Part shown: piece by piece, positions 1 through 64,000 of the stretch
How positions within the stretch are numbered: position 1 is the first letter of the stretch
Layout: every line of letters starts with the position of its first letter
Assembly (NCBI GenBank): GCA_963837945.1
Contig: CAWIQD010000024.1
Location: 11,469-75,468, forward strand
Direction of reading: 5' to 3'
Length of the DNA stretch: 64,000 nt
Source of the DNA: an uncultured Acidobacteriota bacterium
GTDB lineage: Bacteria > Acidobacteriota > Thermoanaerobaculia > Multivoradales > DATKCC01
Notes under the pieces: generated by a model
Databases searched by the model: none
Told to the model about the DNA's origin: nothing
What the model saw: the letters and a program-made list of their open reading frames with translations, nothing else
Made by a program: the position numbers and the translations under genes

Positions 1-23
1 GCCAAGGACTTGAGAGGGGTGGA

Positions 24-2621
24 GTGGAAATCGGCGAGGGACCCTTCGGGGGATTGCGACACGGAGCCGTCGGTCGTCGCATCACTGCCTACCTTCGTGG
101 AAATCGGCGAGGGACCCTTCGGGGGATTGCGACATGCATTGCAGTCGCATCAGCGTAGATCTGCTTCGCGTGGAAATCGGCGAGGGACCCTTCGGGGGAT
201 TGCGACACTTCAACTGCTGGCCGTTTGCACGCTTGGCCTCCGTCGGTGGAAATCGGCGAGGGACCCTTCGGGGGATTGCGACATGCGCGTACCATTAGTC
301 CTGGCGTCGGCGAGCTGCTCGGTGTGGAAATCGGCGAGGGACCCTTCGGGGGATTGCGACCGATCGAGCACCAGGTCGGCCGAGCTCCGCCAGGTCTGCT
401 CGGTGGAAATCGGCGAGGGACCCTTCGGGGGATTGCGACACGTTCAGCGCTCGGTCGTCGAACGCCCTCCGTGATCGTGGAAATCGGCGAGGGACCCTTC
501 GGGGGATTGCGACATCGTTCCGCCAGCGTCGCTGTGACCTGCTGCTCCGTGGAAATCGGCGAGGGACCCTTCGGGGGATTGCGACAGAGACGCGTGCATC
601 CGGCGAGCATCCGCCGCCTCGCGTGGAAATCGGCGAGGGACCCTTCGGGGGATTGCGACACAGCACGCGTCGGACTCTGCGCCCGCACGGCTGCGGTGGA
701 AATCGGCGAGGGACCCTTCGGGGGATTGCGACATCGGTGTACTGTCTGGCATCGATGCGTTACCTCCTGTCAGTGGAAATCGGCGAGGGACCCTTCGGGG
801 GATTGCGACACGACTTGCGGCCGACGGTGATCGCGACCAGTACCATCGAAGTGGAAATCGGCGAGGGACCCTTCGGGGGATTGCGACGCTCTAGAGCCGC
901 CGTGAACATCCGGCGGCTTCGGCCGCGTGGAAATCGGCGAGGGACCCTTCGGGGGATTGCGACATCTGACGTACTTTCGCGGCTATCGACGCACCTCATG
1001 GTGGAAATCGGCGAGGGACCCTTCGGGGGATTGCGACAGCTGCCCGTCGAGTCCGATGATGTCATGATCGAGCACCGTGGAAATCGGCGAGGGACCCTTC
1101 GGGGGATTGCGACTTCAGCAACGACCGCCGGCAGTTGTTCGGTCCTCATGTGGAAATCGGCGAGGGACCCTTCGGGGGATTGCGACATTTGACGAAGTCC
1201 AGACCTGTTTTATTCGCACCTCCGGCTCCAGTGGAAATCGGCGAGGGACCCTTCGGGGGATTGCGACATGCTTCGACGACGGCTTCGTGACAACCTCCTT
1301 CCTTGGTGGAAATCGGCGAGGGACCCTTCGGGGGATTGCGACGCTGCAGGTACTGAGTCGACGATGCATCGCATCCAGCGGTGGAAATCGGCGAGGGACC
1401 CTTCGGGGGATTGCGACATTCCGAAGTTCGCCGGGAACGCGGCAGCCGATCGCGTGGAAATCGGCGAGGGACCCTTCGGGGGATTGCGACATTTCGTGAC
1501 GCTGATCTCCGTCCGGAATGCATGATCTGAGTGGAAATCGGCGAGGGACCCTTCGGGGGATTGCGACTCGCAATTCCTCTGACGCTAGAACATCGCGAGG
1601 ATCGGCGTGGAAATCGGCGAGGGACCCTTCGGGGGATTGCGACGGCCGACGACGCACCATGATGCACTCGACCGGTGTCCTGTGGAAATCGGCGAGGGAC
1701 CCTTCGGGGGATTGCGACATTGCAGTCATGAAGATCATCGGCGACCTCCGTGTTGACTGTGGAAATCGGCGAGGGACCCTTCGGGGGATTGCGACCACAG
1801 AAATTGTCGTCGGGAACACCCACCGGATTGACGTGGAAATCGGCGAGGGACCCTTCGGGGGATTGCGACATGATGACGAGGATCGGGTGATAGCACCACC
1901 ATCATGACGTGGAAATCGGCGAGGGACCCTTCGGGGGATTGCGACATGAAACATCCTTCTTTCCCCCGACTGCCATGATTAGAGTGGAAATCGGCGAGGG
2001 ACCCTTCGGGGGATTGCGACATTGGGGCGACAATGGACTCGTCCATGTCGAAGTCAGAGGTGGAAATCGGCGAGGGACCCTTCGGGGGATTGCGACATCC
2101 GCTTGGTCCTGGCATGTTGCGTTGCTCCCTTCGTGGAAATCGGCGAGGGACCCTTCGGGGGATTGCGACATGTTGGTGCGGTCCATCGGAGTCTCCTTTA
2201 TCTGCCGTGGAAATCGGCGAGGGACCCTTCGGGGGATTGCGACATATACCCCCGCACGGAGTCAGTAACGTTGACCCCGTTAGTGGAAATCGGCGAGGGA
2301 CCCTTCGGGGGATTGCGACATCCGACGGTACCGAGATGAAGCCGGACATGGACGTCTCTGTGGAAATCGGCGAGGGACCCTTCGGGGGATTGCGACACTC
2401 GCGTACTGCCTTCGGGGTCCCCGATGGCGTACTGGTGGAAATCGGCGAGGGACCCTTCGGGGGATTGCGACACTGCGCGGAGAAGCTACTGCATAGCTTC
2501 CCTCCTTAGTCTGTGGAAATCGGCGAGGGACCCTTCGGGGGATTGCGACATCCCAGTCCACGCTGGGCACGCGACCGTCCGAGTGGGTGCAGATCGGCGA
2601 GGCACGTCCGCCGGACTTCGT
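24..2621 (+). CRISPR. CRISPR array 1: 34 copies of the 37-nt repeat GTGGAAATCGGCGAGGGACCCTTCGGGGGATTGCGAC with 33 spacers of 35-44 nt, followed by a degenerate terminal repeat at ~2584-2621
   Basis: I counted repeat ends directly at 60, 133, 206, ... 2549, giving a period of ~73-81 nt. The distal repeat GTGGGTGCAGATCGGCGAGGCACGTCC... is degenerate, which places the leader upstream at the window start. The leader-repeat junction CAAGGACTTGAGAGGGGTGGAG is also found in front of array 2. Confidence 0.95.
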
Positions 2622-2827
2622 TGCTCGTAGACAGGTGAGCCCGAGAGGTGGCGGACGGCGGGGCCCGGCCTCTGGCCTCGTGGCCTGGGTCGGGTCAGGT
2701 CAGGCCAGGTGCTGTCCTGACGGGGTGTTGGCAGATCGGCGGCTCTCGGGCGGCGGGGCAGAACCGGGCCGAGGCGCCGCTCCGGCGGCGGCTGGTCGCT
2801 CTCGAGACGGGTGAGCGCCCAAAGCGG

Positions 2828-3058
2828 CTACTCGCCGCCGCGCTTCCGGAGCTCTCGTCTCGCCGCCCGGATCAGGCGATCCCGCGACCACCCGGAGACG
2901 CTCAGGTCGGAGCGCTCCGCCGCTCGGCGCAGGAGCTCCAGGTCCGACTCCCTCATCCGCAGTCGAATCGCCGCCTCGAACCGCTCGGTGGGCCTCTTCT
3001 TGGGGCGAGCCATGGCCGGACTGTAGGCCGATACGATCAGCCCGTCAACCCTTGACAA
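2828..3058 (-). CDS. Small ribbon-helix-helix (RHH, CopG/MobC-like) DNA-binding protein; the alternative start at 3013 gives 61 aa
   Basis: The sequence ARPKKRPTERFEAAIRLRMRESDLELLRRAAERSDLSVSGWSRDRLIRAARREL shows the typical RHH beta-strand plus two helices pattern. Confidence 0.45.
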   Translation of the reverse strand: MSRVDGLIVSAYSPAMARPKKRPTERFEAAIRLRMRESDLELLRRAAERSDLSVSGWSRDRLIRAARRELRKRGGE

Positions 3059-4140
3059 AGGCTTGTTTTTCGGCCTACAATAACCAGATGGTCGATGACC
3101 TGATTCGGGGTGATGGCGCGGGGCGGGAAGGCGGCTCCGGGAGGACCTGTCCCGCGTGCGAGACCCCGGTGATCAAGTACGGCAAGACGGCCGCCGGGCG
3201 CCAGCGGTACTGGTGTCGGAGTTGCCGCAGCACCACGTCGGACGCCGCTCCTCGATCGCCGATCCATCCCATGCGGATTCCGCTCGAGCGCGCGGTGCTG
3301 TGCCTGCGGCTCCTGGTCGAGGGCAGCAGCATCCGGGCGGCCGAGCGGATCACCGGCACCCACCGGGACACGATCGGTCGGCTGCTGCTCCTGGCCGGGG
3401 GGCGGTGCGAGAGGCTCCTCGCCGAGCTGGTGACGGACGTCGAGGTCCACGACGTCGAGACCTCCGAGCTCTGGGCCTTCGTGGGGATGAAGGAGACGAC
3501 CCGGGAGCGGCTGGGCTTGGGCGACCCGCGGGTGGGCGACGCCTACGCGTTTCTCGCCATGGAGCGAGATTCGAAGCTGATCCTCGCCTGGCACCTGGGC
3601 CGGCGCACGGCCGAGCACACGGACGCGTTCGCCGAGAAGCTCGGCCGCGCGACCGCCGGCCGTTTCCAGCTCACGACCAGTGGGCTCGCGGCCTATCGCG
3701 AGGCCGTGAGCTTCCACTTGGGCGAACGCACGGACTACGCGACGCTGGTCAAGGAGGTCGGACCGGGGAAGGGCTCGGACGAGGGCCGCCGGCTGCCTCC
3801 GCGGATCGTGGGCGTGAAGAAGAACCGCGTCCATGGCGATCCGGATCCGGCGCGGGTTTGCACGTCTCACGCCGAGCGCGGAGCGCTGACGTTCCGGATG
3901 CAGTCGCGGCGCTTCACGCGGCGGACGAACGCCTTCTCGAAGTCTTGGAGGCACCACCGTGCGGCCCTGGCGCTCCAGCTCGCTCACTACAACCTCTGCT
4001 GGATGCACGCCTCCATCCGCATGACGCCGGCCATGAAGGCCGGGGTCGTCGGGAGGCCCTGGAAGCTTGAGGAGCTCCTGGCCGACGGGGGATCAGGGCC
4101 CGCGAGCGGGCTCTGATTTCGCCTCGTCGATTCCCGCGAG
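3030..4140 (+). mobile_element. IS1-family insertion sequence (boundaries approximate; imperfect terminal motif ATCAG(AG)CCCG near 3035 and 4120)
   Basis: A single fused InsAB-like transposase ORF. Weak terminal inverted similarity. No clear target-site duplication seen. Confidence 0.45.
3052..4116 (+). CDS. IS1-family transposase (fused InsA zinc-finger/HTH + InsB DDE domain)
   Basis: The N-terminal CPACETPVIKYGKTAAGRQRYWCRSCRST matches the IS1 InsA zinc ribbon (CPSC...NGKSTAGHQRYLCSHCR). The motif ELWAFVGMKE and the C-terminal RRTNAFSKS...HYNLCWMH match InsB motifs. Confidence 0.75.
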   Translation: MTKACFSAYNNQMVDDLIRGDGAGREGGSGRTCPACETPVIKYGKTAAGRQRYWCRSCRSTTSDAAPRSPIHPMRIPLERAVLCLRLLVEGSSIRAAERITGTHRDTIGRLLLLAGGRCERLLAELVTDVEVHDVETSELWAFVGMKETTRERLGLGDPRVGDAYAFLAMERDSKLILAWHLGRRTAEHTDAFAEKLGRATAGRFQLTTSGLAAYREAVSFHLGERTDYATLVKEVGPGKGSDEGRRLPPRIVGVKKNRVHGDPDPARVCTSHAERGALTFRMQSRRFTRRTNAFSKSWRHHRAALALQLAHYNLCWMHASIRMTPAMKAGVVGRPWKLEELLADGGSGPASGL

Positions 4141-4503
4141 CTCGCGGCACATTTTCCGGGCGAGCTCGTGGAGCTCCTGGGCGTAGCGAGCCGCGAAGGC
4201 GCGCAGCCGCGGGCTCGGGCTCCAGTGACCTCGCTGGTCACGCGGCTCGGCGAGCTCTCGGAGGTCTTCGACGCACGCCATCACGTCGGCGACGACCGCC
4301 TCGGTCCACGCGGCGTGCTCATCGCGGCTCGGATCGGGGCCGGTCTGCCAGGTATCCCAGCGCACGTAGTCGGCGAGGATCTTGCCGACCTGCTCGACGG
4401 CCCGCCGGTCGCTCGGGTCCTCGAAGCGCCAGAGGAGAGCCTGACGCATGGCGGTCGGCAGAGGCGGATAGGGCTCGCCCTCGTCATCGACGACCCGGAC
4501 CAT
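4093..4503 (-). CDS. Hypothetical protein (hypB), translationally coupled downstream of radC
   Basis: The start MVRVVDDEGEPY overlaps the radC stop (ATGA). No recognisable domain. Confidence 0.4.
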   Translation of the reverse strand: MVRVVDDEGEPYPPLPTAMRQALLWRFEDPSDRRAVEQVGKILADYVRWDTWQTGPDPSRDEHAAWTEAVVADVMACVEDLRELAEPRDQRGHWSPSPRLRAFAARYAQELHELARKMCRELAGIDEAKSEPARGP

Positions 4504-5225
4504 CACAACAGGCGCCTGTCCCGGAAGGAGGCCCAGCGCTGGGCGCCGCCGAGGATGATGTGGTCCGCGAGCCGGACTCCCACGGCCTCGCACGCCTCCG
4601 CCAGGCGCCGGGTGAAGCGGATGTCTTCTATGGTCGGGGACGGATCGCCCGACGGGTGCGTGTGGAAGACGACCACGCTCTCCGCCGCGCGGTCGAGGGC
4701 GAGAGCGATGATCTGGCGCGGCTCGACCGAGGCTCTCGTCAGCGTGCCGCGGAACAGCTCCGCCATGCCCACGAGCCGCCGCCGGGTGTCGAGGAAGAGG
4801 GCGCCCATCACCTCCTGGTCTCGGAGGACGTAGCGCAGCGCCAAGTAGCGGGCCACCTCGTCTGGCCGCCCCATGGGCTCTCGCTCGGGGACCTCGGCCC
4901 GGGCGAGGCGCCGGGCGAGCTCGAGCGCGGCGAGGACCGAGGCGGCCTTCACCTCGCCCAGGCCGCGGCGCTGGAGGGCCTCGGGGCGGATGCCCACCAG
5001 GCCGGGGAGCCCGGAGGTCTCCTCGAGGATCTCGCGGGCGAGCTCCAGGGAGCAGACGTCGCGCGAGCCGTGGCCCAGGACGAGGGCGAGCACTTCGGGG
5101 TCGGAAAGGGCTTCGCCACCGCTCCGAAGCAGGCGCTGGCGCGGGCGCTCGTCGGGGGGCATCTCCCGGATGAGGCTCGGGAGACCGCTTCTGGAGGGTC
5201 GGGCCCTGGGACGCCGGCGGGCCAT
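4503..5225 (-). CDS. radC: RadC-family JAB/MPN domain protein (UPF0758)
   Basis: Contains the JAMM motif HTHPSGDPSPTIEDIRFTRRL and the conserved RadC N-terminal helix-hairpin region (EVLALVLG). The true start is the internal Met at 5225; the 363-aa track ORF has a spurious N-terminal extension. Confidence 0.85.
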   Translation of the reverse strand: MARRRPRARPSRSGLPSLIREMPPDERPRQRLLRSGGEALSDPEVLALVLGHGSRDVCSLELAREILEETSGLPGLVGIRPEALQRRGLGEVKAASVLAALELARRLARAEVPEREPMGRPDEVARYLALRYVLRDQEVMGALFLDTRRRLVGMAELFRGTLTRASVEPRQIIALALDRAAESVVVFHTHPSGDPSPTIEDIRFTRRLAEACEAVGVRLADHIILGGAQRWASFRDRRLL

Positions 5226-5587
5226 CAGCCGTCCTCCCGGCCGTCGGCCCACTCGGCCCAGTCGGCGAAAGCCGCGGCGAAGTGGCGCTCCAGCTCTTCG
5301 GGCGTCCAGGCGAGGGCCCGGTCGGCGCCGGCGAAGGCGCTGTCCGAGCCCGGCGAGTCCGCCGAGTCCTCGGCGCCGTGGCCCACGACCCAGCAGCGGG
5401 TCGCCTCGGCCGCGAAGAGAATCCGGAAGCGCTCGCGGTCGCCGCCCTCGAGGCCCGTCTCGGCGGGCGGGAGGCAAGAGAGAGTCTCGGCCGCGAGGTG
5501 CAGAAGGCCGAGACCGATGGAGAGGGTGACCCGAAGCTCGTCGTTCGTCGGGTCGGCGGGCGCGATACGATCCCTCAAGCTGCTCAT
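5225..5587 (-). CDS. Hypothetical acidic protein (hypA), first gene of the hypA-radC-hypB operon
   Basis: GAGGAG ribosome-binding site 8 nt upstream of the ATG. Its stop overlaps the radC start (ATGA). No domain recognised. Confidence 0.35.
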   Translation of the reverse strand: MSSLRDRIAPADPTNDELRVTLSIGLGLLHLAAETLSCLPPAETGLEGGDRERFRILFAAEATRCWVVGHGAEDSADSPGSDSAFAGADRALAWTPEELERHFAAAFADWAEWADGREDG

Positions 5588-5982
5588 GAGGCACGCTCCT
5601 CGTGAGTGGTCAGGCCCGGCGGGTCGCTAGCGGCTTCCCGCCGGGCCGCTCCGTGGTTTCCGGGCTCGCATGGCCCCGGCTGTTCGGCCCAACCTACCCC
5701 GCCGTCAAGGCCCAGAGGTAGCCAACACGCCTTTGGGACAGCACTCCTCGTCGCAAGTAGTTGCTCGAAGGGTACGTCTTGCGCTAACCTCCGGGGAGGC
5801 CGAAAACGTGGGGAGGTTAGCGCAGACCCCGGAAAGCGTCGAAGCTCTTTGAAATCAGAGGGTTACCGAGATTCGTCCGGTTCTGGCCTCGCCGGTCTTG
5901 CCCCTCGCCGAGGCCCAGTCTGGGGAGGTTAGCGGAAATGGCCTTCCAACTCACTGAGCCACAAGGACTTGGGAGGGGTGGA
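5588..5982 (+). promoter_or_regulatory. Leader of CRISPR array 2; contains a hairpin GCGCTAACCTCC-N19-GGAGGTTAGCGC (~5781-5823) and a third copy of GGGGAGGTTAGCG at ~5931
   Basis: Non-coding region between the divergent hypA start and the first repeat. Its last 23 nt (CAAGGACTTGGGAGGGGTGGAG) are shared with the array 1 junction. Confidence 0.6.
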
Positions 5983-8900
5983 GTGGAAACCGGCGAGGAA
6001 CCTTTCGAGGGATTGCGACACGAGGCTGCCGAAGATGAGGGTGACTAAGCTCATGAGTGGAAACCGGCGAGGAACCTTTCGAGGGATTGCGACATTCTAC
6101 CGACTCTTTTCAGAGTCTAGGATTTCGCTGTGGAAACCGGCGAGGAACCTTTCGAGGGATTGCGACTGCTCGGAGACGGGATTCATGCACTCTTGCCCTC
6201 CGTGGAAACCGGCGAGGAACCTTTCGAGGGATTGCGACCATTGCGCGACTCCGGCCGCCGCTGTCAGGCTTTCGTGGAAACCGGCGAGGAACCTTTCGAG
6301 GGATTGCGACTACGTCCCTGGCCATCCCTCTCGGCGAACCTGTGGAAACCGGCGAGGAACCTTTCGAGGGATTGCGACCAGTGAGCGTCGACGTCATCCT
6401 TTCTCCGTGGAAACGCAGGTTTCGAGGTGGAAACCGGCGAGGAACCTTTCGAGGGATTGCGACATGTAGCGTGCCGACGATCGAGCTCAGTGCATAGCTC
6501 GGGTGGAAACCGGCGAGGAACCTTTCGAGGGATTGCGACATTGAACTGCGACTCGTCCGCACGAGTCATCTTCCGCTGTGGAAACCGGCGAGGAACCTTT
6601 CGAGGGATTGCGACATGTCTGGGCGTGACGGTCAATCTCCGACTCCTCCTCCGTGGAAACCGGCGAGGAACCTTTCGAGGGATTGCGACCATTGCTCGAT
6701 GCCGGCGTCGCTTTCCGAATTCGAGTGGAAACCGGCGAGGAACCTTTCGAGGGATTGCGACTGTACGACGCCGCGGCCGTTGGTCTCGGCGATCCGGGTG
6801 GAAACCGGCGAGGAACCTTTCGAGGGATTGCGACACTGAAACGTGTCGTCGAGGAATCGGCTATCCTCGCCTGGGTGGAAACCGGCGAGGAACCTTTCGA
6901 GGGATTGCGACATCTTCAGGACACGTCGCGTTCGTGAAGTCGTCGGCTCCTTGTGGAAACCGGCGAGGAACCTTTCGAGGGATTGCGACATGTCCGGAGT
7001 CGGTTCGAGGTCGGCATCGTCACCCTGCGTGGAAACCGGCGAGGAACCTTTCGAGGGATTGCGACATGTCGACTCCTGACCGGCTGACGGGCTGCGATAT
7101 CCTGGGTGGAAACCGGCGAGGAACCTTTCGAGGGATTGCGACGTGATGCACGTCGATCCGATGCAGTCACTGCCGTCTCCGGGGTGGAAACCGGCGAGGA
7201 ACCTTTCGAGGGATTGCGACATCGTCCGACAGGTCGCAGGGCGACTCGTTAGGTGGAAACCGGCGAGGAACCTTTCGAGGGATTGCGACATGTCGATTCC
7301 TGACTCGCTCCGGATGTCGTATGTCCTGTGGAAACCGGCGAGGAACCTTTCGAGGGATTGCGACATGAGAGTCTCCGCGCAGGATGCCGTCTCGTCGAGT
7401 GGAAACCGGCGAGGAACCTTTCGAGGGATTGCGACACTCGAACTCGTCGTCACAGGCCACTGGCGCGTGCTGTGGAAACCGGCGAGGAACCTTTCGAGGG
7501 ATTGCGACATCTCGACGGAACTTGCGCGATCCCGTCGATGCAGTGGAAACCGGCGAGGAACCTTTCGAGGGATTGCGACATCTCAGACGCTGCGTCGCTG
7601 GCATCGCTCGCTGCGTGGAAACCGGCGAGGAACCTTTCGAGGGATTGCGACATCTCGTGGCTTGCATGTCTTCCAATCCTGCTCGACGTGGAAACCGGCG
7701 AGGAACCTTTCGAGGGATTGCGACACTGGATGATCGCTTGTGTTCGTTGATCCTCGTCGAGGTGGAAACCGGCGAGGAACCTTTCGAGGGATTGCGACTT
7801 CAGCGAGGCTTCGCATGACTTAGCATCCTCCGGGTGGAAACCGGCGAGGAACCTTTCGAGGGATTGCGACATTTGCGGCTCCTGCCGAGAGCTCGTTACC
7901 CGAAGTGGAAACCGGCGAGGAACCTTTCGAGGGATTGCGACACTTGACGTGGTCAGGCCGCGAGTCGCCTACTGCGTGGAAACCGGCGAGGAACCTTTCG
8001 AGGGATTGCGACATCTCTGGCACCGCTCGGCGACGGCAGCTCCGTTCATGCGATACCTTGTGGAAACCGGCGAGGAACCTTTCGAGGGATTGCGACCCGA
8101 TGACTGCCAGAGTCTTCCAGAACATCTGCGTTCCGTGGAAACCGGCGAGGAACCTTTCGAGGGATTGCGACATGTCGTCCTGCGCCTGCGTCGGCTTAGT
8201 CGCAGTGTGGAAACCGGCGAGGAACCTTTCGAGGGATTGCGACATTCCGGGCAGTACGCTTTTCTCAGCCTCAACCTTGGGTGGAAACCGGCGAGGAACC
8301 TTTCGAGGGATTGCGACATCGCTCGAGTCGATTCATCTTGGCCTCCTTAAGTGGAAACCGGCGAGGAACCTTTCGAGGGATTGCGACATTCTACGATCCC
8401 GGCTCACTCTTACACGCCCTCCTGTGGAAACCGGCGAGGAACCTTTCGAGGGATTGCGACACGGTCGAGGTCTCGTCGGTGACATGGCCAGTTCTCCACG
8501 TGGAAACCGGCGAGGAACCTTTCGAGGGATTGCGACATACAGGAACTCCCTGTCGACGAGCATGGAGGTCCGAGTGGAAACCGGCGAGGAACCTTTCGAG
8601 GGATTGCGACATCCGAAGGACTGCCCTCGGCCGCGTCGTCGCTGTCTAAGTGGAAACCGGCGAGGAACCTTTCGAGGGATTGCGACACTTGCTGCTGCAC
8701 CCATGGTGCCGCAGCAGACCAGTCGGTGGAAACCGGCGAGGAACCTTTCGAGGGATTGCGACAGCTCTTCCGGGACGCATCCCGAGAAATTCCAACCGAT
8801 CGTGGAAACCGGCGAGGAACCTTTCGAGGGATTGCGACCTTACCTGGCGAAGCGGAGGCCATGCTCTGCGGTCGGGTGGAAACCGGCGAGGAACCTTTCG

Positions 8901-9584
8901 AGGGATTGCGACATTTTTTTCTGCCTCGAGAAGACAAGCGGCTTGCTGTGTGGAAACCGGCGAGGAACCTTTCGAGGGATTGCGACCGTTGTCTCCAACC
9001 GCTCTCCTCCACTCCGTCCACTGAGTGGAAACCGGCGAGGAACCTTTCGAGGGATTGCGACCCATTTCAAGAGAGACCAGTTGACACTGACCCCTCCCGT
9101 GGAAACCGGCGAGGAACCTTTCGAGGGATTGCGACACAATCGTGCGACGGAGAGATCGAAGTGGAGGACTTTCGCCGTGGAAACCGGCGAGGAACCTTTC
9201 GAGGGATTGCGACAGAGACTTGCAGGAATTGGATCATACCATCCTCCTTTTGGGTGGAAACCGGCGAGGAACCTTTCGAGGGATTGCGACTGGTCAGGGC
9301 CTAGGTAGCGGCCGTCGCCGTCGAAGTGGAAACCGGCGAGGAACCTTTCGAGGGATTGCGACAGCTCAACGATGAGTAGTTTCACGACGTCCTCCCGCGG
9401 TGGAAACCGGCGAGGAACCTTTCGAGGGATTGCGACATTGTGCCATCCGGGTGTAGTCCACGCCGTCGCCGGCGCTGGAAACCGGCGAGGAACCTTTCGA
9501 GGGATTGCGACGAGCGCTGGGCGAGCGGTCGATGGTTCCACGTCGAGGTGGAAACCGGCGAGGAACCTTTCGAGGGATTGCGAG
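5983..9584 (+). CRISPR. CRISPR array 2: 49 copies of the 37-nt repeat GTGGAAACCGGCGAGGAACCTTTCGAGGGATTGCGAC with spacers of ~31-43 nt; one 20-nt partial repeat at ~6407-6426; the penultimate repeat has G1->C and the last repeat ends GCGAG
   Basis: Direct counting of repeat ends (6019, 6093, ... 9511, 9584). The repeat differs from the array 1 repeat at 4 of 37 positions (8, 17, 21, 26). The same leader-repeat junction motif precedes it. Confidence 0.95.
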
Positions 9585-9746
9585 CGGTGAGGGTGAGCGC
9601 CGCGGCGCTCGCAGTGGTGATGACTGGCCGAGGCCCAGGAAGAGAAGGCGAGCGGAGCGGCGGTCCGACGCGCGTGGTTCGTTCAGCGTCGGAGCGGTTT
9701 TCGGGCGTTCTGGCGAGGCACAGCCGGATTCGAGGATGGAGCGCGG

Positions 9747-9913
9747 TGATTCCGCCGGCCTGGCGTGTACACCTCGTCTACGCCATTCTCGCCCTCGCCA
9801 GATACCTCCGCACCCTCGCGGCCCGCCGGGACTTCATTGCGGAGGCCCTGGACGACGAGACGCTGGTCCTCTTCGGCCGCACCCAGATGCGTCGCCTGGC
9901 GGGGGCCGGCTGA
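9747..9913 (+). pseudogene. Remnant / short paralog of the 3' end of the 10530..11105 gene (C-terminal peptide ...EALDDETLVLFGRTQMRRLAGAG)
   Basis: About 35 aa and ~130 nt, including the post-stop region, are homologous to the 3' end of the gene at 10530-11105. It lies immediately after the array 2 terminal repeat. Confidence 0.3.
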
Positions 9914-10041
9914 GCCCCTGCTCCCCGACCGGCCGGAACGGCTGATCCCGCCCCGGCCTTCACCATCTTCCCCGCATCGGGCGGGGAGGCGAGTCCATCT
10001 CCGCTCTGCTCGATCGGGCTCGTCCTGAAAGCTCTGGGACC

Positions 10042-10257
10042 TCACCTCGTCGCGTCGATGGAATCCAGGAGCCGTAAGGCTTCGGCCCGGTCCCCCTTCG
10101 CGGCGCGTGCCCGGAACCGCGTCTCGGCATCGAACTCGGCCAGGGCCTGGGTCGAGAGCTCTTCGACGAGGCGGTTCAGGCTGATCTTTCGACGGCGGGC
10201 GAGGTCTCGCAGTCGCTCGTGGGTGTCGTCGGGCAGTCGGATGGTCATCGTTCCCAT
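10042..10257 (-). CDS. RHH-type antitoxin-like protein (CopG/Arc family); no cognate toxin identified
   Basis: MTIRLPDDTHERLRDLARRRKISLNRLVEELSTQALAEFDAE is a classic RHH antitoxin N-terminus. The internal start is at MGTMTIRL. Confidence 0.55.
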   Translation of the reverse strand: MGTMTIRLPDDTHERLRDLARRRKISLNRLVEELSTQALAEFDAETRFRARAAKGDRAEALRLLDSIDATR

Positions 10258-10363
10258 GCGTCCATCTCCTGGAGAAGTGCCTCGGGCTCGAGTACGCGGA
10301 GGTCGGGAAACCGCAGCTCGGTCGCTCGGAAGTCGCGGGCGGCGAGTCCGGCGCCTCTCGGGT

Positions 10364-10392
10364 TTGACTTTCCGCCGCGTCTCCGCTAGGCT
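10364..10392 (+). promoter_or_regulatory. Candidate sigma70-like promoter TTGACT-N17-TAGGCT upstream of the 10530 gene
   Basis: Near-consensus -35 and a plausible -10 with 17-nt spacing, ~140 nt upstream of an ATG that has an AAAGGAGAAA ribosome-binding site. Confidence 0.3.
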
Positions 10393-10529
10393 CGTTCCAA
10401 CGAAGCCGCTTCCCGGCCCCGTCCTCCGCGGAGGCGCGAGGTCACGGGTCACCGGGAGCGAAACGAAAGCGGCCCGGGCGAGCTCGAACCTCACCCGGGC
10501 CTGACCCGCGAAAGGAGAAAGCACCTCCA

Positions 10530-11105
10530 ATGCGAGCCGAGACAGAGAGTAGCAGGACTTCGTCCCCCGCCCGTCGTTCTTCCAGCTTCACCGCGCCGGC
10601 CAACGCCTTCTCGGCCGCGTTCCTCGACGCCGCCCGGCGCCGGCGGGACGCGGCCGAGCCGGAGGACGCCCCGCGCGCTCCGGCGCTCGCCGCCGGCGCG
10701 CTCGCCGCCGGGCCCTTCGAGGTCGAGGCGGTGCCGGCCGGCTCGGGGCGGCTCTGGGCGGTGGTCCGCCGGGGCGAGCGGGTGGCCGAAGGGCACCCGG
10801 CCGTGGCGGTCTTCCTGGAGCGGACGGCCGCCCTCCTGGCGGCGGCGGTGCTGCCGGCGGAGGCGTCGCCCAATCACCTCCAGGTCGGGGAGAAGGCGAA
10901 GCGCCTGGGCCTGCCGGTGCACGACGGCCGGCGCCACCTGGGGCACCTCGCCCGGCCCCACGAGCACTTCGCGCGGGACCTCCACGCCGCCCGGACGCTC
11001 GCGGCCCGCCCGGACTCGCTGGTGCTCCTGGCCGAGGCGCTCGACTACGAGACCCTGGTCCTCTTCGGCCGGGCGCTCATGCGCCGGCTGGAGCGGGCCG
11101 GCTGA
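10530..11105 (+). CDS. Hypothetical protein (191 aa) with a conserved C-terminal motif ALDYETLVLFGRALMRRLERAG
   Basis: Strong ribosome-binding site AAAGGAGAAA. A paralogous remnant lies at 9747-9913. Confidence 0.5.
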   Translation: MRAETESSRTSSPARRSSSFTAPANAFSAAFLDAARRRRDAAEPEDAPRAPALAAGALAAGPFEVEAVPAGSGRLWAVVRRGERVAEGHPAVAVFLERTAALLAAAVLPAEASPNHLQVGEKAKRLGLPVHDGRRHLGHLARPHEHFARDLHAARTLAARPDSLVLLAEALDYETLVLFGRALMRRLERAG

Positions 11106-11207
11106 GGCGCCGGGCGCTCGGCCACCGGCCGGGGCGGGCGCGACCCCGCCCCGGCCGGGTTCTTCCGGTCGTCGGCGCGAGGATACGTCGCTGGGGCCAC
11201 CCGCTCT

Positions 11208-11762
11208 TTACGGCAGCAGATCGGCGACGGCGACCGGTCCCCGGAGGGCCGCCGAGGAGAGCTGCTCGCCGTGGGCCGCGACCCGGTGCTCGGTGAAGCC
11301 GTCGCCTTCGGGCGCTCTGAAGACCTCCAGGCGACCCTCCGCCACGTTCACCAGCCAGACCTCCGGAATGCCGTGTCGCGCGTAGAGCGGGAGCTTGCGG
11401 TGGCGGTCGAAGGCGAGGCTCGAGTCCGCGACCTCCACCACGAGGGCGGCGGTCGCCGGGTGGGCCCCGAGGTAGTCCCGGGGGCGACCTGCGACGACCG
11501 CCACGTCGGGCTCCGGCTCGGAGTCCTGCCCGAGCGCCAGAGGGAGCTGGACCCGGAGACAGTACCCCTCGGCCAGCGCCGCGTCGAGGGCCTCGTAGAC
11601 CAGCTGGATCGTGCCGGCGTGCCGCGCGTTCTGCGGTGTCATCTCCAGGATCTCCCCCTCGATCAACTCGAGCCGCTCGTCTTCCTGGAAGACGCCCTGC
11701 TCGATCAAGCGGTCGTACTCCTCGCGGGTCCACTTGCGGGGCTGGTTGACGGCGACGCTCAC
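11208..11762 (-). CDS. Uma2-family (DUF820) PD-(D/E)XK putative endonuclease
   Basis: RKWTREEYDRLIEQGVF...ERLELIEGEILEMTPQNARHA is the canonical Uma2 N-terminus. Confidence 0.8.
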   Translation of the reverse strand: MSVAVNQPRKWTREEYDRLIEQGVFQEDERLELIEGEILEMTPQNARHAGTIQLVYEALDAALAEGYCLRVQLPLALGQDSEPEPDVAVVAGRPRDYLGAHPATAALVVEVADSSLAFDRHRKLPLYARHGIPEVWLVNVAEGRLEVFRAPEGDGFTEHRVAAHGEQLSSAALRGPVAVADLLP

Positions 11763-11897
11763 AGCTCGGTCTCCTCGGTTGATCAGTATAGCGGCGAGCG
11801 TGTTGCCCTACGGAGGGATCCCTCGACTCGCTGCGCTCGCTCGGGATGACAAGGGGGGGGCGGCGCTCGCTCGGGATGACGGCGAGGGAGCTCGCCG

Positions 11898-14800
11898 TCA
11901 GAACGGGTTGCCGACGGCCAGGTAGAAGTGGAAGCGGGTGGTGGCGCCGGGGTCGGGGTCGAGCTGGTAGCCGAAGCCGGCGCGCACGGGGCCGATCGGC
12001 GAGACGTAGCGCACGGCGACTCCGACGCCGGTCTTGACGTCGCGCGGGTCGACGTCGCGCCAGTCGGGCCAGACGTTGCCCGCGTCCACCCACAGCACGC
12101 CGCCGACCGGCCCCCAGACCGGGAAGCGGTAGTCGAGGTTCGCGAGCAGCAGGCCGTTGCCGCCGCGGCCGCGGCCGTCGGCGAAGAGGGTCGTGCCCGG
12201 GATGCCGAGCTCGTCCTTGCCGTAGGCCCGGTGGCTGAAGTCGCCGCCGGCGAAGAAGCGCTCGTCGATCGGGATCTTCAGGTTCGGCGGCTCGGGGGGC
12301 TGCGGCGCGCCCGAGGGCGTGGTGGTGTTGTTCTTGGTCGCGTCGACGAGCGGCGCGATGGCGCCGAAGCGGATGCTCCCCGCCAGGTGCCCGAAGCCGA
12401 GCGGCAGGTAGCGGGTGTGCTGGAGGAAGGTCTTGAGGAAGTTCGCGTCGGTCAGCCCCGGGATCGGGAACGCCCACTGGAAGCGGGCGCTGGCGCTCCA
12501 GCCGCGGGTCGGGTCGATCGGGTCGTTGCGCCGGTCGACCAGGATGTTGGGGACGACCGAGGAGATGTGGATGTCCTGGTCGCGCCGCTCGATGATCTGG
12601 GTCGGGTCGGTGATCTGCTGGGAGGCGGCGACGGTCAGGGTGGAGTTGATGATCCGGTAGTCGAAGGCGAGGCCGTAGCGCCAGACGTCCTCCTGCTTGA
12701 CCGCCTCGGCCTGGGTGACGATCCGGTCGACGTCGTAGCTCGGCAGCTCCTCCTGCTGGAAGGCCACGTTGTAGACCAGCGGGATGTGCCAGCGGGTCAG
12801 GTCCGGCTGGTCGAGGGCGACCCGGGCGAGGCGCTCCTTCTGGCCGTAGCGCAGGTCGGTCTGGAGGGTGAAGGCGCGGCCGAAGAGGTTGCCCTGGCGG
12901 TAGCCGACGAGCCCGGCGAAGCCGGTGTCCGTGTCGTAGCCGAGGCCGTAGCTCACCCGCCGCGTGCGCCCCTCCTGGACCCGGATCACGACGTCGCGCT
13001 CCTGCTCGGAGAGGTCGGACGGCCCGAGCTCCACCTGGGCGCGCGAGAAGATCCCGAGGCCGTAGAGGTCGCGCTCCGCCTCGAGGAGCCGCGTCGGGCT
13101 GACCGGCTCGCCGGGGTCGAGGTCCACCGCGTGCTCGATCACGTCGTCGTCGGTCTTGACGTTGCCCCGGACGATCACCCGGTCGACCCGGGTCTGCGGC
13201 CCCTCGATCACCTGGATCGTCAGGTCGACCAGGCTGTGGTCGGCGTTCCAGGTCTCGGTCGAGGAGACCTGGGTCGAGAGGTATCCCTTCTCCTCGTAGC
13301 GCCCGCGGATCTGGCGCAGGCTGTCCTCGAGCAGGAGCGGATGGAACGGCCCGCCGGCGTGGAGCGGCAGGTCCTTGCGCAGGTCGTCCTCCGAGAGCGC
13401 CTCGACGCCCTGGAAGGAGAGGTCGACCAGCTGGCGGCGCATCCCCTCCTCGATCGGCACCCTGAGCGTCAGGTTGCGGCCGTCGGCCTGGACGTCCGGC
13501 GGGCCGACCTTGTAGCTGGCGTACCCCTGGAGGGCGTAGAAGGAGCGCACGTTTTCGAGGTCGTCCTGGAGCACCGCGTCGACCAGCTTGCCGCTGCCCA
13601 GGGTGAGGAGTCGCTTGGGCTTGGTCTCCATGAGCTCGGCGAGCTTGCCGTCGCTCACCTGCCGGTTGCCGTCGAAGCGGATCTCCTGGAGGGTGTAGAC
13701 CGGGCCGGGCTCGACCCGGAAGGTGAGCCGGAGCGCGCCGTCCGCCGTCGTCTCGTCCCAGGTGACCGCGACCTTCCAGTGCCCCTTCTCCTGGTAGTAG
13801 CGCTTGACCCGGTCGGCCGCCTGGAGCACCAGCGCCTCGTCGTAGCCGTCCTCGCCGAGGAACGGCAGCAGGTCGTTTTTCTCGAGCTCCTTGCGCGCGA
13901 CGCCCACGATCTCCACCGTCACCAGCGGGCCGAGGGTCACCGGGTAGGCGAGGTCGACCCGGTGGCCCTCGCGGTCCTGGGTCTCCTTGGCCTCGCCGAC
14001 CTGCGCCTTGCGGTACTTCTGCTTGACCAGCCAGGCCTGGAGGCGCTCGGCGTCGTCGTCGACGGTGTCGCGGAGGTAGGGCTCGCCGGGGCGGGCGCGG
14101 AGCTGCTCGACGAGGGTCGCGGGCCGGAACGAGCCCAGCTCGCCCTCGAAGCTCACCGTGCCGATCGTCGAGCGCGCTCCGGCCGCGACCTCGAAGGTCA
14201 CCACCGAGCGCTTGGTCTCGTCGTTCGTGTCGACGGCGAGGTGGACCCGGGCGGAGAAGTAGCCGCGCTTCTCGAACAGGTCCTGGAGGCGGTAGACGCT
14301 CCTGAGCAGCCGGCTCTCGATCAACGGCTGGCCGGCGGCGACCAGCAGCTCGCTCTCGAGGTCGTGGCGGTCGAGCTTGCCGGTCTCGCCCACGACCGAG
14401 ACCTCGTCGACCTGCACCGCGGCCCAGACCGCCACCACCACGACCACCTGCTCGGCCGCCGGGTCGGAATCGACCGGCACGGCGGGCGGCGCGAGCCGCT
14501 CGCCCGGCTCGGCGGGACGGGTGTAGAGCTCCACCTCGTAGGCCGCGCCGGTCGCCTGGAGGTTGCGCAGGGTCCGGCGCACCCCGCGGTCGGTGAGCCG
14601 CGTGCCCGGCTCGATCGCGATCAGCTGGCGCAGCTCGCCGGCCGGCCCGAGCGGGGCGTCGCTTCGCACCTCGATGCGGGCGACGACCGGCCCGCGGCCG
14701 GCGACCGGCCCGGGCAGCGCCGGCGGCGCCTCGTCCCCCGCCACGACCACGTCGGGCGGCTCGACGGTCTCGACCGGCGGCTCGCGGGGCGGGATCGCCG

Positions 14801-15011
14801 GGCCCTCGACCGTCGTCGCGTCCTCGGGAGAGAGGACCGGGGCCGGCTCGGGCGCCGGCGGCGGCGCCTGGTCCTGGGTCGGATCGGGGGCCTGAGCCCG
14901 GGCCTGATCCTGGTCCTGGCCCCGGGCCGGGGCGCCCGCCAGCAGCAGCGCGGCGAGGAGCCCGGGAGCCGAGCTCCGGAGCAGGAGCCGGAGTGCGCCG
15001 CGCGCCGTCAT
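11898..15011 (-). CDS. tamA: Omp85-family outer membrane protein TamA/BamA-like, with a POTRA region, a long Pro/Ala/Gln-rich N-terminal linker and a C-terminal beta-barrel ending VGNPF
   Basis: POTRA-like repeats and the surface-antigen barrel motifs (RVSYGLGYDTDTG...GFGYQLDP). The start ATG overlaps the tamB stop (ATGA). Confidence 0.75.
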   Translation of the reverse strand: MTARGALRLLLRSSAPGLLAALLLAGAPARGQDQDQARAQAPDPTQDQAPPPAPEPAPVLSPEDATTVEGPAIPPREPPVETVEPPDVVVAGDEAPPALPGPVAGRGPVVARIEVRSDAPLGPAGELRQLIAIEPGTRLTDRGVRRTLRNLQATGAAYEVELYTRPAEPGERLAPPAVPVDSDPAAEQVVVVVAVWAAVQVDEVSVVGETGKLDRHDLESELLVAAGQPLIESRLLRSVYRLQDLFEKRGYFSARVHLAVDTNDETKRSVVTFEVAAGARSTIGTVSFEGELGSFRPATLVEQLRARPGEPYLRDTVDDDAERLQAWLVKQKYRKAQVGEAKETQDREGHRVDLAYPVTLGPLVTVEIVGVARKELEKNDLLPFLGEDGYDEALVLQAADRVKRYYQEKGHWKVAVTWDETTADGALRLTFRVEPGPVYTLQEIRFDGNRQVSDGKLAELMETKPKRLLTLGSGKLVDAVLQDDLENVRSFYALQGYASYKVGPPDVQADGRNLTLRVPIEEGMRRQLVDLSFQGVEALSEDDLRKDLPLHAGGPFHPLLLEDSLRQIRGRYEEKGYLSTQVSSTETWNADHSLVDLTIQVIEGPQTRVDRVIVRGNVKTDDDVIEHAVDLDPGEPVSPTRLLEAERDLYGLGIFSRAQVELGPSDLSEQERDVVIRVQEGRTRRVSYGLGYDTDTGFAGLVGYRQGNLFGRAFTLQTDLRYGQKERLARVALDQPDLTRWHIPLVYNVAFQQEELPSYDVDRIVTQAEAVKQEDVWRYGLAFDYRIINSTLTVAASQQITDPTQIIERRDQDIHISSVVPNILVDRRNDPIDPTRGWSASARFQWAFPIPGLTDANFLKTFLQHTRYLPLGFGHLAGSIRFGAIAPLVDATKNNTTTPSGAPQPPEPPNLKIPIDERFFAGGDFSHRAYGKDELGIPGTTLFADGRGRGGNGLLLANLDYRFPVWGPVGGVLWVDAGNVWPDWRDVDPRDVKTGVGVAVRYVSPIGPVRAGFGYQLDPDPGATTRFHFYLAVGNPF

Positions 15012-18000
15012 CAGAACCTCTTGTCCCAGCGGGCGTCGATCCGGTAGGTGTCCTGGGCGGTGGCGGTGAAGACCAGGGTCAGGTGGCGGTCGATCTGCCA
15101 CTCCACCTGGAGGAAGCTCTGCTGCTGGGTCGAGGGCTGCTCGGTGTAGGTGACGAAGACGCTCTTCGAGAGCCGCTTGCCGACGGTCACGCCGACGCCG
15201 GAGATCGAGCCGCCGGTGGTGGTGCCGACCGGGCTGATGCGGAACTTGTCGAAGCCGAACAGGTTGTTGACCCGCTCGGAGACGACCGAGGCCGCCTGGC
15301 CGGCGAGGAAGGTCTCCGCGCTGAACCCCTCGGGGCTGCTCGCCGAGGCCGGCAGGCTCCCGGTGGCCGGCAGGTTGCCGGTGTCGCCGAGCGGCTGGCC
15401 GGTGGTCAGCAGGCCGACGATGTCGAGGTCGGCGAGCGGGGGGTTGGACGAGACCTTGGCCTGGAGGGTGTCGAGCTTGCCCGAGAGGTTCAGCGTGATG
15501 TCGTACTCGCGCACCGTGGTGGTGGCCACGAGGTCGATGATCGGGTCGATCTGCGCCGGGTTGGCGAAGGTGATCCGGGCGCGCTCGACCTCGAACTCGT
15601 CGTCGGCGTAGACCAGGGTGCCGCCGCGCTCGAACTCGACCGTGCCGAAGAGCACCGGCCGCGCGATGGTGCCGCGGACGGTGAGGTCCGCGGCGCCCTT
15701 GAGGTCGGCCAGGTTGTTGCGCACCCGCACGTCGCCCTGCGGCGCCTCGACGCTGATCGCGAGCTGGGTGCTGGTCTCGATCTCGTTGGTCGCCGCCACC
15801 TGCAGGCGCTCGGCCCGGAGCGCCCGGCGCATCAGCTGGAGCAGGCCGATCTCGACGTCCTTGACGTAGAAGGCCCGGTCGAGCTGCACCACCCCGCGCA
15901 CCAGCCGTCCGTCCGGCGTCGAGAGCAGCGAGAGGGCGGCGTCGGCCTGGAACCAGAAGCCCTCCGGGTAGCGCAGGCTGACGTTCTCGGCCGAGGCCTG
16001 GAGCCGGTAGTCGGGCCCGTGCTCGCCGTAGAGGCCGACCCGGCCCGAGGCCTGCACGCTGCCGCCGCCCACCCGCGCCTCGAGGTGGTCGAGGACGAGC
16101 TGTCTCGGATAGAAGAGCACCACCGCGCTCAGGTCCTCGAGCGACTGCGGAAAGCCCTCGAAGACCAGGCTCGCGTCGCGCAGCTCCCCCTCGCCGTTGA
16201 GCGCCGGCTCGGCGAGGGTGCCGCGGACCGTCGCCAGCACGTCGATGGTGCCGGTCAGGCCGGCCTGGGGCAAGAACAGCTCGGCCCAGTCGGTCGAGAC
16301 GCTCCCCTGGAGACGGAGGTCGAGTGGCAGCTCCCCCTCGAGCCCGACGCTGCCGTGCACGAAGAGCTCGCTCTCGGTGCCCTGCTCCTTCAAGTAGAGC
16401 GAGTCGACCGCCAGGGCCGTCCCGGTGTAGCGCACCACCACCGGCTCGGCGTTGACCAGCGAGCGGCCTTCGTAGTGGAGGTTCAGGCTCGCCAGCTCGA
16501 GACGCACCAGGAGCTTCTCGGGGTCGCCGAGGTCGCCGGCCACCTTCAGCTCGCCGTCGAGATCGCCGTGGAAGTCGGCGGGCACGGCCGGCACCAGGGC
16601 CCGGACCGCGTCGCCCAGGTGCCGGCTCGCCAGGTGGAAGGCCAGGTCCGCGCGCTCGGTGGTCAGCGCCCCGCCGCCGTCGATCGACAGGACGTCCGGG
16701 ACGCCGCCGCCGGCGGTCAGCCGCTCGCCGTCCCAGGAGAGCTCGAGCCGGGCGACCCCGTCCTCCCCCACCGGGTGCCCGGCCAGGGTGAGGCCCTCGC
16801 TGGTCACCGTCGCGTCGGCCCGCGGGCGCTCGAGCGTGCCGCCGATCGACCCTTCGAGCGCCAGGCGGCCCTCGACCTCGCCGGGCAGGGCGGAGGCGAA
16901 GGGCTCCTTGTCGAGGTCGATCGAGGGCGCCCCGACCCGGAAGTCGAGGGCGCCGCTCGCGAAGTCGAGGGTGCCCTCGCCGCGGACCTCGCCGGCGCCG
17001 GTGTGGACCACCGCCCGCTGCACCTCGAGGTGGTCGGCGTCGAACGAGAGGTCGGCGATCAAGCAGGTCGGTCTCGAGGCCCGCGAGGGTGGCCGGCTCG
17101 ATCTCCAGGTCCGCGGTGCCGGCGGGGGCGTCGAGGGAGCCTCCCAGGGTCAGCCGGCCGGAGATCGGCCCGGAGATCGGCAGCTCGACGGGGAGCCACG
17201 CCGCCAAGCGCTCGTCGCTCGGCCAGGCGGCCGCGTCCACCGTCAGCTCGAAGGGGACGATGCCCACGCCCTCCTCGAAGGGCACCGAGCCGGCGACCAT
17301 CAGGGCGCCGCCCTGGTGCGAGGCCTCGAGCAGCAGGTGGCGCAGGCCGTCGGTGCTCACCCGGGCCGAGCCGTCGACCGTCTCGGCGACGAGGCCGGGG
17401 CTCTCGACGTCGGCGAGCTTGAACGACACGTCGGTGATCACCACGCCGGGCCGGATGGTGAGCGTGCCCTGCGCCTCGCCGTGGCCCGCGGTGGGCAGCC
17501 AGGCGGGCCGCGCCTCCGCCGGGTCCACCGGCACCAGGTTCGCGAGCTGCCCGACGTCGCGGGTCGAGAGCTCGTAGCGGTAGTCGCCGCTGCCGGCGGA
17601 GATGTCGAACGAGCCCTCGGCGTGGATCACCTGGGAGCCGGACGCCGAGACCAGCCGCAGCGCCCGCGTGCGCACGACGCCGCGGTCGATCTCGAGCGGC
17701 ACCTGGCCGGCGAGCGCCAGGCCCGGCCCGACGACGTCCTGGCGCACCGAGCGGACCTCCAGGTCGGCCCAGCCGCTCCCCGCCTCCGGGTCGTCGGTCG
17801 TCAAGCGGTAGCTCACCTCGCCGCTCACCCGCCCGTGGAGGCCCTCGAGCGGCAGGTCCTGGTCGGCGATCAGCTGCGGCAGGCCGAGGTCCGAGACCTG
17901 GAGGTCGACCTGGAGAGCCGTCGGCTCGGCCCCGAAGTCGCCGGTCACCAGCCCGGAGAAGGAGCCCCCCGCGTACGCCGCGTAGGCGATCTCGTAGCGC

Positions 18001-19073
18001 ATGCCGTCCGGGACGACGCGCAGCTTGCCCGAGACGTCGGAGAGCACCCGGCGGTCCTGGACCAGGCGGCGCGACGAGAGCCCGCCCTCGACCGCCCAGC
18101 CCTCGGGCCGCCAGAGCAGGCTGCCGTCGAAGCGGAAGGGGCCGGAGACCGGCGGCTCCTCGGCGTCGAGATACCCGAGGTCGGCGGCGAGCGCGACCTG
18201 GCCCTCCGCCGAGAGCTCGAGGTCCAGGCGCCGCGTCTCCTCCGGCACGAGGAGCGTGCCGTGGGCGGTGAGCCGGAGGTCCGGCCCGGTCAGCCGGGAC
18301 TCGACGATCTCGACCCGCTCGGGTCCGACCCGCACCTTGCCCGAGAAGGCCGCCACGTAGTGCTTCCCCGGCGGCAGCGTCACCTCCACCTCCTGGGCGG
18401 TGGCGAGCCCTTCGAGCTCGTTGCCGCCCTGGCCGCCGGTGCCGACGAGGCGGGCGAAGACCGCCTGGGCCCGGAGGTCGAACGGCAGCTCGAGCGTGTC
18501 GAGGTGGAAGCGCCCCTGCTCGGCGACCACGGCGCCGATCCGCACCTGCACCCGCCCGCCGCCGCCCTGGCCGGTGCCGAAACGGGGCAGGTTGTTCGAG
18601 CCGTCCTCGCGCACCTCGAGGTAGACCTCGGGGCGCTCGACGAAGACCTGGGTGATCTCGATCCGCGGCCGGTTCCAGCTCTCCCAGCCCTCGATCCGGG
18701 CGTGCAGGGTGAGCTGGGGGACGCGGGCCACGGGCGGCGCTCCGGGCCGGTCGCCCGGGATCACCACGTCGTCGAGCTCGATCGAGATCGGGTAGAGGGT
18801 CCAGTGGACGGCGCCCACCGAGAGGTCGCGCCCGAAGTAGCTCGAGAGGCGGGCCACGAGGAGGCCGCGGGCCCTCTCGCGCGCGCCTGGGCTCTGGAGC
18901 CAGACGTAGGCGCCGGCCACCACCAGGACCAGGAGGACCAGCAGGTAGACGACGCTGCGCAGCAGGCAGCCGCGGGCGCACCCGGTCCTCTGCCGGCGCG
19001 GGCCCTCGTCGCCGAGGCGCTCCGGGGCCTCCTCCCCGCCCGTGCCGGGCCGGGTGAGCTCCTCGTCGCTCAT
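15011..19073 (-). CDS. tamB: TamB/AsmA-like translocation and assembly module protein (DUF490 C-terminus ...IDARWDKRF); an apparent 1-nt frameshift near 17060 splits it into 19073-17057 and 17062-15011
   Basis: The N-terminal 672 aa in one frame and the C-terminal 683 aa in the adjacent frame are both clearly TamB-like. The junction ...LAGLETDLL/IADLSFD sits at a short A/T run. Confidence 0.7.
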
Positions 19074-20068
19074 CCGCTCGAGCCCGGCGCGGGATCCGGT
19101 CCGGGGTCCCTCTCCGGGTCGGAGTCCAGGTCCCTATCCAGATCGGGATCCAGGTCGGAGTTGGCGCCCGGCGCCCGGTCGTCGTCCGGGGACCGGAAGT
19201 GCGGATCCCCCGACAGCCCGCCCCAGCGCAGCTTGCCCCGGAGGCTGTCGAAGAAGGTGCGCGACGTCGTCTTGACGAGCTGGACGTGGCGAGCCGAGCG
19301 CGCGACCGAGATCCGGTCCCGGTAGCCCATGGTCGTCCCCTCCTGGCCGTCGAGGGTCAGGTAGACCTCCTCGCGGGGCGTCTCGAGGACGATCTCGATC
19401 TGCTCGTCGTCGGGCACCACGACCGGCCGCTGGGAGAGGGTGTGGGGGCAGATCGGGGTGATCACGGCGACCGGCAGCAGGGGGTAGATGATCGGCCCGC
19501 CCGCCGACAGGTTGTAGGCGGTCGAGCCCGTCGGGGTGGAGATGATCAGGCCGTCGGCCCGGTAGCGGGCGACCGAGAGGCGGTCGACCGAGACGTCGAG
19601 CTCGATGATCCGGGCGAGCGCGCTCTTGGCGATCACCGCGTCGTTGAGCACCTGGAACCGGGCCGAGCCGCCGCCGGAGCGCCGGAGCTCGACGTCGAAC
19701 AGGCCGCGCTTCTCGATCCGGTAGTCCCCGGCGAGCACCTTCACGAGGTTGGGGTAGAGCTCGCCGCGCCCGACCTCGGTCAGGAAGCCCAGGTGCCCCA
19801 GGTTGACGCCCAGGATCGGCGCCTCCTGCTTCAGGCTGCGGGCGACCGAGAGCATGGTGCCGTCGCCGCCCAGGACCACCACCAGGTCGTAGGCGCCGGC
19901 GGGATCGAAGGTCTCGACGCCGGCGGGCGCGCCGGAGCGCAGCGCGGCGCCGTCGAGCGCCGCCTCGAGCCCCCGCGCCACCAGCCAGACGGCGAGCTCG
20001 TGGGCGGTGTGGACCGCCTCCCGGCTGGTCGCCTTCGGGACCACCCCGATGCGCCGGAAGGGGCTCAT
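19070..20068 (-). CDS. nadK: NAD(+) kinase
   Basis: Contains GGDGTML, NLGHLGFL and TPTGSTAYNLSAGGPI motifs. The true start is the internal Met (MSPFRRIGVV) at 20068. Its stop overlaps the tamB start. Confidence 0.85.
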   Translation of the reverse strand: MSPFRRIGVVPKATSREAVHTAHELAVWLVARGLEAALDGAALRSGAPAGVETFDPAGAYDLVVVLGGDGTMLSVARSLKQEAPILGVNLGHLGFLTEVGRGELYPNLVKVLAGDYRIEKRGLFDVELRRSGGGSARFQVLNDAVIAKSALARIIELDVSVDRLSVARYRADGLIISTPTGSTAYNLSAGGPIIYPLLPVAVITPICPHTLSQRPVVVPDDEQIEIVLETPREEVYLTLDGQEGTTMGYRDRISVARSARHVQLVKTTSRTFFDSLRGKLRWGGLSGDPHFRSPDDDRAPGANSDLDPDLDRDLDSDPERDPGPDPAPGSSG

Positions 20069-20799
20069 GGCGCCGGCCACCGGAAGAGGGCGAAGGCCTC
20101 GCGGTTGCCGCCCGCGCCCGGCACCTCCGAGTCGACGGTGGCTTCGACCTCGAGGCCGAGACCGGCCAGGGCCTCCACCGTCGTCTCGATCGCCCGGCGC
20201 CGGACCTCGGGGTCGCGCACGATGCCCCCCTTGCCGACCTGGCCGCGGCCGGCCTCGAACTGCGGCTTGACCAGGGTGAGCAGGCGGCCGCCGGGCCGGG
20301 CGAGGTGCGGCAGGAGCGCCGGCACGACCTTGGCGAGAGAGATGAACGAGACGTCGACGGTGACCAGATCCGCGGGCTCGGGCAGCGCGTCCGGCGCGAG
20401 ATAGCGAACGTTCGTCCGTTCCATGACCACCACCCGCGAATCGTTGCGCAACCGGTAGTCGAGCTGCCCGTAGCCGACGTCGACGGCGTACACGCGGACG
20501 GCGCCGCGCGCGAGCAGGCAGTCGGTGAACCCCCCGGTCGAGGCGCCGACGTCCATGCACACCCGCCCGCGCGCGTCGACACCCAGGGCGTCGAGCGCCG
20601 CCGCCAGCTTCCTGCCGGCGCGCGAGACGTAGGGCTCGGACCGCTCGAGGACCTCGAGGCGGGAGCCCTCGTCGACTCGCGTGCCGGGTTTGTCGACCCG
20701 CCGTCCCTCCACTTGCACCGTCCCTGCCATCACCGCCCGGCGCGCCCGCTCGCGACTGGCGAAGAGACCGCGCTGGACGAGGAGCTGATCGAGTCGCAC
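20065..20799 (-). CDS. tlyA: TlyA-family rRNA (cytidine-2'-O)-methyltransferase / hemolysin A
   Basis: S4 domain followed by the FtsJ-like MTase motif DVGASTGGFTDCLL. Confidence 0.8.
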   Translation of the reverse strand: MRLDQLLVQRGLFASRERARRAVMAGTVQVEGRRVDKPGTRVDEGSRLEVLERSEPYVSRAGRKLAAALDALGVDARGRVCMDVGASTGGFTDCLLARGAVRVYAVDVGYGQLDYRLRNDSRVVVMERTNVRYLAPDALPEPADLVTVDVSFISLAKVVPALLPHLARPGGRLLTLVKPQFEAGRGQVGKGGIVRDPEVRRRAIETTVEALAGLGLEVEATVDSEVPGAGGNREAFALFRWPAP

Positions 20800-20817
20800 C
20801 GCTGGCAGAGTCCGGCC

Positions 20818-21084
20818 CTACCCCGCCGGGCCCGGGCGGCCGATCACGGTACCGGGGAGAGCCTCGTCGACGAGCATGATCGGGATGTCGGAGACGATCG
20901 GGTAGACGAGCCCCGAGTCGGGAGAGTAGAGGCCCTGCTCGACCTCCGGCTCCTCGTCCCGGAAGTGCTCCCGGAACTTCTCCACCAGGGCCTTGCGCGT
21001 CTCCTCGGGAAGATCGACGAGCTCCAGCTCGCCCTTGGTCTGGGGGCAGACGAGGATTTCGAGCAGCTCGGGGTCGACGGCCAT
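20818..21084 (-). CDS. Trm112-family protein (DUF343)
   Basis: [16 protein letters not shown] is the Trm112/YcaR hallmark. Confidence 0.7.
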
Positions 21085-21142
21085 TTTCGGGTCTCCTGAC
21101 GGCGAATCAGCGTAGCACAGGGCCTGCGGTCGTGGAGAGGGG

Positions 21143-21688
21143 CTACGGAGACGCCCGGCGCCACGTCCAGAGCAGCGCCAGGGTCTCCTCGCCCGGGTTG
21201 TGGCCGTAGAGGCCGGCGTTCGACAGGTGGTAGAGGATCAGGCCCAGGTCCTGCGCGGCGCCGAGGCGCAGGTCGAGCTCGAGGCCCGAGCGGAACTCGA
21301 CCGCGCCGCCCAGGTCCTTGCCGTCCCCCTGGTGGTACAGGCCCCCCCCCGATTGGGGAACCAGCCGCCAGCGCTCGCCGAGCGGCAGCTCGAGGCGGAA
21401 CCCGGCGTAGCCGAAGGCGCCGTGCTGGTCGGTGGCCATCGCACCCAGGGCCGGCCCGAGGCGCCAGGCGAAGGGCGCGGAGCCCTGCCAGAAGGGCCGG
21501 AAGCGGAGCTCGAGGCCGAGCTCGTCGGTGGCGTCGGTCTCGCCGGCGTCGAACCGCCCGGCCCAGACCCCGACCTCGGTGAGCGCGGGCCCGGCGGGCT
21601 CGGCCCGCGCGCCGGACGGTGCGAAGAGGCCGAGGGCGCCGGCGGCGAGCAGGGCGAGCACGGCGAGCTTGGACGGGACGGAGCGCAT
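21143..21688 (-). CDS. Lipid A 3-O-deacylase PagL-like outer membrane protein
   Basis: Signal peptide followed by a small beta-barrel with a YHLSNAG...HNPG catalytic-like motif. Confidence 0.5.
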
Positions 21689-21725
21689 CTGGGTTCACCC
21701 CCTGACGATCGGTGGAGCGAGGATT

Positions 21726-23426
21726 CTACTCGGGCTCGGGCCGCGACGGCCGGGCCCCGGCGAGGGGGTCGGGCGTCGCCGCCAGCCCGGAGCGCCCCCA
21801 GACCGCGAGGAGCTTGCCCCGGAAGGAGACGACCATCTCCGCCGCGCCGAGGTGCCCTCCCGCGTTCGAGCGGTAGTGGACGATCACCGCCCCGTCCGGG
21901 TGCGCCGCGATCCAGGCGGGCACGCCGGCGGCGGCGAGCTCGGCGAAGGGCCGCTCGATCCGGCCCAGGAAGTGGAGCTCTCCCCGGTACTCGCCGACGT
22001 GCGCGATCGGCCGGCCGCGCACCTGCGCCTGGCCGACGTACTCGGCGACCGGGCGCAGGTCGTAGGACCGGGTCATCGCGGGCGCGAGCGCCAGGTGGAG
22101 GCCGGCGATCAGGACCGCGGTCGAGACGGCGAGGAGCCGGTGGGCGCGCGCCGCCCCGCGGACCAGGAGGAGCGCGACCCAGCCGCTCGCCGCCAGGAGC
22201 GCGAGACCGCTCCCCGGCGAGACCGCGGCGGCCCAGCCGGGCAGGCCCGGACGCCCCGCCAGGACGGGGGCCGCGAGCAGGGCGCCGCCCGCGATCGCGG
22301 GCAGGAGCAGCGGCAGCGCGAGGTCCCGCGGACGCACCCGCGCCTCGTCCGCGAGCAGCCGGGCGGCGAGGAGCGCGGCGGGCGGCAGGAGCGGCAGCAG
22401 GTACTGGGGCTGCTTGCCGCTGACCAGCGAGAAGAGGACGAACGAGGGCACGGTCGCGGCGGCGACGAAGCGCACCCCGCCCTCGGCCACGAGACCGCGG
22501 GCCCGCCGCGCCGCCCGCCAGAGCGGCGGCCAGAGGGCGAAGGGATAGAGGATCACCGGCAGGAGCGGCAGGTACCACCACCAGCCCCGGCGGTGCGCGA
22601 AGGAGCTCGCCAGGCGGCCGGAGGTCTGGCCCACGAAGATCGCGTGGGCGTAGGCGGGGCCGCCGGCGAAGGCCGCGGGCAGGGCCCAGGCGCCGGCGAT
22701 CGCGGCGCCCAGGGCGGTCGCGCCGAGGAGCGCGCCGTACCACCGAGCGGGCCGGGGCGGGGGCGCTCCGCGCTGCGCCGCGACGGCGCGCGCCCACCAG
22801 GGGCCGGCGAGCGCCGGCGGCAGCACGTGGAGCAGGATGACCGGCCCCTTGGCGAGCACTCCCAGGCCGATCGCCAGGCCGACCAGCCACCACGAGCCCC
22901 GAACGCCGCGGGCGGCGCGCACCAGGGCGAGCTCGGCGAGCAGGGCGCAGGCGGCGAGCAGCGGGTCGAAGAGCAGCAGGGTGCCGATCGCGGCCCACAG
23001 GACGAAGCCGACGAGGATCGTCGCCGCGCGGCCGGCGAGGTCGCGGCGCCCGGGCCAGAGCTCGCGGGCCAGGGCCGCGGTCAGCATCAGGCCGGCCGCG
23101 CCCGAGAGCGCCGGCACCAGGCGGGCCCACCACTCCGCGACGCCGAAGACCGCCCAGCCCGCCTGGATCAACCAGAAGAGGAGCGGCGGCTTGTCGCTGT
23201 AGGACAGGCCGTTCAGGTGGGGAACCAGGAAGCTCCCGGTGTGCCACATCTCCCAGGCGACCGACAGGTAGCGCGTCTCGTCGACCGGGGCGGCGGGACG
23301 GGTAGCGAGCGCGACCGCCGTGACGACGCCCCACAGGACGAGGGGCAGCCGGAGGGCCGCGAGGAGGCCCTGGCTCCCGGGCTCGAGGGTCCCGGGCTCT
23401 GAGATCGGGGTGTCGGGCGAGGTCAT
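21726..23426 (-). CDS. ArnT/PMT-like glycosyltransferase family 39/83 (polytopic membrane protein)
   Basis: ETRYLSVAWEMW...LNGLSYSDKPPL is the ArnT/PMT signature. Confidence 0.7.
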   Translation of the reverse strand: MTSPDTPISEPGTLEPGSQGLLAALRLPLVLWGVVTAVALATRPAAPVDETRYLSVAWEMWHTGSFLVPHLNGLSYSDKPPLLFWLIQAGWAVFGVAEWWARLVPALSGAAGLMLTAALARELWPGRRDLAGRAATILVGFVLWAAIGTLLLFDPLLAACALLAELALVRAARGVRGSWWLVGLAIGLGVLAKGPVILLHVLPPALAGPWWARAVAAQRGAPPPRPARWYGALLGATALGAAIAGAWALPAAFAGGPAYAHAIFVGQTSGRLASSFAHRRGWWWYLPLLPVILYPFALWPPLWRAARRARGLVAEGGVRFVAAATVPSFVLFSLVSGKQPQYLLPLLPPAALLAARLLADEARVRPRDLALPLLLPAIAGGALLAAPVLAGRPGLPGWAAAVSPGSGLALLAASGWVALLLVRGAARAHRLLAVSTAVLIAGLHLALAPAMTRSYDLRPVAEYVGQAQVRGRPIAHVGEYRGELHFLGRIERPFAELAAAGVPAWIAAHPDGAVIVHYRSNAGGHLGAAEMVVSFRGKLLAVWGRSGLAATPDPLAGARPSRPEPE

Positions 23427-23581
23427 GCCGGGCGGCGGCGATCCGCAGGGGTGGGTGGGCGACGGCCACGCGCTGCCGTCAGATCGGGCATAATCGCACG
23501 TCCCCCGACCCGACCGCCACTTGCGCCGGGCGCGGGCCGCGAGCCGGGTGGGCGGGGGCGCCCTGCGAGAGGACCACGTCC

Positions 23582-24382
23582 GTGAGCGAGCCCGAGGTCT
23601 CCATCGTCGTCCCGGCCTACAACGAGGCGGAGAGCCTGCCGGTGCTCGCCCGGGAGATCCGCGAGGCCTTGGGCGGCGCCGGGATCGCGTACGAGGTCCT
23701 CTTCGTCGACGACGGCTCGACCGACTCGACCCCCGAGGTGCTCGCCCGCCTGGCGGCCGAGGACCGGGCGATCCGGGTGCTGCGCCAGCGCCCGAACCGA
23801 GGCCAGTCGGCGGCGCTCGCGGGCGGCTGGCGGCTGGCGCGCGCGCCGGTCGTGGTGACCCTCGACGCCGATCTCCAGAACGACCCGGCGGACATCCCGC
23901 GCCTGCTCCAGGCCCTCGCCGGCTTCGACGTGGTCTCCGGCGTGCGCGTGAAGCGCCAGGACAACTGGCTGCGGCGCCTCTCCTCGCGGATCGCCAACGG
24001 CGTGCGCAACCGCTTGACCGGCGAGTCGGTCACCGACGTCGGCTGCACGCTCCGGGCCTGCCGGACGGAGCTCCTGCGCGAGCTGCCGATGTTCACCGGC
24101 ATGCACCGCTTCCTGCCCACCCTCCTCAAGCTCGCGGGCGCGCGCATCACGGAGGTCCCGGTCGGCCACCGGCCGCGGCGCTTCGGCACGACCAAGTACG
24201 GCATCCACAACCGCCTCTGGCGCGGCCTCGTCGACCTCGCGGCGGTGCGCTGGATGCAGAAGCGCTGGATCGACACGGGGCGGGTCGAAGAGGTGACGCC
24301 GCCCCCCGGCGAGCCGCGGGGAGTCACTCCGCTCCCGGCAGGACCTCGAAGCCGGCGATCCGGAAGTGGTGGTCGAAGGTGA
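23582..24382 (+). CDS. GT2-family polyprenol-phosphate glycosyltransferase (ArnC / DPM1-like)
   Basis: VSIVVPAYNEAESL...VLFVDDGSTDST...TLDADLQNDP motifs. Confidence 0.8.
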   Translation: MSEPEVSIVVPAYNEAESLPVLAREIREALGGAGIAYEVLFVDDGSTDSTPEVLARLAAEDRAIRVLRQRPNRGQSAALAGGWRLARAPVVVTLDADLQNDPADIPRLLQALAGFDVVSGVRVKRQDNWLRRLSSRIANGVRNRLTGESVTDVGCTLRACRTELLRELPMFTGMHRFLPTLLKLAGARITEVPVGHRPRRFGTTKYGIHNRLWRGLVDLAAVRWMQKRWIDTGRVEEVTPPPGEPRGVTPLPAGPRSRRSGSGGRR

Positions 24383-24734
24383 AGGCTCGGCGGAGCTTGC
24401 GCCGCTCCATGAGGACGAACGAGACGCAGTCGGTGAAGCTCACGTCCTGGTCGTGGTAGGTCTCGAAGGAGGCGAGGGCGGCGAGCTCTGCCTCGGCGTC
24501 GGGGCGAATCAGCTCGAGGGCGCGCGACGTATACAGCCGGCGAACGACATCTGCCGCGAAGTGGTGGCCGGCCCGGCGCCCGATGAGCGTCACGGCCTCG
24601 TCGATCACGAAATTGCTCGTCACGCAGCGCTCCCCCGAGCGGCCGATCTCCGCCCAGAAGCCGGAAGCGGCGGCGTGGTGCTGGTCCTTCGCCAGGTGCC
24701 GGCCCAGGAAGGCGCCGGTGTCGACGAAGATCAA
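24324..24734 (-). CDS. vapC: PIN-domain toxin VapC
   Basis: MIFVDTGAF start and the conserved acidic residues. The TTG start overlaps the vapB stop. Confidence 0.75.
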   Translation of the reverse strand: MIFVDTGAFLGRHLAKDQHHAAASGFWAEIGRSGERCVTSNFVIDEAVTLIGRRAGHHFAADVVRRLYTSRALELIRPDAEAELAALASFETYHDQDVSFTDCVSFVLMERRKLRRAFTFDHHFRIAGFEVLPGAE

Positions 24735-24967
24735 CCCCGCTCCCCGTAGAGATAACGGTCGTGCTCTCGAGAGAGGTCTGGAGGTACCGGGCCTTCGAAG
24801 ACCGGAACCTCCGCGAACAGAGGATCGTCCTGCCAGTCCCGCCGCGCATCCAGCCTCCGCTCCAGGGTCTCGCGGATGAGCTCGGCGAGCGAGATTCCCA
24901 GCCTACTCGCGATCTCCTGAGCCCGGAGCTTCAGGTCCTCCGGCAGCATGATGGTGGTTCTCGTCAT
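24731..24967 (-). CDS. vapB: VapB-type antitoxin (RHH/CopG-like)
   Basis: Small protein immediately upstream of vapC with translational coupling. MLPEDLKLRAQEIASRLGISLAELIRETL is RHH-like. Confidence 0.65.
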   Translation of the reverse strand: MTRTTIMLPEDLKLRAQEIASRLGISLAELIRETLERRLDARRDWQDDPLFAEVPVFEGPVPPDLSREHDRYLYGERG

Positions 24968-24977
24968 CGGTCGTGCT

Positions 24978-25258
24978 CCTAGTGGTCTGATTCACAAATC
25001 CCTTGTCTTTCGTTGCGGTGCCGCGCGGCCGGATACCAGGCGCCGCGACGCAGGCGATGCCGAGCCATCGTCGAGGAGCGGCAACGCCGTAGGCGGCCGC
25101 GCGCCGCCGCAACCCGAAGGGCGCAGGGGGATTGCGGGCGTCTCCTGCGTTGCTCGTCGTCGACGATGCTACGGCATCGCCTCCTCCTCTCGCCTTGGAT
25201 CCACTCCGCAAGACCCCTGCGCGAAAGATAAGGGATTCGTGAATCAGACCACTAGTGG
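24978..25258. mobile_element. 281-bp palindromic MITE-like element with 34-35 bp near-perfect terminal inverted repeats (CCTAGTGGTCTGATTCACAAATCCCTTGTCTTTCG ... CGAAAGATAAGGGATTCGTGAATCAGACCACTAGTGG)
   Basis: The arms are rich in A/T relative to the genome. The interior is itself an imperfect palindrome. It starts ~11 bp upstream of the vapB start codon. Confidence 0.55.
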
Positions 25259-25322
25259 TCGACCGCCATAATATCACCGCCATAACCAAGCTGGCGGCCC
25301 GAAATAGGGCTGGCTCGGGGCC

Positions 25323-25871
25323 CTACTCGAACTCTTTGACCGGCGGCGCCTGGTCGCGGCCGACGCGGCCGGTTTCGATCTCGGCCTGGAAGTAGTTCTC
25401 GCCCCGGATGGGCGCGCCGGCGAAGCGGCGGAGCATGGCGATCTGGCCGACGTGCGAGAGGGCGTCGGCGATGGGTCCGCGGAAGATCTTCTCCGCCGGC
25501 AGGCAGCCCTCGTCGGCGGCGGCCAGCGCCTGGTCGAGGCGCTCGAGGGCGGCGAAGAAGCGCTCGACCTCCTCGTCCCAGGAGAGCGGCTCGGCGCCGG
25601 TCCAGCGGTACTCCCCCCGGCTCATCCGGAACGCCCAGTCGAGGAGGTCGCCCACGTGGGCCAGGATCTCGACCGGCGTGCGGGTCGTCTCGCCGGCCCG
25701 GAAGGCGGCGAAGGTGGCGGGCGCGCCGCGGAGCGCCTTGCCGCCGCGGTAGGCGAGGGTGGCGACGGTGTGACGGAGCAGCTCGATCTTGGGGTCGGGC
25801 CGATCGCGTGGGGCGCGGGAGGTGGGCTCGCTCATGCCCCGATCATCTCCCGGCCCGCGCCGCTCGCTCAA
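25323..25871 (-). CDS. DinB/YfiT-like superfamily protein (probable start at MSEPTS ~25835)
   Basis: IELLRHTVATLAYRG...ILAHVGDLLDWAF resembles DinB_2 four-helix metal-binding proteins. Weak. Confidence 0.35.
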   Translation of the reverse strand: MSERRGPGDDRGMSEPTSRAPRDRPDPKIELLRHTVATLAYRGGKALRGAPATFAAFRAGETTRTPVEILAHVGDLLDWAFRMSRGEYRWTGAEPLSWDEEVERFFAALERLDQALAAADEGCLPAEKIFRGPIADALSHVGQIAMLRRFAGAPIRGENYFQAEIETGRVGRDQAPPVKEFE

Positions 25872-26359
25872 TCGCTCGGGCGGAGCCCGGCGTCATACTG
25901 CGACGAAGTGTCGGGCCACCCTCCCGGGCATTCGTTCGAGGCCCTGGTCGGCGTTCCGGGTGCGCTTGCAGACGCGACTGAAGTCCGAGACGCTGATGGC
26001 TTGCGCCTCGAGAAGGTCGAGCCAGAGGTCGAACGGGTGCGCGACCCTCCCGCGGCCGAGCCCGCCAGGGCCGTGAGGGCTGCTCGTCGGTCGGACGTCA
26101 CGAAGATTGCGTCGTGGCCATGCACCAGGGCCCAGGCAATGGCTTCGTGCTCTGCGAGGTTCGTGGTCTGCCTTTCCTCACCGTGCAGATCGAACAACAC
26201 TTCCTCGGCAGGGTCTCCGCTGCCCACGAGAACCCCGAAGACTTCGATTTCCGTGGCCGAGGAGACCAATAACCGTCCGCTCGGGTACGCACTCAGGTCC
26301 TCGGATAGCTTGAGGTCGGAAAGGACGTCAAGGGGACCATCGTCGATGATCCAGCGCAC
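25868..26359 (-). CDS. PIN-like domain protein with a Ser/Thr-rich C-terminal tail
   Basis: ...AEHEAIAWALVHGHDAIFVTSDRRA resembles the C-terminal half of PIN nucleases. The N-terminal IIDDGPL is acidic. Confidence 0.35.
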   Translation of the reverse strand: MRWIIDDGPLDVLSDLKLSEDLSAYPSGRLLVSSATEIEVFGVLVGSGDPAEEVLFDLHGEERQTTNLAEHEAIAWALVHGHDAIFVTSDRRAALTALAGSAAGGSRTRSTSGSTFSRRKPSASRTSVASASAPGTPTRASNECPGGWPDTSSQYDAGLRPSD

Positions 26360-26363
26360 CTTC

Positions 26364-27476
26364 TCAAGCCCAGGTCACGATGTCGCGACCGCGGCCCGCC
26401 GAGATCACGCCGGTCGTCGCCGCCTCCGACGCGAGAGCCGCGATCACGCCTTGCGCGATCGGGGAGACCTCGCCCGCCGGCGGAAAGACCTCTGCCTCCC
26501 GTTCGAGCTGCCGGGCACTCGAGCTCTGGCCGGGTGTCCTTTCGAACGCCGCGCTCCAGTCGTGATCTTCGCTTTGGGTCGCGCGATCGAGCGCCTCGGC
26601 TGTCACTGGCTTGATGAGACCGCAGTTCTTGGCGTGCCAGATCGCTCCACGAATGGAGAAGCCCCATCGCCGTGCGAGCTCCTCGACTTTGCGCTCCGGC
26701 TCTCGGATCCGACGACCGTCCCCGGCTCGGAACCAGTGCTGGACCTCGTCCCGGGGCGCCAGAAACGCCGGCGCGAAGGCCCGAGCCCGCTGTTCCGTCG
26801 CCGTGTGAAAGTTCCCGGTGCCCTCGGCCCAGGATAGCTGGGTGGTGAGATCGCGATCCCCCGAGTCATGAAGCAGGTGACACAGCTCGTGCGCGAGAAG
26901 AGCCCGGCGGCTCAGAACGGACCGAGACCTGGGGGAACGATCATTGAGCAAGATGACCGGGAGAGCTTCCCGTTCCCAAAGGCTCGCGGCATCCAAGCTC
27001 GCGGAGGAGAGCTCGGCTCGCGCAACGTGGACTCCGGCCTCCGTCAACAGCCGTTCGAGCTCCAGGATGGGGCCGGGCCGCGGAAACAGCGACCACCGGG
27101 CCGTTTGGCCCATCTGATAGCCCTGCTTCCAGGGTTCGACTCGCTCCCCAACCGGTCTCGGATCGCGTAGATCGGCGAGCCGGATCGGGCGGCCGACCTG
27201 ACTCGCCAGGAACCCGCCGATCCGGCTCAGCTCTGCGGCCAGGGACAGCGTGCGCAGGTCGTCCGACGTCAGCGCGACGCCCGCCGCGGCACGGAACCGT
27301 GCGACGCTCCGCCGGGGACTGCGATCTGCTCCGCTGGCCAGGGTGCCACTGTCAACGGCCAGCCCTCGGCAGATCGCCTCGAGCTTCCGACGGATGGATT
27401 GGCGATCCGGCCTCGATGTCCTGGAGGCGATCGGCCGTGACACCCGACCACTGGGCGACTCGCTCGATCGAGGCAC
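26364..27476 (-). CDS. ImmA/IrrE-family (M78) zinc metallopeptidase; probably the C-terminal part of an HTH-ImmA fusion interrupted by a frameshift
   Basis: HEXXH motif LAHELCHLLHD together with DUF955-like context. Confidence 0.6.
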   Translation of the reverse strand: MPRSSESPSGRVSRPIASRTSRPDRQSIRRKLEAICRGLAVDSGTLASGADRSPRRSVARFRAAAGVALTSDDLRTLSLAAELSRIGGFLASQVGRPIRLADLRDPRPVGERVEPWKQGYQMGQTARWSLFPRPGPILELERLLTEAGVHVARAELSSASLDAASLWEREALPVILLNDRSPRSRSVLSRRALLAHELCHLLHDSGDRDLTTQLSWAEGTGNFHTATEQRARAFAPAFLAPRDEVQHWFRAGDGRRIREPERKVEELARRWGFSIRGAIWHAKNCGLIKPVTAEALDRATQSEDHDWSAAFERTPGQSSSARQLEREAEVFPPAGEVSPIAQGVIAALASEAATTGVISAGRGRDIVTWA

Positions 27477-27591
27477 CGAAGTCTTCCCGCCGGTGGCGCA
27501 AGCGATCCGCCAAGGAGTCGATTCGGCTCTGGAGCTGAACAGTCATCCGGGTCGTCCTGCTGGAGGTGGCCAGCGGGCGAAGGCCACCCAA
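27352..27591 (-). CDS. XRE-family helix-turn-helix domain (probable N-terminus of the ImmA/IrrE protein in another frame)
   Basis: FGASIERVAQWSGVTADRLQDIEAG is an HTH_XRE motif. The ORF overlaps the ImmA frame by ~125 nt. Confidence 0.45.
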   Translation of the reverse strand: MGGLRPLATSSRTTRMTVQLQSRIDSLADRLRHRREDFGASIERVAQWSGVTADRLQDIEAGSPIHPSEARGDLPRAGR

Positions 27592-27639
27592 TGAGTCTAA
27601 CAGCTCGTGGTGAAATGTGCCGTCACCAACCCTCTCCTC

Positions 27640-28317
27640 CTACCCCGACGCCGTCTCGGCAATCAGCCCGTCCGGGCCCCGTCGGTGAGGCTCAGTGGGC
27701 GGCACCTCCTTGAAACGGCCCGCGCCGCTCGCGGGCTGAAGGGCCGCCCGCTCCACCGCCCGCGCGCGGGCGACGCTCTCGGCGATCACCTTGGCGTAGT
27801 AGCGGGGCATCGAGGCCTGGACCGCGGGGGCGATCGCGGCCGGGTCGGCGGTGGCTCCGGGCGCCAGGCCGTCGAAGGCGGCGATCCGGCCGTCCTCGAG
27901 CAGCGGGCGCACCCAGGTCAGGGGCTCGCTCGCCACGTCGGTGACCGTCGCGGCGCGGATCGCTCCGGCCGGGTCGAAGGCGACGCCGACGCCCAGCGGG
28001 CCGTGCTCGGACGCGGTCCAGAGGAACACGACCGAGCCCACCAGTGCGCCGCCCGCGTCGCGGCCGACGTAGAGCTGGAGCTCGTCGGAGTTCGGGCTCC
28101 AGCCGGTCGCCTCGCGGACCCGCCGGGCGACGTCCGCCGTCAAGTCCTTGGCGAAGAGATTGGTCGCGCCGGGGAGGACTTGCTGGACGAAGGCGCTCTT
28201 CTTGACCAGCTGCACGTTGGGAGTGATGTGGGCGAAAGCGGGCGCGGCCAGGAGGCTCGCGGCGGCGGCCAGGACCGGGAGGATCGACCGGCCGGCGAAG
28301 AAACCGGTGTTACGCAT
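27640..28317 (-). CDS. Secreted FMN-binding-domain-like protein
   Basis: Signal peptide. GAIRAATVTDV resembles the FMN_bind flavinylation region. Weak. Confidence 0.3.
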   Translation of the reverse strand: MRNTGFFAGRSILPVLAAAASLLAAPAFAHITPNVQLVKKSAFVQQVLPGATNLFAKDLTADVARRVREATGWSPNSDELQLYVGRDAGGALVGSVVFLWTASEHGPLGVGVAFDPAGAIRAATVTDVASEPLTWVRPLLEDGRIAAFDGLAPGATADPAAIAPAVQASMPRYYAKVIAESVARARAVERAALQPASGAGRFKEVPPTEPHRRGPDGLIAETASG

Positions 28318-28909
28318 GGGAGGGCTCCTTGGGGGATCGCTGAAACCAGCACTGCGTCAGGGTGAGAACGAGGACGACGAGGTAGACCAGGCCCATCGCC
28401 AGGCCGCCGGCGACCGCGAGCGTCGCCCAGGCGACGCCCCACGCGGGCGCGAGGTGGGCGCCCCAGAGGCCGACGAAGTCCGCCGCCGGCGCCGCGAAGG
28501 CGAGGAGGACCAGAGCCGAGCGCACCCGCGAGCCGAGCTCGAGCCCCATCGCGATCGCCGCCAGGGCGAGGGCGCAGAGGGCGTAGGCCGGCACGTGGAC
28601 GTGGGTGTCCTGGACCAGGAGCTCGCGCTCGACGTGGTGCTCCCCGCGGTCGAGGTCGGCGAGCGAGATCGGGTGCTCGCCGGCCGGCCCGGCCGCGGCC
28701 GTGCCGGACACCTGAGCGCCCCGGGGGGCGAGCTGCCGCGCGACGCCGGCCGGCGTGAACGAGGAGAAGTCCTTCACCTGCCAGGCGCCGAAGAGGTCCG
28801 CGGCGCCCAGCAGCAGGAGGAACAGGGTGACGGCGAGCCGCAGCTCGAACGGCCCGCGCGGTAGACCGCCCAGCGCGAGGGCGGCGGCGGCTCTCGGCCT
28901 CTCCGGCAT
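28310..28909 (-). CDS. Membrane protein (4 predicted TM helices, His-rich loop GEHHVE..HVHVPAY); start at MPERPRAAA
   Basis: Hydrophobic segments. Start/stop overlap with the upstream barrel gene. Confidence 0.3.
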   Translation of the reverse strand: MPERPRAAAALALGGLPRGPFELRLAVTLFLLLLGAADLFGAWQVKDFSSFTPAGVARQLAPRGAQVSGTAAAGPAGEHPISLADLDRGEHHVERELLVQDTHVHVPAYALCALALAAIAMGLELGSRVRSALVLLAFAAPAADFVGLWGAHLAPAWGVAWATLAVAGGLAMGLVYLVVLVLTLTQCWFQRSPKEPSHA

Positions 28910-30098
28910 CAGAAGAGGAACACCGTCTGGAGGGTGGCGGAGAGGAAGTCGCTCCGGCCGACGCCCGCCTCCCCGGAGCGGAAGACGTCCCGGTCCGAGC
29001 GGTCGTAGCGCAGGTCGAGGCGCACCTGGAGCTCGGGGATCTTGAGCGAGCTGTGGGCGAGGTAGCGGAAGACGCCGTAGAAGCCGCCGCCCACCAGGTA
29101 CTGCGGCGAGACGGTGAGCGAGCGCAGCGTCTGCGCCGTGCCGGTGCGGGCGCCGTCCTGGTCGTCGAGATAATCGGCCCGCACCGTGCCGGCCCAGGGG
29201 CCGCCGAAGCGGTGGTGGACGAAGAGGGTCTGGGCGAGCCAGCGGGCCGTTCCGCCGTCCTCGGCGAGACCCTGCTCGCGGCCGGCGACCGACTCGCCGC
29301 CCCAGACCCAGCTCCGGACCGGCTGGAACAGAAGGGTCCCGACGACGGTCGTGCGGTCGTGACGGGTGTCGTCGGGCTGCTCGGGGCCGTCGATCACGCC
29401 GAGGCCGACGTGGGCGGCGAGCGACGGGCTCCAGAGGCCGTAGAGGGCGAAGGTCTTGGCGTGGTTGTCGTCGCTGTCGAGGTCCCAGCCGTTGGCGACG
29501 ATCGCCCACCCCTCGAGCTCGGGCGAGAAGGCCTGGTGGAGCTGGAGACCGGTGAACTTCACGGGCCGCGCGAAGCCGAAGGTGAAGGACTCGGTCGCCT
29601 GGAGGTTCAAAGGCGCGTCGTCGCGCTCGATGGCGAGCGGCGAGTCGAGCTTGCCGAAGGAGACGTCGAGCCCCGAGACGGCGGCGGGCCGCCAGGTGAG
29701 GATCAGGTTGTCGATCTCGGTCTCGGTGCCGCCCTCGTCGCCCGCCCGTCCTCCTCGAGGAAGGGCGACGGCGCCTCGCGGGCGGTGGTGAGCTGGCCGA
29801 AGACGGTGAAGCGGTCGGTGATCGCCTTGTAGGCGGCGAGCGCCAGGACGCCGGCGGCGAAGCTGTTGTCGTGGGTGTCGCGCTCGTAGGAGAGATCGGC
29901 GACGCCGAAGCCGTTCAGCTGGAGCCGGTGGCTCGAGTCCGAGCCGAAGCCTCCGGCGGCCCGGCCTTCGTCGATCGACTGGGCATTGATCGGGATCTCT
30001 CCCGAGTCCTGCTGGGCGCCGGCCGCGGCCGGCAGGGCGAGCGCGAAGAGAACGCAACCGCTCGCCAGCGCGGCACGGCGCCGGATAGGGTGATGCAT
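28909..30098 (-). CDS. Outer-membrane beta-barrel (porin-like) protein with a signal peptide; apparent frameshift near 29740
   Basis: N-terminus MHHPIRRRAALASGCVLFALALPAAAGA in one frame. The C-terminal barrel ending ...LQTVFLF is in the adjacent frame. The junction lies at a GGGCGGGCG run. Confidence 0.35.
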
Positions 30099-30171
30099 GG
30101 CAACCTCCCGGGTTGTCGTCGGAGCGTGGGACGCTCCGAGCTGTCGAAGATCTGTGCGACGAAACGGGAGG

Positions 30172-30516
30172 TCAGGCGCGCGGCGGCGGGACCGCCGGCT
30201 CTCGGCAGGGGGCCGGTCCGGCGACCAGACGAAGGGGAGTCACCGGCTCCGCCACCACCGGTGCGGCGGTCCAGGCGAGGCTCGGGAGGACCGCCGGGGG
30301 CGCCGCCACCGATCCCAAGGGGAGCTGGGGCGGCGGGCAGTCGCTCAGGTGCGGAGCGCCCATGGCGCGCGCCCGGGCGCAGCGCAGGGCGCAGGCGGTG
30401 TCCATGCCGCCCATCCGGCAGCACGGCGCGAGGCGGAAGGTCGCGGGGGCGACGGCCACGCTCGCCAGGACGGGAAGCAGCAGGCTCGCGACGAGGAGGA
30501 GGGAAGCGAACCGCAT
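30172..30516 (-). CDS. Possible small secreted Cys-rich protein (114 aa)
   Basis: Convincing signal peptide MRFASLLLVASLLLPVLASVAVA followed by a CC...C..C pattern. Weak ribosome-binding site. Could be spurious in this high-GC background. Confidence 0.2.
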   Translation of the reverse strand: MRFASLLLVASLLLPVLASVAVAPATFRLAPCCRMGGMDTACALRCARARAMGAPHLSDCPPPQLPLGSVAAPPAVLPSLAWTAAPVVAEPVTPLRLVAGPAPCREPAVPPPRA

Positions 30517-30603
30517 CGGTCGAAGGATATCAGGGGCCGCCGGGAGGGTCCCGCGGCCACCCGATGAGTCCCGGCGGGCCCGGGAGCGGTTCAGGGCCCG
30601 TCC

Positions 30604-31407
30604 TCACTCCCCCGGGTCGGGGACGAGGAGGCGCTCGACCGAGCGGGCGTGGCCGGTCGACTCGTCGACGTCGACCACGGCGGCGGCCAGGCGGACGTCG
30701 TGCTTGGCCACCTGGAAGGGCGCCGGGGTGCCGGTCAAGAAGCGGTGGAGCACCTTGTCCGGGCGCATGCCGATGATCGACTCGTACGGGCCGGTCATGC
30801 CGACGTCGGTGACCAGGGCGGTGCCGCCGGGCAGCACGCGCTCGTCGGCGGTGGGCACGTGGGTATGGGTGCCGAAGACCGCCGAGACCCGGCCGTCGAG
30901 GTAGAAGGCGATCGCCTGCTTCTCGCTGGTCGCCTCGGCGTGGAAGTCGACGATCACGACACGCGGGGCCGGCTGGCGCGCGGCGAGGTCCGCGAGGATC
31001 CGGTCGGCGGTGCGGAAGGGGTCGTCGAGCGGGTCCATGAACACCCGCCCCTGGAGGTTGATGACGGCCACCGGCACGCCGGCCGGGGTCTCGCCGACGT
31101 GGACGCCGACGCCGGGGTTGCCCGCCGGGTAGTTCGCGGGGCGCAGCAGGGCGCGGCCCGAGCGGCGCGCGAGCAGGTCGCCGACCTCCTTCTTGTCCCA
31201 GATGTGGTTGCCCGAGCTGTAGCAGTCGATCGGTAGCTCCTCGAGCTCGGCGAGCACGCCGGCGGTGACCCCGAAGCCGCCGGCGGCGTTCTCGACGTTG
31301 ACGATCACGTAGTCCGCGCGGTGGCGATCGATCAGGCCGTCGAGCAGGCGGGCGAGGACGCGCCGGCCCGGCTTGCCGATGACGTCGCCGACGAAGAGGA
31401 CGTTCAT
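30604..31407 (-). CDS. ymdB: YmdB-like 2',3'-cyclic-nucleotide metallophosphoesterase (TIGR00282 family)
   Basis: MNVLFVGDVIGKPGR...NVENAAGGFG...GNHIWDKKE. Confidence 0.8.
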   Translation of the reverse strand: MNVLFVGDVIGKPGRRVLARLLDGLIDRHRADYVIVNVENAAGGFGVTAGVLAELEELPIDCYSSGNHIWDKKEVGDLLARRSGRALLRPANYPAGNPGVGVHVGETPAGVPVAVINLQGRVFMDPLDDPFRTADRILADLAARQPAPRVVIVDFHAEATSEKQAIAFYLDGRVSAVFGTHTHVPTADERVLPGGTALVTDVGMTGPYESIIGMRPDKVLHRFLTGTPAPFQVAKHDVRLAAAVVDVDESTGHARSVERLLVPDPGE

Positions 31408-31715
31408 CGGAGGGGTTTCCTCCGCCTCAGGCTGTCAGAGCTGTCGCGCTGCAACCTGGGCTGCACCCGCCTCGCGCAGAGGCGCAGAGGCGCAGAGGCG
31501 CGGTTCCGTCGGGAAGGTCATGGACGAGTCGATGGATACCATGCGGGATCCGAGGTGCACCGAAGATCAGGAGCAGGCATGTGTCGCTTCACCTCGTGGC
31601 CTCGTGTCGTGTGCTCGATTGCGATGACCGTTCCTCCTCTGCATCTCTGCGTCTCCGCGCCTCTGCGCGAGCAGCTCGTCGCTCGAGCCGTGCAAGATGT
31701 GCGGCACGGAAAGGG

Positions 31716-33278
31716 CTACCTCGCATACTCGATCGACCGGGTCTCGCGGATCACGTTGACCTTGATCTGGCCCGGGTAGGTGAGCTCGGACTCGATCTTC
31801 TTCGCCACGTCCTTCGACAGCATGATCGCCTCCTCGTCCGAGATCCGGCCGCTGTCGACGATGATCCGGATCTCCCGGCCGGCCTGGATCGCGAACGTCT
31901 TCTGCACGCCCTTGAAGCCGGCGGCGATCTCCTCGAGCTTCTCGAGCCGCTTGACGTAGGTCTCGAGCACCTCCCGGCGCGCCCCGGGGCGGGCGGCCGA
32001 CAGCGCGTCGGCGGCGGTGACCAGGATCGCCTCGACGGTCTCCGGGTCGTAGTCGCCGTGGTGGCAGGCCATCGCGTGGACCACCTCGTCGGTCTCGCCG
32101 TAGCGCCGGAGCAGGTCCATGCCGATCTCGAGGTGGGTGCCGTCGACCTCCCGGTCGACCGCCTTGCCGACGTCGTGGAACAGCCCGGCGCGGCGCGCGA
32201 CCTGGACGTTCGCCTTGAGCTCGCCCGCCATGATGCCGGCGAGGAAGGCGACCTCCTTCGAGTGGTGGAGCACGTTCTGCCCGTACGACGTCCGGAAGCG
32301 CAGGCGGCCCATGAGCTTGACCAGCTCGGGATGGACCTCGGGGATGTTGAGCTCGAGCATCGCCGACTCGCCCTCCTCGACGATCAGCTCCTCGAACTCC
32401 GCCTTGACCTTCTCCACCACCTCCTCGATCCGGGCCGGGTGGATCCGGCCGTCGGCGATCAGGCGCTCGAGCGCCACCCGCGCGATCTCGCGGCGGAAGG
32501 GGTCGAAGCCGGACAGGATGACCGCCTCGGGGGTGTCGTCGACGATCAGGTCGATGCCGGTGGCGGCCTCGAGCGCCCGGATGTTGCGCCCCTCGCGGCC
32601 GATGATGCGGCCCTTCATCTCGTCGGACGGCAGGACCACGACCGAGACGGTCGTCTCCGAGACGTAGTCCGAGGCGGAACGCTGCACCGCCATGCCGATG
32701 ATGCGCTGGGCGTGGCGCTGCGCCTGCTCGCGCGCCTCGTCCTCGATCCGCTTGACCGCGTGGGCGGCGTCCATCCGAGCCTCGTTCTCCATGACCCGGA
32801 TGAGCTCGTCCTTGGCCTGCTGGGCGGTGAGCCCCGCGATCTGCTCGAGCTTGCCCCGTTCCTCGGCGAGCAGCGAGTCGATCTCCTGCTGCCGGCGCGC
32901 CGAGAGGCGGTCGCGCTCCTGAACCTCGCGCTCGCGCGTCTGGGCCTCCCGCTCCCGCGTGTCGAGCTGGTCGAGCCGCTTGTCGAGGGTGTCTTCCTTC
33001 TGGGTGAGCCGGCGCTCGAGCGCCTCGAGCTCGTCGCGCCGCTTGCGCGACGCCCTCTCGAACTCGCTGCGCGCCTGGAGCAGCTTCTCCTTGGCGACGA
33101 TCTCCGCCTCGCGCAGCCTCGAGTCGCTCGAGCGCTCCGCCTCCTCGAGGATCTTCGCGGCCTGGCGGCGCGCACGAGCGTTCACGCGCTTCGCCTGCCG
33201 GCGGAGCACGAGCCACCAGAGCAACGGAATCGCGACCACCAGGGCGATCGCGATCCCCATCAGTACGGTGCTATCCAA
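31716..33278 (-). CDS. rny: Ribonuclease Y (N-terminal TM helix, KH domain, HD domain)
   Basis: Coiled-coil region, KH motif [15 protein letters not shown] and HD motif VLHHSKEVA...HDVGK. Start is TTG at 33278 or ATG at ~33260. Confidence 0.9.
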
Positions 33279-33279
33279 C

Positions 33280-33588
33280 GTGCCACCCCCTCGTCCTGCC
33301 GGGATGGGGGTGCGGGTGGTCCGGAGCTTCCTCCGTCACGTGGAGGGATAAATGAGCTGCATCCCCCGCGCAGCCGTGTGGACTGCCGCGCCTAGAACCT
33401 TAAGCGCCAAGTGGGTGTCCGCGCCACCGGCCATCAGCGTCCCCGTTCGAGCGGGGCTGGCACAGTCCGGCGGGTGAAGACTCCCTAGTTGTATATGTTG
33501 GTTCTACCATGGGTTGGCCCATCACGAACCACGCAGGGGATGCAAACTCTTCGACCTTCGTCATATCTCTAGGACGGCCACCGGTGGA
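33280..33588 (-). ncRNA. Candidate non-coding RNA region between zapA and rny (possibly 6S/SsrS-like by synteny)
   Basis: A ~310-nt intergenic region with locally reduced GC (...CTAGTTGTATATGTTGGTTCTACCATGG...). 6S RNA commonly lies immediately downstream of zapA. No structure verified. Confidence 0.2.
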
Positions 33589-33882
33589 TCAACCTCGAGC
33601 TGCCTCGGTCAATTCCCCGGCGAGCGCCGCCACCTTCTCCTGGATCTCGACCCGTTCCCCTTCCGACAAGCGCTTGGTCTGGAACAGTTCGTCCGCCAAG
33701 TTGAGAGCCGCCAGGATCGCGATCTTGGCCGTGTCCACCGTCGAGACCTTCTCGGAGATCTCACGCATCTTCCGATCGACGACGGCCGCCAGCTCCTGGA
33801 GGTACTCCTGATCGTCGCTCCCGCGTACAGGATAGACCGAGCCGAAGATCTCGATGTCCGTCGTCTGAGGCTCGTGCGCCAT
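33589..33882 (-). CDS. zapA: Cell division protein ZapA
   Basis: MAHEPQTTDIEIFGSVYPVRG...AKIAILAALNLADEL is the ZapA fold signature. Start is at the internal Met 33882. Confidence 0.75.
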   Translation of the reverse strand: MAHEPQTTDIEIFGSVYPVRGSDDQEYLQELAAVVDRKMREISEKVSTVDTAKIAILAALNLADELFQTKRLSEGERVEIQEKVAALAGELTEAARG

Positions 33883-34063
33883 ACGCCGAGAGTCCTTCCC
33901 CGCCCGCCAAGTGTCGAGCTGACAGGGACTTGTCCGATAGGCACTATAGCACAGGCGGGGGCTCCCCGAAGAGGCCTCCGGGCGAGGGCGGAGCGGGCTG
34001 TGGCGGCCGCGCGGCGCCCGGCGGCCCGGGACCGGAGAGGTCACCGGGCGCCTCCCGCCACGG

Positions 34064-36213
34064 CTACGACCCCGAGACGACGAAGGGGATCGAGGCTTTC
34101 GCCGACTGGCCCTGGATGCTCGCCACCAGGGTGTACTCGCCGGCCGCCAGGCCGTTCGGCTGGAGCTTCAGGACGAGCTGGGTCTCGTCCGCGGTCGCCG
34201 CCGGGGTCCGTCCGACGAAGGAGATCGTCGGTCCCTTCACCACCTGGCCGTCGGCGCCCCGGAACTCGGTCTCGAGCGGGATCGAGCCGTCGCCCAGGTT
34301 GTAGCCGACGAGGACGAACTGGGCCTCGCCGTTCGGGGTGACCACCGGCCTGGCGGCGGGCATGAAGGGTTTGCCGTCGACGACGAACGGGAAGGGGCGC
34401 TTGGCCCGCTCCTCGCTCCCCGCCGCCTCCTGGACCTTGAGCCACTTGTCGCTCGGCTCGGGGAAGAGCGGCATCGCGAGCATCGGCGCGCCGGCGCCGA
34501 ACTCGGGAACGGTCAGGGGCATCGAGCGGGTGCTCGTGCGTCCGGTCTGGGCGTCGCGCACCAGGACCCGGAGCTGGTACTGGCCGGCCGGCACGTCGAG
34601 GTCGCCGAAGAACTTGATGCCGCTTTCGGCGATCGCCGGCCGTACCTTGGTCAGGTCGAGGCCGATGTTCTGCGACAGGAAGTCCGCCACGGTCCCGTCC
34701 TGGGCGATGGCGTAGGCGTAGAGCTCCAGGAACAGCTTGTCGCCCTTGGTCTGGGCGAGCACCTTCGGGCCGTCGATCTCGACGATCACCGGCACGTAGC
34801 CGCGGCCGGCCTCGGCGTGGAAGGGGGCCGCCAGCACCGAGGTCTGGAGCGCGCCCGCGTGGTCGCCCGAGAGGATCTCGTCCGCCGCCTCGAAGCGCTT
34901 TTCGAGCGGGCTGCGCTGGTCGAACGGCTTGGGAGCGTAGAAGCCCGGCCGGTAGACCACGCGGGTGCCGCGCGGCGCGTGCTTGAGCTCGACGCGCAGC
35001 TTGTGGAAGTCGCCGTCGAGCTTCAAGTCTTCGGGCTGGAAGGAGAGCACGTAGGTGACCGAGGTGCGCTGGAGCATCTCGCCCATCGCCGCGCCCAGGT
35101 CGTTGAAGTTGCGGTACATCTCGCCGCCGGTCTGGTTGGCCATCATGAACAGGCTGTCCTGGCCGCTGGCCTGGCCTGGGCGTCGCGCCCGGCGCGCAGG
35201 CCGCCGATGTCCACCGCTTCGATCGTGCAGTCGGAGCGCCGGAACTCCTCGAGCATCTTCTCGACCGCGCTCAGGGTGCCGGTCGAGCCGTAGCGCTCCT
35301 CGGAGTCGACCCGCCAGGTCTCCCCGGCGTTGACCTGGGCCGCGATCTCCATCTGGCGCTTGGCGTCCTGGCTGCCGGTGACGACCGAGGCGTCGAACCC
35401 CTCGGAGAGGTAGACGACGTACTTGCGCCCCTCGGCCTCGTGGAGGACCTTCGCCAGGTCCTCGAACGCCGTGGTCAGGGCCGCGACCCGGCCCTGCGCC
35501 TCGCCCCGGTCGGCCCGGTTGAAGCCGATCGAGAGATCCTGGATGTTGGCGGCGAACTCGGCGTCCCCGGAGACTCCGCCCTTCCCCTGGATGCCGCCGC
35601 TCTGGGCCCCCGGGCCGCCGTGGGTGAGCTCGGGGTCGTAGACCAGGGCGAGCGGGTCGGCAGCGGCCTTGCGGTACTGCGGCAGGCCCAGGGTCTGGAT
35701 CGCCGCTTCGATCTGCTGGCGATCGCTGGTGAAGCCGAGGACGAGCTGGAGCGAGCGCTGGCTCGAGTAGGTGGCGACCGCCACCAGGTCCGACGGATGG
35801 AGGCGGGTGCTCACCAGGTGCTCGGCCGCCTCCCGCGCCTTGGTCACGGCCGTCGGGTCCGAGTAGGTGAAGTCGAAGAGCATCAGGAAGTGGCGCCGCG
35901 CCGAGAGCGGGACCTGGTCGAGCGGCAGGCTCTTGTCCGGTCCGTACTCCTTGAGGTCGACCATGTCGAAGCCGGTGATCTTCTGCTGCTTGCGCCCGTC
36001 GTAGAGCTCGAAGTCGCCGGCGGTCAGCCCGCGGACCGGCTCGCCGTCGTTGATCACCTGCACCGGCACCTCGACGGTGGTCACCTCGACGGTCTCACCG
36101 AACTGCTGGTCCTGCTTGGACTTGCCCCGGTCCTTCTGGGCGAGCAGCGGCGCCGACAGGACCGCTGCGACGACCAGGAAGAGGGCAAGGGACTGCTCGA
36201 GGCTGCGGGTCAT
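34064..36213 (-). CDS. VWA-domain protein (TIGR03436-like, 'VWFA-related acidobacterial domain'), split by a 1-nt frameshift at ~35143-35146 into 356-aa and 360-aa ORFs
   Basis: Collinear with the 741-aa paralog next door. The junction ...DAQARPA / QDSLFMMANQTGGE sits at a GCGG(G)CCAGG run. Confidence 0.55.
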
Positions 36214-36248
36214 GACGGCTCTCCGAATCTCGTTTTGGCGGACCGGTC

Positions 36249-38474
36249 TCAGTTGGGCACGCTGAAGGGGATCGAGCTTCGTCGCTCGAGGCCGCCGCCG
36301 GGCTGCTGAAGCGCGACGTTCAAAGTATACGTCCCGCCGGCCAGGTCGTTCACGCTGAAGCGGGCGACGAGCTTGTCGAGCCCGCCGATTCCGGTCACCG
36401 TCCGCTCGACGAGCTTGAGCTTGCCGCCCTCCACCGGCTGTCCGTTCGAGCCGACCACGGTCCCCGTCAGCTCGACGTCACCCTTGGCGAGGTTGTAGGC
36501 GACCAGGACCAGCTCGTTGTCCTCGCCCGGCTGGATCACCGGCTTGGCGGCGGGGATGTACGGCGACCCGTTGACGGTGAACGGGTAGACGACGCTCTCG
36601 TTGCTGGCGCCCTGCTGCTCGCGCACCAGGAACCAACGCCCCTGGGGCTCGGGGAAGAAGGGGGGCAAGAGCTCGGTCCCGGTGGTGCCGAAGTTCGGCA
36701 CCGTGACCGGCACGCTCTTGACCCCGGTGCGGCCGGTCTGGGTGTTGCGCACCAGGACGCGGACCAGGTAGCTGCCGGGGTCCAGGCTCAGATGGCCATA
36801 GTACTTGAGACCCGTCTCGCTCATCTGGCTGCGGCCCTGGTCCGTGAGATCGAGGCTCACGCGCTGCGAGAAGAAATCCTTCATCTCGCCCTTGTCGTTG
36901 CTCACGTAGGCGTAGAACTCGGCGCTCACGCCGGCGCCCTTGTTGCCGGCCATCAGCTTGCCGCCCGCGACCTCGATGATCACCGGCAGATAGGCGCGGG
37001 TGTCGGTGGCCCGGAACGGCGCGGTCAGCACGTTCACGTCGAGGTCCTCGCGAGGCGCCGCGCTGGCGATGGCGTCCGAGGCGAGGAGGCTCTTCTCCAG
37101 GGGATGGAGGTCCTGGTAGGGGCGCGGAGCGAAGTAGCCCGCGCGGTAGGCGAGCTGCGTGCCGCGGTGCTGATCGCCGTGGCGCAGCTTGACCACCAGC
37201 CGGTGGTAGGCGCCGTCGGGCTCGATGCCCTTGGGCCGGATCGACAGCAGGTAGGTCACCGTCGAGCGCTCGAGCACGTCCTCGAGCTCGGAGCCGAAGT
37301 CGTTGGAGTTCTCGAAGAGCTCGCCGCCGGTCTCGTTGGCCATGTAGAAGAGGGCGTCCTGGCCCACGGTGCGAGCGCGACGGTCCTCCGCCGACTCCGA
37401 GCCCAGGCCGCCGATGTCGACCGCCTGGATCGCGCTGCCCGACCGCTCGAAGGTCTGGAGCATGTCGTTGACCTGGCCCTGGAGCGCGGTGTTGCCGTAG
37501 ATGTCGTCGGTGTCCACGAACTGCGACTGCCCGGTGAGGAGGTTTTGCCGGTCCTCCTGCGCCTTCGGGTCGAACGGGTCGGGACCGCGCCCGAGCATCA
37601 GCCGGCCGTCGAACCCCTCCGAGAACAGGATCACGTTCTTGCGGCCTTCGACCGAGGAGAGGGCGTGGGCGACCTCCTCGAGCCCCGCCGCCCAGGAGCT
37701 CACCCGCCCGCGCTGGTAGCTCTTCTCCCACTTGCCGATCTCTCTGGCGATCACGTGGAGGTACGCCTGGACCTCCTGGTCTCCGAGGCCGGAGAACTTC
37801 CCCTGGTTGTTCTCGCCGCCGGAGAAAGCGGTGCTCGCGACCACCTTGTCCGGGTCGTCGATCATGAAGCGCAGCGGGTCGACCTGCCCCTTCCGGTCCA
37901 GGAGCTGGGGCGCGCCCAGGGTGTCGATCGCCCGTGCGAGCTGGGCCCGGTCGGGCGTGAAGGTGACGAGCAGCCGCGGTCCGAGGTCGATCGAGTAGGT
38001 GGCGACCGCCGCCAGGTCGGTCGGGTGAAGGTAGTCGAGCACGAAGTGCTCGGCGGCCCGTCGCGCCTGGACCACCGCCGCCGGGCTCGAGAAGGTGAGG
38101 TCGAAGAGCAGCAGGAAGTGGCGCCGGGCGGCGGCGGGGACCGCGGCCTCGATCGAGGACGGGCCGCGCAGCATGTCCGGCTCGAGCGCCGCGAGGTCGA
38201 CGACGTCGAAGCTGGTGACGTCCTGCTCACGAGACTGGTCGAACACCTGGAAGTCCTGCTGGGTCAGGCCACGGACCGGCTTGCCGTCGCGCGTGGTGAC
38301 GTTGACCGGGATCTGGACCTCGACGACGTCCGTGGAGCCTTCGAAGGAAGCCTCCTGCGCCCGCGCGGCGGAGACCGCGGGCCCCGCGAGGCCCGCGAGC
38401 AGCACGAGGATCCAACCGATCGGGGAAAGGGGGAGTCGCTTGCCGGACAGATTCATCGCCATGAGTGCCTCCAA
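36249..38474 (-). CDS. VWA-domain protein (TIGR03436-like), intact paralog
   Basis: Signal peptide, a von Willebrand A-like region and a C-terminal beta-rich domain. Tandem paralog of 34064..36213. Confidence 0.6.
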   Translation of the reverse strand: MEALMAMNLSGKRLPLSPIGWILVLLAGLAGPAVSAARAQEASFEGSTDVVEVQIPVNVTTRDGKPVRGLTQQDFQVFDQSREQDVTSFDVVDLAALEPDMLRGPSSIEAAVPAAARRHFLLLFDLTFSSPAAVVQARRAAEHFVLDYLHPTDLAAVATYSIDLGPRLLVTFTPDRAQLARAIDTLGAPQLLDRKGQVDPLRFMIDDPDKVVASTAFSGGENNQGKFSGLGDQEVQAYLHVIAREIGKWEKSYQRGRVSSWAAGLEEVAHALSSVEGRKNVILFSEGFDGRLMLGRGPDPFDPKAQEDRQNLLTGQSQFVDTDDIYGNTALQGQVNDMLQTFERSGSAIQAVDIGGLGSESAEDRRARTVGQDALFYMANETGGELFENSNDFGSELEDVLERSTVTYLLSIRPKGIEPDGAYHRLVVKLRHGDQHRGTQLAYRAGYFAPRPYQDLHPLEKSLLASDAIASAAPREDLDVNVLTAPFRATDTRAYLPVIIEVAGGKLMAGNKGAGVSAEFYAYVSNDKGEMKDFFSQRVSLDLTDQGRSQMSETGLKYYGHLSLDPGSYLVRVLVRNTQTGRTGVKSVPVTVPNFGTTGTELLPPFFPEPQGRWFLVREQQGASNESVVYPFTVNGSPYIPAAKPVIQPGEDNELVLVAYNLAKGDVELTGTVVGSNGQPVEGGKLKLVERTVTGIGGLDKLVARFSVNDLAGGTYTLNVALQQPGGGLERRSSIPFSVPN

Positions 38475-38551
38475 GCCAAGATGGGTACCGCCTGTTCACC
38501 TGCGAAGCTCGATCCTCCACGCCCCCGGCGAGCCGGGCCCACCGGCGGCGC

Positions 38552-39718
38552 TCATCGCCCCTGCCGCGGCGCGCCGAGGAGCAGCGCGGCGAGCTTCCTG
38601 GCTTCGGGGTCGGTGGCGTCCAGCTTCAGCGCCCTCTCGACGTAGTGGAGCGCCGTGTCCCGATCGCCCAGGGCCAGGTAGACCTTGGCGAGACCCACGT
38701 GCACCGCCGGCAGCTCGCTGTTGCGCTCGTACGCCTTACGCATATAGTCCAGCGCGCCCTTCGGATCGTTCTGCGCCAGCGCCTGCTCGCCCCGGTAGAT
38801 GTAGAGGAACGGGTTGGCCGCGTGCTCCTTCTCGAGGCGCGCCAGGAGCCGTTCGGCGTCGGCCCCGCGGCCGAGCGTCTGGTAGGCCCGGGCGCTGTTG
38901 GTCAGCAGGGCGACGCTCGACGGGTTCTCCTCGAGGCCGTGCTCGAAGTCGGCCAGCGCCTCCTCGACCTTGCCCTGGCGCAGCAGCACCACGCCGTGGT
39001 TGTTGATCGCCTTGTCGAAGTCGGGCGCCAGCCGGACCGCCATGCCGGTCAGATCGAGGGCCTCGTCGAGGTCGCCGCGCAGCAGCGCCTCGGCGCCCAG
39101 GTTGTTGAAGTAGTGGGCCGCGGCCTTCAAGTCGTCGATCGGGTTGAAGTCCCGGTAGGACTTGGCCTTGTAGGGCAGGAAGTCGAAGGTCTGGAGCTTG
39201 CCGTCGACCCGCATGCCGGCGACGATGTGACCGTGGCTCACCACCGTCCCCTCGTCGTAGTTCCAGCGCTGGTAGTCCCGGACCTCGACGTAGAACGGGT
39301 TGAGCCGGTAGCGGCGGGCGATGCCGACGAACAGGTTGACGAAGGAGAGGCAGTTGCCCTCCTTCGCCTCGAAGGTCTGGCGGGCGTCGCGCGTCGGCTC
39401 GATCGCGTAGCGCAGGCCGACCCAGCCGAAGATGAAATCGGTCACCTGCTCGGTCCGCCGGGGCTCGCTCGAGGCGGGGTGGACCCGGCCCTCGGTGGCG
39501 GCCAGGATCGAGTCGTCGATCTCGAAGGGCACCGGCAGGCGCGCGGCGTCCTCGGCACCGAGCCGTTCGGTGTACTCTTTTCGGAGGTACTGGACCGAGT
39601 TGAAGGCCCGGGGCGGCGGGAGCTGCGAGCAGCCTGCCGAGAGGGCCGCGAGAGCGAGCAGGGCGAGAGCGCGCCGTCGAGCCGGAGGGTTACGTCGAGT
39701 GGAGGTCCGGAACGCCAT
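38552..39718 (-). CDS. Lipoprotein with a transglutaminase-like domain and TPR repeats
   Basis: Lipobox LSAGCS. The NCLSFVNLFVGIARRY...HGHIVAG pattern is a TGase-like Cys-His core. C-terminal TPRs. Confidence 0.5.
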   Translation of the reverse strand: MAFRTSTRRNPPARRRALALLALAALSAGCSQLPPPRAFNSVQYLRKEYTERLGAEDAARLPVPFEIDDSILAATEGRVHPASSEPRRTEQVTDFIFGWVGLRYAIEPTRDARQTFEAKEGNCLSFVNLFVGIARRYRLNPFYVEVRDYQRWNYDEGTVVSHGHIVAGMRVDGKLQTFDFLPYKAKSYRDFNPIDDLKAAAHYFNNLGAEALLRGDLDEALDLTGMAVRLAPDFDKAINNHGVVLLRQGKVEEALADFEHGLEENPSSVALLTNSARAYQTLGRGADAERLLARLEKEHAANPFLYIYRGEQALAQNDPKGALDYMRKAYERNSELPAVHVGLAKVYLALGDRDTALHYVERALKLDATDPEARKLAALLLGAPRQGR

Positions 39719-40161
39719 CTGGTGAATTGAAGAGTCTACCAGCTCCGGGGGCCTGCAGGAACCTCGCCAGGCGCCCGCCGGCGGCGGACGATCGCCCGGA
39801 CGCCCTGGGGACGGGAGCTGAGACGATTCCGAAGGCCGTCGGCCACGAGGCCGAATCCAAGAGCTTGGATTTCCGGCCTCAAATTTTTGGATTCCGGGCC
39901 GCCCCGCACGCCCCGGAAAGGCGACGCGGAGCGGCCTAACTGGCTCGTTTCGTTACGGTTACGAGGCTCTGTCGCACGAGCCGCCGGGGTGGCAAGTCGA
40001 TTGCTTGACCTGTGGCAGAGTGACCGCTAGACTCAACGCAACCTACACGCGAGACCCGATTTCCGGTCTCTGGCTGGACCGGGGGCAGGAGTGTATGCGG
40101 AACCGACTCGTCGGCCGTCGTGGCGGCGGGGAACTCATGAACCCTGTTAGGAGGAAGACAC

Positions 40162-43100
40162 ATGAGTCGATTTTCTGATTGGCGGCGTACCTTCGCCCTG
40201 GCAGTCGTGTTGCTGCTGGCGAGCGCGGGGATGGCTGCCGCCCAGCAACAGCAAGGCAACCTCTACGGGACGGTCAAGGACACCCAGGGAGCGGCGCTCC
40301 CCGGCGTGACCGTCGAGCTGACCGGGATCGGGGCGCCTTTGGTCCAGGTCACCAACGCTCAGGGACAGTTCCGGTTCCTGAACCTGGACCCGGGCGTGTA
40401 CCACCTGACGGCGAGCCTCGAGGGCTTCTCCACCGTCGAGTACAAAGAGGTGAGCATCGGGGTCGGCCGTAACACCACCCTCGAGATCACCCTTTCGCCG
40501 GCGGTCGAGGAGGTCATCACCGTCACCTCGGAGAGCCCGCTCCTCGACGAGCGCAAGGTCTCCCGCGGCACCACGGTCTCCCAGATCGAGCTGGAGAAGA
40601 TCCCGACCGCCCGCGACCCGTGGGCGATCGTCACGCAGACCCCGGGCGTCCTCTCCGACCGGATCAACGTCGGCGGTGACCAGTCCGGCCAGCAGGCCGT
40701 GTTCACGGCTCCCGGCGTCTCCGACAACGAGAACAGCTTCGCGGTCGACGGCGTCACGATCACCGACATGGCCGCCATCGGCTCCTCGCCGACCTACTAC
40801 GACTTCGACCAGTTCGAAGAGGTCCAGGTCTCCACCGGCGGCACCGACGTCGAGAAGGCCTCGGCGGGCGCCTCCCTCAACCTGGTCACCAAGCGCGGCT
40901 CGAACAACCCGCGCGGCTCGGCCCGGTTCCTGAAGACGGACCACCGCCGGCAGTTCGACCTGCTCGAGCAGGCGAACAGCGACATCTCCGGCGACCTCGA
41001 GAACGGCGACGGCAACGGCGGCTTCCACACCCAGACGCTCGCCGACACGCCGGGCAACGGCATCAACAACATCCTCGACCTCGGCTTCGAGGCCGGCGGA
41101 CCGATCCTCAAGGACAAGCTCTGGGTCTGGGGCTCCTACGGCAAGAACGACATCAAAGAGTTCAATGCCAGCGGCAACCCGGACAACACGGTGCTCGAGA
41201 ACTCGGCGATCAAGCTCAACGGCCAGCCGCTCGCGGCCAACTCGATCGTCGCCTCCTGGAACCGTGGCGACAAGATCAAGGACGGCCGCACCGCGCTGTC
41301 CAACCGGGCGCTCGATTCGTCGTGGAACCAGACCGGCCCGACCGAGATCTGGAAGATCGAGGACACGCACGTCTTCTCCTCGGACTTCTACCTCACCGGC
41401 CAGTACTCCTACGTCGACGGCGGCTTCGCCCTCCAGTCGAAGGGCGGGAGCTTCCCGGCCGGCCTCAGGACCACGGACGTCGGCCTCGCCGTCGACAACG
41501 GCGAGCCGATCTGGGACACTGACGGCCTCTGGCACAACGGCTTCTACAGCGGCGGCACGGACCGCAACGCCGACCAGTACCAGGTCGACGGCTCCTACTT
41601 CTTCAACACCGGCAACCTCAACCACGAGCTGAAGTTCGGCGTCTCCTACCGGAAGTTCGACGCGCTGTCCGCCTTCGGCTACCCGGGCGGCCGCAACGCC
41701 TCGGACATCACCTGCGAGGCCCTCAGCCTCTGCGGCGTGCTGACCCAGTTCGGCTACCCCGGCGACGACCTGGTGGTCGTCTACCGCGGTTCGACGGGCC
41801 CGCCGTCGACGCAGAAGTACACCGCGGCCTGGCTGCAGGACACGCTGACCACCGGCAACTGGACGATCAACGCCGGCTTGCGTTACGACAAGCAGACGGG
41901 CACGAACGCTGCGACGACCCTGCCTTCGAACCCGCTGTTCCCGGCTCTGCTGCCGGCGCTCAACTACGGCGGTGCCGACGCGCCGTTCGACTGGAACACG
42001 TTCTCCCCCCGCGTGGGCGTGACCTACGCCCTCGGGGCCGAGCGCAAGACCCTGCTCCGGGCCAGCTACTCCCGGTTCGCCGAGCAGCTCCAGACGGGCA
42101 ACATCACCCGCCTCAACCCCCTGGGCCCGGCGTACGCGACGCTCGCCTTCGCCGACGCCAACGGGAACAACCGCTACGACGTCGGAGAGGCTGCCAAGGT
42201 CTTCGACTTCACTGGCTTCGATCCCGCGAACCCGGGGAGCCTCGAGAACCCGAACATGACGGACTCGGACCTCAAGCCGGCGACGACGGACGAGATCCTG
42301 GCCGGGGTCGAGCACGCCTTCCTGCCGGAGTTCGTGGTCGGCCTGGACTTCACGTACCGCAAGACCAGCGACATCGCGGACGGCCGGCTGCTCATCACCG
42401 ACGCCAACGGCGTCACGCGGGCGGCGACCCGGGACGACTACGTGTTCTTCAAGACCGTCTCCAGCGGGGATGACCTCAACAATGACGGCTCTCCGGACGT
42501 GCCGTTCCTGCCCGACGGCACGCCGTGGTCGCGGGACTACTACCAGCTCGATAAGTCCGTCAGCCGGACCGGCGGCACTCTCCTGACCAACGGCGATTCA
42601 TCGGTGGATTACATGGGCGTGGCGTTGAGCCTGACCAAGCGCCTGTCGAACCGCTGGATGGCCCGCGGTTACTTCCAGTACGGTGACCAGAGCTGGAACA
42701 TCGGGTCCGAGACCCACCGCTTCGACAGCCCGAACGTCGATTCGGCGCTCCAGGACAAGGACGGCGAGACCTACATCGTCCAGTCCGCGGGCTCCGGCCC
42801 GTTCGGCGACGTGCTGATCCAGTCGAGCTGGTCGGCCAACGTCAACGGCCTCTACCAGGTGGCCCCGGATCGTCCGTGGGGCTTCAACATCGCCGGCAAC
42901 CTGTTCACCCGGGAGGGCTATGCGTTGCCGTACGACTTCCAGGTCAGCGTTCCGAACACCGGCAACGTCGACTCCGCGGTGGTCAATCACGTCGACTCCA
43001 TCCGGGCGCCCAACGTCTACTCGTTGGACCTGCGCCTCGAGAAGGACATGGCGTTCACCGACAACCTGAGCGGCATCCTGTCGCTCGACGCGTTCAACGT

Positions 43101-43221
43101 GACGAACCAGAACACGGTCCTGCAGCGCAACCGTAGTCTGGAGGCAACGCGTGCCAACTTCGTCACCCAGACGCTGGCGCCGCGTATCTATCGTCTCGGC
43201 TTCCGCCTGAACTGGCGCTGA
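40162..43221 (+). CDS. TonB-dependent receptor with an N-terminal carboxypeptidase-regulatory-like domain
   Basis: Signal peptide, CarbopepD_reg (GTVKDTQGAALPGVTVEL...) and plug/barrel motifs, C-terminal ...RIYRLGFRLNWR. Ribosome-binding site AGGAGGA. Confidence 0.75.
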   Translation: MSRFSDWRRTFALAVVLLLASAGMAAAQQQQGNLYGTVKDTQGAALPGVTVELTGIGAPLVQVTNAQGQFRFLNLDPGVYHLTASLEGFSTVEYKEVSIGVGRNTTLEITLSPAVEEVITVTSESPLLDERKVSRGTTVSQIELEKIPTARDPWAIVTQTPGVLSDRINVGGDQSGQQAVFTAPGVSDNENSFAVDGVTITDMAAIGSSPTYYDFDQFEEVQVSTGGTDVEKASAGASLNLVTKRGSNNPRGSARFLKTDHRRQFDLLEQANSDISGDLENGDGNGGFHTQTLADTPGNGINNILDLGFEAGGPILKDKLWVWGSYGKNDIKEFNASGNPDNTVLENSAIKLNGQPLAANSIVASWNRGDKIKDGRTALSNRALDSSWNQTGPTEIWKIEDTHVFSSDFYLTGQYSYVDGGFALQSKGGSFPAGLRTTDVGLAVDNGEPIWDTDGLWHNGFYSGGTDRNADQYQVDGSYFFNTGNLNHELKFGVSYRKFDALSAFGYPGGRNASDITCEALSLCGVLTQFGYPGDDLVVVYRGSTGPPSTQKYTAAWLQDTLTTGNWTINAGLRYDKQTGTNAATTLPSNPLFPALLPALNYGGADAPFDWNTFSPRVGVTYALGAERKTLLRASYSRFAEQLQTGNITRLNPLGPAYATLAFADANGNNRYDVGEAAKVFDFTGFDPANPGSLENPNMTDSDLKPATTDEILAGVEHAFLPEFVVGLDFTYRKTSDIADGRLLITDANGVTRAATRDDYVFFKTVSSGDDLNNDGSPDVPFLPDGTPWSRDYYQLDKSVSRTGGTLLTNGDSSVDYMGVALSLTKRLSNRWMARGYFQYGDQSWNIGSETHRFDSPNVDSALQDKDGETYIVQSAGSGPFGDVLIQSSWSANVNGLYQVAPDRPWGFNIAGNLFTREGYALPYDFQVSVPNTGNVDSAVVNHVDSIRAPNVYSLDLRLEKDMAFTDNLSGILSLDAFNVTNQNTVLQRNRSLEATRANFVTQTLAPRIYRLGFRLNWR

Positions 43222-43245
43222 GCCGGCGCGATCCAGTAGTCTCGA

Positions 43246-43281
43246 CCGCCGGGGGGGCAACCCCCCGGCGGTTTTGTTTTT
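43246..43281 (+). terminator. Rho-independent terminator: CCGCCGGGGGG-GCAA-CCCCCCGGCGG followed by TTTTGTTTTT
   Basis: Perfect 11-bp GC stem with a tetraloop and a U-run, 25 nt after the TonB receptor stop. Confidence 0.8.
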
Positions 43282-43408
43282 CGGCCCGCCCCAGAACCCG
43301 GCGGCCGGCATAAATCCTGCTCGCCGAAGGTTGCAAGCGGGGGAGCACTGGCCCGAAACGGGATGCGGCGCTCCCCGAATCGACGATTCCCCCGAGAAGG
43401 AGAGCACG

Positions 43409-44569
43409 ATGCAACCGAAGATTTGGAAGACGGCCCTGCCCGTCGCCGCCCTCCTCCTGCTGCTCGCGGCGCTGCCCGCCGCCGCGCAGGACTGGGCCGG
43501 GCACGGACGGGCGAGCGGTCGCGTGACCGACCAGGACGACAACCCGATCGCGGGCGCCAAGATCACGCTGCATCTCCCCGGCCGTCCCGATGCCGGCCCG
43601 CCGCCGGTCACCACCGACAAGAAGGGACGCTGGAGCCTTCTCGGCCTGACCGGGACAACCTGGACCGTCGTGATCCAGGCCGAGGGGTACAAGGACTCGG
43701 AGGGAAGCTTCGACGTCGACGAGTACGAGGTCACGCCGCCCCTGGTCGTCAAGCTCGAACGGAATCCCTTCGACTCCGTCCAGCAGGGCCAGGACCTGAT
43801 CGACCAGGGCAAGTACGACGAGGCCCGGGCGAAGTTCGAGAAGGCCCTGCCCGACATGGGCGACCACCAGAAGGCCCAGGTCCACGCCTTGATCGGCACG
43901 ACCTACTATCAGCAGAAGAGCTACGAACAGGCGCGCGCCGAGTACGAGAAGGCGCTTCCCGGGCTCGAAGACAAGGAGAAGACCGGGGTGCTGCTGCGCC
44001 TGGGCGACTCCTACGCGCAGCAGCACCAGGCCGCCAAGGCTCGCGAGGTCTACGAGCAGAGCCTGCCGGCTCTACCAGCCGATCAGCAGGCTCCGGTGCT
44101 GCTCGCGATCGCCCGCTCCTACGACCAGGAGGGCAACCGCGACCAGGCGGTCGCCACGGTCAAGAGAATCCTCGACGCCTCGCCGGACAACGTCCAGGCG
44201 CTGCAGCTCATCGCCGACCTCCTGAGCCGCGAGGGCAAGGAGGACGAGGCCCAGGCCTACCTCGACAAGATCCCCGCGACCGAGAAGCTGCCGCCCGACA
44301 TGCTCCTCAACCAGGGCATCCGGTTCTACAACGAAGCCAAGGGCGACGAGAAGAAGCTGGCCCAGGCGATGGACAACTTTCAGCGCGTGATCGAGCAGAA
44401 CCCGAACATGGGCGACGCCTACTACTACCGGGGCCTCGTCTACCTGAACCAGGGCAAGAACGACCTGGCCAAGGCCGACTTCCAGAAGCTCTTGGAGCTC
44501 GAGCCGAACAGCGAGCACGCCAAGGACGCCAAGGACTTCCTCAAGTACCTCCAGTCGCCCTCGCGATGA
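43409..44569 (+). CDS. Secreted CarboxypepD_reg-like domain + TPR repeat protein
   Basis: Ribosome-binding site GAAGGAGAG, signal peptide, then TPR repeats. Confidence 0.5.
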   Translation: MQPKIWKTALPVAALLLLLAALPAAAQDWAGHGRASGRVTDQDDNPIAGAKITLHLPGRPDAGPPPVTTDKKGRWSLLGLTGTTWTVVIQAEGYKDSEGSFDVDEYEVTPPLVVKLERNPFDSVQQGQDLIDQGKYDEARAKFEKALPDMGDHQKAQVHALIGTTYYQQKSYEQARAEYEKALPGLEDKEKTGVLLRLGDSYAQQHQAAKAREVYEQSLPALPADQQAPVLLAIARSYDQEGNRDQAVATVKRILDASPDNVQALQLIADLLSREGKEDEAQAYLDKIPATEKLPPDMLLNQGIRFYNEAKGDEKKLAQAMDNFQRVIEQNPNMGDAYYYRGLVYLNQGKNDLAKADFQKLLELEPNSEHAKDAKDFLKYLQSPSR

Positions 44570-46824
44570 TCCGGGCCGCTTCGCCAGGCGCCAGGAGCCT
44601 GCGCGGCAGAGGTCCAGGGCCGCGCAGGCTCCTGGTGCTCGGCCTTCTGGTGGCAGCGTGCGCCGGCGCCTGGGCTTGTGACGGCGCTCCGGCCGCGAGC
44701 GGGGAGAGCTCCGCCGGCCCCTCGGGGACCTCCGGGGCGGCGACCTCGACACCGGCGAGCTCGCAGCCGGCGCCCCCCGCGGCTCGCCGGGAGACGCCGG
44801 CTGCCGCCACGCAACCCGCCGAGCCGGTGGCGAACGTCCTCCTGATCACGATCGATACCCTGAGGGCCGACTCCCTCGGTTTCTCGAGCCATGGCCGGGT
44901 CAAGACGCCGACCATCGACCGGCTGGCCGCCACGGGGAGCGCCTTCGCCGACGCCCACGCCCAGAACGTCGTCACCCTGCCCTCCCACACGAACATCCTG
45001 ACCGGTCTCTACCCGTACCAGCACGGCGTGCGCGACAACCAGGGGTTCGTCTTGAGCGCGGACGTCCCGACCTTGGCCACCCGTCTCCACCAGGCCGGCT
45101 TCGCGACCGCCGCGGTCGTCGGCGCCTTCCCCCTCGATGGCCGCTTCGGTCTCGGCCGCGGCTTCGATCTCTACGACGACCAGTACGGCGAGGGCGCCGA
45201 GGAGGACCAGTTCCGCGAGCTCCAGCGGCCGGGCGACGAGGTGGTGGCGCGCGGCGAGGCCTGGTGGCAGGCGCACCGCGGCGCGCGACGATTTCTCTGG
45301 ATCCACCTCTACGACGCCCACACTCCCTACGATCCCCCCGAGCCGTACGCGTCGCGCTACGCCGACAACCCCTACCTCGGCGAGGTCGCCGCCATCGACC
45401 ATTACCTCACCCCGTTCCTGCAGCCGTTCCTGGAGGGCCGGGAGGAACCGACGCTGATCGTCTTCACCGGCGATCACGGCGAGGGCCTCGGGGACCACGG
45501 GGAGGAGAGCCACGGTCTCTTCGCCTACGAGCCTACACTCCACATTCCCCTCGTCCTCTGGGGACCGGGCATCGCCGCCGGCGCCTCCGACCGGCCGGCG
45601 CGGCACGTCGACATCGTCCCCACGGTCCTCGACGCCCTCGGCCTGCCGGAGCCCAAGGACCTCCCGGGGAGCTCGCTGCTTCGGCCGCCGCCCCCGGATC
45701 CGGCCCGAAACGCCTCCTACTTCGAGGCCCTCTCGGCCAACCTGAACCGGGGCTGGGCGCCCCTGCGGGGCGTCATCGCGGAAGGGTACAAGCTCGTCGT
45801 GCTGCCGATCCCGGAGCTCTACGACCTCCACAAGGATCCCGAGGAGACGCACAACCTCTTCGCGACCGACAGCCGGCACGCTCACGAGCTGGCCCGGCTG
45901 TTGCCGGCCGAGTCGGTCTGGCCGCCGCGCCAGGGACAGGTCTCGGACCAGGAGGCCGCGGCCCTTCAGAGCTTGGGCTACCTCTCGGGCAAGGTCCGGC
46001 GCAAGTCGACGTACACGGCGGCGGACGATCCCAAGAACCTGGTCGGGGTCGACCAGGACTTCCACCGCTTCATCGACCTGTTCCAGAAGCGCCAGTGGCA
46101 GGAGGCGACGGCCCTCATCCAGAAGATCGTGGCGGTCCAGCCCGACATGGGGATCGGCTACAACTACTACGCCCAGGTCCTCCTTTCCCAGGGCATGGAC
46201 CGGAAGGCGCTCGAGGTCCTGGCGCGGGCTCACGAGCGCGGGGTGGCGACCCAATCGGCGGAGCGCCAGTACGGGTTGCTCCTGGCGGAGCTCGGCCGGC
46301 CCGAAGAGGGGGTGGAGATCCTCCGGCCGCTGGCGGCTTCCGGGGATCCCGATACTCTGAACGCCCTGGGGGTGGCGCTCCTCGCCGCCGGCCACGGGGA
46401 CGAGGCGAAAGCCGCGTTCAACGACGTCTTCGCCCACGACCCGCGCAACCCCGGCGCCCACCAGAACCTCGCCTTCGCCGCCCTGAAGACCCAGGACTGG
46501 CCGACCGCCGAGAGCGAGGCACGCAAGGCCCTCGCCCTCAACGAGAACCTGCCCCGGTGCTGGAACTTCCTGGGCGTCGCCCTCTTCAACCTCGGCCGGG
46601 TCCACGACAGCCTCGACGCCTGGGACCGGGCGGCCACGCTCCAGCCGCGCAACCCGGACCTCTTGTTCAACCTGGGCCTGGTGGCCTCCCAGGCCGGCGA
46701 GACCGCGCGCGCCAGAAAGGCCCTCGAACAGTTCCTCGCCGTCGCTCCGCCCGAGCAATACGGCCCGGACCGGGCCAAGGTCCGGGCCCTCCTGCGCAAG
46801 CTCGGATCAGAACCCGGCTCGTGA
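44566..46824 (+). CDS. Sulfatase-like (PF00884, alkaline-phosphatase superfamily) hydrolase/transferase fused to a C-terminal TPR domain, paralog 1; Thr in place of the sulfatase Cys/Ser (TLPSH)
   Basis: LLITIDTLRADSLGF...NVVTLPSHTNILTG...FTGDHGEGLGDHGE motifs. Lipoprotein-like signal (VAACAG). Start overlaps the previous stop. Confidence 0.6.
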   Translation: MIRAASPGARSLRGRGPGPRRLLVLGLLVAACAGAWACDGAPAASGESSAGPSGTSGAATSTPASSQPAPPAARRETPAAATQPAEPVANVLLITIDTLRADSLGFSSHGRVKTPTIDRLAATGSAFADAHAQNVVTLPSHTNILTGLYPYQHGVRDNQGFVLSADVPTLATRLHQAGFATAAVVGAFPLDGRFGLGRGFDLYDDQYGEGAEEDQFRELQRPGDEVVARGEAWWQAHRGARRFLWIHLYDAHTPYDPPEPYASRYADNPYLGEVAAIDHYLTPFLQPFLEGREEPTLIVFTGDHGEGLGDHGEESHGLFAYEPTLHIPLVLWGPGIAAGASDRPARHVDIVPTVLDALGLPEPKDLPGSSLLRPPPPDPARNASYFEALSANLNRGWAPLRGVIAEGYKLVVLPIPELYDLHKDPEETHNLFATDSRHAHELARLLPAESVWPPRQGQVSDQEAAALQSLGYLSGKVRRKSTYTAADDPKNLVGVDQDFHRFIDLFQKRQWQEATALIQKIVAVQPDMGIGYNYYAQVLLSQGMDRKALEVLARAHERGVATQSAERQYGLLLAELGRPEEGVEILRPLAASGDPDTLNALGVALLAAGHGDEAKAAFNDVFAHDPRNPGAHQNLAFAALKTQDWPTAESEARKALALNENLPRCWNFLGVALFNLGRVHDSLDAWDRAATLQPRNPDLLFNLGLVASQAGETARARKALEQFLAVAPPEQYGPDRAKVRALLRKLGSEPGS

Positions 46825-49019
46825 CCCGCGTCGTTCGTTCTCGCCGCCTCGCCGGCCTCGCCCTGGCCGCGACCCTCGTCGCCCTGGCGGGGTGCCATCG
46901 GGGCGGGGCCGACAGCGGCGCCGCCGAGGCGCGGGTTCCCGACGGCACCCCGGTGATCTTGATCTCGGTCGACACCCTGCGCTCGGACCACCTGCCGATG
47001 TACGGCTACGAGAAGATCCAGACCCCGGCGCTCGACGCCCTGCGGGCGGACTCGATCCTGTTCCGCCACGCCTTCAGCCACGTACCGCTGACCCTGCCCT
47101 CGCACGCGTCGATGCTCACCGGGCTCCGGCCGGACCAGCACGGCCTGCGCGGCAACCTCGGCTACCACCTGGACGCGGCGAAGCATCCGTGGCTGCCCCG
47201 GATCCTCAAGCGGCACGGGTACCGGACGGGCGCCGCGGTCTCCGCCTTCGTGCTGCGCGGGCCCACCGGCATCTCCGCCGACTTCGACTTCTACGACGAC
47301 CACATCCGCCGGAGCAGCTGGAACCTCGCCAGCGCCCAGCGCCAGGGCGACGAGACCCTGGCGGCGGTCGAGCCTTGGGTCGCGTCGGTCCACGACCAGC
47401 CCTTCTTCCTCTTCTTCCACATCTACGAGCCCCACCGCCCCTGGGACCCGCCGGAGCCCTTCGCCTCGCGCTACCCGCTCGGCTACGACGCCGAGATCGC
47501 GTCGGCCGACGCCGTCGTCGGCCGGCTGCTCGACCAGCTCGAGCGCCTCGGCGTCTACGACCGGGCGATCATCTTCTTCGTCTCCGATCACGGCGAGGGC
47601 CTCGGAGAGCACGGCTACCAGGAGCACGGGCCGCTGCTCTACCGCGAGGCGCTCGAGGTGCCGATGCTCGTGAAGCTCCCCGGCGGCGCGCGCGGCGGAA
47701 CGACCCGCGACGCTCCGGCTCAGCTCACCGACCTGGTGCCGACCGTGCTCTCCCTGCTGGGCATCGCGGCGCCCGAGGGCCTCGCCGGCCGCTCGCTCCT
47801 GAGCGCGGACCAGGCCGCGGACGAGGCCCAGCGGCCGATCTTCGCCGAGACCCAGTTTCCCCGCATCCACTTCGGTTGGAGCGAGCTCACCTCGGTGATC
47901 GACTACCCGTATCACCTGATCCAGGGCCCCGACCCGGAGCTCTACGACCTCGAGAGCGACCCCGGGGAAACGCACAACGTCATCCGCCAGGAGCGCCGGA
48001 CCTACGCCAGGCTGCGCGACGACCTGAAGCAGTACGACGGCGCGTTCCAGCCACCGGACCAGACCGACGACCCCGCGGTGCGTGCTCAGCTCGCCGCCCT
48101 CGGCTACGTCGGCTCGGTGGGCAACCGGAGCTCCGAGTCCCTCGCCGACCCGAAGTCGAGACTCCAGGTTCTCCACGACCTCGGCAAGGGTCTGGACCTG
48201 TCCGAAGCCGGCGATTTCGAGCCGGCGGTCGAGCTCTACCGGCGGGTTCTCGAGCAGGAGCCTCAGCTCGTCGATGCCTGGGAGTACCTGGGCAACAGCC
48301 TCCTGCGCATGGGGCGGGCTGAGGAGGCGCTCGACGCCTTCGACCACCAGATCAAGCTCTCCGGCGGCTCGCCCTATGCGTCCTTCACGATGGCCCAGTG
48401 CCTGGTGCGGCTCGGGCGCTACGGCGAGGCGAAGAACCTCGCCCTCCTCGCCGCCGGGGAGTACCACCAGGCCTACGACCTGCTGGCCCAGATCGCGATC
48501 AAGCAGGGAGACTTCGCCGCCGCCGAGACCTACGTCGAGAAGGCGCTCGCCGACGACCCCGACCAGCCCGCCTTCCGGATCACCCACGCCGAGCTGCTCC
48601 TGCGCCAGGGCCACCCCGACCAGGCCCTGAAGGTCACGCAGGACGTGGACGCGGCGGTGCGTGGCGAGCACTTCGACTCCGAGCTCATCCACGGCCTCTA
48701 CTACATCCAGGGAGAGTCCTACGCCCAGCTCGGCCGGGGGGCCGAGGCGATCGCGGCACTGCGCCGGGAGATCGGGCTCTTCCCCCACGAGCTGGCCGCC
48801 TATACCCGGCTGGCGGTCGTCTACGCGCTCTCCGGCCAGGGAGGCCAGGTGGGCGACGTGCTGCACCGGCTGGTCGAGAGCAACGACAATCCCGCCGCCT
48901 ACGCCGAGGCGGCCCACACCCTCCAAGTGCTGGGTGACTCGGCCTCCGCCCGGAAGCTGCTGGAGGCCGCCCGACGCCGCTGGCCGGACGCTCCGGCTCT
49001 CCGGGAGAAGACGGGTTGA
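46821..49019 (+). CDS. Sulfatase-like hydrolase/transferase + TPR lipoprotein, paralog 2
   Basis: GTG start overlapping the previous stop. Lipobox LAGC. ILISVDTLRSDHL...HVPLTLPSHASMLTG...VSDHGEGLGEHG. Confidence 0.6.
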   Translation: MTRVVRSRRLAGLALAATLVALAGCHRGGADSGAAEARVPDGTPVILISVDTLRSDHLPMYGYEKIQTPALDALRADSILFRHAFSHVPLTLPSHASMLTGLRPDQHGLRGNLGYHLDAAKHPWLPRILKRHGYRTGAAVSAFVLRGPTGISADFDFYDDHIRRSSWNLASAQRQGDETLAAVEPWVASVHDQPFFLFFHIYEPHRPWDPPEPFASRYPLGYDAEIASADAVVGRLLDQLERLGVYDRAIIFFVSDHGEGLGEHGYQEHGPLLYREALEVPMLVKLPGGARGGTTRDAPAQLTDLVPTVLSLLGIAAPEGLAGRSLLSADQAADEAQRPIFAETQFPRIHFGWSELTSVIDYPYHLIQGPDPELYDLESDPGETHNVIRQERRTYARLRDDLKQYDGAFQPPDQTDDPAVRAQLAALGYVGSVGNRSSESLADPKSRLQVLHDLGKGLDLSEAGDFEPAVELYRRVLEQEPQLVDAWEYLGNSLLRMGRAEEALDAFDHQIKLSGGSPYASFTMAQCLVRLGRYGEAKNLALLAAGEYHQAYDLLAQIAIKQGDFAAAETYVEKALADDPDQPAFRITHAELLLRQGHPDQALKVTQDVDAAVRGEHFDSELIHGLYYIQGESYAQLGRGAEAIAALRREIGLFPHELAAYTRLAVVYALSGQGGQVGDVLHRLVESNDNPAAYAEAAHTLQVLGDSASARKLLEAARRRWPDAPALREKTG

Positions 49020-50896
49020 GACCGCGGGCGACCGTCCTCGCTCTCTTGCTCCTGACGGGTTCCGCCGTACAGGCCTCGCCCAATGGGACCGTTCCCGACC
49101 CTCCGGTAGCTCCTCCGGCGATCGCCCGAGCGCCTCGCGAGGCGTCCTCGGGGCTCGAGGCCCTCGAGCTCCGGCTCGCCGGGAACGCCGAGCTCCAGGC
49201 TCGCACCCTGGCACCCCTGGCCGCCGGGCTCCTGGCGCCCGACCCTGCGCGGCGCGAGGCCGCCGCGAGCGAGCTCACCGCCCTCGCCCGGGCGCGCGGC
49301 CTGCGCCTCACCCGGCGCGGCGGACCGTGGGGCGACGACGACCTCCAGAGCCTGGTCTCGCTGCTCCTGGTCGATCCCGTCCGCTTCCTCAGGGACGACG
49401 TCTTCCGGGCCCGCGTGACCTCGCTCCTGCCTCGCGCGCTGGCCCCGGAGACCGCTCCGGGCCTCGTCGCCCAGACCCTCGACCACCTCTACGCCGACGT
49501 GGGCGGCTTCAGCTTCGCCGACTCGGAAGCGATCGAGGTGGCCTGGGGCGCCGCGCCCCGTTCGAGCGCGTCCCGCGAGGCCCGCTTCGCGGCCGGCGAG
49601 CTCCGCTTCCCCGACGAGCTCGACGATCCGATCGCGGCCACGATCTTCTCGTTCCCCTCGAGCGTTTTCGCCCCCGAGGACGTTCGCCCCCTGCTCGCCG
49701 CGCTCCGAAGCCTCGACCCGCGCCGCACCCTGGTCGCCCTCGCCGACTCGCCCATGGCCCGGAGCCTCGCCGCGACGGCGCGCGAGCTCGACGTCCACCT
49801 CGTCGAGACCTACGGGCGCCCGTACTCCCCCTGGCCCCGCGATCCGTTCAGCACCGCGGTGCGCGGCGACGGCGGTCTCGCCCTGGTCTCGCGGCCGTAT
49901 CGGCAGAGGGGCCGGGAGGCGGACTCCGACATGGCGCGCGAGCTGGTCCAGTCCCTGCCCGCGAAGCTCGACGAGAGATGGGGCGAGCCGGTCTGGGAGG
50001 AAGCCCCGATCCCCTTCCACAACGGCCACGTCCTCATGGCCGGCGGCGCGGCCTGGATCTCGCTCCACTCCTTGGAGCTCCAGATCCTTCGCGGGCTCGA
50101 TCTCGAGCGGGTCCCGGTGGCGAGCTTCGCGAGCGCCGCGGGGATCGACCGGTACCTGGCGGCGGCCCGCCGGGCGATGGCCGAGATGGCGGACCTCTAC
50201 GGCAAGCCGGTTCACCTGGTCCACCCGTTGCCCGAGCGCGGCACGGCGGCCGAGCGCGCCGCCCTCATGAGGCGGATCGGCGGCGGCGCCGGCTTCGACC
50301 TCGACTCGTTCCTCACCTTCCTGCCCGGCGAGGGGGGCCGCCTCCACGCCCTGGTGGGCGACGTCGGCGCGGGGCGCCGCCTGCTCCAGGGGCTCGACGC
50401 CTCCGGCTGGCGGGCCCTCCGCGAAACCTATGGCCTGGCACCGGCCGGCACCGAGCTCGCCTCCCAGCTCCTCGCCTATCAGGCCGGTGCCCGCGCCGCC
50501 GGCCTCCAGGGCTTTCTCGACCTGATCGCGGAACACTTGACGAGCTCGGGCCTCGTGGTCGGCCGGCTCCCTCTCCTCCTGGTCCCGGTCGACCTGCTCG
50601 CCGGCTCGCGAGACCTCTCCTACCCCGACTTCGTCCTCGGCTGGAACAACGTCGTGGTCGAGGTGCACGACGGCAAGCCCGCGGCCGAGGGCTTCGCCTC
50701 GCTCCTGCCGAGCGGCGACCGACTCGCCCGCGAGACCTACGCCCGGGCGGGGACCGAGCTCGAGCTGCTGCCCCCGCTGGTGGCGAGCGTCGTCCACAAC
50801 GGAGGCTATCGCTGCGCCTCGAACCAGGTGCGGATTCCGCGCCGCCCGCAGCCGGCGGCGAGCCCGCCTCCCGGGAATTCCGATCCGGGACCCTGA
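49016..50896 (+). CDS. Secreted amidinotransferase-fold (agmatine deiminase / peptidyl-arginine deiminase-like) protein
   Basis: WPRDPF motif, FHNGHVLMAGG and the C-terminal GGYRCASNQ resemble the guanidino-group-modifying-enzyme catalytic Cys region. Tentative. Confidence 0.35.
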   Translation: MRPRATVLALLLLTGSAVQASPNGTVPDPPVAPPAIARAPREASSGLEALELRLAGNAELQARTLAPLAAGLLAPDPARREAAASELTALARARGLRLTRRGGPWGDDDLQSLVSLLLVDPVRFLRDDVFRARVTSLLPRALAPETAPGLVAQTLDHLYADVGGFSFADSEAIEVAWGAAPRSSASREARFAAGELRFPDELDDPIAATIFSFPSSVFAPEDVRPLLAALRSLDPRRTLVALADSPMARSLAATARELDVHLVETYGRPYSPWPRDPFSTAVRGDGGLALVSRPYRQRGREADSDMARELVQSLPAKLDERWGEPVWEEAPIPFHNGHVLMAGGAAWISLHSLELQILRGLDLERVPVASFASAAGIDRYLAAARRAMAEMADLYGKPVHLVHPLPERGTAAERAALMRRIGGGAGFDLDSFLTFLPGEGGRLHALVGDVGAGRRLLQGLDASGWRALRETYGLAPAGTELASQLLAYQAGARAAGLQGFLDLIAEHLTSSGLVVGRLPLLLVPVDLLAGSRDLSYPDFVLGWNNVVVEVHDGKPAAEGFASLLPSGDRLARETYARAGTELELLPPLVASVVHNGGYRCASNQVRIPRRPQPAASPPPGNSDPGP

Positions 50897-50914
50897 GACT
50901 GCTAAGATCCGCTC

Positions 50915-51853
50915 GTGCGGGAAGCCATCGTGAACGATCAGGCGGTCCTCGAGGAAGGTCCGCGGGGGGGCGCCGCGCCGCGCGAGCTCGCCCCTCGGGT
51001 GGTCTCCTCCCCGGGCCTGCTGCGGCGCCTGATCCTGCGGGAGAGCCCCCGCAAGGTGAAGGTCAACGCCGCCCTGCGCTTCTACCACGAGGTGCTGGGG
51101 CTCGATCACTTGCACTACGGGCTGTGGAACGGCGAGCCCCGCAACCTCGAAGGGCTCAAGGCCGCCCAGCACCGCTTCTCGTGCCACCTGCGCGAGTGGA
51201 TCCCCGACGACGTGCGGAGCATCCTCGACGTGGGCTGCGGCACCGGATCGACCTCGTTGCTCCTCAAGGAGGCCGGCTTCCGGGTGGAAGGCCTGTCGCC
51301 CGACCCGTACCACCGCGACATCTTCGCCCGGCGGGTGGCGGAGCCGTTCCACCTGCGCCGGTTCCAGGAGTTCGAGCCTCCGCGGATCTACGACCTGGTG
51401 CTCATGAGCGAGTCGGCGCAGTACATCTGGCTCGATCGGATCTTCCCCGCGGTGCGGCGCTCGGGTGCGCCCGGCGGCTACCTGCTGGTGGCCGACTACT
51501 TCACCGTCAACGGCTGTCACGGAGCCCTCGCCAAGAGCGGTCACCCCCTCGACGCCTTCCTCGAGCGGGCCGAGGACTGCGGCCTCCTGCTCGAACGCAG
51601 CGAGGACGTCACCGAGGCGGTGGCGCCCACTCTCGCCCTGGCCCGGAGCTGGCTCGAGGCCTACGTCGAGCCCTGCCTGAGCATGGCCTCGGACTCCCTC
51701 GCCTCCCGTCACCCGCACGTGGCCCGGCTCGGCAGATGGCTCTTCCGGAGCCGGATCGCGAAGATGTTCGAGCTCAAGAGGCTCGTCGACTGCGAGGAGT
51801 TCCGGCGTAACAAGCGCTACTTTTTCTTGCTGTTCCGTCTGCCCCGCCGCTAA
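50915..51853 (+). CDS. Class I SAM-dependent methyltransferase
   Basis: ILDVGCGTGSTSLLL motif I; LVLMSESAQYI post-I. Confidence 0.7.
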   Translation: MREAIVNDQAVLEEGPRGGAAPRELAPRVVSSPGLLRRLILRESPRKVKVNAALRFYHEVLGLDHLHYGLWNGEPRNLEGLKAAQHRFSCHLREWIPDDVRSILDVGCGTGSTSLLLKEAGFRVEGLSPDPYHRDIFARRVAEPFHLRRFQEFEPPRIYDLVLMSESAQYIWLDRIFPAVRRSGAPGGYLLVADYFTVNGCHGALAKSGHPLDAFLERAEDCGLLLERSEDVTEAVAPTLALARSWLEAYVEPCLSMASDSLASRHPHVARLGRWLFRSRIAKMFELKRLVDCEEFRRNKRYFFLLFRLPRR

Positions 51854-51910
51854 GAGCTCAGGAACGGCGCCTCCCCGATCCAACACCTACGCTCCCGAGA
51901 TTCAGCCGTC

Positions 51911-53600
51911 ATGAGCCGATCGACGTACGCCGCCTCGCTCTTCCTCGCCGCCCTCCTGGCCATGACGGGCCTCTCCCGGGCGCAGCAGCCGCCGGCGCAA
52001 CCGTCTCCGGCTCCCGCTCCGACTGCCGCGAACGGCTCCGCGCGGGACCCGAAGGCGATCCTCGACCAGGCCGTCGCCGAGGTCGCGGCGGGCCACCTGA
52101 AGGAGGCCGTGGCACTCCTCGAGCCCCTTCGCGACCGGCCCGACACCCCGGTATCGGTGCTCGCCACCTTGGGCGCGCTCTACCTCCAGGTCAACCGGGC
52201 CGGCGACGCCTTCACGATCCTCGAGCCCATGGCCAAGGAGAAGAACGCCAACGCCGGGGTGCTCTACAACGCCGGCAAGGCCGCGGCGTTCGTCGGCAAG
52301 ATCCTCGAAGCCGAATCCTTCTACGAGCGCTCGGTCGCTCTCGAGCCGAACACGCCCGCCTCTCGGGAAGCTCGGTCTGCTCCGCGGTCAGGAGAACCGG
52401 TTCCGCCAGGCCCTCGTGCTTCTGCTGCCCTGGGCCCGGAGCCACCCGGACGACACCGAGGCGCGCCTGGCCGCGGCCTTCGCGGCGATCCGCCTCGAGC
52501 GGCCGCGAGACGCCGAGGAGCTCCTCTCGGGCCTGCCGCAGACCGATTCGCGCGTCCGCCTCGCCCAGGGCAACCTCCTGCTGCTCGAGAACGATGCCGA
52601 CGGAGCGATCACCGCTCTCCGGCCGCTGGTCGAGGGCTCGGAGGCCCAGGGGTCGAACGCTCTCGCGGACGACGCTCGCCGTCTCCTGGCCGATGCCTAC
52701 CTCGGGGCCGGCAAGCCCGAGGACGCCGTCGCCACGTTGAAAGGCCACCTGGGAGGACCTCCGTCCCACCTGACGATGGCGCGCGCCCAGTACCAGGCGG
52801 GCGATCACGAGGGGGCGATCGAGACGCTCACCCCGTTCGCCGAGCTGATCCTCCAGCACTCTCCCGACGAAGCCGACCCCCGGTGGCCGATGGCGGCCGA
52901 GGCCGCTCTGGACTACGGCCGCTGGCTGCTGGCCGCCGGCCGGGCCGGGGCCGCCGTGCCCTACTTCCGCGTGGTCACCCAGGTACGGCCCGGCGACCAG
53001 GACGCCTGGCAGGGCCTCGGGCAGGCGCTCACGGCGACCGGGGAGCGCGACGCCGGACAGAAGGCGCTCGCGAAGTCCCAGGAGCTCGCGAAGCAGGGGG
53101 GCGACGCCTCCCGGCAGGTCCCCGAGCGGGTCGCGGACCCCACCGGCGCCGAGGTCGAGCGGGCGCGCGAGCTGCTCGGCGAGGGCAAGGCCCGGGACGC
53201 GCTGCAGCTCCTCCACTCGGAGATCGTCCTCGCGCCCAGGGACGTCCGGCCCCGCCTGCTGGCCTCGAGAACCCTGCTGCTGCTGGGGCGCGCCCAAGAG
53301 GCTCTCCAGGCGGCCCAGCAGGCACTCGACCTGGAGCCGGCCAATCCGGACGCCCTCTACCAGCGGGGCACCGTCGAGATGTCCCTGAAGGACCTGGACG
53401 CCGCCGAGGCCGACCTGCGGCAAGCCCTGAAGCTCGCGCCCGACCACCTGCCGGCGATGGACGACCTGGCGGTGCTGCTCATGGTCGAGGGCAAGCGGGA
53501 CGAGGCCCGGGAGCTGCTCCGGAAGGTCCTGGAGATCCGGCCCGACGACTCCCAGGCCAAGGCGAACCTGGCCAAGCTCGAAGCGAAGAACCCGTCGTAG
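51911..53600 (+). CDS. Secreted TPR-repeat protein; apparent frameshift near 52350-52380 (ORFs 51911.. and 52416..53600)
   Basis: Both halves are TPR-like in adjacent frames. The first frame has no stop until 53617. Confidence 0.5.
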
Positions 53601-55202
53601 GTGAAGGCCCTCGGTAGAGCACGATCCGCCGGATCGCCCGGCACCCTCGAGGCGCGCAGGCCCGTGGCCCCGATCACCACGGCGGCCGCCCTGGCCGCCG
53701 CCGGCGCCTTCGCGCTGCTGCGTCTCGCCCTCGCTCCGACCTTCGAGCTCCTGCCCCAGAGCGCCTACTACTTCACGGCCTACGCCGAGCACCTGGCACT
53801 CTCCTACTACGACCATCCGCCGATGGTCGGCTGGCTGCTCCGCGCGGGAGCCGAGCTCTTCGGGCGGACGACCTTCGGCGTCCACCTCACCCTCTGGCTC
53901 GCGACGCTCGGAACCCAGCTCGCTTTTCTCTGGGTCGCCCGCCGGGTGCTGGGGCCGGCCAAGGGTGCCTTCGCCCTGGCGCTCCTCGCCTCGACCACGA
54001 TGGTCGCCCTGCTCTCCTTCGTCGCCGTCCCGGACGTTCCGCTCCTGCTCTTCTGGACCCTCGCCGTCGGAGCCCTCGACCGGGCTCTCGTCGGGGCGGC
54101 CCCGGGGGAGGACGCGGTCGGGCCGGCGCCGGGGCGACCCGGCGCCTGGCTCGCCGCCGGCCTCGCCATGGGCCTCGCGCTGCTCGCGAAGTACACGGCC
54201 CTCTATCTCCAGGGCGGCCTCGTCCTCTTCCTCCTGGTCTCGCGCCCGCACCGGCGCCTGCTGCGCACCCCCTGGCCCTACGCCTCGCTGGCGCTCGCCC
54301 ATGTCGTCTGCCTGCCGGTGTATCTCTGGAACGCGCGCCACGGCTTCGCGTCGTTCCTCTTCCAGTCGGCCGGGCGGGCGGAGGAGATCCGCTTCGATCC
54401 GGGCGACCTGCTGGGATTCCTGGCGGGCCAGGCGGCGGTCCTGCTGCCAGTGCTCTTCGTCGCCTTCCTGGTGAGCGCCTGGCGCGGCACGCGGAGGCTC
54501 GCGCCGGGCGGCGGCGCGGCGCGGGAGCCCAGAACCCTCCTGCTGCTCTGCCTCTCTCTTCCCCTCCTCGCCACCTGTGTCGTCCTCGCGCCTTTCGCCT
54601 GGGTCAAGATGAACTGGGCGATGCCGGCCTACGTCGCCGGCGTGCTCCTGGCGGCCCCGGCGATGGGGCGGCGGGCCTGGCGCTGGCAGCTCGGGACGGC
54701 GGTCGTCGTCCACCTGCTGCTCGCCGTCGAGCTGGTCGCCTACCCGGTGCTGCCGACGAACGAGGAGGCGTGGTTCGGCTGGGACGAGCTCGCGGCCCGA
54801 GTGGAGGCGCAGGCGGCGGGCCATCCCGGCGCCTTCGTCTTCGCCGGCGACAACTACCGCACGACGGCGGAGCTGCGCTTCTACGGTCCGCGCCACGGCC
54901 TGACCCGCGCCTACGGCATGGACGTGATCGGCTGGAACGCCCTGGGCTACGAGTACGTGGGGGAGGACCTCGGGGACCTGGCCGGACGCGACGCCCTCTT
55001 CCTGCGCTCCGAGCCCCTCTCCGGCCCGAGCGCCGAGACGCAGCGCTACCTGGCCCAGGCCCGGCGCTACTTCGCGGCCGTCCGGGAGGTCGAGCCGATC
55101 GCGATCCGCCGGCACGGCCGGGTCGTCCGGCGCTTCCGCGTGTTCTTCTGCGCCGGGTACCGCGGTCCGGACGCACCGCGACCGGGAGGGGGCGTCCATT
55201 GA
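53601..55202 (+). CDS. GT39/GT83-like membrane glycosyltransferase (ArnT/PMT family)
   Basis: YYDHPPMVGWL and multiple TM helices. Confidence 0.65.
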   Translation: MKALGRARSAGSPGTLEARRPVAPITTAAALAAAGAFALLRLALAPTFELLPQSAYYFTAYAEHLALSYYDHPPMVGWLLRAGAELFGRTTFGVHLTLWLATLGTQLAFLWVARRVLGPAKGAFALALLASTTMVALLSFVAVPDVPLLLFWTLAVGALDRALVGAAPGEDAVGPAPGRPGAWLAAGLAMGLALLAKYTALYLQGGLVLFLLVSRPHRRLLRTPWPYASLALAHVVCLPVYLWNARHGFASFLFQSAGRAEEIRFDPGDLLGFLAGQAAVLLPVLFVAFLVSAWRGTRRLAPGGGAAREPRTLLLLCLSLPLLATCVVLAPFAWVKMNWAMPAYVAGVLLAAPAMGRRAWRWQLGTAVVVHLLLAVELVAYPVLPTNEEAWFGWDELAARVEAQAAGHPGAFVFAGDNYRTTAELRFYGPRHGLTRAYGMDVIGWNALGYEYVGEDLGDLAGRDALFLRSEPLSGPSAETQRYLAQARRYFAAVREVEPIAIRRHGRVVRRFRVFFCAGYRGPDAPRPGGGVH

Positions 55203-55219
55203 TACCATCCCGAGCCGTG

Positions 55220-57238
55220 ATGCGCGCCGGCCGTCGTCTCCTCGCTCGCACCTTTCCCGCCTCGCTCCTGCTCGTCGCCGCCCTCGCCGCACTCGGGTGC
55301 GGCGGCCGGCGGGACCCCCTGGAGGCGGTACCCGAGGGGCGGCCGGTCGTCCTCGTCTCCATCGACACCTTGCGCTCCGACCATCTGCCGGCGTACGGCT
55401 ACGATCGGGTGGAGACCCCGGCGATCGATGCGCTCCGCGCCGACGGCATCCTCTACGAGCGGGCCTACAGCGAGGTGCCCCTCACCCTGCCCTCCCACGC
55501 TTCGATCCTCACCGGCCTCCTGCCGCCCGCCCACGGCGTGCGCGACAACGCCGGCTATCGCCTGAGCGAAGCGGTGGGGCCGACGCTCGCCCAGCGCCTC
55601 CACGACGCCGGCTACGCGACGGGCGCCGCGGTGTCGTCCTACGTGCTGCGTCACGAGACCGGCCTCGCTCGAGGGTTCGACCTCTACGACGACCACGTCG
55701 CGCCGGGGCACGAGAAGACGATCGGTGAGATCCAGCGGCCCGGGCCCGAGACGCTCCAGGCGGTGCTGCCCTGGCTGCGCTCGGCGGTCCACCGCCCGTT
55801 CTTCCTCTTCTTCCACATCTACGAGCCCCACACGCCGCGCGACCCGCCGGAGCGCTTCGCCGCCCGCTACGGCAAGACCTACGACGGCGAGGTGGCGGCG
55901 GCCGACGCGGTGGTCGGGCAGCTCGTCGACGAGCTCAAGGTCCTCGACCTCTACGACCGCTCGACGATCGTCCTGCTGGCGGATCACGGCGAGGGCCTGG
56001 GCGACCACGGCGAGGACGAGCACGGCGTGCTCCTCTACCGCGAGAGCCTGCAGGTGCCGCTGATCGTCAAGCTCCCCGGCTCGGCCGGCGCCGGGGCCTC
56101 GGTGGCCACGCCCGCCGAGCTCGTCGACGTGGCGCCGACGATCCTCGCTCTCGCCGGCGCCGAGGTGCCCGCCTCGCTCCCCGGCACCTCGCTCCTCGCG
56201 CTCGCCGAGGCGGCGCGGCGCTCGGCGGGCGACGGCGACCGAGCCGAGCCCCGGGCGCTCTACTCCGAGTCGTTCCACGCCCGGCTGCGCTTCGGCTGGA
56301 GCGGCCTGACCTCGGTCATCCGGGGCCGCTACCAGTACATCGAGGGGAGCGACCGGGAGCTCTACGACCTGGCCGCCGACCCGGGCGAGACGAAGAACGT
56401 GCTGCGCTCCGAGCGCCAGGTCTACGCCTCCCTGCGCGACGCCCTCCACGGCTTCGATTCCGAGCTCCAGCAGCCGTTCGAAGAGGACGCGGAGACACGT
56501 TCTGCCCTCGCCGCGCTCGGCTACCTGGGCGGCGTCGCCTCCGGCCCGGGCGAGGGACCGCGTGCCGACCCCAAGACCATGCTCCCGGCCCTCGACGGGC
56601 TGCGCACCGGGGTCGAGATGGTCTCGCGCGGCGACAACGAGCGCGCCGTGCCGTTGCTCCGCGAGGCGACCCGCCAGATTCCCCGCTCGATCGACGCCTG
56701 GCAGTTCCTGGGGCTGGCCCTCGACCGCCTGGGGCACGAAGAGGAGGCCCTGGCCGACTACCGGCGGGCGTTCGATCTCTCGAACGGCTCGCCGCTCCTC
56801 GCCAAGCCGCTCGCCCGGGTGTCGCTCCAGCTCGGGCACCTGGACGACGCGGTCCAGTTCCTGCGCCTGGCCGTCGACCAGGAGCCGGACGACATGGCGC
56901 TGCGCCTCCTCGAGGCCCGGACGCTCCTCGTCTCGGGCCACCCGCAGGACGCCCTCGAGGCCGCCGGCAAGGCGGTCGAGATGGCGCCCGGGTCGGCCGA
57001 CGCCCGCTACCTGCGCGGAGCCGCGGAGGTGGCTGCGGGCAAGCTCGCCGACGCGGAGCGCGACCTGCGCCAGGCGCTGGAGCTCGCTCCCGACCATCCG
57101 GCGGCGCTCAACGACCTGGCGGTGCTCCTGCTGGAGCAGGGCCGGCGCGACGAGGCCCGGAGCCTCCTCGAGCACCTGGTCCGGATCCAGCCGGGCAACC
57201 AGGCCGCGCGCCGGGACCTGGCCTATCTCGAGCGCTAG
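55220..57238 (+). CDS. Sulfatase-like hydrolase/transferase + TPR lipoprotein, paralog 3
   Basis: Lipobox LGCGG. VVLVSIDTLRSDHLPAYGY...EVPLTLPSHASILTG...LADHGEGLGDHGE. Confidence 0.6.
   Translation: MRAGRRLLARTFPASLLLVAALAALGCGGRRDPLEAVPEGRPVVLVSIDTLRSDHLPAYGYDRVETPAIDALRADGILYERAYSEVPLTLPSHASILTGLLPPAHGVRDNAGYRLSEAVGPTLAQRLHDAGYATGAAVSSYVLRHETGLARGFDLYDDHVAPGHEKTIGEIQRPGPETLQAVLPWLRSAVHRPFFLFFHIYEPHTPRDPPERFAARYGKTYDGEVAAADAVVGQLVDELKVLDLYDRSTIVLLADHGEGLGDHGEDEHGVLLYRESLQVPLIVKLPGSAGAGASVATPAELVDVAPTILALAGAEVPASLPGTSLLALAEAARRSAGDGDRAEPRALYSESFHARLRFGWSGLTSVIRGRYQYIEGSDRELYDLAADPGETKNVLRSERQVYASLRDALHGFDSELQQPFEEDAETRSALAALGYLGGVASGPGEGPRADPKTMLPALDGLRTGVEMVSRGDNERAVPLLREATRQIPRSIDAWQFLGLALDRLGHEEEALADYRRAFDLSNGSPLLAKPLARVSLQLGHLDDAVQFLRLAVDQEPDDMALRLLEARTLLVSGHPQDALEAAGKAVEMAPGSADARYLRGAAEVAAGKLADAERDLRQALELAPDHPAALNDLAVLLLEQGRRDEARSLLEHLVRIQPGNQAARRDLAYLER
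57002..57232 (+). repeat. Direct repeat copy A (231 bp, the 3' end of paralog 3)
   Basis: ~97% identical to 57770-58001. Confidence 0.85.
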
Positions 57239-57350
57239 AAGCCGACGAGGCCCAGCTCGTCCAGACTATCCTCGCATCCCCAAAGGCAAGCGTCGGTCCT
57301 CGTAGTTTCGCAGGGTAGCGTCCAAGGCGCTCAGGAAGCGCTGCTGCCCG

Positions 57351-57707
57351 TCAGTTGCACCCGATATCCACGTATTGGGTTTCGTTGTCCCCGAAGTAAT
57401 CTCCGTGCCTGATGTTTCCGCGAGAGGCAACCAGAAAGATTTTGTGGTGTCCTGCGGGCAACTGCTTGGAGGTCGTCTCGCCCCCGGAGAAGCCGTTGGC
57501 ACCATCGTCGAATGTCCAGGCGTAGGTTTCGACCTCACCAGTCGTACAGCTGGCGTCGAGAGCGCAGTACCCGCCGCACGTGCATGCCACATCGAAGCAG
57601 GCCGTGATGCCTCCACTTGCTTCTGCCGGCGACGGCGCGCTGGCTGACAGCACCAGAATCGAAAGGGAGGACAAGAGAACGAGAAGAACTGAGCGCTTCA
57701 TTGGCAT
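57351..57707 (-). CDS. Small secreted Cys-rich protein (118 aa) encoded in a low-GC insert
   Basis: Signal peptide MPMKRSVLLVLLSSLSILVLSASA. The mature part has 7 Cys (CFDVACTCGGYCALDASC...DIGC). Local GC ~55% versus ~70% elsewhere. Confidence 0.4.
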   Translation of the reverse strand: MPMKRSVLLVLLSSLSILVLSASAPSPAEASGGITACFDVACTCGGYCALDASCTTGEVETYAWTFDDGANGFSGGETTSKQLPAGHHKIFLVASRGNIRHGDYFGDNETQYVDIGCN

Positions 57708-57769
57708 TGTCTCCTAATGTAGTTAACTATGTCTTTCATTATACACGCACTCATGGGGGAAAAGTCAAG

Positions 57770-58001
57770 GCCCGCTACCTGCGCGGAGCCGCGGAGGTGG
57801 GTGCGGGCAAGCTCGCCGACGCGGAGCGCGACCTGCGCCAGGCGCTGGAGCTCGCTCCCAACCATCCGGCGGCGCTCAACGACCTGGCGGTGCTCCTGCT
57901 CGAGCAGGGCCGGCGCGACGAGGCCCGGAGCCTCCTCGAGCACCTGGTCCGGATCCAGCCGGGCAACCAGGCCGCCCGCCGGGACCTGGCCTATCTCGAG
58001 G
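57770..58001 (+). repeat. Direct repeat copy B (duplicated 3' end of the paralog 3 gene, not attached to a full gene)
   Basis: Encodes ...YLRGAAEVGAGKLADAERDLRQALELAPNHPAALNDLAVLLLEQGRRDEARSLLEHLVRIQPGNQAARRDLAYLEGH. Confidence 0.85.
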
Positions 58002-58028
58002 GCCACTGAGGCTGCGCACCGGGCCGGC

Positions 58029-59901
58029 CTACTTCGCCCGGTCCACCGGCGACTCCTCCCAGGGGCTCCGCACCGGCTTGCCCTGCTCGTAGAGCGTGAG
58101 CCACCGGTGGTTGCGCGCGATCACCTCGGGGCGCCCGCGCGGCTCGATCTCTCCGAGCACGCGACGCTGCCAGGCGACGGCTTCGGCGAATCGGCCCGCC
58201 TCGGCGTACGCCATCGCCACCGTCTCGGCGCGCTCCTCGTTCGGCTCGCGACGGAAGGCGTCCTCGGCGAGCCGCACCGCCTCGGCTCCGTCGCGGGCCG
58301 CCGGGTCGGGGGCGGTCGCCAGCAGCCGGCCGAGCAGATGGGAGAGGACCAGGTTGCCGGGCAGGGCGACGAGATCGCTCTCGAGCGCCTTGCGGGCGTC
58401 GACGTACTCGCCGCCCAGGATCAGGGCCATCGCCCGCCCGAAGCGGGTGTCGGCGTCCTCCGGCGCCAGCTCCACGACCCGGGAGAAGCTCCTGGGCCGC
58501 CGCGCGAAAGCGGCCCAGGCGGCCCAGGAGCTTCGCGAGCTCGAGGTGCGCGGCCCGGGAGTCGGGCAGGAGCTCGGTGGCCCGCCGGAAGTGCGCGGCC
58601 GCGCCCTGGGAGTCGCCCGTCTGATCGAGGGCGCGGGCGAGATCGAGCTCGGCCTTCCCGGTGAGCTCGACCTCGTCCGGCCGGAGCTGGCCGAGAAGCG
58701 CCTCGAGCTCCTGGGCGGCGCGCGGGAGCTCGGCCGCGCGAAGCAGAGCCTCGGCCCACCGCAAGTGGGCGGCGTGGTCGAGCGGATCGATCTCGACCGT
58801 CTTGCCGTAGTGCTCGGCCGCCTCCTGCCACCGGCCCTCCTCCGCCAGGGCGCTCGCCAGGTTGTACTGGGCGTTGCGGTAGGCGGGGTCGAGCTCGATC
58901 GCCTTCTCGAACCGCTCGACGGCCTCGTCCCTCCGGCCGGCCTGGATCAGTGCGGAGCCCAGGTTGTACTGGTTCACGGCGTCGTCCGGAGCGACCTCGA
59001 CCGCCTTGCGGTACTCGCGGAGGGCAATGTCCAGGAGCCCCTTTTGGAGCGCGTTGTTGCCCCGTTTCGCGTGGATCGCGGCCCCCTTGAGAAGGCCGCT
59101 GAGCTGATCCATACGGGGGTCGGAGAAGCGCGCGTCATGGCCGTGGGCGAGAGCCAGGTGCTCTTTCGCGCGGGCCAGATCGCCGGTGTCGCGGTACGCC
59201 ACGCCGAGCTGGTACTGGATGGCGTCGGCCGACGGCTGGAGCTCGAGCGCCCTCTCGAAGAGCGTGATCGCGTCCCCCGGCTGCTTCCGCCGCACGGCGA
59301 CCGTGCCGAGACCCTGGAGAGCCGCCGCCGATTTCGGCTGGAGCTCCAAGGCCGCCCGGTAGCTCTGCTCGGCTCCGTCGAGCTCGCCCCGCGCGAGCTG
59401 TACCTGGCCGAGGCGGATCAGGGTCGCCACGTCGGGCCCCAGGTCGCGCGCCCGGGCGAAGCTCGCTTCGGCCTCCTCCATGCGGCCTTGGCGCCGGTAG
59501 AGGAAGCCCAGGTAGTACGGCCACGAGGGGTCAGCGGGGGCCAGCCTCTCGGCGTCGGCGAGCGCCGGCTCGGCGGCGTCCGCCAGGTCGTAGAGCAGGT
59601 ACAGGCTCCCCATCCGCCCGTAGGCGGCCGCCAGCTCGGCGTCGGAAGCGTTCCCCGTAGCGACCCGTTCCGCGAGATCCTGGCGCTCGATCCGGAGCTG
59701 CTCCTGGTCCTCCGGCTCGAGGTTGCCGATCGGCGGCGCGGGCACCGGCTCGAGGCCCGGCCGCGGCGGGGCCAGCGGGGTGGCGGCCTCGCCGGCGGCA
59801 ACGCGCGGAGCCTCCGGGGCCTGGTCGCCGGCCACCGCCCGGGCCGCGGAGAGGGCGAAGACGAGGAACGGGACGAAGGCCGCGGCGCAAAGAGCCCTCA
59901 T
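58029..59901 (-). CDS. Secreted TPR-repeat protein; apparent frameshift near 58480-58520
   Basis: MRALCAAAFVPFLVFALSAARA signal. TPRs continue in the adjacent frame (58029..58475). Start overlaps the FG-GAP gene stop (ATGA). Confidence 0.5.
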
Positions 59902-61674
59902 GGCGCCGGCGCCCCGCCGCCCTCGTAGAGCGTCGCGTAGCGCCCGGCCTCGAGCCGCGTCCATTGCTCGCTCCGCCCGTCGGGCCAGTCCACCCGCAAC
60001 CCGGTGACGTCGGCGGCTCCACCCGCCTTGGGGCCCAGGCCGAAGAGCACCCGCGGATCGTTCGAGGAGCCGTAGCTGCCGCAGGTCCTCGCCTCGCGGT
60101 AGAGCGTGGGCGCGCCCTTCCGGTAGAGGACGGCGCGCGCGCCCAGCATGTCGCGCACGCCACCCCCGCCGCCGGCCGCTCCGACCAGGCGCAGGCCGAG
60201 CCAGGGCTCGTCCTGGGCGACCTGGTCGACGAGGAGGCGCGCGGGGCCGGCGCTGTTGGCGACCAGGAGGTCCGAGTCGCCATCCTCGTCCACGTCGCCC
60301 ATGGCGACGCCGCGGCTCACCTCCGAAAGCCGGAAGACCTTGCCGGCCTCGTCCGTGACCTCCTCGAAGCGGCCGCCACCCAGGTTGTGGTAGAGGCTGT
60401 TGGTCTGGTGGAGGGCGTAGGCGTCGCCGGCGCGCACCTCGTCCCAGAGGAGCGTCACCGCCCCGTTGGCGACGAAGAGGTCCTGGAGGCCGTCGCCGTC
60501 GTAGTCGACGAGCGCGGTGCCGAAGCCGGTGAAGCGCCAGGAGGGCGTGCCCAGACCGGTCTGCTGCGAGCGATCCTCGAAGATGGCGTGCCCGTCGTTC
60601 AGGTAGACCGTGTTGGTCTCGTGCGCGAGGTGGGTCATGAACAGGTCTTCGGTGCCGTTGCCGTCGAGGTCCCCGGTCACCACCCCCATGCTCGCCTCGG
60701 GCTGGCCCATGGCGTTGACCGAGCAACCGCCCAGCAGCGCGCCGTTCTGGAAGGTGCCGTCGTGCTGGTTGAGCCAGAGCTGGTTGGGCAGGCCGTCGTT
60801 GGCCACGTAGAGGTCCACCCAGCCGTCGCCGTCGAAGTCCGCCGCCGTGGCGCCGAGCGCCGGGCCGAACTCCGACGCGATCCCGGAGCTCGCGGTCACG
60901 TCCTCGAAGGTGCCGTCGCCCCGATTGTGAAACAGACGGTCGGGCTCCGGCTCGAAGGCCGATGGGCCACAGTAGTCGCGGGCGCCCGCGGGCGTGCTGC
61001 ACGGCTTGTCGGTGGCGGCGCGGAAGTCCACGTAGTTGCCCACGAAGAGGTCCAGCCGGCCGTCGCGGTCGTAGTCGAAGAAGACCGCCGGCACGCTCCA
61101 GCGGGGGTCGTCCGTACCGCTCCTCGCGGTCGCGTCCTCGAACGTGCCGTCGCCCCGGTTGTGGAGCATCTGGTTCGAGCCGCCGTAGTTGGTGACGTAG
61201 AGGTCCACCCAGCCGTCGCCGTCATAGTCGCCGGCGGCGACCCCCATGCCGTAGCCGGTGCCCAGGGCGCCGCTCCGGGAGGTGACGTCGGTGAAGTGGA
61301 CGACCTGGGTGCCGTCGGGCGCGAGCGTAGGTGTCGTTGCGGTACAGGCGGTCGCTCAGGGGCACCGGGTACTTCGGGGGGAACGTGGCGTCGGCCACCG
61401 TCTTGCCCTTGCCGAGCATCGTGCCCTGGACCATGTAGACGTCGAGGTCGCCGTCGCCGTCGTAGTCGACCAGCGCCGCCCCCTGGCCCATCATCTCGGC
61501 GAAGTCGAGCTCGCCGGACATGCCGTTGAAGTGCACGAAGTCGAGCCCCGTCTCGGCCGCCCGGTCGACGAACAGGTCGCCCGGCGGGGAGGGCGCGGCG
61601 GCCCCGAGCAGCGCGGCGGTGAGCGGCGCGAGCAGGAGCCGGCGAAGCGGCCGGAAGACGGGGGCGCGGCGCAT
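59898..61674 (-). CDS. FG-GAP repeat / ASPIC-UnbV (CRTAC1-like) secreted protein; apparent frameshift near 61300-61330
   Basis: Repeated DYDGDGWVDLYV, DYDRDGRLDLFV and DFDGDGWVDLYV motifs. The N-terminal signal peptide part is in the adjacent frame (61222..61674). Confidence 0.6.
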
Positions 61675-61677
61675 CGA

Positions 61678-63792
61678 CTACGACCCGATGCCGCCCAGAA
61701 TGCGTTGCGCCTCGCCGCGCTCGGCGGCGTAGCCCGCCTCGGGCGCCGCCGCCAGGAAACGGCCCAGGGCCTTGCGCGCGGTGCCCGCGTCGCCGATCCT
61801 GGCCGCGACCGAGCCCAGGTTGAACAGGACGTCGAGGTTGTCCGGATCGAGGGTCGCGGCGCGCTTCCAGGCCTCGACCGCGGTCTTCGGATCGCCGAGG
61901 TTGAAGTAGGCGATCGCCAGGTTGTTCCAGGCGTTGGGCCGGCGGCCCTCGAGGGCCAGGGCGCGGCGGGCGGCGTCGCGCGCTTCGGCGTAGCGCCGGC
62001 GCTGGATCGCCACGAAGGAGAGGGTCTCGAGCGGCCGCGGGTCCCGGGGCCGGGCGCCGGCCGCCTTCTCGAGGACGGAGGTCGCCTCGTCGTAGCGCCC
62101 GAGCGCGGCGTACGCCAGGGCGAGGGCGTTCTCGGTGTCGGCGTCGGAGGCGTCCGGGTCCACCGTCTCGAGCAGCTTCACCGCTTCGGCCGGGCGCCCG
62201 GCCCGCACCAGGCTCAAGCCGAGCTGCTGGCGCAACGCGGCGTTGGCGGCGCCGGCCCGGTCGGCCGCTTCGAGGAGCGCCAGGGCTCCGGCGTTGTCGT
62301 CGCGCTGGAGGAGGATCCGCGTGAGGTACTCGTAGGCCACCGTCATCGTCGGGCGGGCCGCCACGATCTCGCGGCCCAGCCGCACCGCCTCATCGTACCT
62401 CCCCGCGGTGTAGAGCTGCACCATCGAGTTGAGCTTGCGGTCGAGCTCGATCAGGTTCTTGGGGTCGTCCTCCGGGCCGTAGGCGGCCTTGCCGGGGGCC
62501 GAGCCGCCGAGGTAGCCCAGGCTCCGGAGCTCGGCCGCCTCCTCCGGCGCGACCGTGCCCGCGGCCGGCGGCCAGACCGACTCGCGGGGGAGCGTCGCGG
62601 CCAGCTCGTGGGCCTCGCGCGGGCGGTCCTGGAAGAGGTTCCGGGTCTCCCCGGGGTCGGCCGCCAGGTCGTAGAGCTCCGGGATCGGCAGCTCGATCAG
62701 CTTGACGTGGCGCCGGATCACGCCGCGCAGCGGCGCGGCGCCGAACTCGAGGTTGGGCGAGAGCGATTCGAAGTAGGCCGTGCGCGAGGAGTCGGCGGGG
62801 CCGACCAGCGAGCGGCCCGGCAGATCGGCGGGCGGGGCGACGCCCAGCAGAGCGAGCGCGGTGGGCATCAGGTCGACGTGCTGGGCGAGGCGGCCGTCGC
62901 TTCCCGGCTCGACGCCCGGGCCCCAGAGGACCATCGGCACCCTCAGGGTCGGCTCGTAGGCGAAGAAGCTGTGGGTCGCCTCGCCGTGCTCGCCCAGGGC
63001 CTCGCCGTGATCGGCGGTGAACACGATCAGGGTGGGCGCCTCCCGGCCCGCCAGGAAGCCGTCGAGGAGCGGCGCCAGGTAGGAGTCGACCGCCGCCACC
63101 TCCCCGAGGTAGGGCTGGCCCCCGGCGAAGCGCGCGGGCGGAGCGTACGGGGCGTGCGGATCGAAGAGATGGAGCCAGAGGAAGCGCCGGCGGCCCCGGT
63201 TCTCCCGCCACCAGCGGCTGCCGCGCTCCACCACCTCGCTGCCCGGCCGCTCGGGGTAGGTGAACAGATGCTCGCCCTGGCCTTCCCTGCCGCCGCCGAA
63301 GTCGTCGTCGTAGACGTCGAAGCCGCGGTCGAGGCCGTAGCGCGAGTCGAGGGCGAAGGAGCCGACGACGGCGGCGGTGGCGTAGCCGGCGGCGTGCAGC
63401 ACCGTCGCCAGCGTCGGGACGTCCGGGCCGAGCTTGAAGCCGCCGTTGTTCCTCACGCCGTGCTGGTAGGGATAGAGGCCGGTCAGGATGTTGGTGTGGG
63501 AGGGCAGAGTGACCACGTTCTGGGCGTGGGCGTCGGTGAAGACGCGGCCGGCGGCGGCCAGCCGGTCGAGGGCCGGGGTCGCGACCTCGGTGTTGCCGGC
63601 GAAACCGAGGGCATCGGAGCGCAGGGTGTCGACGGTGATCAGGAGGAGGTTCTCGGGCGGGCCCGCCGGGGCGGCAGCGGGGGACGAGGCGGCCGGGGCC
63701 GGGTCGGCGCTCCCGCCCCCCTCGCGGTCCGCCGGCCGGTCCGTGCAGCCCGCCAGGACGAGCAGGGCGGCGAGCGCCGCCCACGCCCTCAC
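61678..63792 (-). CDS. Sulfatase-like hydrolase/transferase + TPR lipoprotein, paralog 4
   Basis: The GTG start overlaps the upstream stop (GTGA), giving MRAWAALAALLVLAGC (lipobox). LLLITVDTLRSDALGF...NVVTLPSHTNILTG...FTADHGEALGEHGE. Confidence 0.6.
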   Translation of the reverse strand: MRAWAALAALLVLAGCTDRPADREGGGSADPAPAASSPAAAPAGPPENLLLITVDTLRSDALGFAGNTEVATPALDRLAAAGRVFTDAHAQNVVTLPSHTNILTGLYPYQHGVRNNGGFKLGPDVPTLATVLHAAGYATAAVVGSFALDSRYGLDRGFDVYDDDFGGGREGQGEHLFTYPERPGSEVVERGSRWWRENRGRRRFLWLHLFDPHAPYAPPARFAGGQPYLGEVAAVDSYLAPLLDGFLAGREAPTLIVFTADHGEALGEHGEATHSFFAYEPTLRVPMVLWGPGVEPGSDGRLAQHVDLMPTALALLGVAPPADLPGRSLVGPADSSRTAYFESLSPNLEFGAAPLRGVIRRHVKLIELPIPELYDLAADPGETRNLFQDRPREAHELAATLPRESVWPPAAGTVAPEEAAELRSLGYLGGSAPGKAAYGPEDDPKNLIELDRKLNSMVQLYTAGRYDEAVRLGREIVAARPTMTVAYEYLTRILLQRDDNAGALALLEAADRAGAANAALRQQLGLSLVRAGRPAEAVKLLETVDPDASDADTENALALAYAALGRYDEATSVLEKAAGARPRDPRPLETLSFVAIQRRRYAEARDAARRALALEGRRPNAWNNLAIAYFNLGDPKTAVEAWKRAATLDPDNLDVLFNLGSVAARIGDAGTARKALGRFLAAAPEAGYAAERGEAQRILGGIGS

Positions 63793-64000
63793 GAGCCTCC
63801 CCCGTCGAGGGCGTCGAGGGCCCGGCGGAACCACTCGCTGCCGAGCTCGACGTAGTGGCTGGCGCCCGGGATCTGGACGTAGGTCACGTGCTCGAAGCCT
63901 TCCTTCTCCATCGCCCGGTAGGTCGCGCCGGTCTGCAGGCGGTTGAAGTCGACCTCGCCGGTCACCAGGACGAAACGGCTCGCGCGGCGCAGCCGGTCGA
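63789..64000 (-). CDS. 3' end of a gene extending beyond the window (possible alpha/beta-hydrolase-like C-terminus)
   Basis: ...FVLVTGEVDFNRLQTGATYRAMEKEGFEHVTYVQIPGASHYVELGSEWFRRALDALDGGGS stop. Confidence 0.3.
   Translation of the reverse strand, partial: DRLRRASRFVLVTGEVDFNRLQTGATYRAMEKEGFEHVTYVQIPGASHYVELGSEWFRRALDALDGGGS

What the first reader, a model, noticed from the sequence alone, without database searches (positions are those of the whole stretch)
24978..25258. 281-bp palindromic MITE-like element inserted ~11 bp upstream of the vapB start codon; its interior contains an 11-mer identical to the CRISPR repeat 3' region
The 34-35 bp terminal inverted repeats are near-perfect (2 mismatches) and A/T-rich relative to the genome. 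The interior is itself an imperfect palindrome, so the whole element can fold into one long hairpin. It replaces the region where a vapBC autoregulated promoter-operator would normally sit. The interior includes CAGGGGGATTGCGGGCG, which shares GGGGGATTGCG with the array 1 repeat; this may be chance. The element could be:
- a non-autonomous transposable element (MITE)
- a structured RNA
- a remnant of a hairpin-recognising integration event (IS200/IS605-like, as used by TnpB/IscB systems, none of which are present here)
Basis: seen in the sequence. Interest (0 to 1): 0.6.

Follow-up and report, generated by a model that had tools for sequence, protein, structure and literature searches.

The report
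Mobile palindromic repeat upstream of vapBC
The 277-bp palindrome in front of the vapBC toxin-antitoxin genes is one copy of a previously undescribed small, protein-less transposable element (a MITE) that occurs many times in related uncultured Acidobacteriota; it is an ordinary kind of element, with the odd feature that its folded core is better conserved than its ends.

Summary
Window 24979-25255 (277 bp) has 34-nt terminal inverted repeats with 2 mismatches. These are 44% G+C in a 70.6% G+C window, and the element lies 11 nt upstream of the vapB ATG.

It is not a local operator. Near-full-length copies, 89-97% identical, lie in unrelated intergenic sites of at least three Acidobacteriota/Thermoanaerobaculia MAGs and several metagenomes. 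Thirteen of 16 complete copies are bounded by CTAG on both sides, a tetranucleotide about 13-fold under-represented in the window. In at least six copies this CTAG contains the neighbouring gene's TAG stop codon.

Homologous vapBC loci lack the element. They carry a conserved motif, GTTATGGCGnTGnTATTATGGCG, which survives intact 8 bp beyond the element here. So the element was inserted into the 5' leader and did not replace the promoter/operator.

The 11-mer shared with the CRISPR repeat is a private G>A change of this copy, so it is chance.

Best reading: a new MITE family with a TA or CTAG duplication at CTAG. No autonomous partner was found.

One feature is unusual. Diverged relatives keep a Y-shaped core supported by compensatory changes, while their inverted repeats diverge faster than the core.

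Interest is moderate.

The parts
24979..24982 (.). Left flanking CTAG. This is either the target-site duplication itself or its central TA is. On the minus strand its C also belongs to the vapB Shine-Dalgarno sequence CTAGGAG.
   Evidence: CTAG occurs only 13 times in the 64-kb window against 172 expected
24983..25011 (.). Terminal inverted repeat at the A end (TGGTCTGATTCACAAATCCCTTGTCTTTC), the outer stem of the fold.
   Evidence: 21 of its 31 pairs show changes on both sides across the family
25012..25113 (.). Internal hairpin domain A, an imperfect palindrome whose basal arms are 25012-25036 and 25089-25113.
   Evidence: I5; helices at columns 144-258 of alignment A5
25114..25120 (.). Centre of symmetry: an invariant CCC/GGG mini-stem with a variable 3-nt loop (CCCGAAGGG here).
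25121..25222 (.). Internal hairpin domain B, whose basal arms are 25121-25137 and 25206-25222. It holds the invariant purine-rich block GAGGAGGAGGCGATG (minus strand) and the chance 11-mer at 25126.
   Evidence: I9
25223..25251 (.). Terminal inverted repeat at the B end (reverse complement TGGTCTGATTCACGAATCCCTTATCTTTC).
25252..25255 (.). Right flanking CTAG.
25263..25287 (-). Displaced vapBC promoter/operator candidate. The minus strand reads GGTTATGGCGGTGATATTATGGCGG, with two TTATGGCG direct repeats 14 bp apart and an extended -10-like TGATATTAT. Its function is inferred, not shown.
   Evidence: The motif is conserved upstream of vapB in L041-L045. VapB is RHH-like, E = 0.00093, just below the Pfam cut-off. 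The generic promoter scan found nothing.
24731..24967 (-). vapB (78 aa, ribbon-helix-helix-like antitoxin), the gene whose leader carries the insertion.
24324..24734 (-). vapC (136 aa, PIN-domain toxin).

Best explanation
Window 24979-25255 is one copy of a multi-copy, protein-less DNA transposon of the MITE type.

The family has inverted repeats of about 33 nt. It inserts at the rare tetranucleotide CTAG, often the C+TAG of a stop codon, and duplicates either the central TA or the whole CTAG. Because it carries no gene, it must be moved in trans by a transposase encoded elsewhere. That step is inferred. Going by target preference, an IS630/Tc1-mariner-like or IS5-like DDE enzyme is the most likely candidate, but none was found.

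In this genome the copy landed in the leader of the vapBC operon, between the conserved promoter/operator motif and the ribosome-binding site. Any vapBC transcript from the native promoter must therefore read through a very stable 277-nt fold placed immediately 5' of the Shine-Dalgarno sequence. The effect on expression is inferred and untested.

The family's Y-shaped core is conserved, which suggests that the fold itself matters for the element. The way it matters is unknown.
For: SHOWN
- Multiplicity: the terminal 21-mer occurs in 23 loci of three Acidobacteriota/Thermoanaerobaculia MAGs (plus two chance coding hits, L008 and L024), often at contig ends of the short-read MAG. It also occurs in 13 contigs of the metagenome collection, besides two chance hits.
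- Full-length copies, 277-289 bp and 89-97% identical over their whole length, sit in unrelated flanks: L002, L003, L007, L010, L023, L047.
- Deletion or fold-back derivatives keep the ends: L015, L016, L017.
- Flanks: 13 of 16 complete copies have CTAG on both sides, and most single ends do too. CTAG is 13 observed against 172 expected in the window.
- L055 has TTAG...CTAT flanks, so only TA is shared between its two sides.
- All examined copies are intergenic. In L010, L016, L017, L018, L023 and L048 the CTAG overlaps a TAG stop codon.
- Empty homologous sites: vapBC loci with 80-93% identical VapC lack the element. With the element and one CTAG removed, the window reads GGTTATGGCGGTGATATTATGGCGGTCGACCACTAGGAGCACGACCGATG, against ggttatggcggtgatattatggcggtcgacgccgaggaggaggagcccATG in L042. 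That leaves 17 versus 18 nt between GGTCGAC and the ATG.
- No Rfam family matches.

FROM THE LITERATURE
- IS630 inserts at TA within CTAG (Tenzen and Ohtsubo 1991, as listed in PMC2170065).
- The IS5-derived MITEPsy1 duplicates CTAG or YTAA (PMC3189936).
Against: - No autonomous element with matching inverted repeats was found in any fetched locus, in the window, or in the plasmid or viral collections. The transposase family is therefore a guess.
- CTAG is a palindrome, so a target duplication cannot be formally told apart from CTAG being the outermost part of the inverted repeat. The TA reading rests on a single copy (L055).
- No strictly orthologous empty site from the same species was available. 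The vapBC comparisons come from other metagenomes.
- The inverted repeats evolve faster than the core: 73% versus 94% identity in L058, and 47% versus 78% in L048. This is the reverse of what is usual for MITEs.
- The interior shows 15 compensatory pairs, which simple trans-mobilisation does not explain.
Confidence: 0.8

Rival explanations
1. A hairpin-dependent single-strand DNA element, REPIN/RAYT-like or IS200/IS605-like. A Y1 (HUH) transposase would recognise the folded arms and cut at a fixed tetranucleotide, here CTAG at both ends. Under this reading CTAG is a cleavage tag and not a target duplication.
For: - The structure is conserved while the stem sequence changes freely. The outer stem has 21 of 31 pairs with double changes, and the interior has 15 of 70.
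- The only constant terminal feature across variants whose inverted repeats barely align is the flanking tetranucleotide.
- Tag-plus-palindrome repeat superfamilies (GTAG, CGTC) are known (PMC3733652, title and abstract seen).
- Fold-back variants such as L016 show that arms can be re-templated.
Against: - REPs are 20-40 nt according to that abstract, whereas this element is 277 bp with 33-nt perfect-type terminal repeats.
- No Y1 transposase, TnpB or IscB gene was seen next to any copy or among the window ORFs tested.
- The L055 flanks (TTAG/CTAT) fit a TA duplication better than a fixed CTAG tag.
- The IS200/IS605 family (my own knowledge) has no terminal inverted repeats and has different left and right cleavage sites.
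Confidence: 0.08
2. Primarily a structured RNA (cis-regulatory or small RNA) that happens to be dispersed. The conserved Y-shaped fold would act at the RNA level, for example as a processing or stability element at gene ends and leaders.
For: - The Y-shaped consensus fold has 95% of cells paired and 36 of 101 pairs compensatory. No shuffle out of 500 reached these values, and slid controls gave 35-47% paired. The same fold is obtained with 9 sequences, with 48 of 102 pairs compensatory.
- Invariant unpaired blocks are present.
- Copies sit at gene 3' ends and in a 5' leader, where they would be transcribed.
Against: - No Rfam family matches even at E <= 10.
- The fold is equally predicted on both strands.
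- The G-U versus A-C asymmetry is weak and biased by the prediction method: 10 versus 6 interior positions.
- Orientation relative to neighbouring genes is mixed in the few copies examined.
- A 33-bp perfect outer stem with duplicated flanks is a transposon signature.
- There are no expression data.
Confidence: 0.07
3. A local palindromic operator or regulatory region specific to this vapBC locus.
For: Only its position, directly upstream of vapB.
Against: - Dozens of copies lie elsewhere.
- Homologous vapBC loci lack it and carry their own conserved motif, which is also present here outside the element.
Confidence: 0.01
4. A CRISPR-related sequence: a repeat-derived element or a spacer target, because of the shared 11-mer.
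For: GGGGGATTGCG is shared with the array-1 repeat.
Against: - The family consensus is GGGGGGTTGCG, so the match arises from one private substitution.
- Similarity does not extend beyond the 11 nt.
- Comparable 11-12-mers shared with the repeat occur at 48137 and 56549.
- No spacer matches the element.
Confidence: 0.01

Closest known systems
Bacterial MITEs mobilised by IS630/Tc1-mariner-type transposases (TA duplication; IS630 itself prefers TA within CTAG)
   Same: Small, non-coding, with long inverted repeats, multi-copy and intergenic. The flanks are C-TA-G, and one copy (L055) shares only TA between its two flanks (target preference cited).
   Different: No IS630-family partner with matching ends was identified. 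The inverted repeats were not compared with ISfinder entries. The core is conserved more strongly than the inverted repeats.
MITEPsy1 of Pseudomonas syringae (IS5-family derived, 100 nt, duplicates CTAG or YTAA; PMC3189936)
   Same: A MITE whose insertions are bounded by CTAG.
   Different: MITEPsy1 is 100 nt with 18-nt inverted repeats starting GGAAGG. The sequence is unrelated and it has no Y-shaped core. A 4-nt duplication is not distinguishable here from a TA duplication.
Correia elements (CREE/NEMIS) of Neisseria (my own knowledge)
   Same: They behave similarly: TA-flanked, hairpin-forming MITEs that land next to genes, are co-transcribed and can alter expression.
   Different: Correia elements are about 100-155 bp, are restricted to Neisseria and are unrelated in sequence. 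No outward promoter was detected in this element.
REP/REPIN elements with RAYT transposases; tagged palindromic repeats (PMC3733652)
   Same: Palindromic extragenic repeats defined by a structure plus a fixed tetranucleotide at the end.
   Different: The tag here is CTAG, not GTAG or CGTC. This element is about 10 times longer, and no RAYT gene was seen.

Membership tests
MITE (non-autonomous class II element) | Small size (about 50-800 bp) and no coding capacity for a transposase | tested here: met
   The element is 277 bp. Copies differ by 11-, 12- and 24-bp indels. Database ORFs over it have no Pfam domain.
MITE (non-autonomous class II element) | Terminal inverted repeats of at least 10-15 bp | tested here: met
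   34 nt, 94% complementary. Arm complementarity is 79-94% in all variants.
MITE (non-autonomous class II element) | Short target-site duplication flanking each copy | tested here: inconclusive
   CTAG lies on both sides in 13 of 16 complete copies. L055 shares only TA. Because CTAG is palindromic, a duplication cannot be separated from the end of the repeat without same-strain empty sites.
MITE (non-autonomous class II element) | Many copies in different genomic contexts, with presence/absence at homologous sites | tested here: met
   Searches show the copies. vapBC homologues lack the element. No same-species empty site was available.
MITE (non-autonomous class II element) | An autonomous IS with the same inverted repeats in the same or related genomes | tested here: not met
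   None was found in the fetched loci, the window, or the plasmid or viral collections. Whole host genomes could not be scanned.
IS630/Tc1-mariner-mobilised element | TA duplication, with a preferred CTAG context | tested here: inconclusive
   All flanks are consistent with it. Only L055 discriminates, and it favours TA.
IS200/IS605-derived element (PATE) | Subterminal hairpins without terminal inverted repeats, no duplication, different left and right cleavage tetranucleotides, associated TnpA/TnpB | tested here: not met
   The element has long terminal inverted repeats and identical flanks. No TnpA or TnpB gene was seen in the window ORFs tested or in the three loci with precomputed annotation.
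REP/REPIN | 20-40-nt palindromes tagged GTAG or CGTC, with an associated RAYT gene | tested here: not met
   The size and the tag both differ. No RAYT gene was seen. The defining features are taken from the abstract of PMC3733652.
Known RNA families (Rfam 15) | Match to a covariance model | tested here: not met
   No hit at gathering score. Only noise appeared at E <= 10.

The most novel reading that the evidence does not exclude
The roughly 200-nt Y-shaped core is a functional module in its own right. It could be a structure-specific signal for an unrecognised mode of mobilisation, or an RNA or DNA element useful to the host at gene boundaries. On this reading the core has been retained across a broad, largely uncultured set of bacteria while its terminal repeats turned over or were swapped, so the family would not be an ordinary IS-deletion MITE. 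The evidence does not exclude this: the inverted repeats diverge faster than the core, interior pairs covary, 53 diverged protein-level clusters cover the core, and copies occur in contigs of about 50% G+C.
Probability: 0.2. Interest if true: 0.65.

Novelty: new member of a known kind. Interest (0 to 1): 0.4.

Why it matters
For annotation, this is a repeat family of uncultured Thermoanaerobaculia and relatives that breaks short-read assemblies, since many copies end contigs. It also generates spurious ORFs in protein databases.

For biology, it illustrates a 'safe-site' strategy. In a 70% G+C genome the rare CTAG is found largely at C+TAG stop codons and in leaders. Insertions therefore land at gene boundaries and regenerate the stop codon.

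For this locus, it places a very stable fold between the vapBC promoter/operator and the ribosome-binding site. This is a testable natural perturbation of toxin-antitoxin autoregulation.

If the conserved core proves to be functional, the family would be a useful case of a mobile structured module whose ends evolve faster than its interior.

Tried and rejected
- Autonomous partner. I inspected ORFs next to solo or truncated ends in L004, L013, L018, L028, L034 and L038 and the gene calls of L047, L055 and L058. No transposase was found. Pfam was run on 27 window ORFs. The only transposase-like gene is an IS1-like ORF at 3052-4116, which shares no inverted repeat with the element.
- Plasmid collection. 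The whole element and two inverted-repeat variants gave nothing meaningful.
- Viral contigs. Two invariant core motifs gave either nothing or chance hits inside phage genes.
- Chance hits. L008, L024, L036 and L040 from the inverted-repeat scans are matches inside a large coding gene (KGFVNQT) or otherwise by chance. They are not family members.
- Source genome. An exact look-up of the window's VapB found nothing on record, and the window's own copy was not among the genome-collection hits. The source genome is apparently not in those collections.
- Generic promoter/terminator scan of 24600-25600: no sites, so no outward promoter can be claimed.
- Single-long-hairpin model. It has lower pairing (85.5% against 95.3%) and only 6 interior compensatory pairs, so it is not the best consensus. 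L047's changes do, however, support cross-arm pairing of the two hairpin loops.
- Strand of a putative RNA. The G-U versus A-C count is not decisive.
- Similarity of the terminus to the IS3-family ISPsy24 repeat (shared TAGTGGTCT). I noted this as a lead only, because it could be chance.
- CRISPR link: rejected.

Full report
**1. What is in the sequence**

Window 24979-25255 is a 277-bp element.
- It is bounded by CTAG on each side and has 34-nt inverted termini with two mismatches, at 24979-25012 and 25222-25255.
- The 26-nt terminal sequence occurs nowhere else in the 64-kb window, against 0.00 expected.
- The termini are 44% G+C in a window of 70.6%.
- The element lies on the plus strand between the stop of a DinB-like ORF (25323-25871, minus strand; weak DinB_2 match) and the start of vapB. 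vapB is at 24731-24967 on the minus strand and is RHH-like. It is followed by vapC at 24324-24734, a PIN-domain protein.
- The left boundary is 11 nt from the vapB ATG. On the minus strand the junction reads CTAGGAGCACGACCGATG, so the vapB Shine-Dalgarno sequence overlaps the flanking CTAG.
- Either strand folds far better than shuffled controls. The z-score is -12.4 and -11.3 as RNA and -9.6 as DNA.

**2. It is a dispersed repeat, not a local feature**

A scan of one genome per species for the terminal 21-mer returned 25 loci.
- Twenty-three lie in three Acidobacteriota/Thermoanaerobaculia MAGs. Two (L008, L024) are a chance match inside a large coding gene.
- In the short-read MAG most matches sit at contig ends, as expected for a repeat that breaks assemblies.
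- Six loci hold full-length copies of 277-289 bp that are 89-97% identical to the window copy over their whole length, each with unrelated flanks: L002, L003, L007, L010, L023 and later L047.
- Shorter derivatives keep the ends. L017 is 190 bp. L015 is about 100 bp. L016 is a fold-back with two A-type ends.
- The metagenome scan added 13 contigs, and two further hits (L036, L040) are chance matches. No copy is adjacent to a transposase.
- The window's own genome is not in these collections.

**3. Flanks and target**

Thirteen of 16 complete copies have CTAG on both sides, and most single ends do too.
- CTAG occurs 13 times in the window against 172 expected from base composition, whereas GATC occurs 456 times. 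The flanks are therefore highly non-random.
- The exceptions are single-base variants (CGAG, CTGG) and L055. L055's flanks are TTAG and CTAT, so only TA is common to both sides.
- Because CTAG is its own reverse complement, a 4-bp duplication, a TA duplication within C-TA-G, and CTAG as the outermost part of the repeat all give the same sequence. L055 favours TA.
- Both behaviours are documented. IS630 inserts at TA in CTAG (references listed in PMC2170065). The IS5-derived MITEPsy1 duplicates CTAG or YTAA (PMC3189936).
- No ORF with coding-like codon-position composition spans any examined copy. In L010, L016, L017, L018, L023 and L048 the flanking CTAG contains the TAG stop codon of the adjacent gene.

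**4. What it did to vapBC**

VapC homologues of 80-93% identity were found and their contigs fetched.
- None has the element upstream of vapB.
- All carry GTTATGGCGnTGnTATTATGGCG, ending 15-24 nt before the vapB ATG. This motif holds two TTATGGCG direct repeats and an extended -10-like TGnTATTAT.
- The same motif is intact in the window at 25263-25287, 8 bp beyond the element.
- With the element and one CTAG removed, the window sequence has the same layout as L042. The distance from GGTCGAC to the ATG is 17 nt in the window and 18 nt in L042.

So the element did not replace the promoter/operator. It was inserted into the leader, a few nucleotides downstream of where transcription would be expected to start. 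That start position is an inference, and the generic promoter scan found nothing. Both vapB and vapC remain intact.

The effect on expression is inferred only. The fold might be processed, might block transcription or might mask the Shine-Dalgarno sequence.

**5. The CRISPR 11-mer**

GGGGGATTGCG at 25126 matches the array-1 repeat.
- The seven other aligned copies read GGGGGGTTGCG at that position.
- The match does not extend beyond the 11 nt.
- 11-12-mers shared with the repeat also occur at 48137 and 56549.
- No spacer matches the element.

This is chance.

**6. A wider family with a conserved core**

I translated the element and searched protein databases for spurious ORFs laid over it. This recovered further copies.
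- Fifty-three clusters at 50% identity match, mostly to the core.
- Contigs fetched for some of these hits hold elements of 256-278 bp that share the central roughly 200 nt but have different termini. They are flanked by CTAG, except L055 (TTAG/CTAT):
  - L058: TGGTCTGAGTCAGAAGTCC...
  - L050: TGTGGTGAGTCAGAAGTTCGAC...
  - L056: TGTCCTGATTCATAAGTACG..., in a contig of visibly lower G+C (roughly 50% by eye)
  - L048, L049 and L055: GAGCCTGTCCGGGAAATAG...
- Identity to the window copy, inverted repeats versus core, is 73% against 94% in L058, about 61% against 77% in L050, and 47% against 78% in L048. Within each copy the two arms remain 82-94% complementary.

So the ends co-vary and evolve faster than the interior, the opposite of the usual MITE pattern.

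**7. Structure**

With the diverged members, RNAalifold gives the same architecture on either strand. An outer stem formed by the inverted repeats encloses two internal hairpin domains (window 25012-25113 and 25121-25222). Between them lies a CCC-NNN-GGG mini-hairpin.

| Model | Cells paired | Pairs with changes on both sides |
|---|---|---|
| Y-shaped fold, 8 sequences | 95.3% | 36 of 101 |
| Y-shaped fold, interior only | 95.7% | 15 of 70 |
| Y-shaped fold, 9 sequences | not counted | 48 of 102 |
| Single long hairpin | 85.5% | 26 of 109 (6 of them interior) |

- For the Y-shaped fold, none of 500 shuffles reached the observed values, and slid controls gave 35-47% paired.
- The single long hairpin fits less well. 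L047's five double changes do, however, keep the loops of the two domains complementary to each other.
- Caveats: the sample is small, the sequences are related, and the structure was derived from the same alignment.
- G-U versus A-C counts do not identify a transcribed strand.
- Orientation relative to neighbouring genes is mixed.
- No Rfam family matches.

**8. Interpretation**

The element meets the operational definition of a MITE. It is small and non-coding, has inverted repeats, has short constant flanks, occurs in many copies in different contexts, and is absent from homologous sites.

The missing piece is the autonomous partner. The only transposase-like gene in the window is an IS1-like ORF at 3052-4116 between the CRISPR arrays. 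It has no matching ends and would be expected to make 8-9-bp duplications (my own knowledge).

I therefore file it as a new MITE family at confidence 0.8, with the transposase family left open. IS630-like is favoured by TA/CTAG, and IS5-like is possible.

The rivals are as follows.
- A Y1/HUH hairpin-dependent element with CTAG as a cleavage tag (0.08).
- A primarily RNA-level element (0.07).
- A local operator. Refuted.
- A CRISPR-related sequence. Refuted.

**9. Novelty and score**

This is a new member of a known kind, and interest is moderate (0.4). A MITE in an uncultured Acidobacteriota lineage is not surprising. Three features are worth a specialist's second look:
- the stop-codon/CTAG 'safe-site' targeting in a high-G+C genome;
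- the insertion between a toxin-antitoxin operator and its ribosome-binding site;
- above all, the conserved Y-shaped core with faster-evolving ends.

The most novel reading not excluded is that the core is a functional structured module that outlives its ends. I put its probability at about 0.2 and its interest, if true, at about 0.65.

Noticed in passing
window 3052-4116 (+), with neighbouring ORF 4560-5630 (+): A 354-aa ORF between the two CRISPR arrays resembles IS1-family transposases. NCBIfam transpos_IS1 scores E = 2.9e-18, below its cut-off. The IS1/IS1595 zinc-binding domain scores 1.6e-10, above its cut-off. Pfam Zn_ribbon_InsA scores 3.4e-5. The neighbouring 356-aa ORF matches no family. 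No convincing inverted repeats were found for this gene, and it shares none with the palindromic element.
   Followed up: partly
L003:3608-3860; also L012, L015, L020, L027 and L041 (about 70 nt upstream of the vapB operator motif): A second repeat family has the terminus TGAAGCTCCGCCTCAAACCGACG and is also flanked by CTAG or CTGG. It directly abuts copies of the first element in several loci. This suggests that several CTAG-targeting repeats pile up at the same rare sites.
   Followed up: partly
window, whole; CTAG at 891, 1585, 5627, 6117, 9301, 10386, 24979, 25252, 33392, 33485, 33569, 40027, 57235: CTAG is about 13-fold under-represented (13 observed, 172 expected). Three of the 13 sites cluster in or next to the 6S RNA gene (33359-33542, minus strand).
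   Followed up: no
window 25263-25287 (minus strand); L041-L045 upstream of vapB: The motif GTTATGGCGnTGnTATTATGGCG is conserved upstream of this vapBC subfamily. It has two 8-nt direct repeats 14 bp apart overlapping an extended -10-like TGnTATTAT. It is probably the RHH-VapB operator plus promoter.
   Followed up: partly
window 24-2552 and 6130-9583: There are two long CRISPR arrays with related but different 37-nt repeats: ...CCCTTCGGGGGATTGCGAC and ...CCTTTCGAGGGATTGCGAC. No cas domain was found among the window ORFs I tested with Pfam.
   Followed up: no
L004:4677-5081; L034:220-271 beside ORFs 428-766 and 750-986: Truncated copies of the element lie inside or next to other small ORFs that look, by eye only, like toxin-antitoxin genes (a DUF433-like ORF in L004, a MazF/PemK-like pair in L034). 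In L004 a called protein (P0128) reads through the fragment. With so few cases the association may be coincidental.
   Followed up: no
L008:5489-5510, L024:540-561: A 22-nt exact match to the element's terminus lies inside a 1891-aa surface-protein-like gene of other Acidobacteria, where it encodes KGFVNQT. There are no CTAG flanks and no further similarity, so I treated it as chance.
   Followed up: yes

What the first reader, a model, noticed from the sequence alone, without database searches (positions are those of the whole stretch)
25323..27591. HTH/ImmA-IrrE metallopeptidase regulator upstream of PIN-like and DinB-like genes: candidate regulated defence or stress module, next to vapBC
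Gene order on the minus strand is XRE-HTH + ImmA (HEXXH) -> PIN-like protein with an S/T-rich tail -> DinB-like protein. HTH + ImmA/IrrE pairs (CapH/CapP, DdrO/IrrE-like) are known to gate DNA-damage or phage-induced expression of anti-phage operons. A PIN nuclease plus a DinB-fold metalloprotein as the regulated cargo is not a described defence system. The neighbouring vapBC and the MITE-like palindrome give the region a defence-island flavour.
Basis: inference. Interest (0 to 1): 0.5.

Follow-up and report, generated by a model that had tools for sequence, protein, structure and literature searches.

The report
Decaying HTH-peptidase/PIN toxin-antitoxin insert
This is a horizontally acquired two-gene toxin-antitoxin-type cassette of an already described kind (a fused DNA-binding/zinc-peptidase protein plus a PIN-like nuclease), probably degenerate in this genome, while the neighbouring DinB-like gene is an unrelated native gene, so there is no new three-gene defence system here.

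Summary
The genes exist, but the reading needs three corrections.

1. "XRE-HTH" and "ImmA" are one fused HTH-M78 gene (27546..26364, minus strand). It is split by a 1-nt deletion near 27406.
2. The "S/T-rich tail" of the PIN-like protein is out-of-frame translation after a second 1-nt deletion near 26062. The real gene is 26359..25893. This copy also lacks about 20 residues that all 44 relatives keep.
3. The DinB-like gene is not cargo.
   - It has native codon usage (GC3 0.95-1.0, against 0.73-0.83 for the pair) and more than 7,900 close homologues.
   - In three related genomes it sits in the same conserved neighbourhood without the module. One of them keeps a 77-nt relic of the PIN-like gene.

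In 27 of 27 loci from elsewhere, the PIN-like family lies directly downstream of a fused HTH-M78 homologue. None has a DinB-like gene within 6 kb.

The HTH-DUF955 + PIN-like architecture was described in 2017 and again in 2023. Verdict: an uncatalogued member of a known kind, probably decaying here. Low interest.

The parts
26364..27546 (-). Fused Xre-HTH + Peptidase_M78 (ImmA/IrrE, COG2856; RmrA-like) gene, about 393 aa once rejoined. The frame is broken by a 1-nt deletion near 27406 (GCC GG^ GAT, restoring ...IEAGD...). HELCH and the EQRARAFAPAFLAP motif are intact.
   Evidence: HTH_31 E 1e-9, Peptidase_M78 E 7e-10; RmrA E 1e-16; 22 homologues, single ORFs of 368-505 aa; AHE[LM]CHL[LV]HD fully conserved.
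25893..26359 (-). PIN-like putative toxin gene, about 155 aa once rejoined. GTG start 4 nt after the M78 stop. 1-nt deletion near 26062 (GCGG^GCTC, restoring ...ALAELGRGRV...). In-frame loss of about 20 residues at ~26250 (between ...SSATE and IEVFGV...).
25888..27742 (-). The ~1.85-kb inserted segment (promoter region + HTH-M78 + PIN-like), absent from the same site in relatives L032 and L030. L008 keeps only a 77-nt relic, matching window 26193-26117.
   Evidence: GC3 is 0.73-0.83 here against 0.93-1.0 in the flanking genes.
27611..27631 (-). Palindrome TGGTGACGGCACATTTCACCA (6-bp arms, 9-nt spacer), about 65 nt upstream of the HTH-M78 start. Candidate operator. This is inference only and no equivalent motif was seen in homologous loci.
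25323..25835 (-). DinB-fold protein, 170 aa, native gene, NOT part of the module. A conserved TTGAGCG...GATCG promoter-like stretch lies directly upstream in all four genomes.
24324..24967 (-). vapB (24731-24967, RHH) and vapC (24324-24734, PIN PF01850). A separate type II TA pair, conserved at this position in relative L032. Not part of the module.
24979..25255 (.). Palindromic MITE-like element with 34-nt terminal inverted repeats (94% complementary). Absent from the DinB-vapB spacer of L032. Not part of the module.

Best explanation
The region holds a horizontally acquired two-gene cassette of the class "fused Xre-HTH/M78 zinc-peptidase + PIN-like nuclease". This class is the three-domain toxin-antitoxin type of Matelska 2017, and is Rosmer-like. 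The cassette is inserted between two native genes.

Likely mechanism (inferred from the families, not shown here):
- The HTH-M78 protein represses the bicistronic operon through its HTH and keeps the PIN-like nuclease in check.
- A stress or phage cue activates the M78 peptidase. For CapP and IrrE this cue is single-stranded DNA or DNA damage.
- The peptidase cleaves the HTH-bearing protein, either itself or a partner copy.
- Repression and neutralisation are relieved, and the PIN-like nuclease cuts RNA, causing growth arrest.

In this genome the cassette is probably degenerate. The PIN-like gene has lost about 20 residues that every relative keeps. Both genes carry a 1-nt frameshift. A sister genome retains only a 77-nt relic at the same site.

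The DinB-like gene and vapBC are native or older neighbours with no functional link to the cassette.
For: Shown:
- Frames and rejoined proteins.
- Pfam HTH_31 + Peptidase_M78 on one protein.
- RmrA HMM hits, E 1e-16 to 2.5e-7 across 13 models.
- 27 of 27 PIN-like loci have a fused HTH-M78 homologue immediately upstream on the same strand, with a gap of roughly 10-25 nt between the matches in all but one locus. None of the 27 has a DinB-like gene within 6 kb (contexts).
- HEXXH and the downstream E...FAP motif are invariant.
- Acidic tetrad: D2/D3 in 42/44 and 41/44 (plus one E), E89 44/44, D109 44/44, D/E130 44/44.
- Foreign GC3.
- The insertion is delimited against three relatives, and L008 carries a relic.
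- The segment between the conserved T and the next strand is 2 residues here against 16-28 in 44 relatives.

From the literature:
- The same architecture is described in PMC5499597.
- The ImmA-domain antitoxin RmrA paired with varied toxins, including PIN-like ones, is described in PMC10440598.
- Rosmer is described as a Zn-peptidase antitoxin plus a toxin in bioRxiv 10.1101/2022.05.11.491447.
Against: - No experiment shows toxicity, neutralisation or cleavage for this family.
- The PIN-like family matches no Pfam, PADLOC, NCBIfam or PHROG model and no PDB sequence. Foldseek against PDB is not significant (best E 0.37, though to VapC).
- The two frameshifts may be assembly errors. At least four native genes in the window show the same kind of frame switch: TamB-like ~17062, BBP2 porin 29748, and TPR proteins ~52362 and ~58486. 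"Degenerate" therefore rests mainly on the ~20-residue deletion and the relic in L008.
- No conserved operator was found upstream.
Confidence: 0.75

Rival explanations
1. One reading: a three-gene stress or defence operon in which HTH+ImmA gate expression of a PIN nuclease and a DinB-fold metalloprotein.
For: The genes share a strand and are close together, with about 57 nt between the true PIN-like stop (25893) and the DinB start (25835). No terminator-like site was detected between them.
Against: None of 27 homologous modules has a DinB-like gene within 6 kb. DinB GC3 is 0.95-1.0 against 0.73-0.83 for the pair. The DinB-like family has more than 7,900 close homologues, while the PIN-like family has 45 hits and 197 representatives. 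Relatives L032, L030 and L008 have DinB in the same synteny without the module, and keep the same promoter-like stretch upstream of DinB.
Confidence: 0.04
2. The HTH-M78 protein is purely a damage- or phage-responsive transcriptional switch (a fused CapH-CapP or ImmR-ImmA). The PIN-like protein is an induced effector that is not neutralised by protein-protein contact, so this is not a true toxin-antitoxin pair.
For: Weak capP and capH HMM hits (6e-5, 0.012). CapH-CapP fusions exist, one of them next to a vapC-like gene in a DISARM locus (bioRxiv 10.1101/2022.04.27.489752). Phage "transcriptional regulator" phrog_2439 hits at E 7e-25.
Against: CapH/CapP are described as lying upstream of, and on the opposite strand from, their cargo operon (same preprint). 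Here the two genes are on the same strand, 4 nt apart, and co-vary across 27 loci, which is typical of TA pairs. RmrA models score far better than capP. A strongly conserved C-terminal motif (GxIS.GRA.ELLTW) sits just before the toxin gene and could be a toxin-binding element (inference).
Confidence: 0.15
3. The cassette is intact and functional in the organism. Both frameshifts are assembly errors, and the short PIN-like variant is still active.
For: Frame switches without stops also occur in at least four native genes. The porin case is a single uncompensated 1-nt gap relative to L008, where the gene is intact at 396 aa. The catalytic residues of both proteins are retained in the window copy.
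Against: Two frameshifts fall in 1.65 kb, against 4-5 in about 50 kb of native coding sequence. By my own Poisson estimate this has P of about 0.01 if errors were uniform, with the caveat that detection in native genes may be incomplete. The ~20-residue loss removes the helical connection between two strands and lies outside the range of all 44 relatives. The sister genome L008 has deleted the module down to a 77-nt relic.
Confidence: 0.25
4. A remnant of a prophage or ICE immunity region (ImmR/ImmA-like repressor-antirepressor), not a stand-alone module.
For: M78+HTH proteins are common in phages and ICEs (phrog_2439, phrog_87). The GC3 is foreign.
Against: The inserted segment is only 1.85 kb and contains nothing but the two genes. 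No integrase or phage gene lies nearby. In 27 loci the flanks are unrelated to each other. No tRNA or att-like repeat was noticed at the junctions, though this was not searched for exhaustively.
Confidence: 0.05

Closest known systems
HTH-DUF955 (COG2856, PF06114) + PIN-like three-component TA systems (Matelska, Steczkiewicz & Ginalski 2017, NAR; PIN-like clusters DUF4411.1, COG2405, PIN_14, PIN_20, PIN_26)
   Same: A fused N-terminal Xre-type HTH and HEXXH M78 peptidase is encoded immediately upstream of, and on the same strand as, a small single-domain PIN-like protein with four conserved acidic residues. The predicted logic is also the same: the protease cleaves the HTH and the nuclease is released.
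   Different: The PIN-like family here matches none of the current Pfam PIN models, including DUF4411 and PF01850. One distant member gives PIN_12 at E 0.027. I could not test whether it corresponds to the paper's non-Pfam clusters PIN_14, PIN_20 or PIN_26. Its distribution is Acidobacteriota (Thermoanaerobaculia), Myxococcota and Syntrophobacteraceae MAGs.
RosmerTA (RmrT/RmrA) anti-phage toxin-antitoxin system (Millman et al. 2022; Ernits et al. 2023)
   Same: The antitoxin-like partner has the same HTH + ImmA/M78 architecture and hits 13 PADLOC RmrA models (best E 1e-16, aligned over residues 11-314). RmrA is known to pair with many unrelated toxins, and NetFlax reports PIN-like partners of the ImmA node.
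   Different: No PADLOC RmrT model matches the PIN-like protein or six intact relatives, so PADLOC-type rules would not call Rosmer here. The last ~80 residues of the HTH-M78 protein lie outside the RmrA alignment. Anti-phage activity is untested.
CapH/CapP, ImmR/ImmA and DdrO/IrrE repressor-metallopeptidase switches
   Same: An M78 zinc peptidase with HEXXH plus an Xre-type HTH. Signal-triggered cleavage of the HTH protein is the plausible switch.
   Different: Those are two separate proteins, and CapH/CapP are divergently transcribed from their cargo. Here the domains are fused and co-directional with a single small cargo gene. The capP HMM hit is only E 6e-5.
VapBC type II TA
   Different: The partner is a ~390-aa HTH-peptidase, not a small RHH/AbrB antitoxin. 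The PIN-like protein is longer (170-185 aa), has extra helices, and has no PF01850 match.

Membership tests
HTH-DUF955/COG2856 + PIN-like TA class (Matelska 2017) | Single protein with an N-terminal Xre-type HTH and an M78/DUF955 domain that retains HEXXH | tested here: met
   HTH_31 residues 12-65 (E 1e-9), Peptidase_M78 residues 169-297 (E 7e-10) on the rejoined protein. AHE[LM]CHL[LV]HD conserved in all 23 sequences (one has G for C). In the window assembly the ORF is split by 1 nt.
HTH-DUF955/COG2856 + PIN-like TA class (Matelska 2017) | PIN-like gene directly downstream on the same strand | tested here: met
   4-nt spacer in the window; 27 of 27 loci.
HTH-DUF955/COG2856 + PIN-like TA class (Matelska 2017) | Downstream protein has a PIN-like fold with conserved acidic active-site residues | tested here: met
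HTH-DUF955/COG2856 + PIN-like TA class (Matelska 2017) | Toxicity of the PIN-like protein and neutralisation by its partner | not testable with these tools
   Needs expression assays.
RosmerTA (PADLOC-DB v2 definition) | RmrA model hit | tested here: met
   13 RmrA models, best PDLC03947 at E 1.3e-16 (58 bits). The tool gives no curated cut-off.
RosmerTA (PADLOC-DB v2 definition) | RmrT model hit on the adjacent gene | tested here: not met
   no PADLOC model at E<=1 for the window protein or six intact relatives.
RosmerTA (PADLOC-DB v2 definition) | Protection against phage | not testable with these tools
   Needs phage challenge.
CapH/CapP-regulated defence operon | Separate capH and capP genes, upstream of and divergent from the regulated operon | tested here: not met
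   Domains are fused and the gene is co-directional with its cargo. The criterion comes from bioRxiv 10.1101/2022.04.27.489752.
Pfam PIN (PF01850) / DUF4411 (PF14367) | Sequence match above the gathering threshold | tested here: not met
   no hit at E<=1, apart from PIN_12 at E 0.027 in one distant member.
NCBIfam spr1629 repressor/antitoxin (NF052239) | Score at or above the curated cut-off (335 bits) | tested here: not met
   46.4 bits.
DinB/YfiT superfamily (the 170-aa protein) | Four-helix-bundle DinB fold with a conserved His triad | tested here: met
Proposed HTH-ImmA / PIN / DinB three-gene system | Co-occurrence of a DinB-like gene with the HTH-M78/PIN-like pair across genomes | tested here: not met
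   0 of 27 loci; five DinB-like loci (four distinct places) have no intact module; L008 keeps a 77-nt relic.

The most novel reading that the evidence does not exclude
This small PIN-like family is absent from Pfam, PADLOC, NCBIfam and PHROGs. It gives about 200 representatives among 1.84 billion, and was found in 20 of 185,579 species genomes, all MAGs of Acidobacteriota, Myxococcota or Syntrophobacteraceae. It is always paired with its own clade of HTH-M78 proteins. It could be an uncatalogued Rosmer-type anti-phage effector family whose release is controlled by peptidase self-cleavage. Intact members such as P0009 or P0001 with their partners would be the ones to test, not the window copy.
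Probability: 0.3. Interest if true: 0.35.

Novelty: new member of a known kind. Interest (0 to 1): 0.2.

Why it matters
It matters little beyond annotation. The work removes a false lead: there is no PIN+DinB defence operon. It shows that the apparent novelty came from two frameshifts and a chance neighbour. It also adds one rare, uncatalogued PIN-like partner family to the known HTH-M78 (Rosmer-like/COG2856) toxin-antitoxin class.

Two points are of modest practical use. First, this assembly carries roughly one frame-breaking indel per 10 kb, so any "odd tail" or "split gene" in this window should be distrusted. Second, the slot between the 225-aa gene and the DinB-like gene is a variable site in this lineage: it holds the module here, a relic in L008, an unrelated ORF in L030, and nothing in L032. 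That gives a small natural series of TA gain and decay.

Tried and rejected
Nothing was found.
- Profile search of PDB sequences with the family alignment: no hits at E<=10.
- Exact look-up of the window's own DinB-like protein (P0046) to recover the source contig: not on record. The cluster look-up gave no organism names, so the organism is inferred only as a high-GC relative of MAGs in the Acidobacteriota neighbourhood.
- Search for a conserved operator upstream of the HTH-M78 genes in 22 loci: no shared palindrome. The window's own 21-nt palindrome is therefore only a candidate.
- Promoter/terminator consensus scan of 24200-28400: no sites, which is uninformative at this GC content.
- Considered and rejected taking the two frameshifts as proof of pseudogenisation, because native genes show the same defect.
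- Considered a prophage or ICE remnant and rejected it on the size and content of the insert.
- Literature search for a mechanistic study of Rosmer: none found in the held library.
- I did not use the third homologue search or the metagenome scan. The closest PIN-like relatives are already only 54-65% identical, so they would not have changed the verdict.
Full report
WHAT IS IN THE SEQUENCE

The 79-aa "XRE-HTH" ORF (27591..27352) and the 370-aa "ImmA" ORF (27476..26364) overlap in different frames. The HTH frame reads ...RLQDIEAG, and the M78 frame continues ...RQSIRRKLEAICRGLAVDSGTL, which is the rest of an Xre-type HTH. Rejoining them with one added base near 27406 (GCC GG^ GAT, giving ...IEAGD...) produces a 393-aa protein. 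It carries HTH_31 at residues 12-65 (E 1e-9) and Peptidase_M78 at residues 169-297 (E 7e-10).

The "PIN-like protein with an S/T-rich tail" (26359..25868) likewise changes frame near 26062. The tail GSAAGGSRTRSTSGSTFSRRKPSASRTS... is out-of-frame translation. The true continuation, (E)LGRGRVAHPFDLWLDLLEAQAISVSDFSRVCKRTRNADQGLERMPGRVARHFVAV*, ends at 25893.

The DinB-like gene starts at the ATG at 25835. It is 170 aa and identical to database protein P0046.

ARE THE FRAMESHIFTS REAL?

Homologues prove that the ancestral genes were continuous. 45 proteins of 113-209 aa (most 170-185 aa) align to the rejoined PIN-like protein, most over 94-99% of it. HTH-M78 homologues in 27 loci align across the junction in a single tblastn segment, and in the 22 I translated they are single ORFs of 368-505 aa.

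The same defect occurs in native genes, however. A codon-position GC model of the whole window and local translations show frame switches without a stop in four places:
- a TamB-like gene (~17062);
- the BBP2 porin (~29748);
- two TPR proteins (~52362 and ~58486).

The porin case is a single uncompensated 1-nt gap relative to relative L008. That gene is an intact 396 aa in three relatives. The assembly therefore carries roughly one frame-breaking indel per 10 kb, and the two frameshifts in the module cannot alone be read as decay.

Two frameshifts in 1.65 kb is more than the native rate predicts. My Poisson estimate is P of about 0.01, which is crude because detection in native genes may be incomplete.

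THE PAIR IS A CONSERVED MODULE; DinB IS NOT PART OF IT

The PIN-like family is rare.
- It gives 45 hits among 5.8 billion clustered proteins.
- It gives 197 representatives at E<=1e-3 among 1.84 billion in a full profile search.
- It occurs in 20 loci among 185,579 species genomes. All are MAGs labelled Thermoanaerobaculia/Acidobacteriota, Myxococcales/Myxococcota/Deltaproteobacteria or Syntrophobacteraceae, plus one Pseudomonadota and one unclassified bacterium.

In all 27 loci fetched (L001-L007 and L010-L029), a homologue of the rejoined HTH-M78 protein lies immediately upstream on the same strand. These homologues are 37-58% identical, and the gap between the two matches is about 10-25 nt in all but one locus. 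In none is there a DinB-like gene within 6 kb. The genes further out are unrelated from locus to locus: NYN, JmjC, Band_7, ammonium transporter, ParE, AAA ATPases and others.

The DinB-like protein belongs to a very large, tightly conserved family. It has more than 7,900 hits, the listed ones at 62-85% identity.

Codon usage separates the genes. GC3 is 0.95-1.00 in the DinB-like gene and 0.93-0.99 in the flanking native genes, but only 0.73-0.83 in the HTH-M78 and PIN-like genes.

SYNTENY SETTLES IT

- Relative L008 (a 3.07-Mb contig) is colinear with window 32588-27743 at 89.7% identity. This covers RNase Y, YmdB, a 114-aa gene, the BBP2 porin, Aq_1264_TM and a 199-aa gene. It then runs straight into the DinB-like gene. 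Between them lies only a 77-nt stretch that is 90% identical to window 26193-26117, inside the PIN-like gene.
- L032 has 44 nt between the upstream gene and DinB, followed by vapBC at 84% nucleotide identity to the window's vapBC.
- L030 has an unrelated 132-aa ORF in the slot.
- All four genomes keep the same TTGAGCG...GATCG stretch just upstream of the DinB start. This suggests DinB has its own promoter (inference).

The module is therefore a ~1.85-kb insert (27742..25888) that was present in the ancestor shared with L008 and has since been almost completely deleted there.

WHAT THE PROTEINS ARE

HTH-M78 protein:
- It hits 13 PADLOC RmrA (Rosmer antitoxin) models, the best at E 1.3e-16 over residues 11-314. 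capP reaches only 6e-5.
- NCBIfam spr1629 antitoxin scores 46 bits against a 335-bit cut-off.
- The phage "transcriptional regulator" phrog_2439 hits at E 7e-25.
- AHE[LM]CHL[LV]HD and E.RARAF.PAFLAP are conserved across the alignment, including the window copy. So is a C-terminal GxIS.GRA.ELLTW motif.

PIN-like family:
- It has no Pfam, PADLOC, NCBIfam, PHROG or PDB-sequence match.
- An AlphaFold2 model of member P0009, built from 44 sequences, is confident (pLDDT 94.8, pTM 0.88).
- Foldseek is not significant, though VapC is still its best hit.
- The canonical acidic tetrad is conserved: D2/D3, E89, D109 and D/E130 in P0009 numbering, in 41-44 of 44 sequences. It is retained in the window copy.

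STATE OF THE WINDOW COPY

Apart from the frameshifts, the PIN-like gene lacks the segment between the conserved Thr and the next strand. It has 2 residues there, against 16-28 in all 44 relatives. In the model this segment is the helical connection between two strands. I infer, but have not shown, that losing it damages the fold. Together with the relic in L008, I put the probability that the toxin gene is inactive here at about 0.6-0.65.

COMPARISON WITH WHAT IS KNOWN

- Matelska et al. 2017 (PMC5499597) describe PIN-like genes (DUF4411, COG2405, PIN_14, PIN_20, PIN_26) co-transcribed with fused HTH-DUF955/COG2856 genes. They propose that the protease cleaves the HTH to release the nuclease.
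- Millman et al. 2022 define RosmerTA as a Zn-peptidase antitoxin with a toxin of unknown function, citing that architecture.
- Ernits et al. 2023 (PMC10440598) report the ImmA/RmrA node, often with an N-terminal HTH, associated with PIN-like domains.

The architecture is thus known. What is new is only that this particular PIN-like family is uncatalogued.

By PADLOC-type rules the locus is not a Rosmer system, because it has no RmrT hit. It is not CapH/CapP-like in layout either, being fused and co-directional. It most likely works like these systems, but membership can be claimed only for the broad HTH-M78 + PIN-like TA class.

CONTEXT

The immediate neighbourhood is housekeeping and envelope genes: RNase Y, YmdB, 6S RNA, porin, GT2, an ArnT-like gene, TamB/BamA-like genes and sulfatase-TPR genes. 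It is not a defence island. Two CRISPR arrays do lie 16-25 kb away, at the start of the window.

VERDICT

The pair is real, but DinB is not part of it and the architecture is not new. This is a new member of a known kind and is probably degenerate here. Interest is 0.2.

Noticed in passing
window 24-2552 and 5984-9583: Two large CRISPR arrays with 37-nt repeats. The repeats are GTGGAAATCGGCGAGGGACCCTTCGGGGGATTGCGAC (~34 copies, running to the window start) and GTGGAAACCGGCGAGGAACCTTTCGAGGGATTGCGAC (~49 copies). The period is 72-81 nt, with 83 copies in all. No cas gene was seen next to them. An InsA-zinc-ribbon ORF (3052-4116, +) and RadC (4503-5594, -) lie between the arrays, and a Uma2-family endonuclease-like gene is at 11208-11762 (-).
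   Followed up: partly
window ~17062, 29748, ~52362, ~58486 (possibly also ~61326): Frame switches without a stop codon in native, high-GC3 genes: a TamB-like gene, the BBP2 porin (a 1-nt gap relative to L008, where the gene is an intact 396 aa) and two TPR proteins. The assembly appears to carry about one frame-breaking indel per 10 kb, so split genes and odd tails in this window should be distrusted.
   Followed up: partly
window 24979-25255: A 277-nt palindromic, MITE-like element with 34-nt terminal inverted repeats (94% complementary), lying between the DinB-like gene and vapB. It is absent from the equivalent spacer in relative L032. A 62-nt internal piece matches L008 at 10011-10072 (79% identity). 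There is only one copy in the window.
   Followed up: partly
window 33359-33542 (-): 6S/SsrS RNA (Rfam RF00013, 79.3 bits, full length), just upstream of the RNase Y gene.
   Followed up: no
window 27640-27742 (-); L008, L030, L032: The native 225-aa gene upstream of the insert has a different C-terminal tail of about 34 aa from its 193-199-aa orthologues. Homology to all three relatives ends at 27740-27743, so the insertion replaced the end of that gene.
   Followed up: partly
L030 3039-3437: In relative L030 the same intergenic slot holds an unrelated 132-aa ORF with a signal-peptide-like N-terminus and no Pfam hit. The slot therefore seems to be a recurrent insertion point in this lineage.
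   Followed up: no
L007 (JGI 3300085995 contig, 234 kb): There the HTH-M78/PIN-like pair sits among AAA_15/AAA_21 ATPase genes, an SMC_N/AAA gene and a ParE toxin pair. That context looks more like a defence island than the window's does.
   Followed up: no

What the first reader, a model, noticed from the sequence alone, without database searches (positions are those of the whole stretch)
27352..61330. Recurrent +/-1 frameshifts in conserved genes (at least seven in 64 kb)
Besides tamB, apparent single-nucleotide frame breaks occur in:
- the HTH-ImmA fusion (~27352-27476)
- the porin-like gene (~29740)
- the VWA gene (~35143; a missing G in GCGG(G)CCAGG)
- the TPR gene at ~52350-52420
- the TPR gene at ~58480-58520
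- the FG-GAP gene (~61300-61330)
Several of these junctions lie in short homopolymer or GC runs. That density argues for systematic indel errors, as in an unpolished long-read assembly, over genuine pseudogenes. All gene calls and any apparent 'small novel ORFs' in this window should be read with that in mind.
Basis: seen in the sequence. Interest (0 to 1): 0.5.

Follow-up and report, generated by a model that had tools for sequence, protein, structure and literature searches.

The report
Sequencing-error frameshifts, half at GAGCTC sites
At least eight otherwise healthy genes in this 64 kb stretch are each broken by a single extra or missing base, and the pattern points to errors in a long-read (Nanopore-type) assembly, not to real dead genes or recoding.

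Summary
All six listed frame breaks and the tamB break are real in the sequence. I found an eighth at 26061/26062, in the gene downstream of HTH-ImmA. Each is a single-base indel inside a gene that is one continuous ORF in homologues.

Five are one-base insertions. Each is an extra A directly 5' of GC, which reads as an extra T after GC on the other strand. Three are one-base deletions.

Four of the eight lie in the palindrome GAGCTC:
- Three read GA[A]GCTC.
- One reads G[-]GCTC.

Codon bias (GC3 about 0.95) is intact on both sides of the six breaks in high-GC3 genes, and no gene carries a second lesion.

The closest relatives are Nanopore-only Microflora Danica MAGs assembled with Flye and one round of Medaka.
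- They are intact at seven of the window's eight sites where comparable.
- They carry their own one-base breaks elsewhere in the same genes, again mostly GAGCT[T]C.
- One break (TPR gene, 58486) is shared with one such MAG. A third MAG and an independent Logan contig read an intact GAGCTC or CAGCTC there.

Best explanation: residual, context-specific consensus errors of a long-read assembly, possibly linked to GAGCTC methylation. Real pseudogenes, programmed frameshifting and phase variation are unlikely. The finding is an artefact of low biological interest, but a useful annotation caveat.

The parts
15011..19073 (-). tamB (AsmA/DUF748 N-terminus plus TamB C-terminal domain), broken by one extra base at about 17060-17063. 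The + strand reads GATCA[A]GCAG.
   Evidence: The repaired 1353-aa protein aligns ungapped to homologues of 1360-1400 aa.
25890..26359 (-). Gene of about 155 aa with no known family, downstream of HTH-ImmA. One base (A) is missing between 26062 and 26061. The minus strand reads GCGG-GCTCGG where GCG GAG CTC GG is needed.
   Evidence: The codon-position GC pattern switches frame at about 26075. Homologues L088 and L089 read ...ALTALAELGRxRVAHPFDLW... in one frame and in conserved gene order.
26364..27546 (-). HTH (XRE type) fused to an ImmA/IrrE M78 peptidase, broken by one extra base in minus-strand GGA[A]GCTCGAG. On the + strand this is GAGCTTC at 27381-27387.
   Evidence: The HTH_31 match lengthens after repair.
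28909..30098 (-). BBP2/OmpL-like beta-barrel porin. One G is missing from a GGG run at 29741-29747. The exact run cannot be fixed because the junction lies in a variable loop.
34064..36213 (-). VWFA-related protein of about 714 aa. One base is missing at 35176, where + strand TGGCCTGGG should read TGGCCCTGGG.
51911..53600 (+). TPR protein of about 562 aa, with one extra A in GA[A]GCTC at 52367-52373.
   Evidence: L001 and L087 both read GAGCTC in frame.
58029..59901 (-). TPR protein of about 623 aa, with one extra base in + strand GA[A]GCTC at 58485-58491. The same break occurs at the same site in the Nanopore MAG locus L001 (15760).
   Evidence: L086 reads GAGCTCTCCCGG and L087 reads CAGCTC, both in frame.
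59898..61674 (-). FG-GAP / ASPIC-UnbV protein of about 591 aa, with one extra base within 61318-61327. The + strand reads GCGCG[A]GCGTA.

Best explanation
The eight frame breaks are residual single-base consensus errors of a long-read assembly, almost certainly Nanopore. They are not features of the organism's DNA.

The errors depend on sequence context:
- The basecaller or polisher miscounts the A/T next to a GC core.
- The effect is strongest in the palindrome GAGCTC, which comes out as GAAGCTC, GAGCTTC or GGCTC.
- It occasionally drops a base from a short G/C run.

I infer, without being able to show it, that GAGCTC is methylated in this lineage and that the modified base disturbs the signal. 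GAG(5mC)TC is a known type II methyltransferase specificity.

The real genes are intact. tamB, the porin, the VWFA protein, two TPR proteins, the FG-GAP protein, HTH-ImmA and its neighbour are each one ORF.
For: **Shown:**
- Each lesion is exactly one base. One edit per gene restores a full-length ORF that aligns to homologues; where the exact base could be fixed, the alignment is ungapped at the junction.
- GC3 stays near 0.95 on both sides of the six breaks in high-GC3 genes. No gene carries a second lesion.
- Eight of about 43 genes are hit, including the conserved tamB.
- Four of eight breaks lie in GAGCTC. All five insertions are an extra A 5' of GC.
- The other 27 GAAGCTC/GAGCTTC sites cause no frame break. 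Those in high-GC3 genes mostly read xAAG-CTC or xAGC-TTC; the remainder checked sit in an unbroken ORF or outside genes.
- Sister loci from MFD MAGs are intact where the window is broken. They carry their own breaks elsewhere in the same genes:
  - L001 7975 and 18773, both GAGCT[T]C
  - L087 about 7347, G[A]GCG
  - L084 9969, a G homopolymer
  - L081 2024

- Those MAGs are Nanopore-only, built with Flye --meta --nano-hq and one Medaka round (PMC12313526).
- At the one shared break (58486 = L001 15760), L086 and L087 are in frame.

**Supporting the methylation link (inference):**
- GAGCTC is a documented m5C motif (PMC11954522).
- In a high-GC bacterium, strains methylating GRGCYC kept more than 100 errors in native Nanopore assemblies, against 2 in a strain without the motif (PMC11649196).
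Against: - No reads, coverage or provenance are available for the window.
- Five exact-protein look-ups did not find the source record (not applicable, 87).
- About 120 GAGCTC sites in the window are called normally, so the error affects only about 3% of sites. The extra determinant is unknown.
- Methylation of GAGCTC in this organism is untested.
- The 83 CRISPR repeats (about 3 kb, including a G5 run) show no indel variants. Errors are therefore sparse rather than rampant.
- I do not know the sequencing platform behind L086, L088 and L089.
Confidence: 0.88

Rival explanations
1. The indels are genuine recent mutations, so the organism really carries eight or more pseudogenes. This could reflect relaxed selection, or a mutational hotspot at GAGCTC linked to a restriction-modification system.
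For: The sequence as given contains the indels. Without reads this cannot be excluded. Half the events share one hexamer, which could in principle mark a biological hotspot.
Against: - About 19% of genes are broken, each by a single base, with no second lesion and undiminished codon bias.
- Conserved envelope genes such as tamB are hit.
- Three sister assemblies made with the same technology show the same lesion type at different positions in the same genes, and are intact at the window's positions.
- Under this reading the 58486 site would need the identical insertion to arise twice, or to persist across about 16% nucleotide divergence.
Confidence: 0.05
2. The break shared by the window and L001 in the TPR gene (58486; GAG CUU CUC CCG preceded by AGGAG) is a conserved programmed +1 ribosomal frameshift.
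For: - The identical frame break occurs at the identical site in two genomes that are about 84% identical.
- It sits in a fully conserved 20-nt stretch.
- An SD-like AGGAG lies directly upstream of a CUU codon, which superficially resembles the prfB site. That resemblance rests on my own knowledge.
Against: - Orthologs L086 (GAGCTCTCCCGG) and L087, and about 30 more distant homologues of 550-690 aa, are single in-frame ORFs.
- The lesion is the same GAGCT[T]C signature seen at unshared sites in unrelated genes.
- There is no stop or rare codon in the 0 frame to stall the ribosome.
- Repair gives an ungapped TPR alignment.
Confidence: 0.02
3. The breaks are phase-variable contingency loci, switched by slipped-strand mispairing in simple repeats. 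An example would be the (GCCAG)3-like repeat beside the VWA junction.
For: A GCCAG x3 tract lies next to the VWA break. Removing one unit would also restore the frame.
Against: - Homologue spacing (RDAQxxxxGQDSLF) and ortholog DNA fit a single missing C at 35176, not a change of one repeat unit.
- The runs at all sites are 3 nt or shorter, far below typical contingency tracts.
- The five insertions are not in repeats.
Confidence: 0.02

Closest known systems
Residual indel errors in Nanopore-only (R10.4.1, Flye + Medaka) metagenome-assembled genomes, including errors associated with methylation motifs
   Same: - The lesions are single-base indels that split ORFs.
- The sequence context recurs: a palindromic motif, with the A/T next to the GC core miscounted, plus short G/C runs.
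- The same signature appears in sister MAGs made by that pipeline.
- Precedent exists for a GRGCYC/GAGCTC 5mC motif coinciding with excess errors in native Nanopore assemblies (PMC11649196).
   Different: - The classical expectation is deletions in long homopolymers. Here five of eight are insertions, and the main context is GAGCTC.
- The window's provenance and the methylation state are not known.
Genuine bacterial pseudogenes
   Same: Conserved genes are interrupted by frameshifts.
   Different: There is no accumulation of further lesions and no loss of codon bias. The density is far above what is usual for a free-living bacterium, and the lesions are motif-specific.
prfB-type programmed +1 frameshifting
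   Same: At 58486 a CUU codon follows an SD-like AGGAG, and the break is shared by two genomes.
   Different: The break is not conserved in other orthologs, the 0 frame has no stop codon at the site, and the same lesion occurs in unrelated genes.

Membership tests
Long-read (Nanopore) consensus indel artefact | Lesions are isolated single-base indels, and one edit restores a full-length ORF matching homologues | tested here: met
   All eight sites.
Long-read (Nanopore) consensus indel artefact | The sequence context recurs in a systematic way | tested here: met
   Four of eight sites lie in GAGCTC. All five insertions are [A]GC. Two deletions lie in G/C runs. The same contexts occur in L001 and L087.
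Long-read (Nanopore) consensus indel artefact | Independent assemblies of close relatives are intact at the same sites | tested here: met
   L001, L081, L083, L084, L086, L087, L088 and L089 are intact at the sites they cover. The only exception is 58486, which L001 shares while L086 and L087 are intact. For the porin the evidence is protein-level only.
Long-read (Nanopore) consensus indel artefact | The sequence derives from a long-read-only assembly, and reads disagree with or are strand-biased at the sites | not testable with these tools
   The source record was not found. Only the relatives are documented as Nanopore-only.
Methylation-motif-induced Nanopore error | The motif is methylated in this organism | not testable with these tools
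   This needs raw signal or modification calls. The literature shows only that GAGCTC m5C methyltransferases exist.
Genuine pseudogene | Further degradation: extra stops or indels, and decaying codon bias downstream of the lesion | tested here: not met
   For the six breaks in high-GC3 genes, GC3 stays at 0.9 or above on both sides. For all eight, there is a single lesion per gene.
Programmed ribosomal frameshift | The shift site is conserved across orthologs | tested here: not met
   Seven of eight sites are unique to the window. 58486 is shared only with L001. L086, L087 and more distant homologues are in frame.
Phase-variable contingency locus | The indel lies in a long homopolymer or tandem repeat tract | tested here: not met
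   Runs are 3 nt or shorter. The GCCAG x3 tract beside VWA is not where the indel lies.

The most novel reading that the evidence does not exclude
The GAGCTC-centred indels, or at least the one shared by two genomes at 58486, could be real. They might reflect a hypermutable or recoding site tied to a GAGCTC restriction-modification system, or a conserved +1 programmed frameshift in a TPR gene of Thermoanaerobaculia-like Acidobacteriota.
Probability: 0.03. Interest if true: 0.6.

Novelty: not a real feature. Interest (0 to 1): 0.12.

Why it matters
The biological importance is small, because the genes are almost certainly intact. The practical importance is real.

- About one gene in five in this window would be mis-annotated as split, truncated or a pseudogene.
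- Out-of-frame tails, such as the R/S/T/P-rich end of ORF 25871-26359, could pass for novel small proteins.
- The GAGCTC-linked signature recurs in public Nanopore-only MAGs of the same lineage (MFD01721.bin.1.239 and the MAG holding contig_47839). A simple motif-aware check, or methylation-aware re-polishing, could repair many gene calls in that catalogue.

Tried and rejected
- **Rule that misled me.** I first treated a stop codon at the frame-switch point as an ordinary gene boundary. That wrongly cleared the VWA site, which has a misleading ATGA overlap. Protein sequence and homologues overturned it.
- **Source look-ups.** Exact-protein look-ups to find the source record returned nothing.
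- **L082.** The Logan contig L082 is 100% identical to the MFD locus L081 over 9.4 kb. That stretch holds no breaks, so it gave no handle on platform-specific errors.
- **CRISPR repeats as an internal control.** 34 of 34 and 47 of 49 repeats are identical, with no indel variants. With about 0.3 errors expected in 3 kb, the test has too little power.
- **Gene downstream of ImmA.** Pfam, PHROGs and NCBIfam found no family, whether the gene was corrected or not. The metagenome scan supplied the homologues instead.
- **(GCCAG)n explanation for VWA.** Rejected on homologue spacing and ortholog DNA.
- **Other GAAGCTC/GAGCTTC sites.** I checked 5533, 24926, 26963, 36274 and 58528. All are natural and in frame.
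- **Unverified frame switches in relatives.** Switches coincide with GAAGCTC at L001 2765 and L081 18453, but no third genome was available to confirm them.
Full report
**Setting.** The window has about 70% G+C, and third codon positions are 0.95-1.0 G+C inside most genes. That makes the reading frame directly visible. A seven-state Viterbi segmentation on codon-position G+C, combined with a stop-codon map, gives the coding frame along the window. Most same-strand frame changes coincide with a stop codon and a start codon, and are ordinary gene boundaries. Five do not: about 17.06k, 29.74k, 52.36k, 58.49k and 61.33k.

Gene content includes TamB, an Omp85 protein with five POTRA domains, sulfatase-TPR fusions, CarboxypepD_reg receptors and ASPIC/UnbV FG-GAP proteins. 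With the names attached to homologues, this places the window in Thermoanaerobaculia-like Acidobacteriota.

**Each break is a single gene split by one base.**

- **tamB.** The N-terminal piece carries AsmA/DUF748 and the C-terminal piece carries the TamB domain. After deleting one base from minus-strand CTGCT[T]GATC, the 1353-aa product matches more than 20 proteins of 1360-1400 aa over 96-100% of its length. The alignment is ungapped through the junction.
- **HTH-ImmA.** The XRE-type helix-turn-helix is cut in the middle. Removing one A from GGA[A]GCTCGAG joins it to the M78 peptidase part and lengthens the HTH_31 match.
- **Porin.** Adding one G to a GGG run joins a signal-peptide-bearing N-terminus to the BBP2 barrel. 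In the library of cluster representatives, the best hits (401 and 410 aa) align in one stretch across the junction.
- **VWA.** I first dismissed this site because the upstream frame ends in an ATGA stop/start overlap. The VWA domain nevertheless runs on in the other frame. More than 100 homologues of 705-730 aa cover the joined protein. Ortholog DNA from L081 and L083 places the missing base at 35176, TGGCC(C)TGGG. That gives RDAQGQASGQDSLF, against RDAQGQAGGQDSLF in the closest ortholog.
- **TPR52, FG-GAP and TPR58.** These were resolved against the syntenic locus L001 and later L086 and L087.
- **An eighth break outside the list.** The ORF downstream of ImmA ends in an R/S/T/P-rich tail typical of out-of-frame GC-rich DNA. 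The codon-position pattern changes frame at about 26075. Two metagenome homologues in conserved gene order read ...ALTALAELGRxRVAHPFDLW... in one frame. The window reads GCGG-GCTCGG where GCG GAG CTC GG is required.

Applying the eight single-base edits yields uninterrupted ORFs carrying all the junction peptides.

**No further window-specific breaks were found in the regions I could compare.** A relative-frame scan tracks cumulative gap offset modulo 3 along blastn alignments. Against five related loci it finds no other window-specific coding shifts in 11.9-24.3 kb or 32-64 kb.

**What the lesions look like.**

Five are insertions. In one orientation, each is an extra A immediately 5' of GC:
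- GATCA[A]GCAG
- GGA[A]GCTCG
- GGGA[A]GCTCG
- GAGA[A]GCTCC
- GCGCG[A]GCGTA

Three of these lie inside the palindrome GAGCTC.

Three are deletions: one A lost from a would-be GAGCTC, and one base lost from each of two 3-nt G/C runs.

The window holds 120 GAGCTC, 15 GAAGCTC, 14 GAGCTTC and one GAAGCTTC. In high-GC3 genes, most GAAGCTC/GAGCTTC sites that cause no break read xAAG-CTC or xAGC-TTC. Five others (5533, 24926, 26963, 36274, 58528) were checked and are in an unbroken ORF. Three further sites (5841, 33324, 38504) lie outside the called genes. Three of eight indels falling in about 0.3% of the sequence cannot be chance.

**The decisive comparison is with the relatives.**

- The closest relative is MAG MFD01721.bin.1.239 (loci L001, L081, L085). 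A second MAG holds contig_47839 (loci L084, L087). Both are 80-86% identical to the window and syntenic with it.
- Microflora Danica MAGs are Nanopore-only. They were assembled with Flye --meta --nano-hq and polished with one Medaka round (PMC12313526).
- These loci are intact at the window's break points.
- They carry their own one-base breaks in the same genes:
  - L001 7975 and 18773, both GAGCT[T]C
  - L087 about 7347, G[A]GCG
  - L084 9969, a G homopolymer in tamB
  - L081 2024, beside GAGCT

- Three assemblies each have different single-base breaks of the same type in the same healthy genes. That is what a technology-specific consensus error looks like, and not what inherited pseudogenes look like.

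**The shared break.** At 58486 the window and L001 have the identical GAGCT[T]CTCCCGGG. This is the only candidate for something biological, namely a conserved +1 recoding site. The evidence is against it:
- The Logan contig L086 reads GAGCTCTCCCGG in frame, and L087 reads CAGCTC in frame.
- About 30 more distant homologues are single ORFs.
- The repaired protein aligns without a gap.

The simplest reading is that this particular context is especially error-prone and failed in both assemblies.

**Mechanism (inferred).** GAGCTC is a known m5C methyltransferase specificity, found in environmental MAGs (PMC11954522). In a high-GC bacterium, strains that methylate GRGCYC, a motif that includes GAGCTC, kept more than 100 errors in native Nanopore assemblies. 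A strain without that motif kept 2 (PMC11649196). In all four GAGCTC events here, the miscounted base is the T directly 3' of the putatively methylated C, which is the A on the other strand. This fits a disturbance of the signal by a modified base, but it is not shown. A motif-specific model bias unrelated to methylation would look the same.

**Limits.**
- The window's origin is unknown, and four exact-protein look-ups found nothing.
- No reads are available.
- I do not know the platform behind L086, L088 and L089.
- The exact base cannot be fixed at the porin site (variable loop) or within about 10 nt at the FG-GAP site.
- For 24.3-32 kb I had relatives only for single genes.

**Verdict.** The feature is an assembly artefact with a recognisable GAGCTC/[A]GC signature. 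Gene calls and 'novel small ORFs' in this window, and in sister Nanopore MAGs, should be read after frameshift-aware correction.

Noticed in passing
window 24-2551 and 5983-9584: Two large CRISPR arrays.
- The first has 34 identical 37-nt repeats, GTGGAAATCGGCGAGGGACCCTTCGGGGGATTGCGAC.
- The second has 49 repeats, GTGGAAACCGGCGAGGAACCTTTCGAGGGATTGCGAC, with the last two degenerate.
- Spacers are about 27-44 nt.
- They explain the low-GC3 'non-coding' blocks.
- A similar array lies at L085 19542-22480, next to RadC.
- No cas genes were identified in the window.
   Followed up: partly
window 3052-4116 (+): IS1-like transposase as a single 354-aa ORF, with an InsA zinc ribbon and a weak DDE_Tnp_IS1 match. 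It lies between the two CRISPR arrays, next to a RadC/UPF0758 gene (4506-about 5196, minus strand).
   Followed up: no
window 33359-33542 (-): 6S RNA (Rfam RF00013, 79 bits, full length), upstream of the RNase Y gene.
   Followed up: no
window 25326-27546 (-); L088, L089: A conserved three-gene module:
- HTH-ImmA/IrrE peptidase, with a weak match to the spr1629-family repressor/antitoxin
- a protein of about 155-180 aa with no known family
- a DinB-like protein

The same order appears in two unrelated metagenome contigs. This may be a toxin-antitoxin or defence-like unit. It sits in a stretch of lower GC3, so it may be foreign DNA.
   Followed up: partly
window about 25030-25260: An inverted repeat of about 30 nt (…GATTCACGAATCCCTTATCTTTCG… / …AAAGACAAGGGATTTGTGAATCAGACCACTAG…) flanks a G+C-rich stretch of about 200 nt, just upstream of a vapB-like/vapC (PIN) pair at 24327-24970. 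Its nature is unknown.
   Followed up: no
L001 2765, 7975, 15760, 18773; L081 2024, 18453; L084 about 9412 and 9969; L087 about 7347: The public Nanopore-only MAG loci related to the window carry their own single-base frame breaks, mostly at GAGCT[T]C/GA[A]GCTC. Published gene calls there are split: tamB as 248 + 1137 aa in L084, and sulfatase-TPR as 487 + 250 aa in L087. The breaks at L001 2765 and L081 18453 were not verified with a third genome.
   Followed up: partly
window 11898-19073 (-): tamB is followed immediately by a 1037-aa Omp85 protein with five POTRA domains (BamA/TamA-like). The tamB reading frame happens to stay open for 7.2 kb, so a naive ORF list shows a spurious 2391-aa ORF (11898..19073) running across both genes.
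   Followed up: partly

What the first reader, a model, noticed from the sequence alone, without database searches (positions are those of the whole stretch)
57002..58001. ~540-bp low-GC insert encoding a Cys-rich secreted peptide, bracketed by 231-bp direct repeats of the 3' end of the sulfatase-like/TPR gene
Copies A (57002-57232) and B (57770-58001) are ~97% identical. Copy B recreates the last 76 codons of paralog 3 but is attached to no gene. Between them lies ~55% GC DNA carrying a 118-aa signal-peptide protein with 7 cysteines (CFDVACTCGGYCALDASC...). This architecture, cargo DNA plus a duplicated target-gene 3' end, is what site-specific integration into the 3' end of a gene produces when the element carries a replacement 3' end. 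A duplication-mediated gene-cassette capture would look the same. The peptide could be a bacteriocin-like or adhesin-like secreted factor. Alternatively the repeat could be an assembly collapse artefact.
Basis: seen in the sequence. Interest (0 to 1): 0.6.

Follow-up and report, generated by a model that had tools for sequence, protein, structure and literature searches.

The report
Foreign mini-gene flanked by duplicated gene end
A 0.53-kb piece of foreign DNA, carrying one small secreted PKD-fold protein gene, sits at the end of a sulfatase-TPR gene in an uncultured acidobacterium and is flanked by two copies of that gene's last 231 bases; it is a real but one-off insertion scar, not a recognisable mobile element.

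Summary
Copies A (57002-57232) and B (57770-58000) differ at 4 of 231 bases. They bracket 531 bp of 57% GC DNA in a 74-76% GC context. The insert is one expression unit on the minus strand. It encodes a 116-aa protein with a signal peptide, one PKD-fold domain and 6 conserved cysteines (not 7). The ORF is genuine: about eight small full-length homologues exist in other metagenomes, and the structure model matches solved PKD domains. It is a binding-module-like protein, with no evidence that it is a bacteriocin.

Copy A completes the annotated gene with a new two-codon tail (..LER*). Copy B is a dead 3' fragment next to native downstream DNA. The two nearest genomes have a 600-aa FG-GAP/ASPIC gene at this spot, no repeat and no PKD gene.

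The layout fits recombination between the chromosomal gene end and a copy of it carried on incoming DNA. An active site-specific element is not supported. No integrase was found, there is no room for one, none of 80 related loci shows the same architecture, and the insert has no other copy. Homologous single-crossover integration or repair-type duplication with captured DNA explains it equally well. An assembly artefact is unlikely but cannot be tested without reads. Interest is low.

The parts
55220..57238 (+). Sulfatase-TPR gene (672 aa, P0122). Its last 77 codons are copy A, followed by a new two-codon tail.
   Evidence: The translation starts MRAGRR at 55220 and equals P0122. Pfam finds Sulfatase (7e-40) plus TPR families. 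Orthologues are 79% and 78% identical, in L001 and L082.
57002..57232 (+). Repeat copy A: the last two TPR units plus the C-terminal tail, joined to the gene body.
   Evidence: It differs from B at 4 of 231 bases. Against the L001/L082 outgroups it is derived at 57033 (Gly to Ala) and ancestral at 57092 and 57133.
57233..57238 (+). New gene tail CGC TAG (Arg, stop), supplied by the insert side of the junction.
   Evidence: Sequence. The alignment shows A leaving both B and the relatives exactly after CTCGAG.
57239..57350 (-). Non-coding part of the insert, downstream of the PKD gene (64% GC). No convincing terminator or attC-like fold.
   Evidence: GC. RNA fold z-score is -0.11 against shuffles. 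No terminal inverted repeats. No significant similarity to the relatives' FG-GAP/ASPIC gene region.
57351..57701 (-). Gene for a 116-aa secreted stand-alone PKD-fold protein with 6 conserved cysteines (P0001).
   Evidence: ORF. GC3 is 0.70. There are 121 phmmer hits, including full-length small homologues P0004 and P0008. The family has about 8 members with conserved Cys, Trp and Asp-Gly positions. The AF2 model has pLDDT 81.7 overall and above 90 in the core. The best PDB matches are PKD domains 4l9d, 6aem and 4aqo, TM 0.79-0.82.
57710..57715 (-). Shine-Dalgarno AGGAGA, 8 nt before the ATG at 57701.
   Evidence: Read directly.
57738..57768 (-). Promoter-like TTGACT (57763-57768) and TATAAT (57738-57743), 19 nt apart. 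The -35 box ends 1 nt from copy B.
   Evidence: Read directly. It is not reported by the scan tool, which allows only 16-18 nt spacers, so it is inferred only.
57770..58009 (+). Repeat copy B (57770-58000) plus its own tail GGC CAC TGA. It is a dead 3' gene fragment with no start codon or RBS.
   Evidence: It is derived at 57860 (Asp to Asn) and at 57901 (synonymous) against the outgroups.
58010..58056 (.). Short high-GC stretch unique to this genome: 19 bp of spacer plus the last ~9 codons and stop (58029-58031) of the convergent TPR gene. Relatives have a ~1.7-kb FG-GAP/UnbV_ASPIC gene here.
   Evidence: Synteny with L001 resumes at window 58057. Sequences are compared. There is no significant similarity to the relatives. 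The relatives' gene is identified by Pfam and by gene calls.

Best explanation
This is a real structural variant in the chromosome of a Thermoanaerobaculia (Acidobacteriota) MAG. A 0.53-kb horizontally acquired expression unit (promoter-like hexamers, RBS and a gene for a secreted single-PKD-domain protein) lies between the convergent ends of a sulfatase-TPR gene and a TPR gene.

It most likely entered by one reciprocal recombination inside the last 231 bp of the sulfatase-TPR gene. The partner was a slightly diverged copy of that segment carried on the incoming DNA. This is the Campbell topology. It leaves the gene intact, as copy A with a new ..LER* tail, and displaces a second, dead copy (B) to the far side of the cargo.

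Shown:
- the repeat and the junctions;
- the foreign composition of the insert;
- that the ORF is genuine and has a PKD fold;
- that relatives lack the repeat and the cargo.

Inferred:
- the recombination mechanism;
- that it was driven by general homologous recombination (my preference, about 0.35) rather than a dedicated integrase whose element has since been deleted down to the cargo (about 0.2);
- that the PKD gene is expressed and exported.

The element as it stands is not autonomous. Its 231-bp direct repeats should make it prone to loss by homologous recombination.
For: - Repeat and junctions.
- The insert is compositionally foreign: 57% GC and GC3 0.70, against 74% and 0.95 for the host gene.
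- The novel junctions are the two that touch the insert. A's left flank and B's right flank continue into DNA that is syntenic with L001 and L082.
- The copies differ by 1.7%, and derived states are split between them: A has 1, B has 2 and 1 is ambiguous. Two population alleles meeting at integration explain this more easily than long divergence of an unstable in-situ duplication.
- Experimental precedent: single crossover of circular DNA carrying part of a gene end gave 109-950 bp duplications flanking the insert in 56 of 60 E. coli recombinants (PMC3240628).
- Natural precedent for the layout: e14 is flanked by icd and the icdC C-terminal pseudogene (PMC13626634).
- The ORF is real.
Against: - No donor molecule, second copy of the insert or empty-site allele of this species could be found.
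- A circle of only ~760 bp is an odd integration substrate. A larger one would need a later clean internal deletion.
- There is no recombinase, and none of 80 related loci shows the same architecture.
- The junctions show no informative microhomology, so sequence alone cannot separate this model from repair-type models.
- Relatives differ here by a whole FG-GAP/ASPIC gene, so at least one further rearrangement happened at the same spot and may be part of a more complex single event.
- No reads were available to confirm the assembly.
Confidence: 0.55

Rival explanations
1. Local repair or replication error. The break lay at the end of the gene, possibly the same event that removed the FG-GAP/ASPIC gene. 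It was repaired by template switching or end joining that re-copied 231 bp of the gene and captured a stray 0.53-kb foreign fragment as filler. No incoming copy of the gene end was involved.
For: - There is no recombinase, no inverted repeats, no second copy of the insert and no recurrence of the architecture.
- The same spot shows another rearrangement relative to L001 and L082: a 1.7-kb gene is absent and the TPR gene tail is replaced.
- Both copies have host-like composition.
Against: - A and B differ at 4 of 231 bases, with derived changes in both. For an in-situ duplication this needs long persistence of a structure that direct repeats should delete readily.
- No microhomology or templated filler is recognisable at the junctions.
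- Capture of an intact, complete expression unit as random filler is improbable.
Confidence: 0.2
2. Remnant or integrase-less satellite of a site-specific integrative element (e14-like, or a cis-mobilisable element). The 231-bp repeats would be attL and attR, and the element carries a replacement 3' end. It would be mobilised, if at all, by a recombinase encoded elsewhere.
For: - The geometry is that of e14 with icd/icdC: the repeat runs from an internal point to the end of the ORF, the gene is kept intact and the displaced fragment lies next to native DNA.
- The copies are slightly diverged.
- The cargo is a low-GC, self-contained unit like a prophage moron.
Against: - There is no integrase in the insert or among the screened window ORFs.
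- The promoter-like -35 box abuts copy B, leaving no room for arm sites.
- None of 80 related loci has a duplicated gene end or a PKD gene.
- The insert is absent from the plasmid, phage, IMG/VR and JGI collections.
- In other lineages the PKD gene sits in conserved chromosomal contexts rather than in elements: rpmI-PKD-thrS in L081 and L089 and beside rimP in L085.
Confidence: 0.15
3. Assembly artefact. Two strain variants of one locus, or two contigs, were joined so that a single gene end appears twice.
For: - The genome is a MAG seen only once in public data.
- The 98% identity between copies is in the range of strain variation.
- A 1-nt frameshift near a CCCGGG run in the neighbouring TPR gene, shared with L001, hints at long-read consensus errors.
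Against: - Both junctions touch the same unique 531-bp insert, which has no other copy in the window.
- The outer flanks are neighbours in two related genomes.
- There are no Ns.
- The longest exact match between the copies is about 75 bp, so they are not collapsed k-mer repeats.
- The insert-to-B junction must exist in real DNA for any assembler to produce it.
Confidence: 0.1

Closest known systems
Prophage e14 (and phage 21) integration into icd of E. coli, leaving the icdC C-terminal pseudogene
   Same: The inserted DNA is flanked by the intact gene on one side and a displaced, slightly diverged C-terminal fragment of the same gene on the other. The repeat runs to the end of the ORF (PMC13626634).
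   Different: e14 is about 15 kb and encodes its own integrase and excisionase, and the site is used recurrently in E. coli. Here the insert is 0.53 kb with one cargo gene and no recombinase, and the site is not reused in 80 related loci.
Campbell-type single-crossover integration of circular DNA carrying a fragment of a chromosomal gene (suicide-plasmid style)
   Same: It produces exactly gene - repeat - insert - repeat. Duplications of 109-950 bp of the gene end were observed experimentally, and no integrase is needed (PMC3240628).
   Different: Those events used an engineered conjugative plasmid of several kb. No natural donor circle is known here, and the whole inserted molecule would be only about 760 bp unless it was later trimmed.
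Cis-mobilisable elements (CIMEs) derived from ICEs
   Same: Short DNA bounded by attL/attR-type direct repeats at the 3' end of a gene, without its own recombination genes.
   Different: CIME att repeats are tens of bp and match those of a co-resident or related ICE. No such ICE, integrase or recurrent site was found here.
Integron gene cassettes
   Same: A single small ORF of foreign composition inserted as a unit.
   Different: Cassettes lack promoters, end in a folded attC site and sit next to intI/attI. Here the unit has its own promoter-like signals, the fold is not above background (z -0.11), there is no intI, and the flanks are a 231-bp gene duplication.
PKD domains of secreted bacterial proteases (PrtV PKD1 4l9d, Epp PKD1 6aem, ColG PKD-like 4aqo)
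   Same: The predicted fold of the 116-aa protein matches with TM 0.79-0.82 and rmsd about 2 Å. Small homologues pass the Pfam PKD_4 threshold.
   Different: It is a stand-alone domain with a signal peptide and six conserved cysteines, not a module of a large enzyme. P0001 itself scores below the Pfam threshold: 15 bits against a cut-off of 27.

Membership tests
Site-specific integrative element (prophage/ICE/genomic island, e14-like) | Encodes, or lies next to, a tyrosine or serine recombinase | tested here: not met
   The insert holds only the PKD ORF. Pfam or NCBIfam scans of 23 window ORFs gave no integrase. The only hit is a sub-threshold IS1-like transposase at 2815-4116. The rest of the genome is not available.
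Site-specific integrative element (prophage/ICE/genomic island, e14-like) | Direct repeats (attL/attR) that reconstitute the target gene's 3' end | tested here: met
   The 231-bp repeats are 98.3% identical. Copy A completes the annotated 672-aa protein.
Site-specific integrative element (prophage/ICE/genomic island, e14-like) | Same attachment site used by related elements in related genomes | tested here: not met
   Self-comparison of 80 sulfatase-TPR loci (±6 kb) found no duplicated gene end. tblastn found no PKD homologue in them. Repeats shorter than 60 bp would have been missed.
Site-specific integrative element (prophage/ICE/genomic island, e14-like) | Excision products (empty site or circular junction) in the population | not testable with these tools
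   No reads are available. No same-species sequence exists in the protein or contig collections.
IS element / MITE | Terminal inverted repeats and a short (2-14 bp) target-site duplication | tested here: not met
   There are no inverted repeats at the insert ends. The duplication is 231 bp.
Integron gene cassette | attC recombination site downstream of a promoterless ORF; intI/attI nearby | tested here: not met
   The 112-bp region downstream of the ORF folds no better than shuffles (z -0.11). The unit has its own RBS and promoter-like hexamers. No integrase was found.
PKD domain (Pfam PF18911/PF00801) | Sequence match above the family threshold | tested here: inconclusive
   P0001 scores 15 bits against a cut-off of 27. 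Its full-length homologues P0004 and P0008 score 44.6 and 47.3 bits. phmmer links P0001 to multi-PKD proteins at E down to 8e-23.
PKD domain (Pfam PF18911/PF00801) | Beta-sandwich PKD fold | tested here: met
   The AF2 model has core pLDDT above 90. The top Foldseek PDB hits are all PKD domains, with target TM 0.79-0.82.
Bacteriocin / secreted toxin peptide | Leader peptide with processing site, neighbouring immunity, transport or modification genes, or similarity to a known bacteriocin family | tested here: not met
   There are no other genes in the insert. No Pfam or NCBIfam bacteriocin family hit was found. The fold is an Ig-like binding module. Activity itself is not testable here.

The most novel reading that the evidence does not exclude
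The 0.53-kb unit is a minimal, integrase-less mobile cassette. It travels with its own replacement copy of a TPR-gene 3' end and is inserted and excised in trans by a recombinase encoded elsewhere in the genome. That would be a new way of spreading single secreted-protein genes in Acidobacteriota.
Probability: 0.06. Interest if true: 0.6.

Novelty: new member of a known kind. Interest (0 to 1): 0.2.

Why it matters
This is a clean natural example of how a single foreign gene can settle at the end of a host gene without destroying it. The duplicated gene end records the recombination event. It also adds a member to a very small, uncharacterised family of stand-alone secreted PKD-domain proteins with six conserved cysteines. 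It does not reveal a new mobile-element type or a new function. Its main practical use is as a marker of strain-level variation and as a caution for annotation, because copy B is a pseudogene fragment.

Tried and rejected
- Other low-GC islands. I asked whether islands flanked by perfect 36-38 bp direct repeats (24-61/2513-2550 and 5983-6018/9548-9583) were sister insertions. They are two CRISPR arrays. The low-GC patch at 33.4-33.8 kb is 6S RNA.
- CRISPR spacers. No spacer in either array matches the insert; the best match is 13 nt.
- Remnants of the relatives' gene. Local alignments of the DNA just after copy A or copy B against the relatives' FG-GAP/ASPIC gene are no better than shuffles, so I dropped that idea.
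- Searches for the insert or its protein elsewhere. Plasmids, phages, IMG/VR and JGI metagenomes gave no close relative. Exact look-ups of P0001 and P0122 are not on record.
- Integron cassette, IS and MITE readings were rejected.
- A mobile small-PKD gene. In other lineages the gene sits in fixed chromosomal contexts: rpmI-PKD-thrS in L081 and L089-L091, and next to rimP in L085-L087. This argues against a hopping cassette.
- A stand-alone PKD promoter. The automatic scan reports none. The TTGACT/TATAAT pair has a 19-nt spacer, so I list it only as promoter-like.
Full report
**Observation.**
- The repeat finder and a self-BLAST give 57002-57235 = 57770-58003, 97.9% identity over 234 bp, E 1.8e-111.
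- The gap-free core is 231 bp with four mismatches, at 57033, 57092, 57133 and 57208.
- The only other related sequence in the window is the 3' end of a paralogue (53352-53585), 66% identical. Copy B therefore derives from copy A's gene and not from another paralogue.
- Homology between A and B ends exactly after CTCGAG. A continues CGC TAG (..LER*). B continues GGC CAC TGA (..LEGH*).
- The public annotation of this contig (P0122, 672 aa, 55220-57238) ends with copy A.
- Copy B has no usable start. Its frame is open upstream only into the antisense of the neighbouring gene, and the only start codon is a TTG at 57617. It is a dead fragment.
- The 231 bp encode the last two 34-residue TPR units plus the C-terminal tail.

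**The insert.** Positions 57239-57769 are 57.4% GC, against 76% for the repeats and 74% for the host gene.
- The insert holds one minus-strand ORF. From the first ATG (57707) it is 118 aa. The second ATG (57701) lies 8 nt after AGGAGA (57710-57715) and is the database call (P0001, 116 aa).
- Upstream are TTGACT (57763-57768) and TATAAT (57738-57743), 19 nt apart. I treat this pair as promoter-like only.
- The -35 hexamer ends one base before copy B.
- The 112 bp downstream of the ORF have no terminator and fold no better than shuffled sequence (z -0.11).
- The insert has no terminal inverted repeats and no second copy in the window.
- Gene GC3 is 0.70, against 0.95 for the sulfatase-TPR gene. 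The unit was therefore acquired horizontally, and not long ago.

**The protein.**
- A word-indexed search found only the protein itself.
- An exhaustive phmmer search of 1.8 billion representatives found 121 hits. These include full-length small proteins P0004 (110 aa, 44% identity), P0008 (111 aa) and P0113 (124 aa). The rest are large multi-PKD proteins.
- A profile search raised the small family to about eight members of 110-125 aa.
- All share a signal-peptide-like N-terminus, six cysteines and the W-x-F/Y-D/G-D-G motif. P0001 has six cysteines, not seven.
- P0004 and P0008 pass the Pfam PKD_4 threshold. P0001 itself is below it.
- The AlphaFold model built on the family alignment is confident in the domain (mean pLDDT 81.7, core above 90).
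- Its best PDB matches are PKD domains of secreted proteases: 4l9d, 6aem and 4aqo, target TM 0.79-0.82, rmsd about 2 Å.
- The ORF is therefore a genuine gene for a secreted stand-alone PKD domain. Nothing points to a bacteriocin.
- In other lineages the gene sits in fixed chromosomal places. It lies between rpmI and thrS in L081 and L089-L091, and next to rimP in L085-L087. That is not how a hopping cassette behaves.

**Host and comparators.**
- The sulfatase-TPR protein's nearest relatives are from Thermoanaerobaculia/Acidobacteriota MAGs. The closest are 79% (L001, CAVUJU010000005.1) and 78% (L082) identical.
- No sequence of the same species exists in the collections searched.
- In both relatives the gene order PMT_2 - sulfatase-TPR - (convergent) TPR - FG-GAP/ASPIC is conserved.
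- Between the sulfatase-TPR stop and the TPR-gene stop, both relatives carry an additional ~600-aa FG-GAP/UnbV_ASPIC gene. Neither has a duplicated gene end or a PKD gene.
- In the window that gene is absent. Positions 58010-58056, which include the last ~9 codons of the TPR gene, are unique. The spot has therefore been rearranged at least once more in this lineage.
- With L001 and L082 as outgroups, copy A is derived at one of the four differing sites, copy B at two, and one is ambiguous.
- Both copies have host-like composition.

**Mechanism.** The two novel junctions are the ones that touch the insert. The outer flanks are native.

That is the topology produced when DNA carrying a copy of the gene end recombines once with the chromosomal gene end. 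It arises in nature through integrases: e14 is flanked by icd and the icdC C-terminal pseudogene (PMC13626634). It also arises through plain homologous recombination. In E. coli, 56 of 60 recombinants from a circular molecule carrying part of the lacZ end had 109-950 bp duplications of that end flanking the insert (PMC3240628).

The 1.7% divergence between A and B, with derived changes in both, fits two population alleles brought together at integration. It fits less well with slow divergence of a 231-bp direct repeat that RecA should delete readily. This is an inference.

Several results count against an intact or active site-specific element:
- No recombinase is present in the insert or among 23 screened window ORFs. 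The only hit is a sub-threshold IS1-like ORF between the CRISPR arrays.
- There is no room for arm sites on the B side.
- None of 80 related loci reuses the site.
- The insert does not occur anywhere else.

I therefore prefer the Campbell topology (confidence 0.55). Within it I put general homologous recombination at about 0.35 and a decayed integrase-driven element at about 0.2. A repair or template-switch duplication with captured filler DNA stays possible (0.2), given the neighbouring rearrangement.

**Artefact.** An assembly artefact is unlikely (about 0.1).
- The copies differ by SNPs, with at most about 75 bp of exact identity.
- Both junctions are anchored on one unique insert.
- The outer flanks are syntenic neighbours in two other genomes.
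- There are no Ns.
- Read evidence is still needed to settle it.

**Verdict.** The peptide is a PKD-fold binding module. This is an ordinary, if tidy, one-off insertion-duplication scar, and interest is low.

Noticed in passing
window 24-2551 and 5983-9583: Two large CRISPR arrays of about 33 and 48 repeats. The 37-nt repeats are GTGGAAATCGGCGAGGGACCCTTCGGGGGATTGCGAC and GTGGAAACCGGCGAGGAACCTTTCGAGGGATTGCGAC, differing at a few positions. They account for the low-GC stretches at the left end of the window. No cas gene was recognised among the ORFs between and next to them.
   Followed up: partly
window 2815-4116 (+): A 433-aa ORF between the two CRISPR arrays has an IS1/IS1595-type zinc-binding N-terminus and a weak IS1 transposase match (65 bits against a cut-off of 100). 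It is the only transposase-like gene seen in the window.
   Followed up: no
window 33359-33542 (-): 6S RNA (RF00013, 79 bits). It explains the small low-GC patch at 33.4-33.8 kb.
   Followed up: yes
window ~58478-58493 (minus-strand TPR gene 58029-~59910); L001 ~10060: The TPR gene changes reading frame near a CCCGGG run, at the same residue in both the window and L001. The L082 orthologue (631 aa) is intact. This may be a shared systematic long-read consensus error, or a real shared frameshift.
   Followed up: partly
L001 7790-9598 (-); L082 7904-9760 (-); absent at window 58010-58056: Both nearest relatives carry an extra ~600-aa FG-GAP/UnbV_ASPIC gene whose start overlaps the stop of the TPR gene (ATGA). 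The ORF as called overlaps the 3' end of the sulfatase-TPR gene by about 120-140 bp. The window lacks the gene and has a different TPR C-terminal tail.
   Followed up: partly
L081 1-1391; L089-L091: In another high-GC lineage the small PKD gene lies between rpmI and the 3' end of thrS, on the opposite strand. This is where infC is usually found, and no infC is seen in that ~700-bp gap.
   Followed up: no
window 48900-64000: The region is a cluster of repeated modules on both strands: sulfatase-TPR, PMT_2 glycosyltransferase, TPR and FG-GAP/UnbV_ASPIC. The paralogues are 65-74% identical and give long imperfect direct and inverted repeats.
   Followed up: partly
window 57359-57380 (+): A terminator-like hairpin on the plus strand lies inside the 3' end of the PKD ORF, about 120 nt after the sulfatase-TPR stop. 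It could end the sulfatase-TPR transcript, but it is weak, with 3 GC pairs.
   Followed up: no
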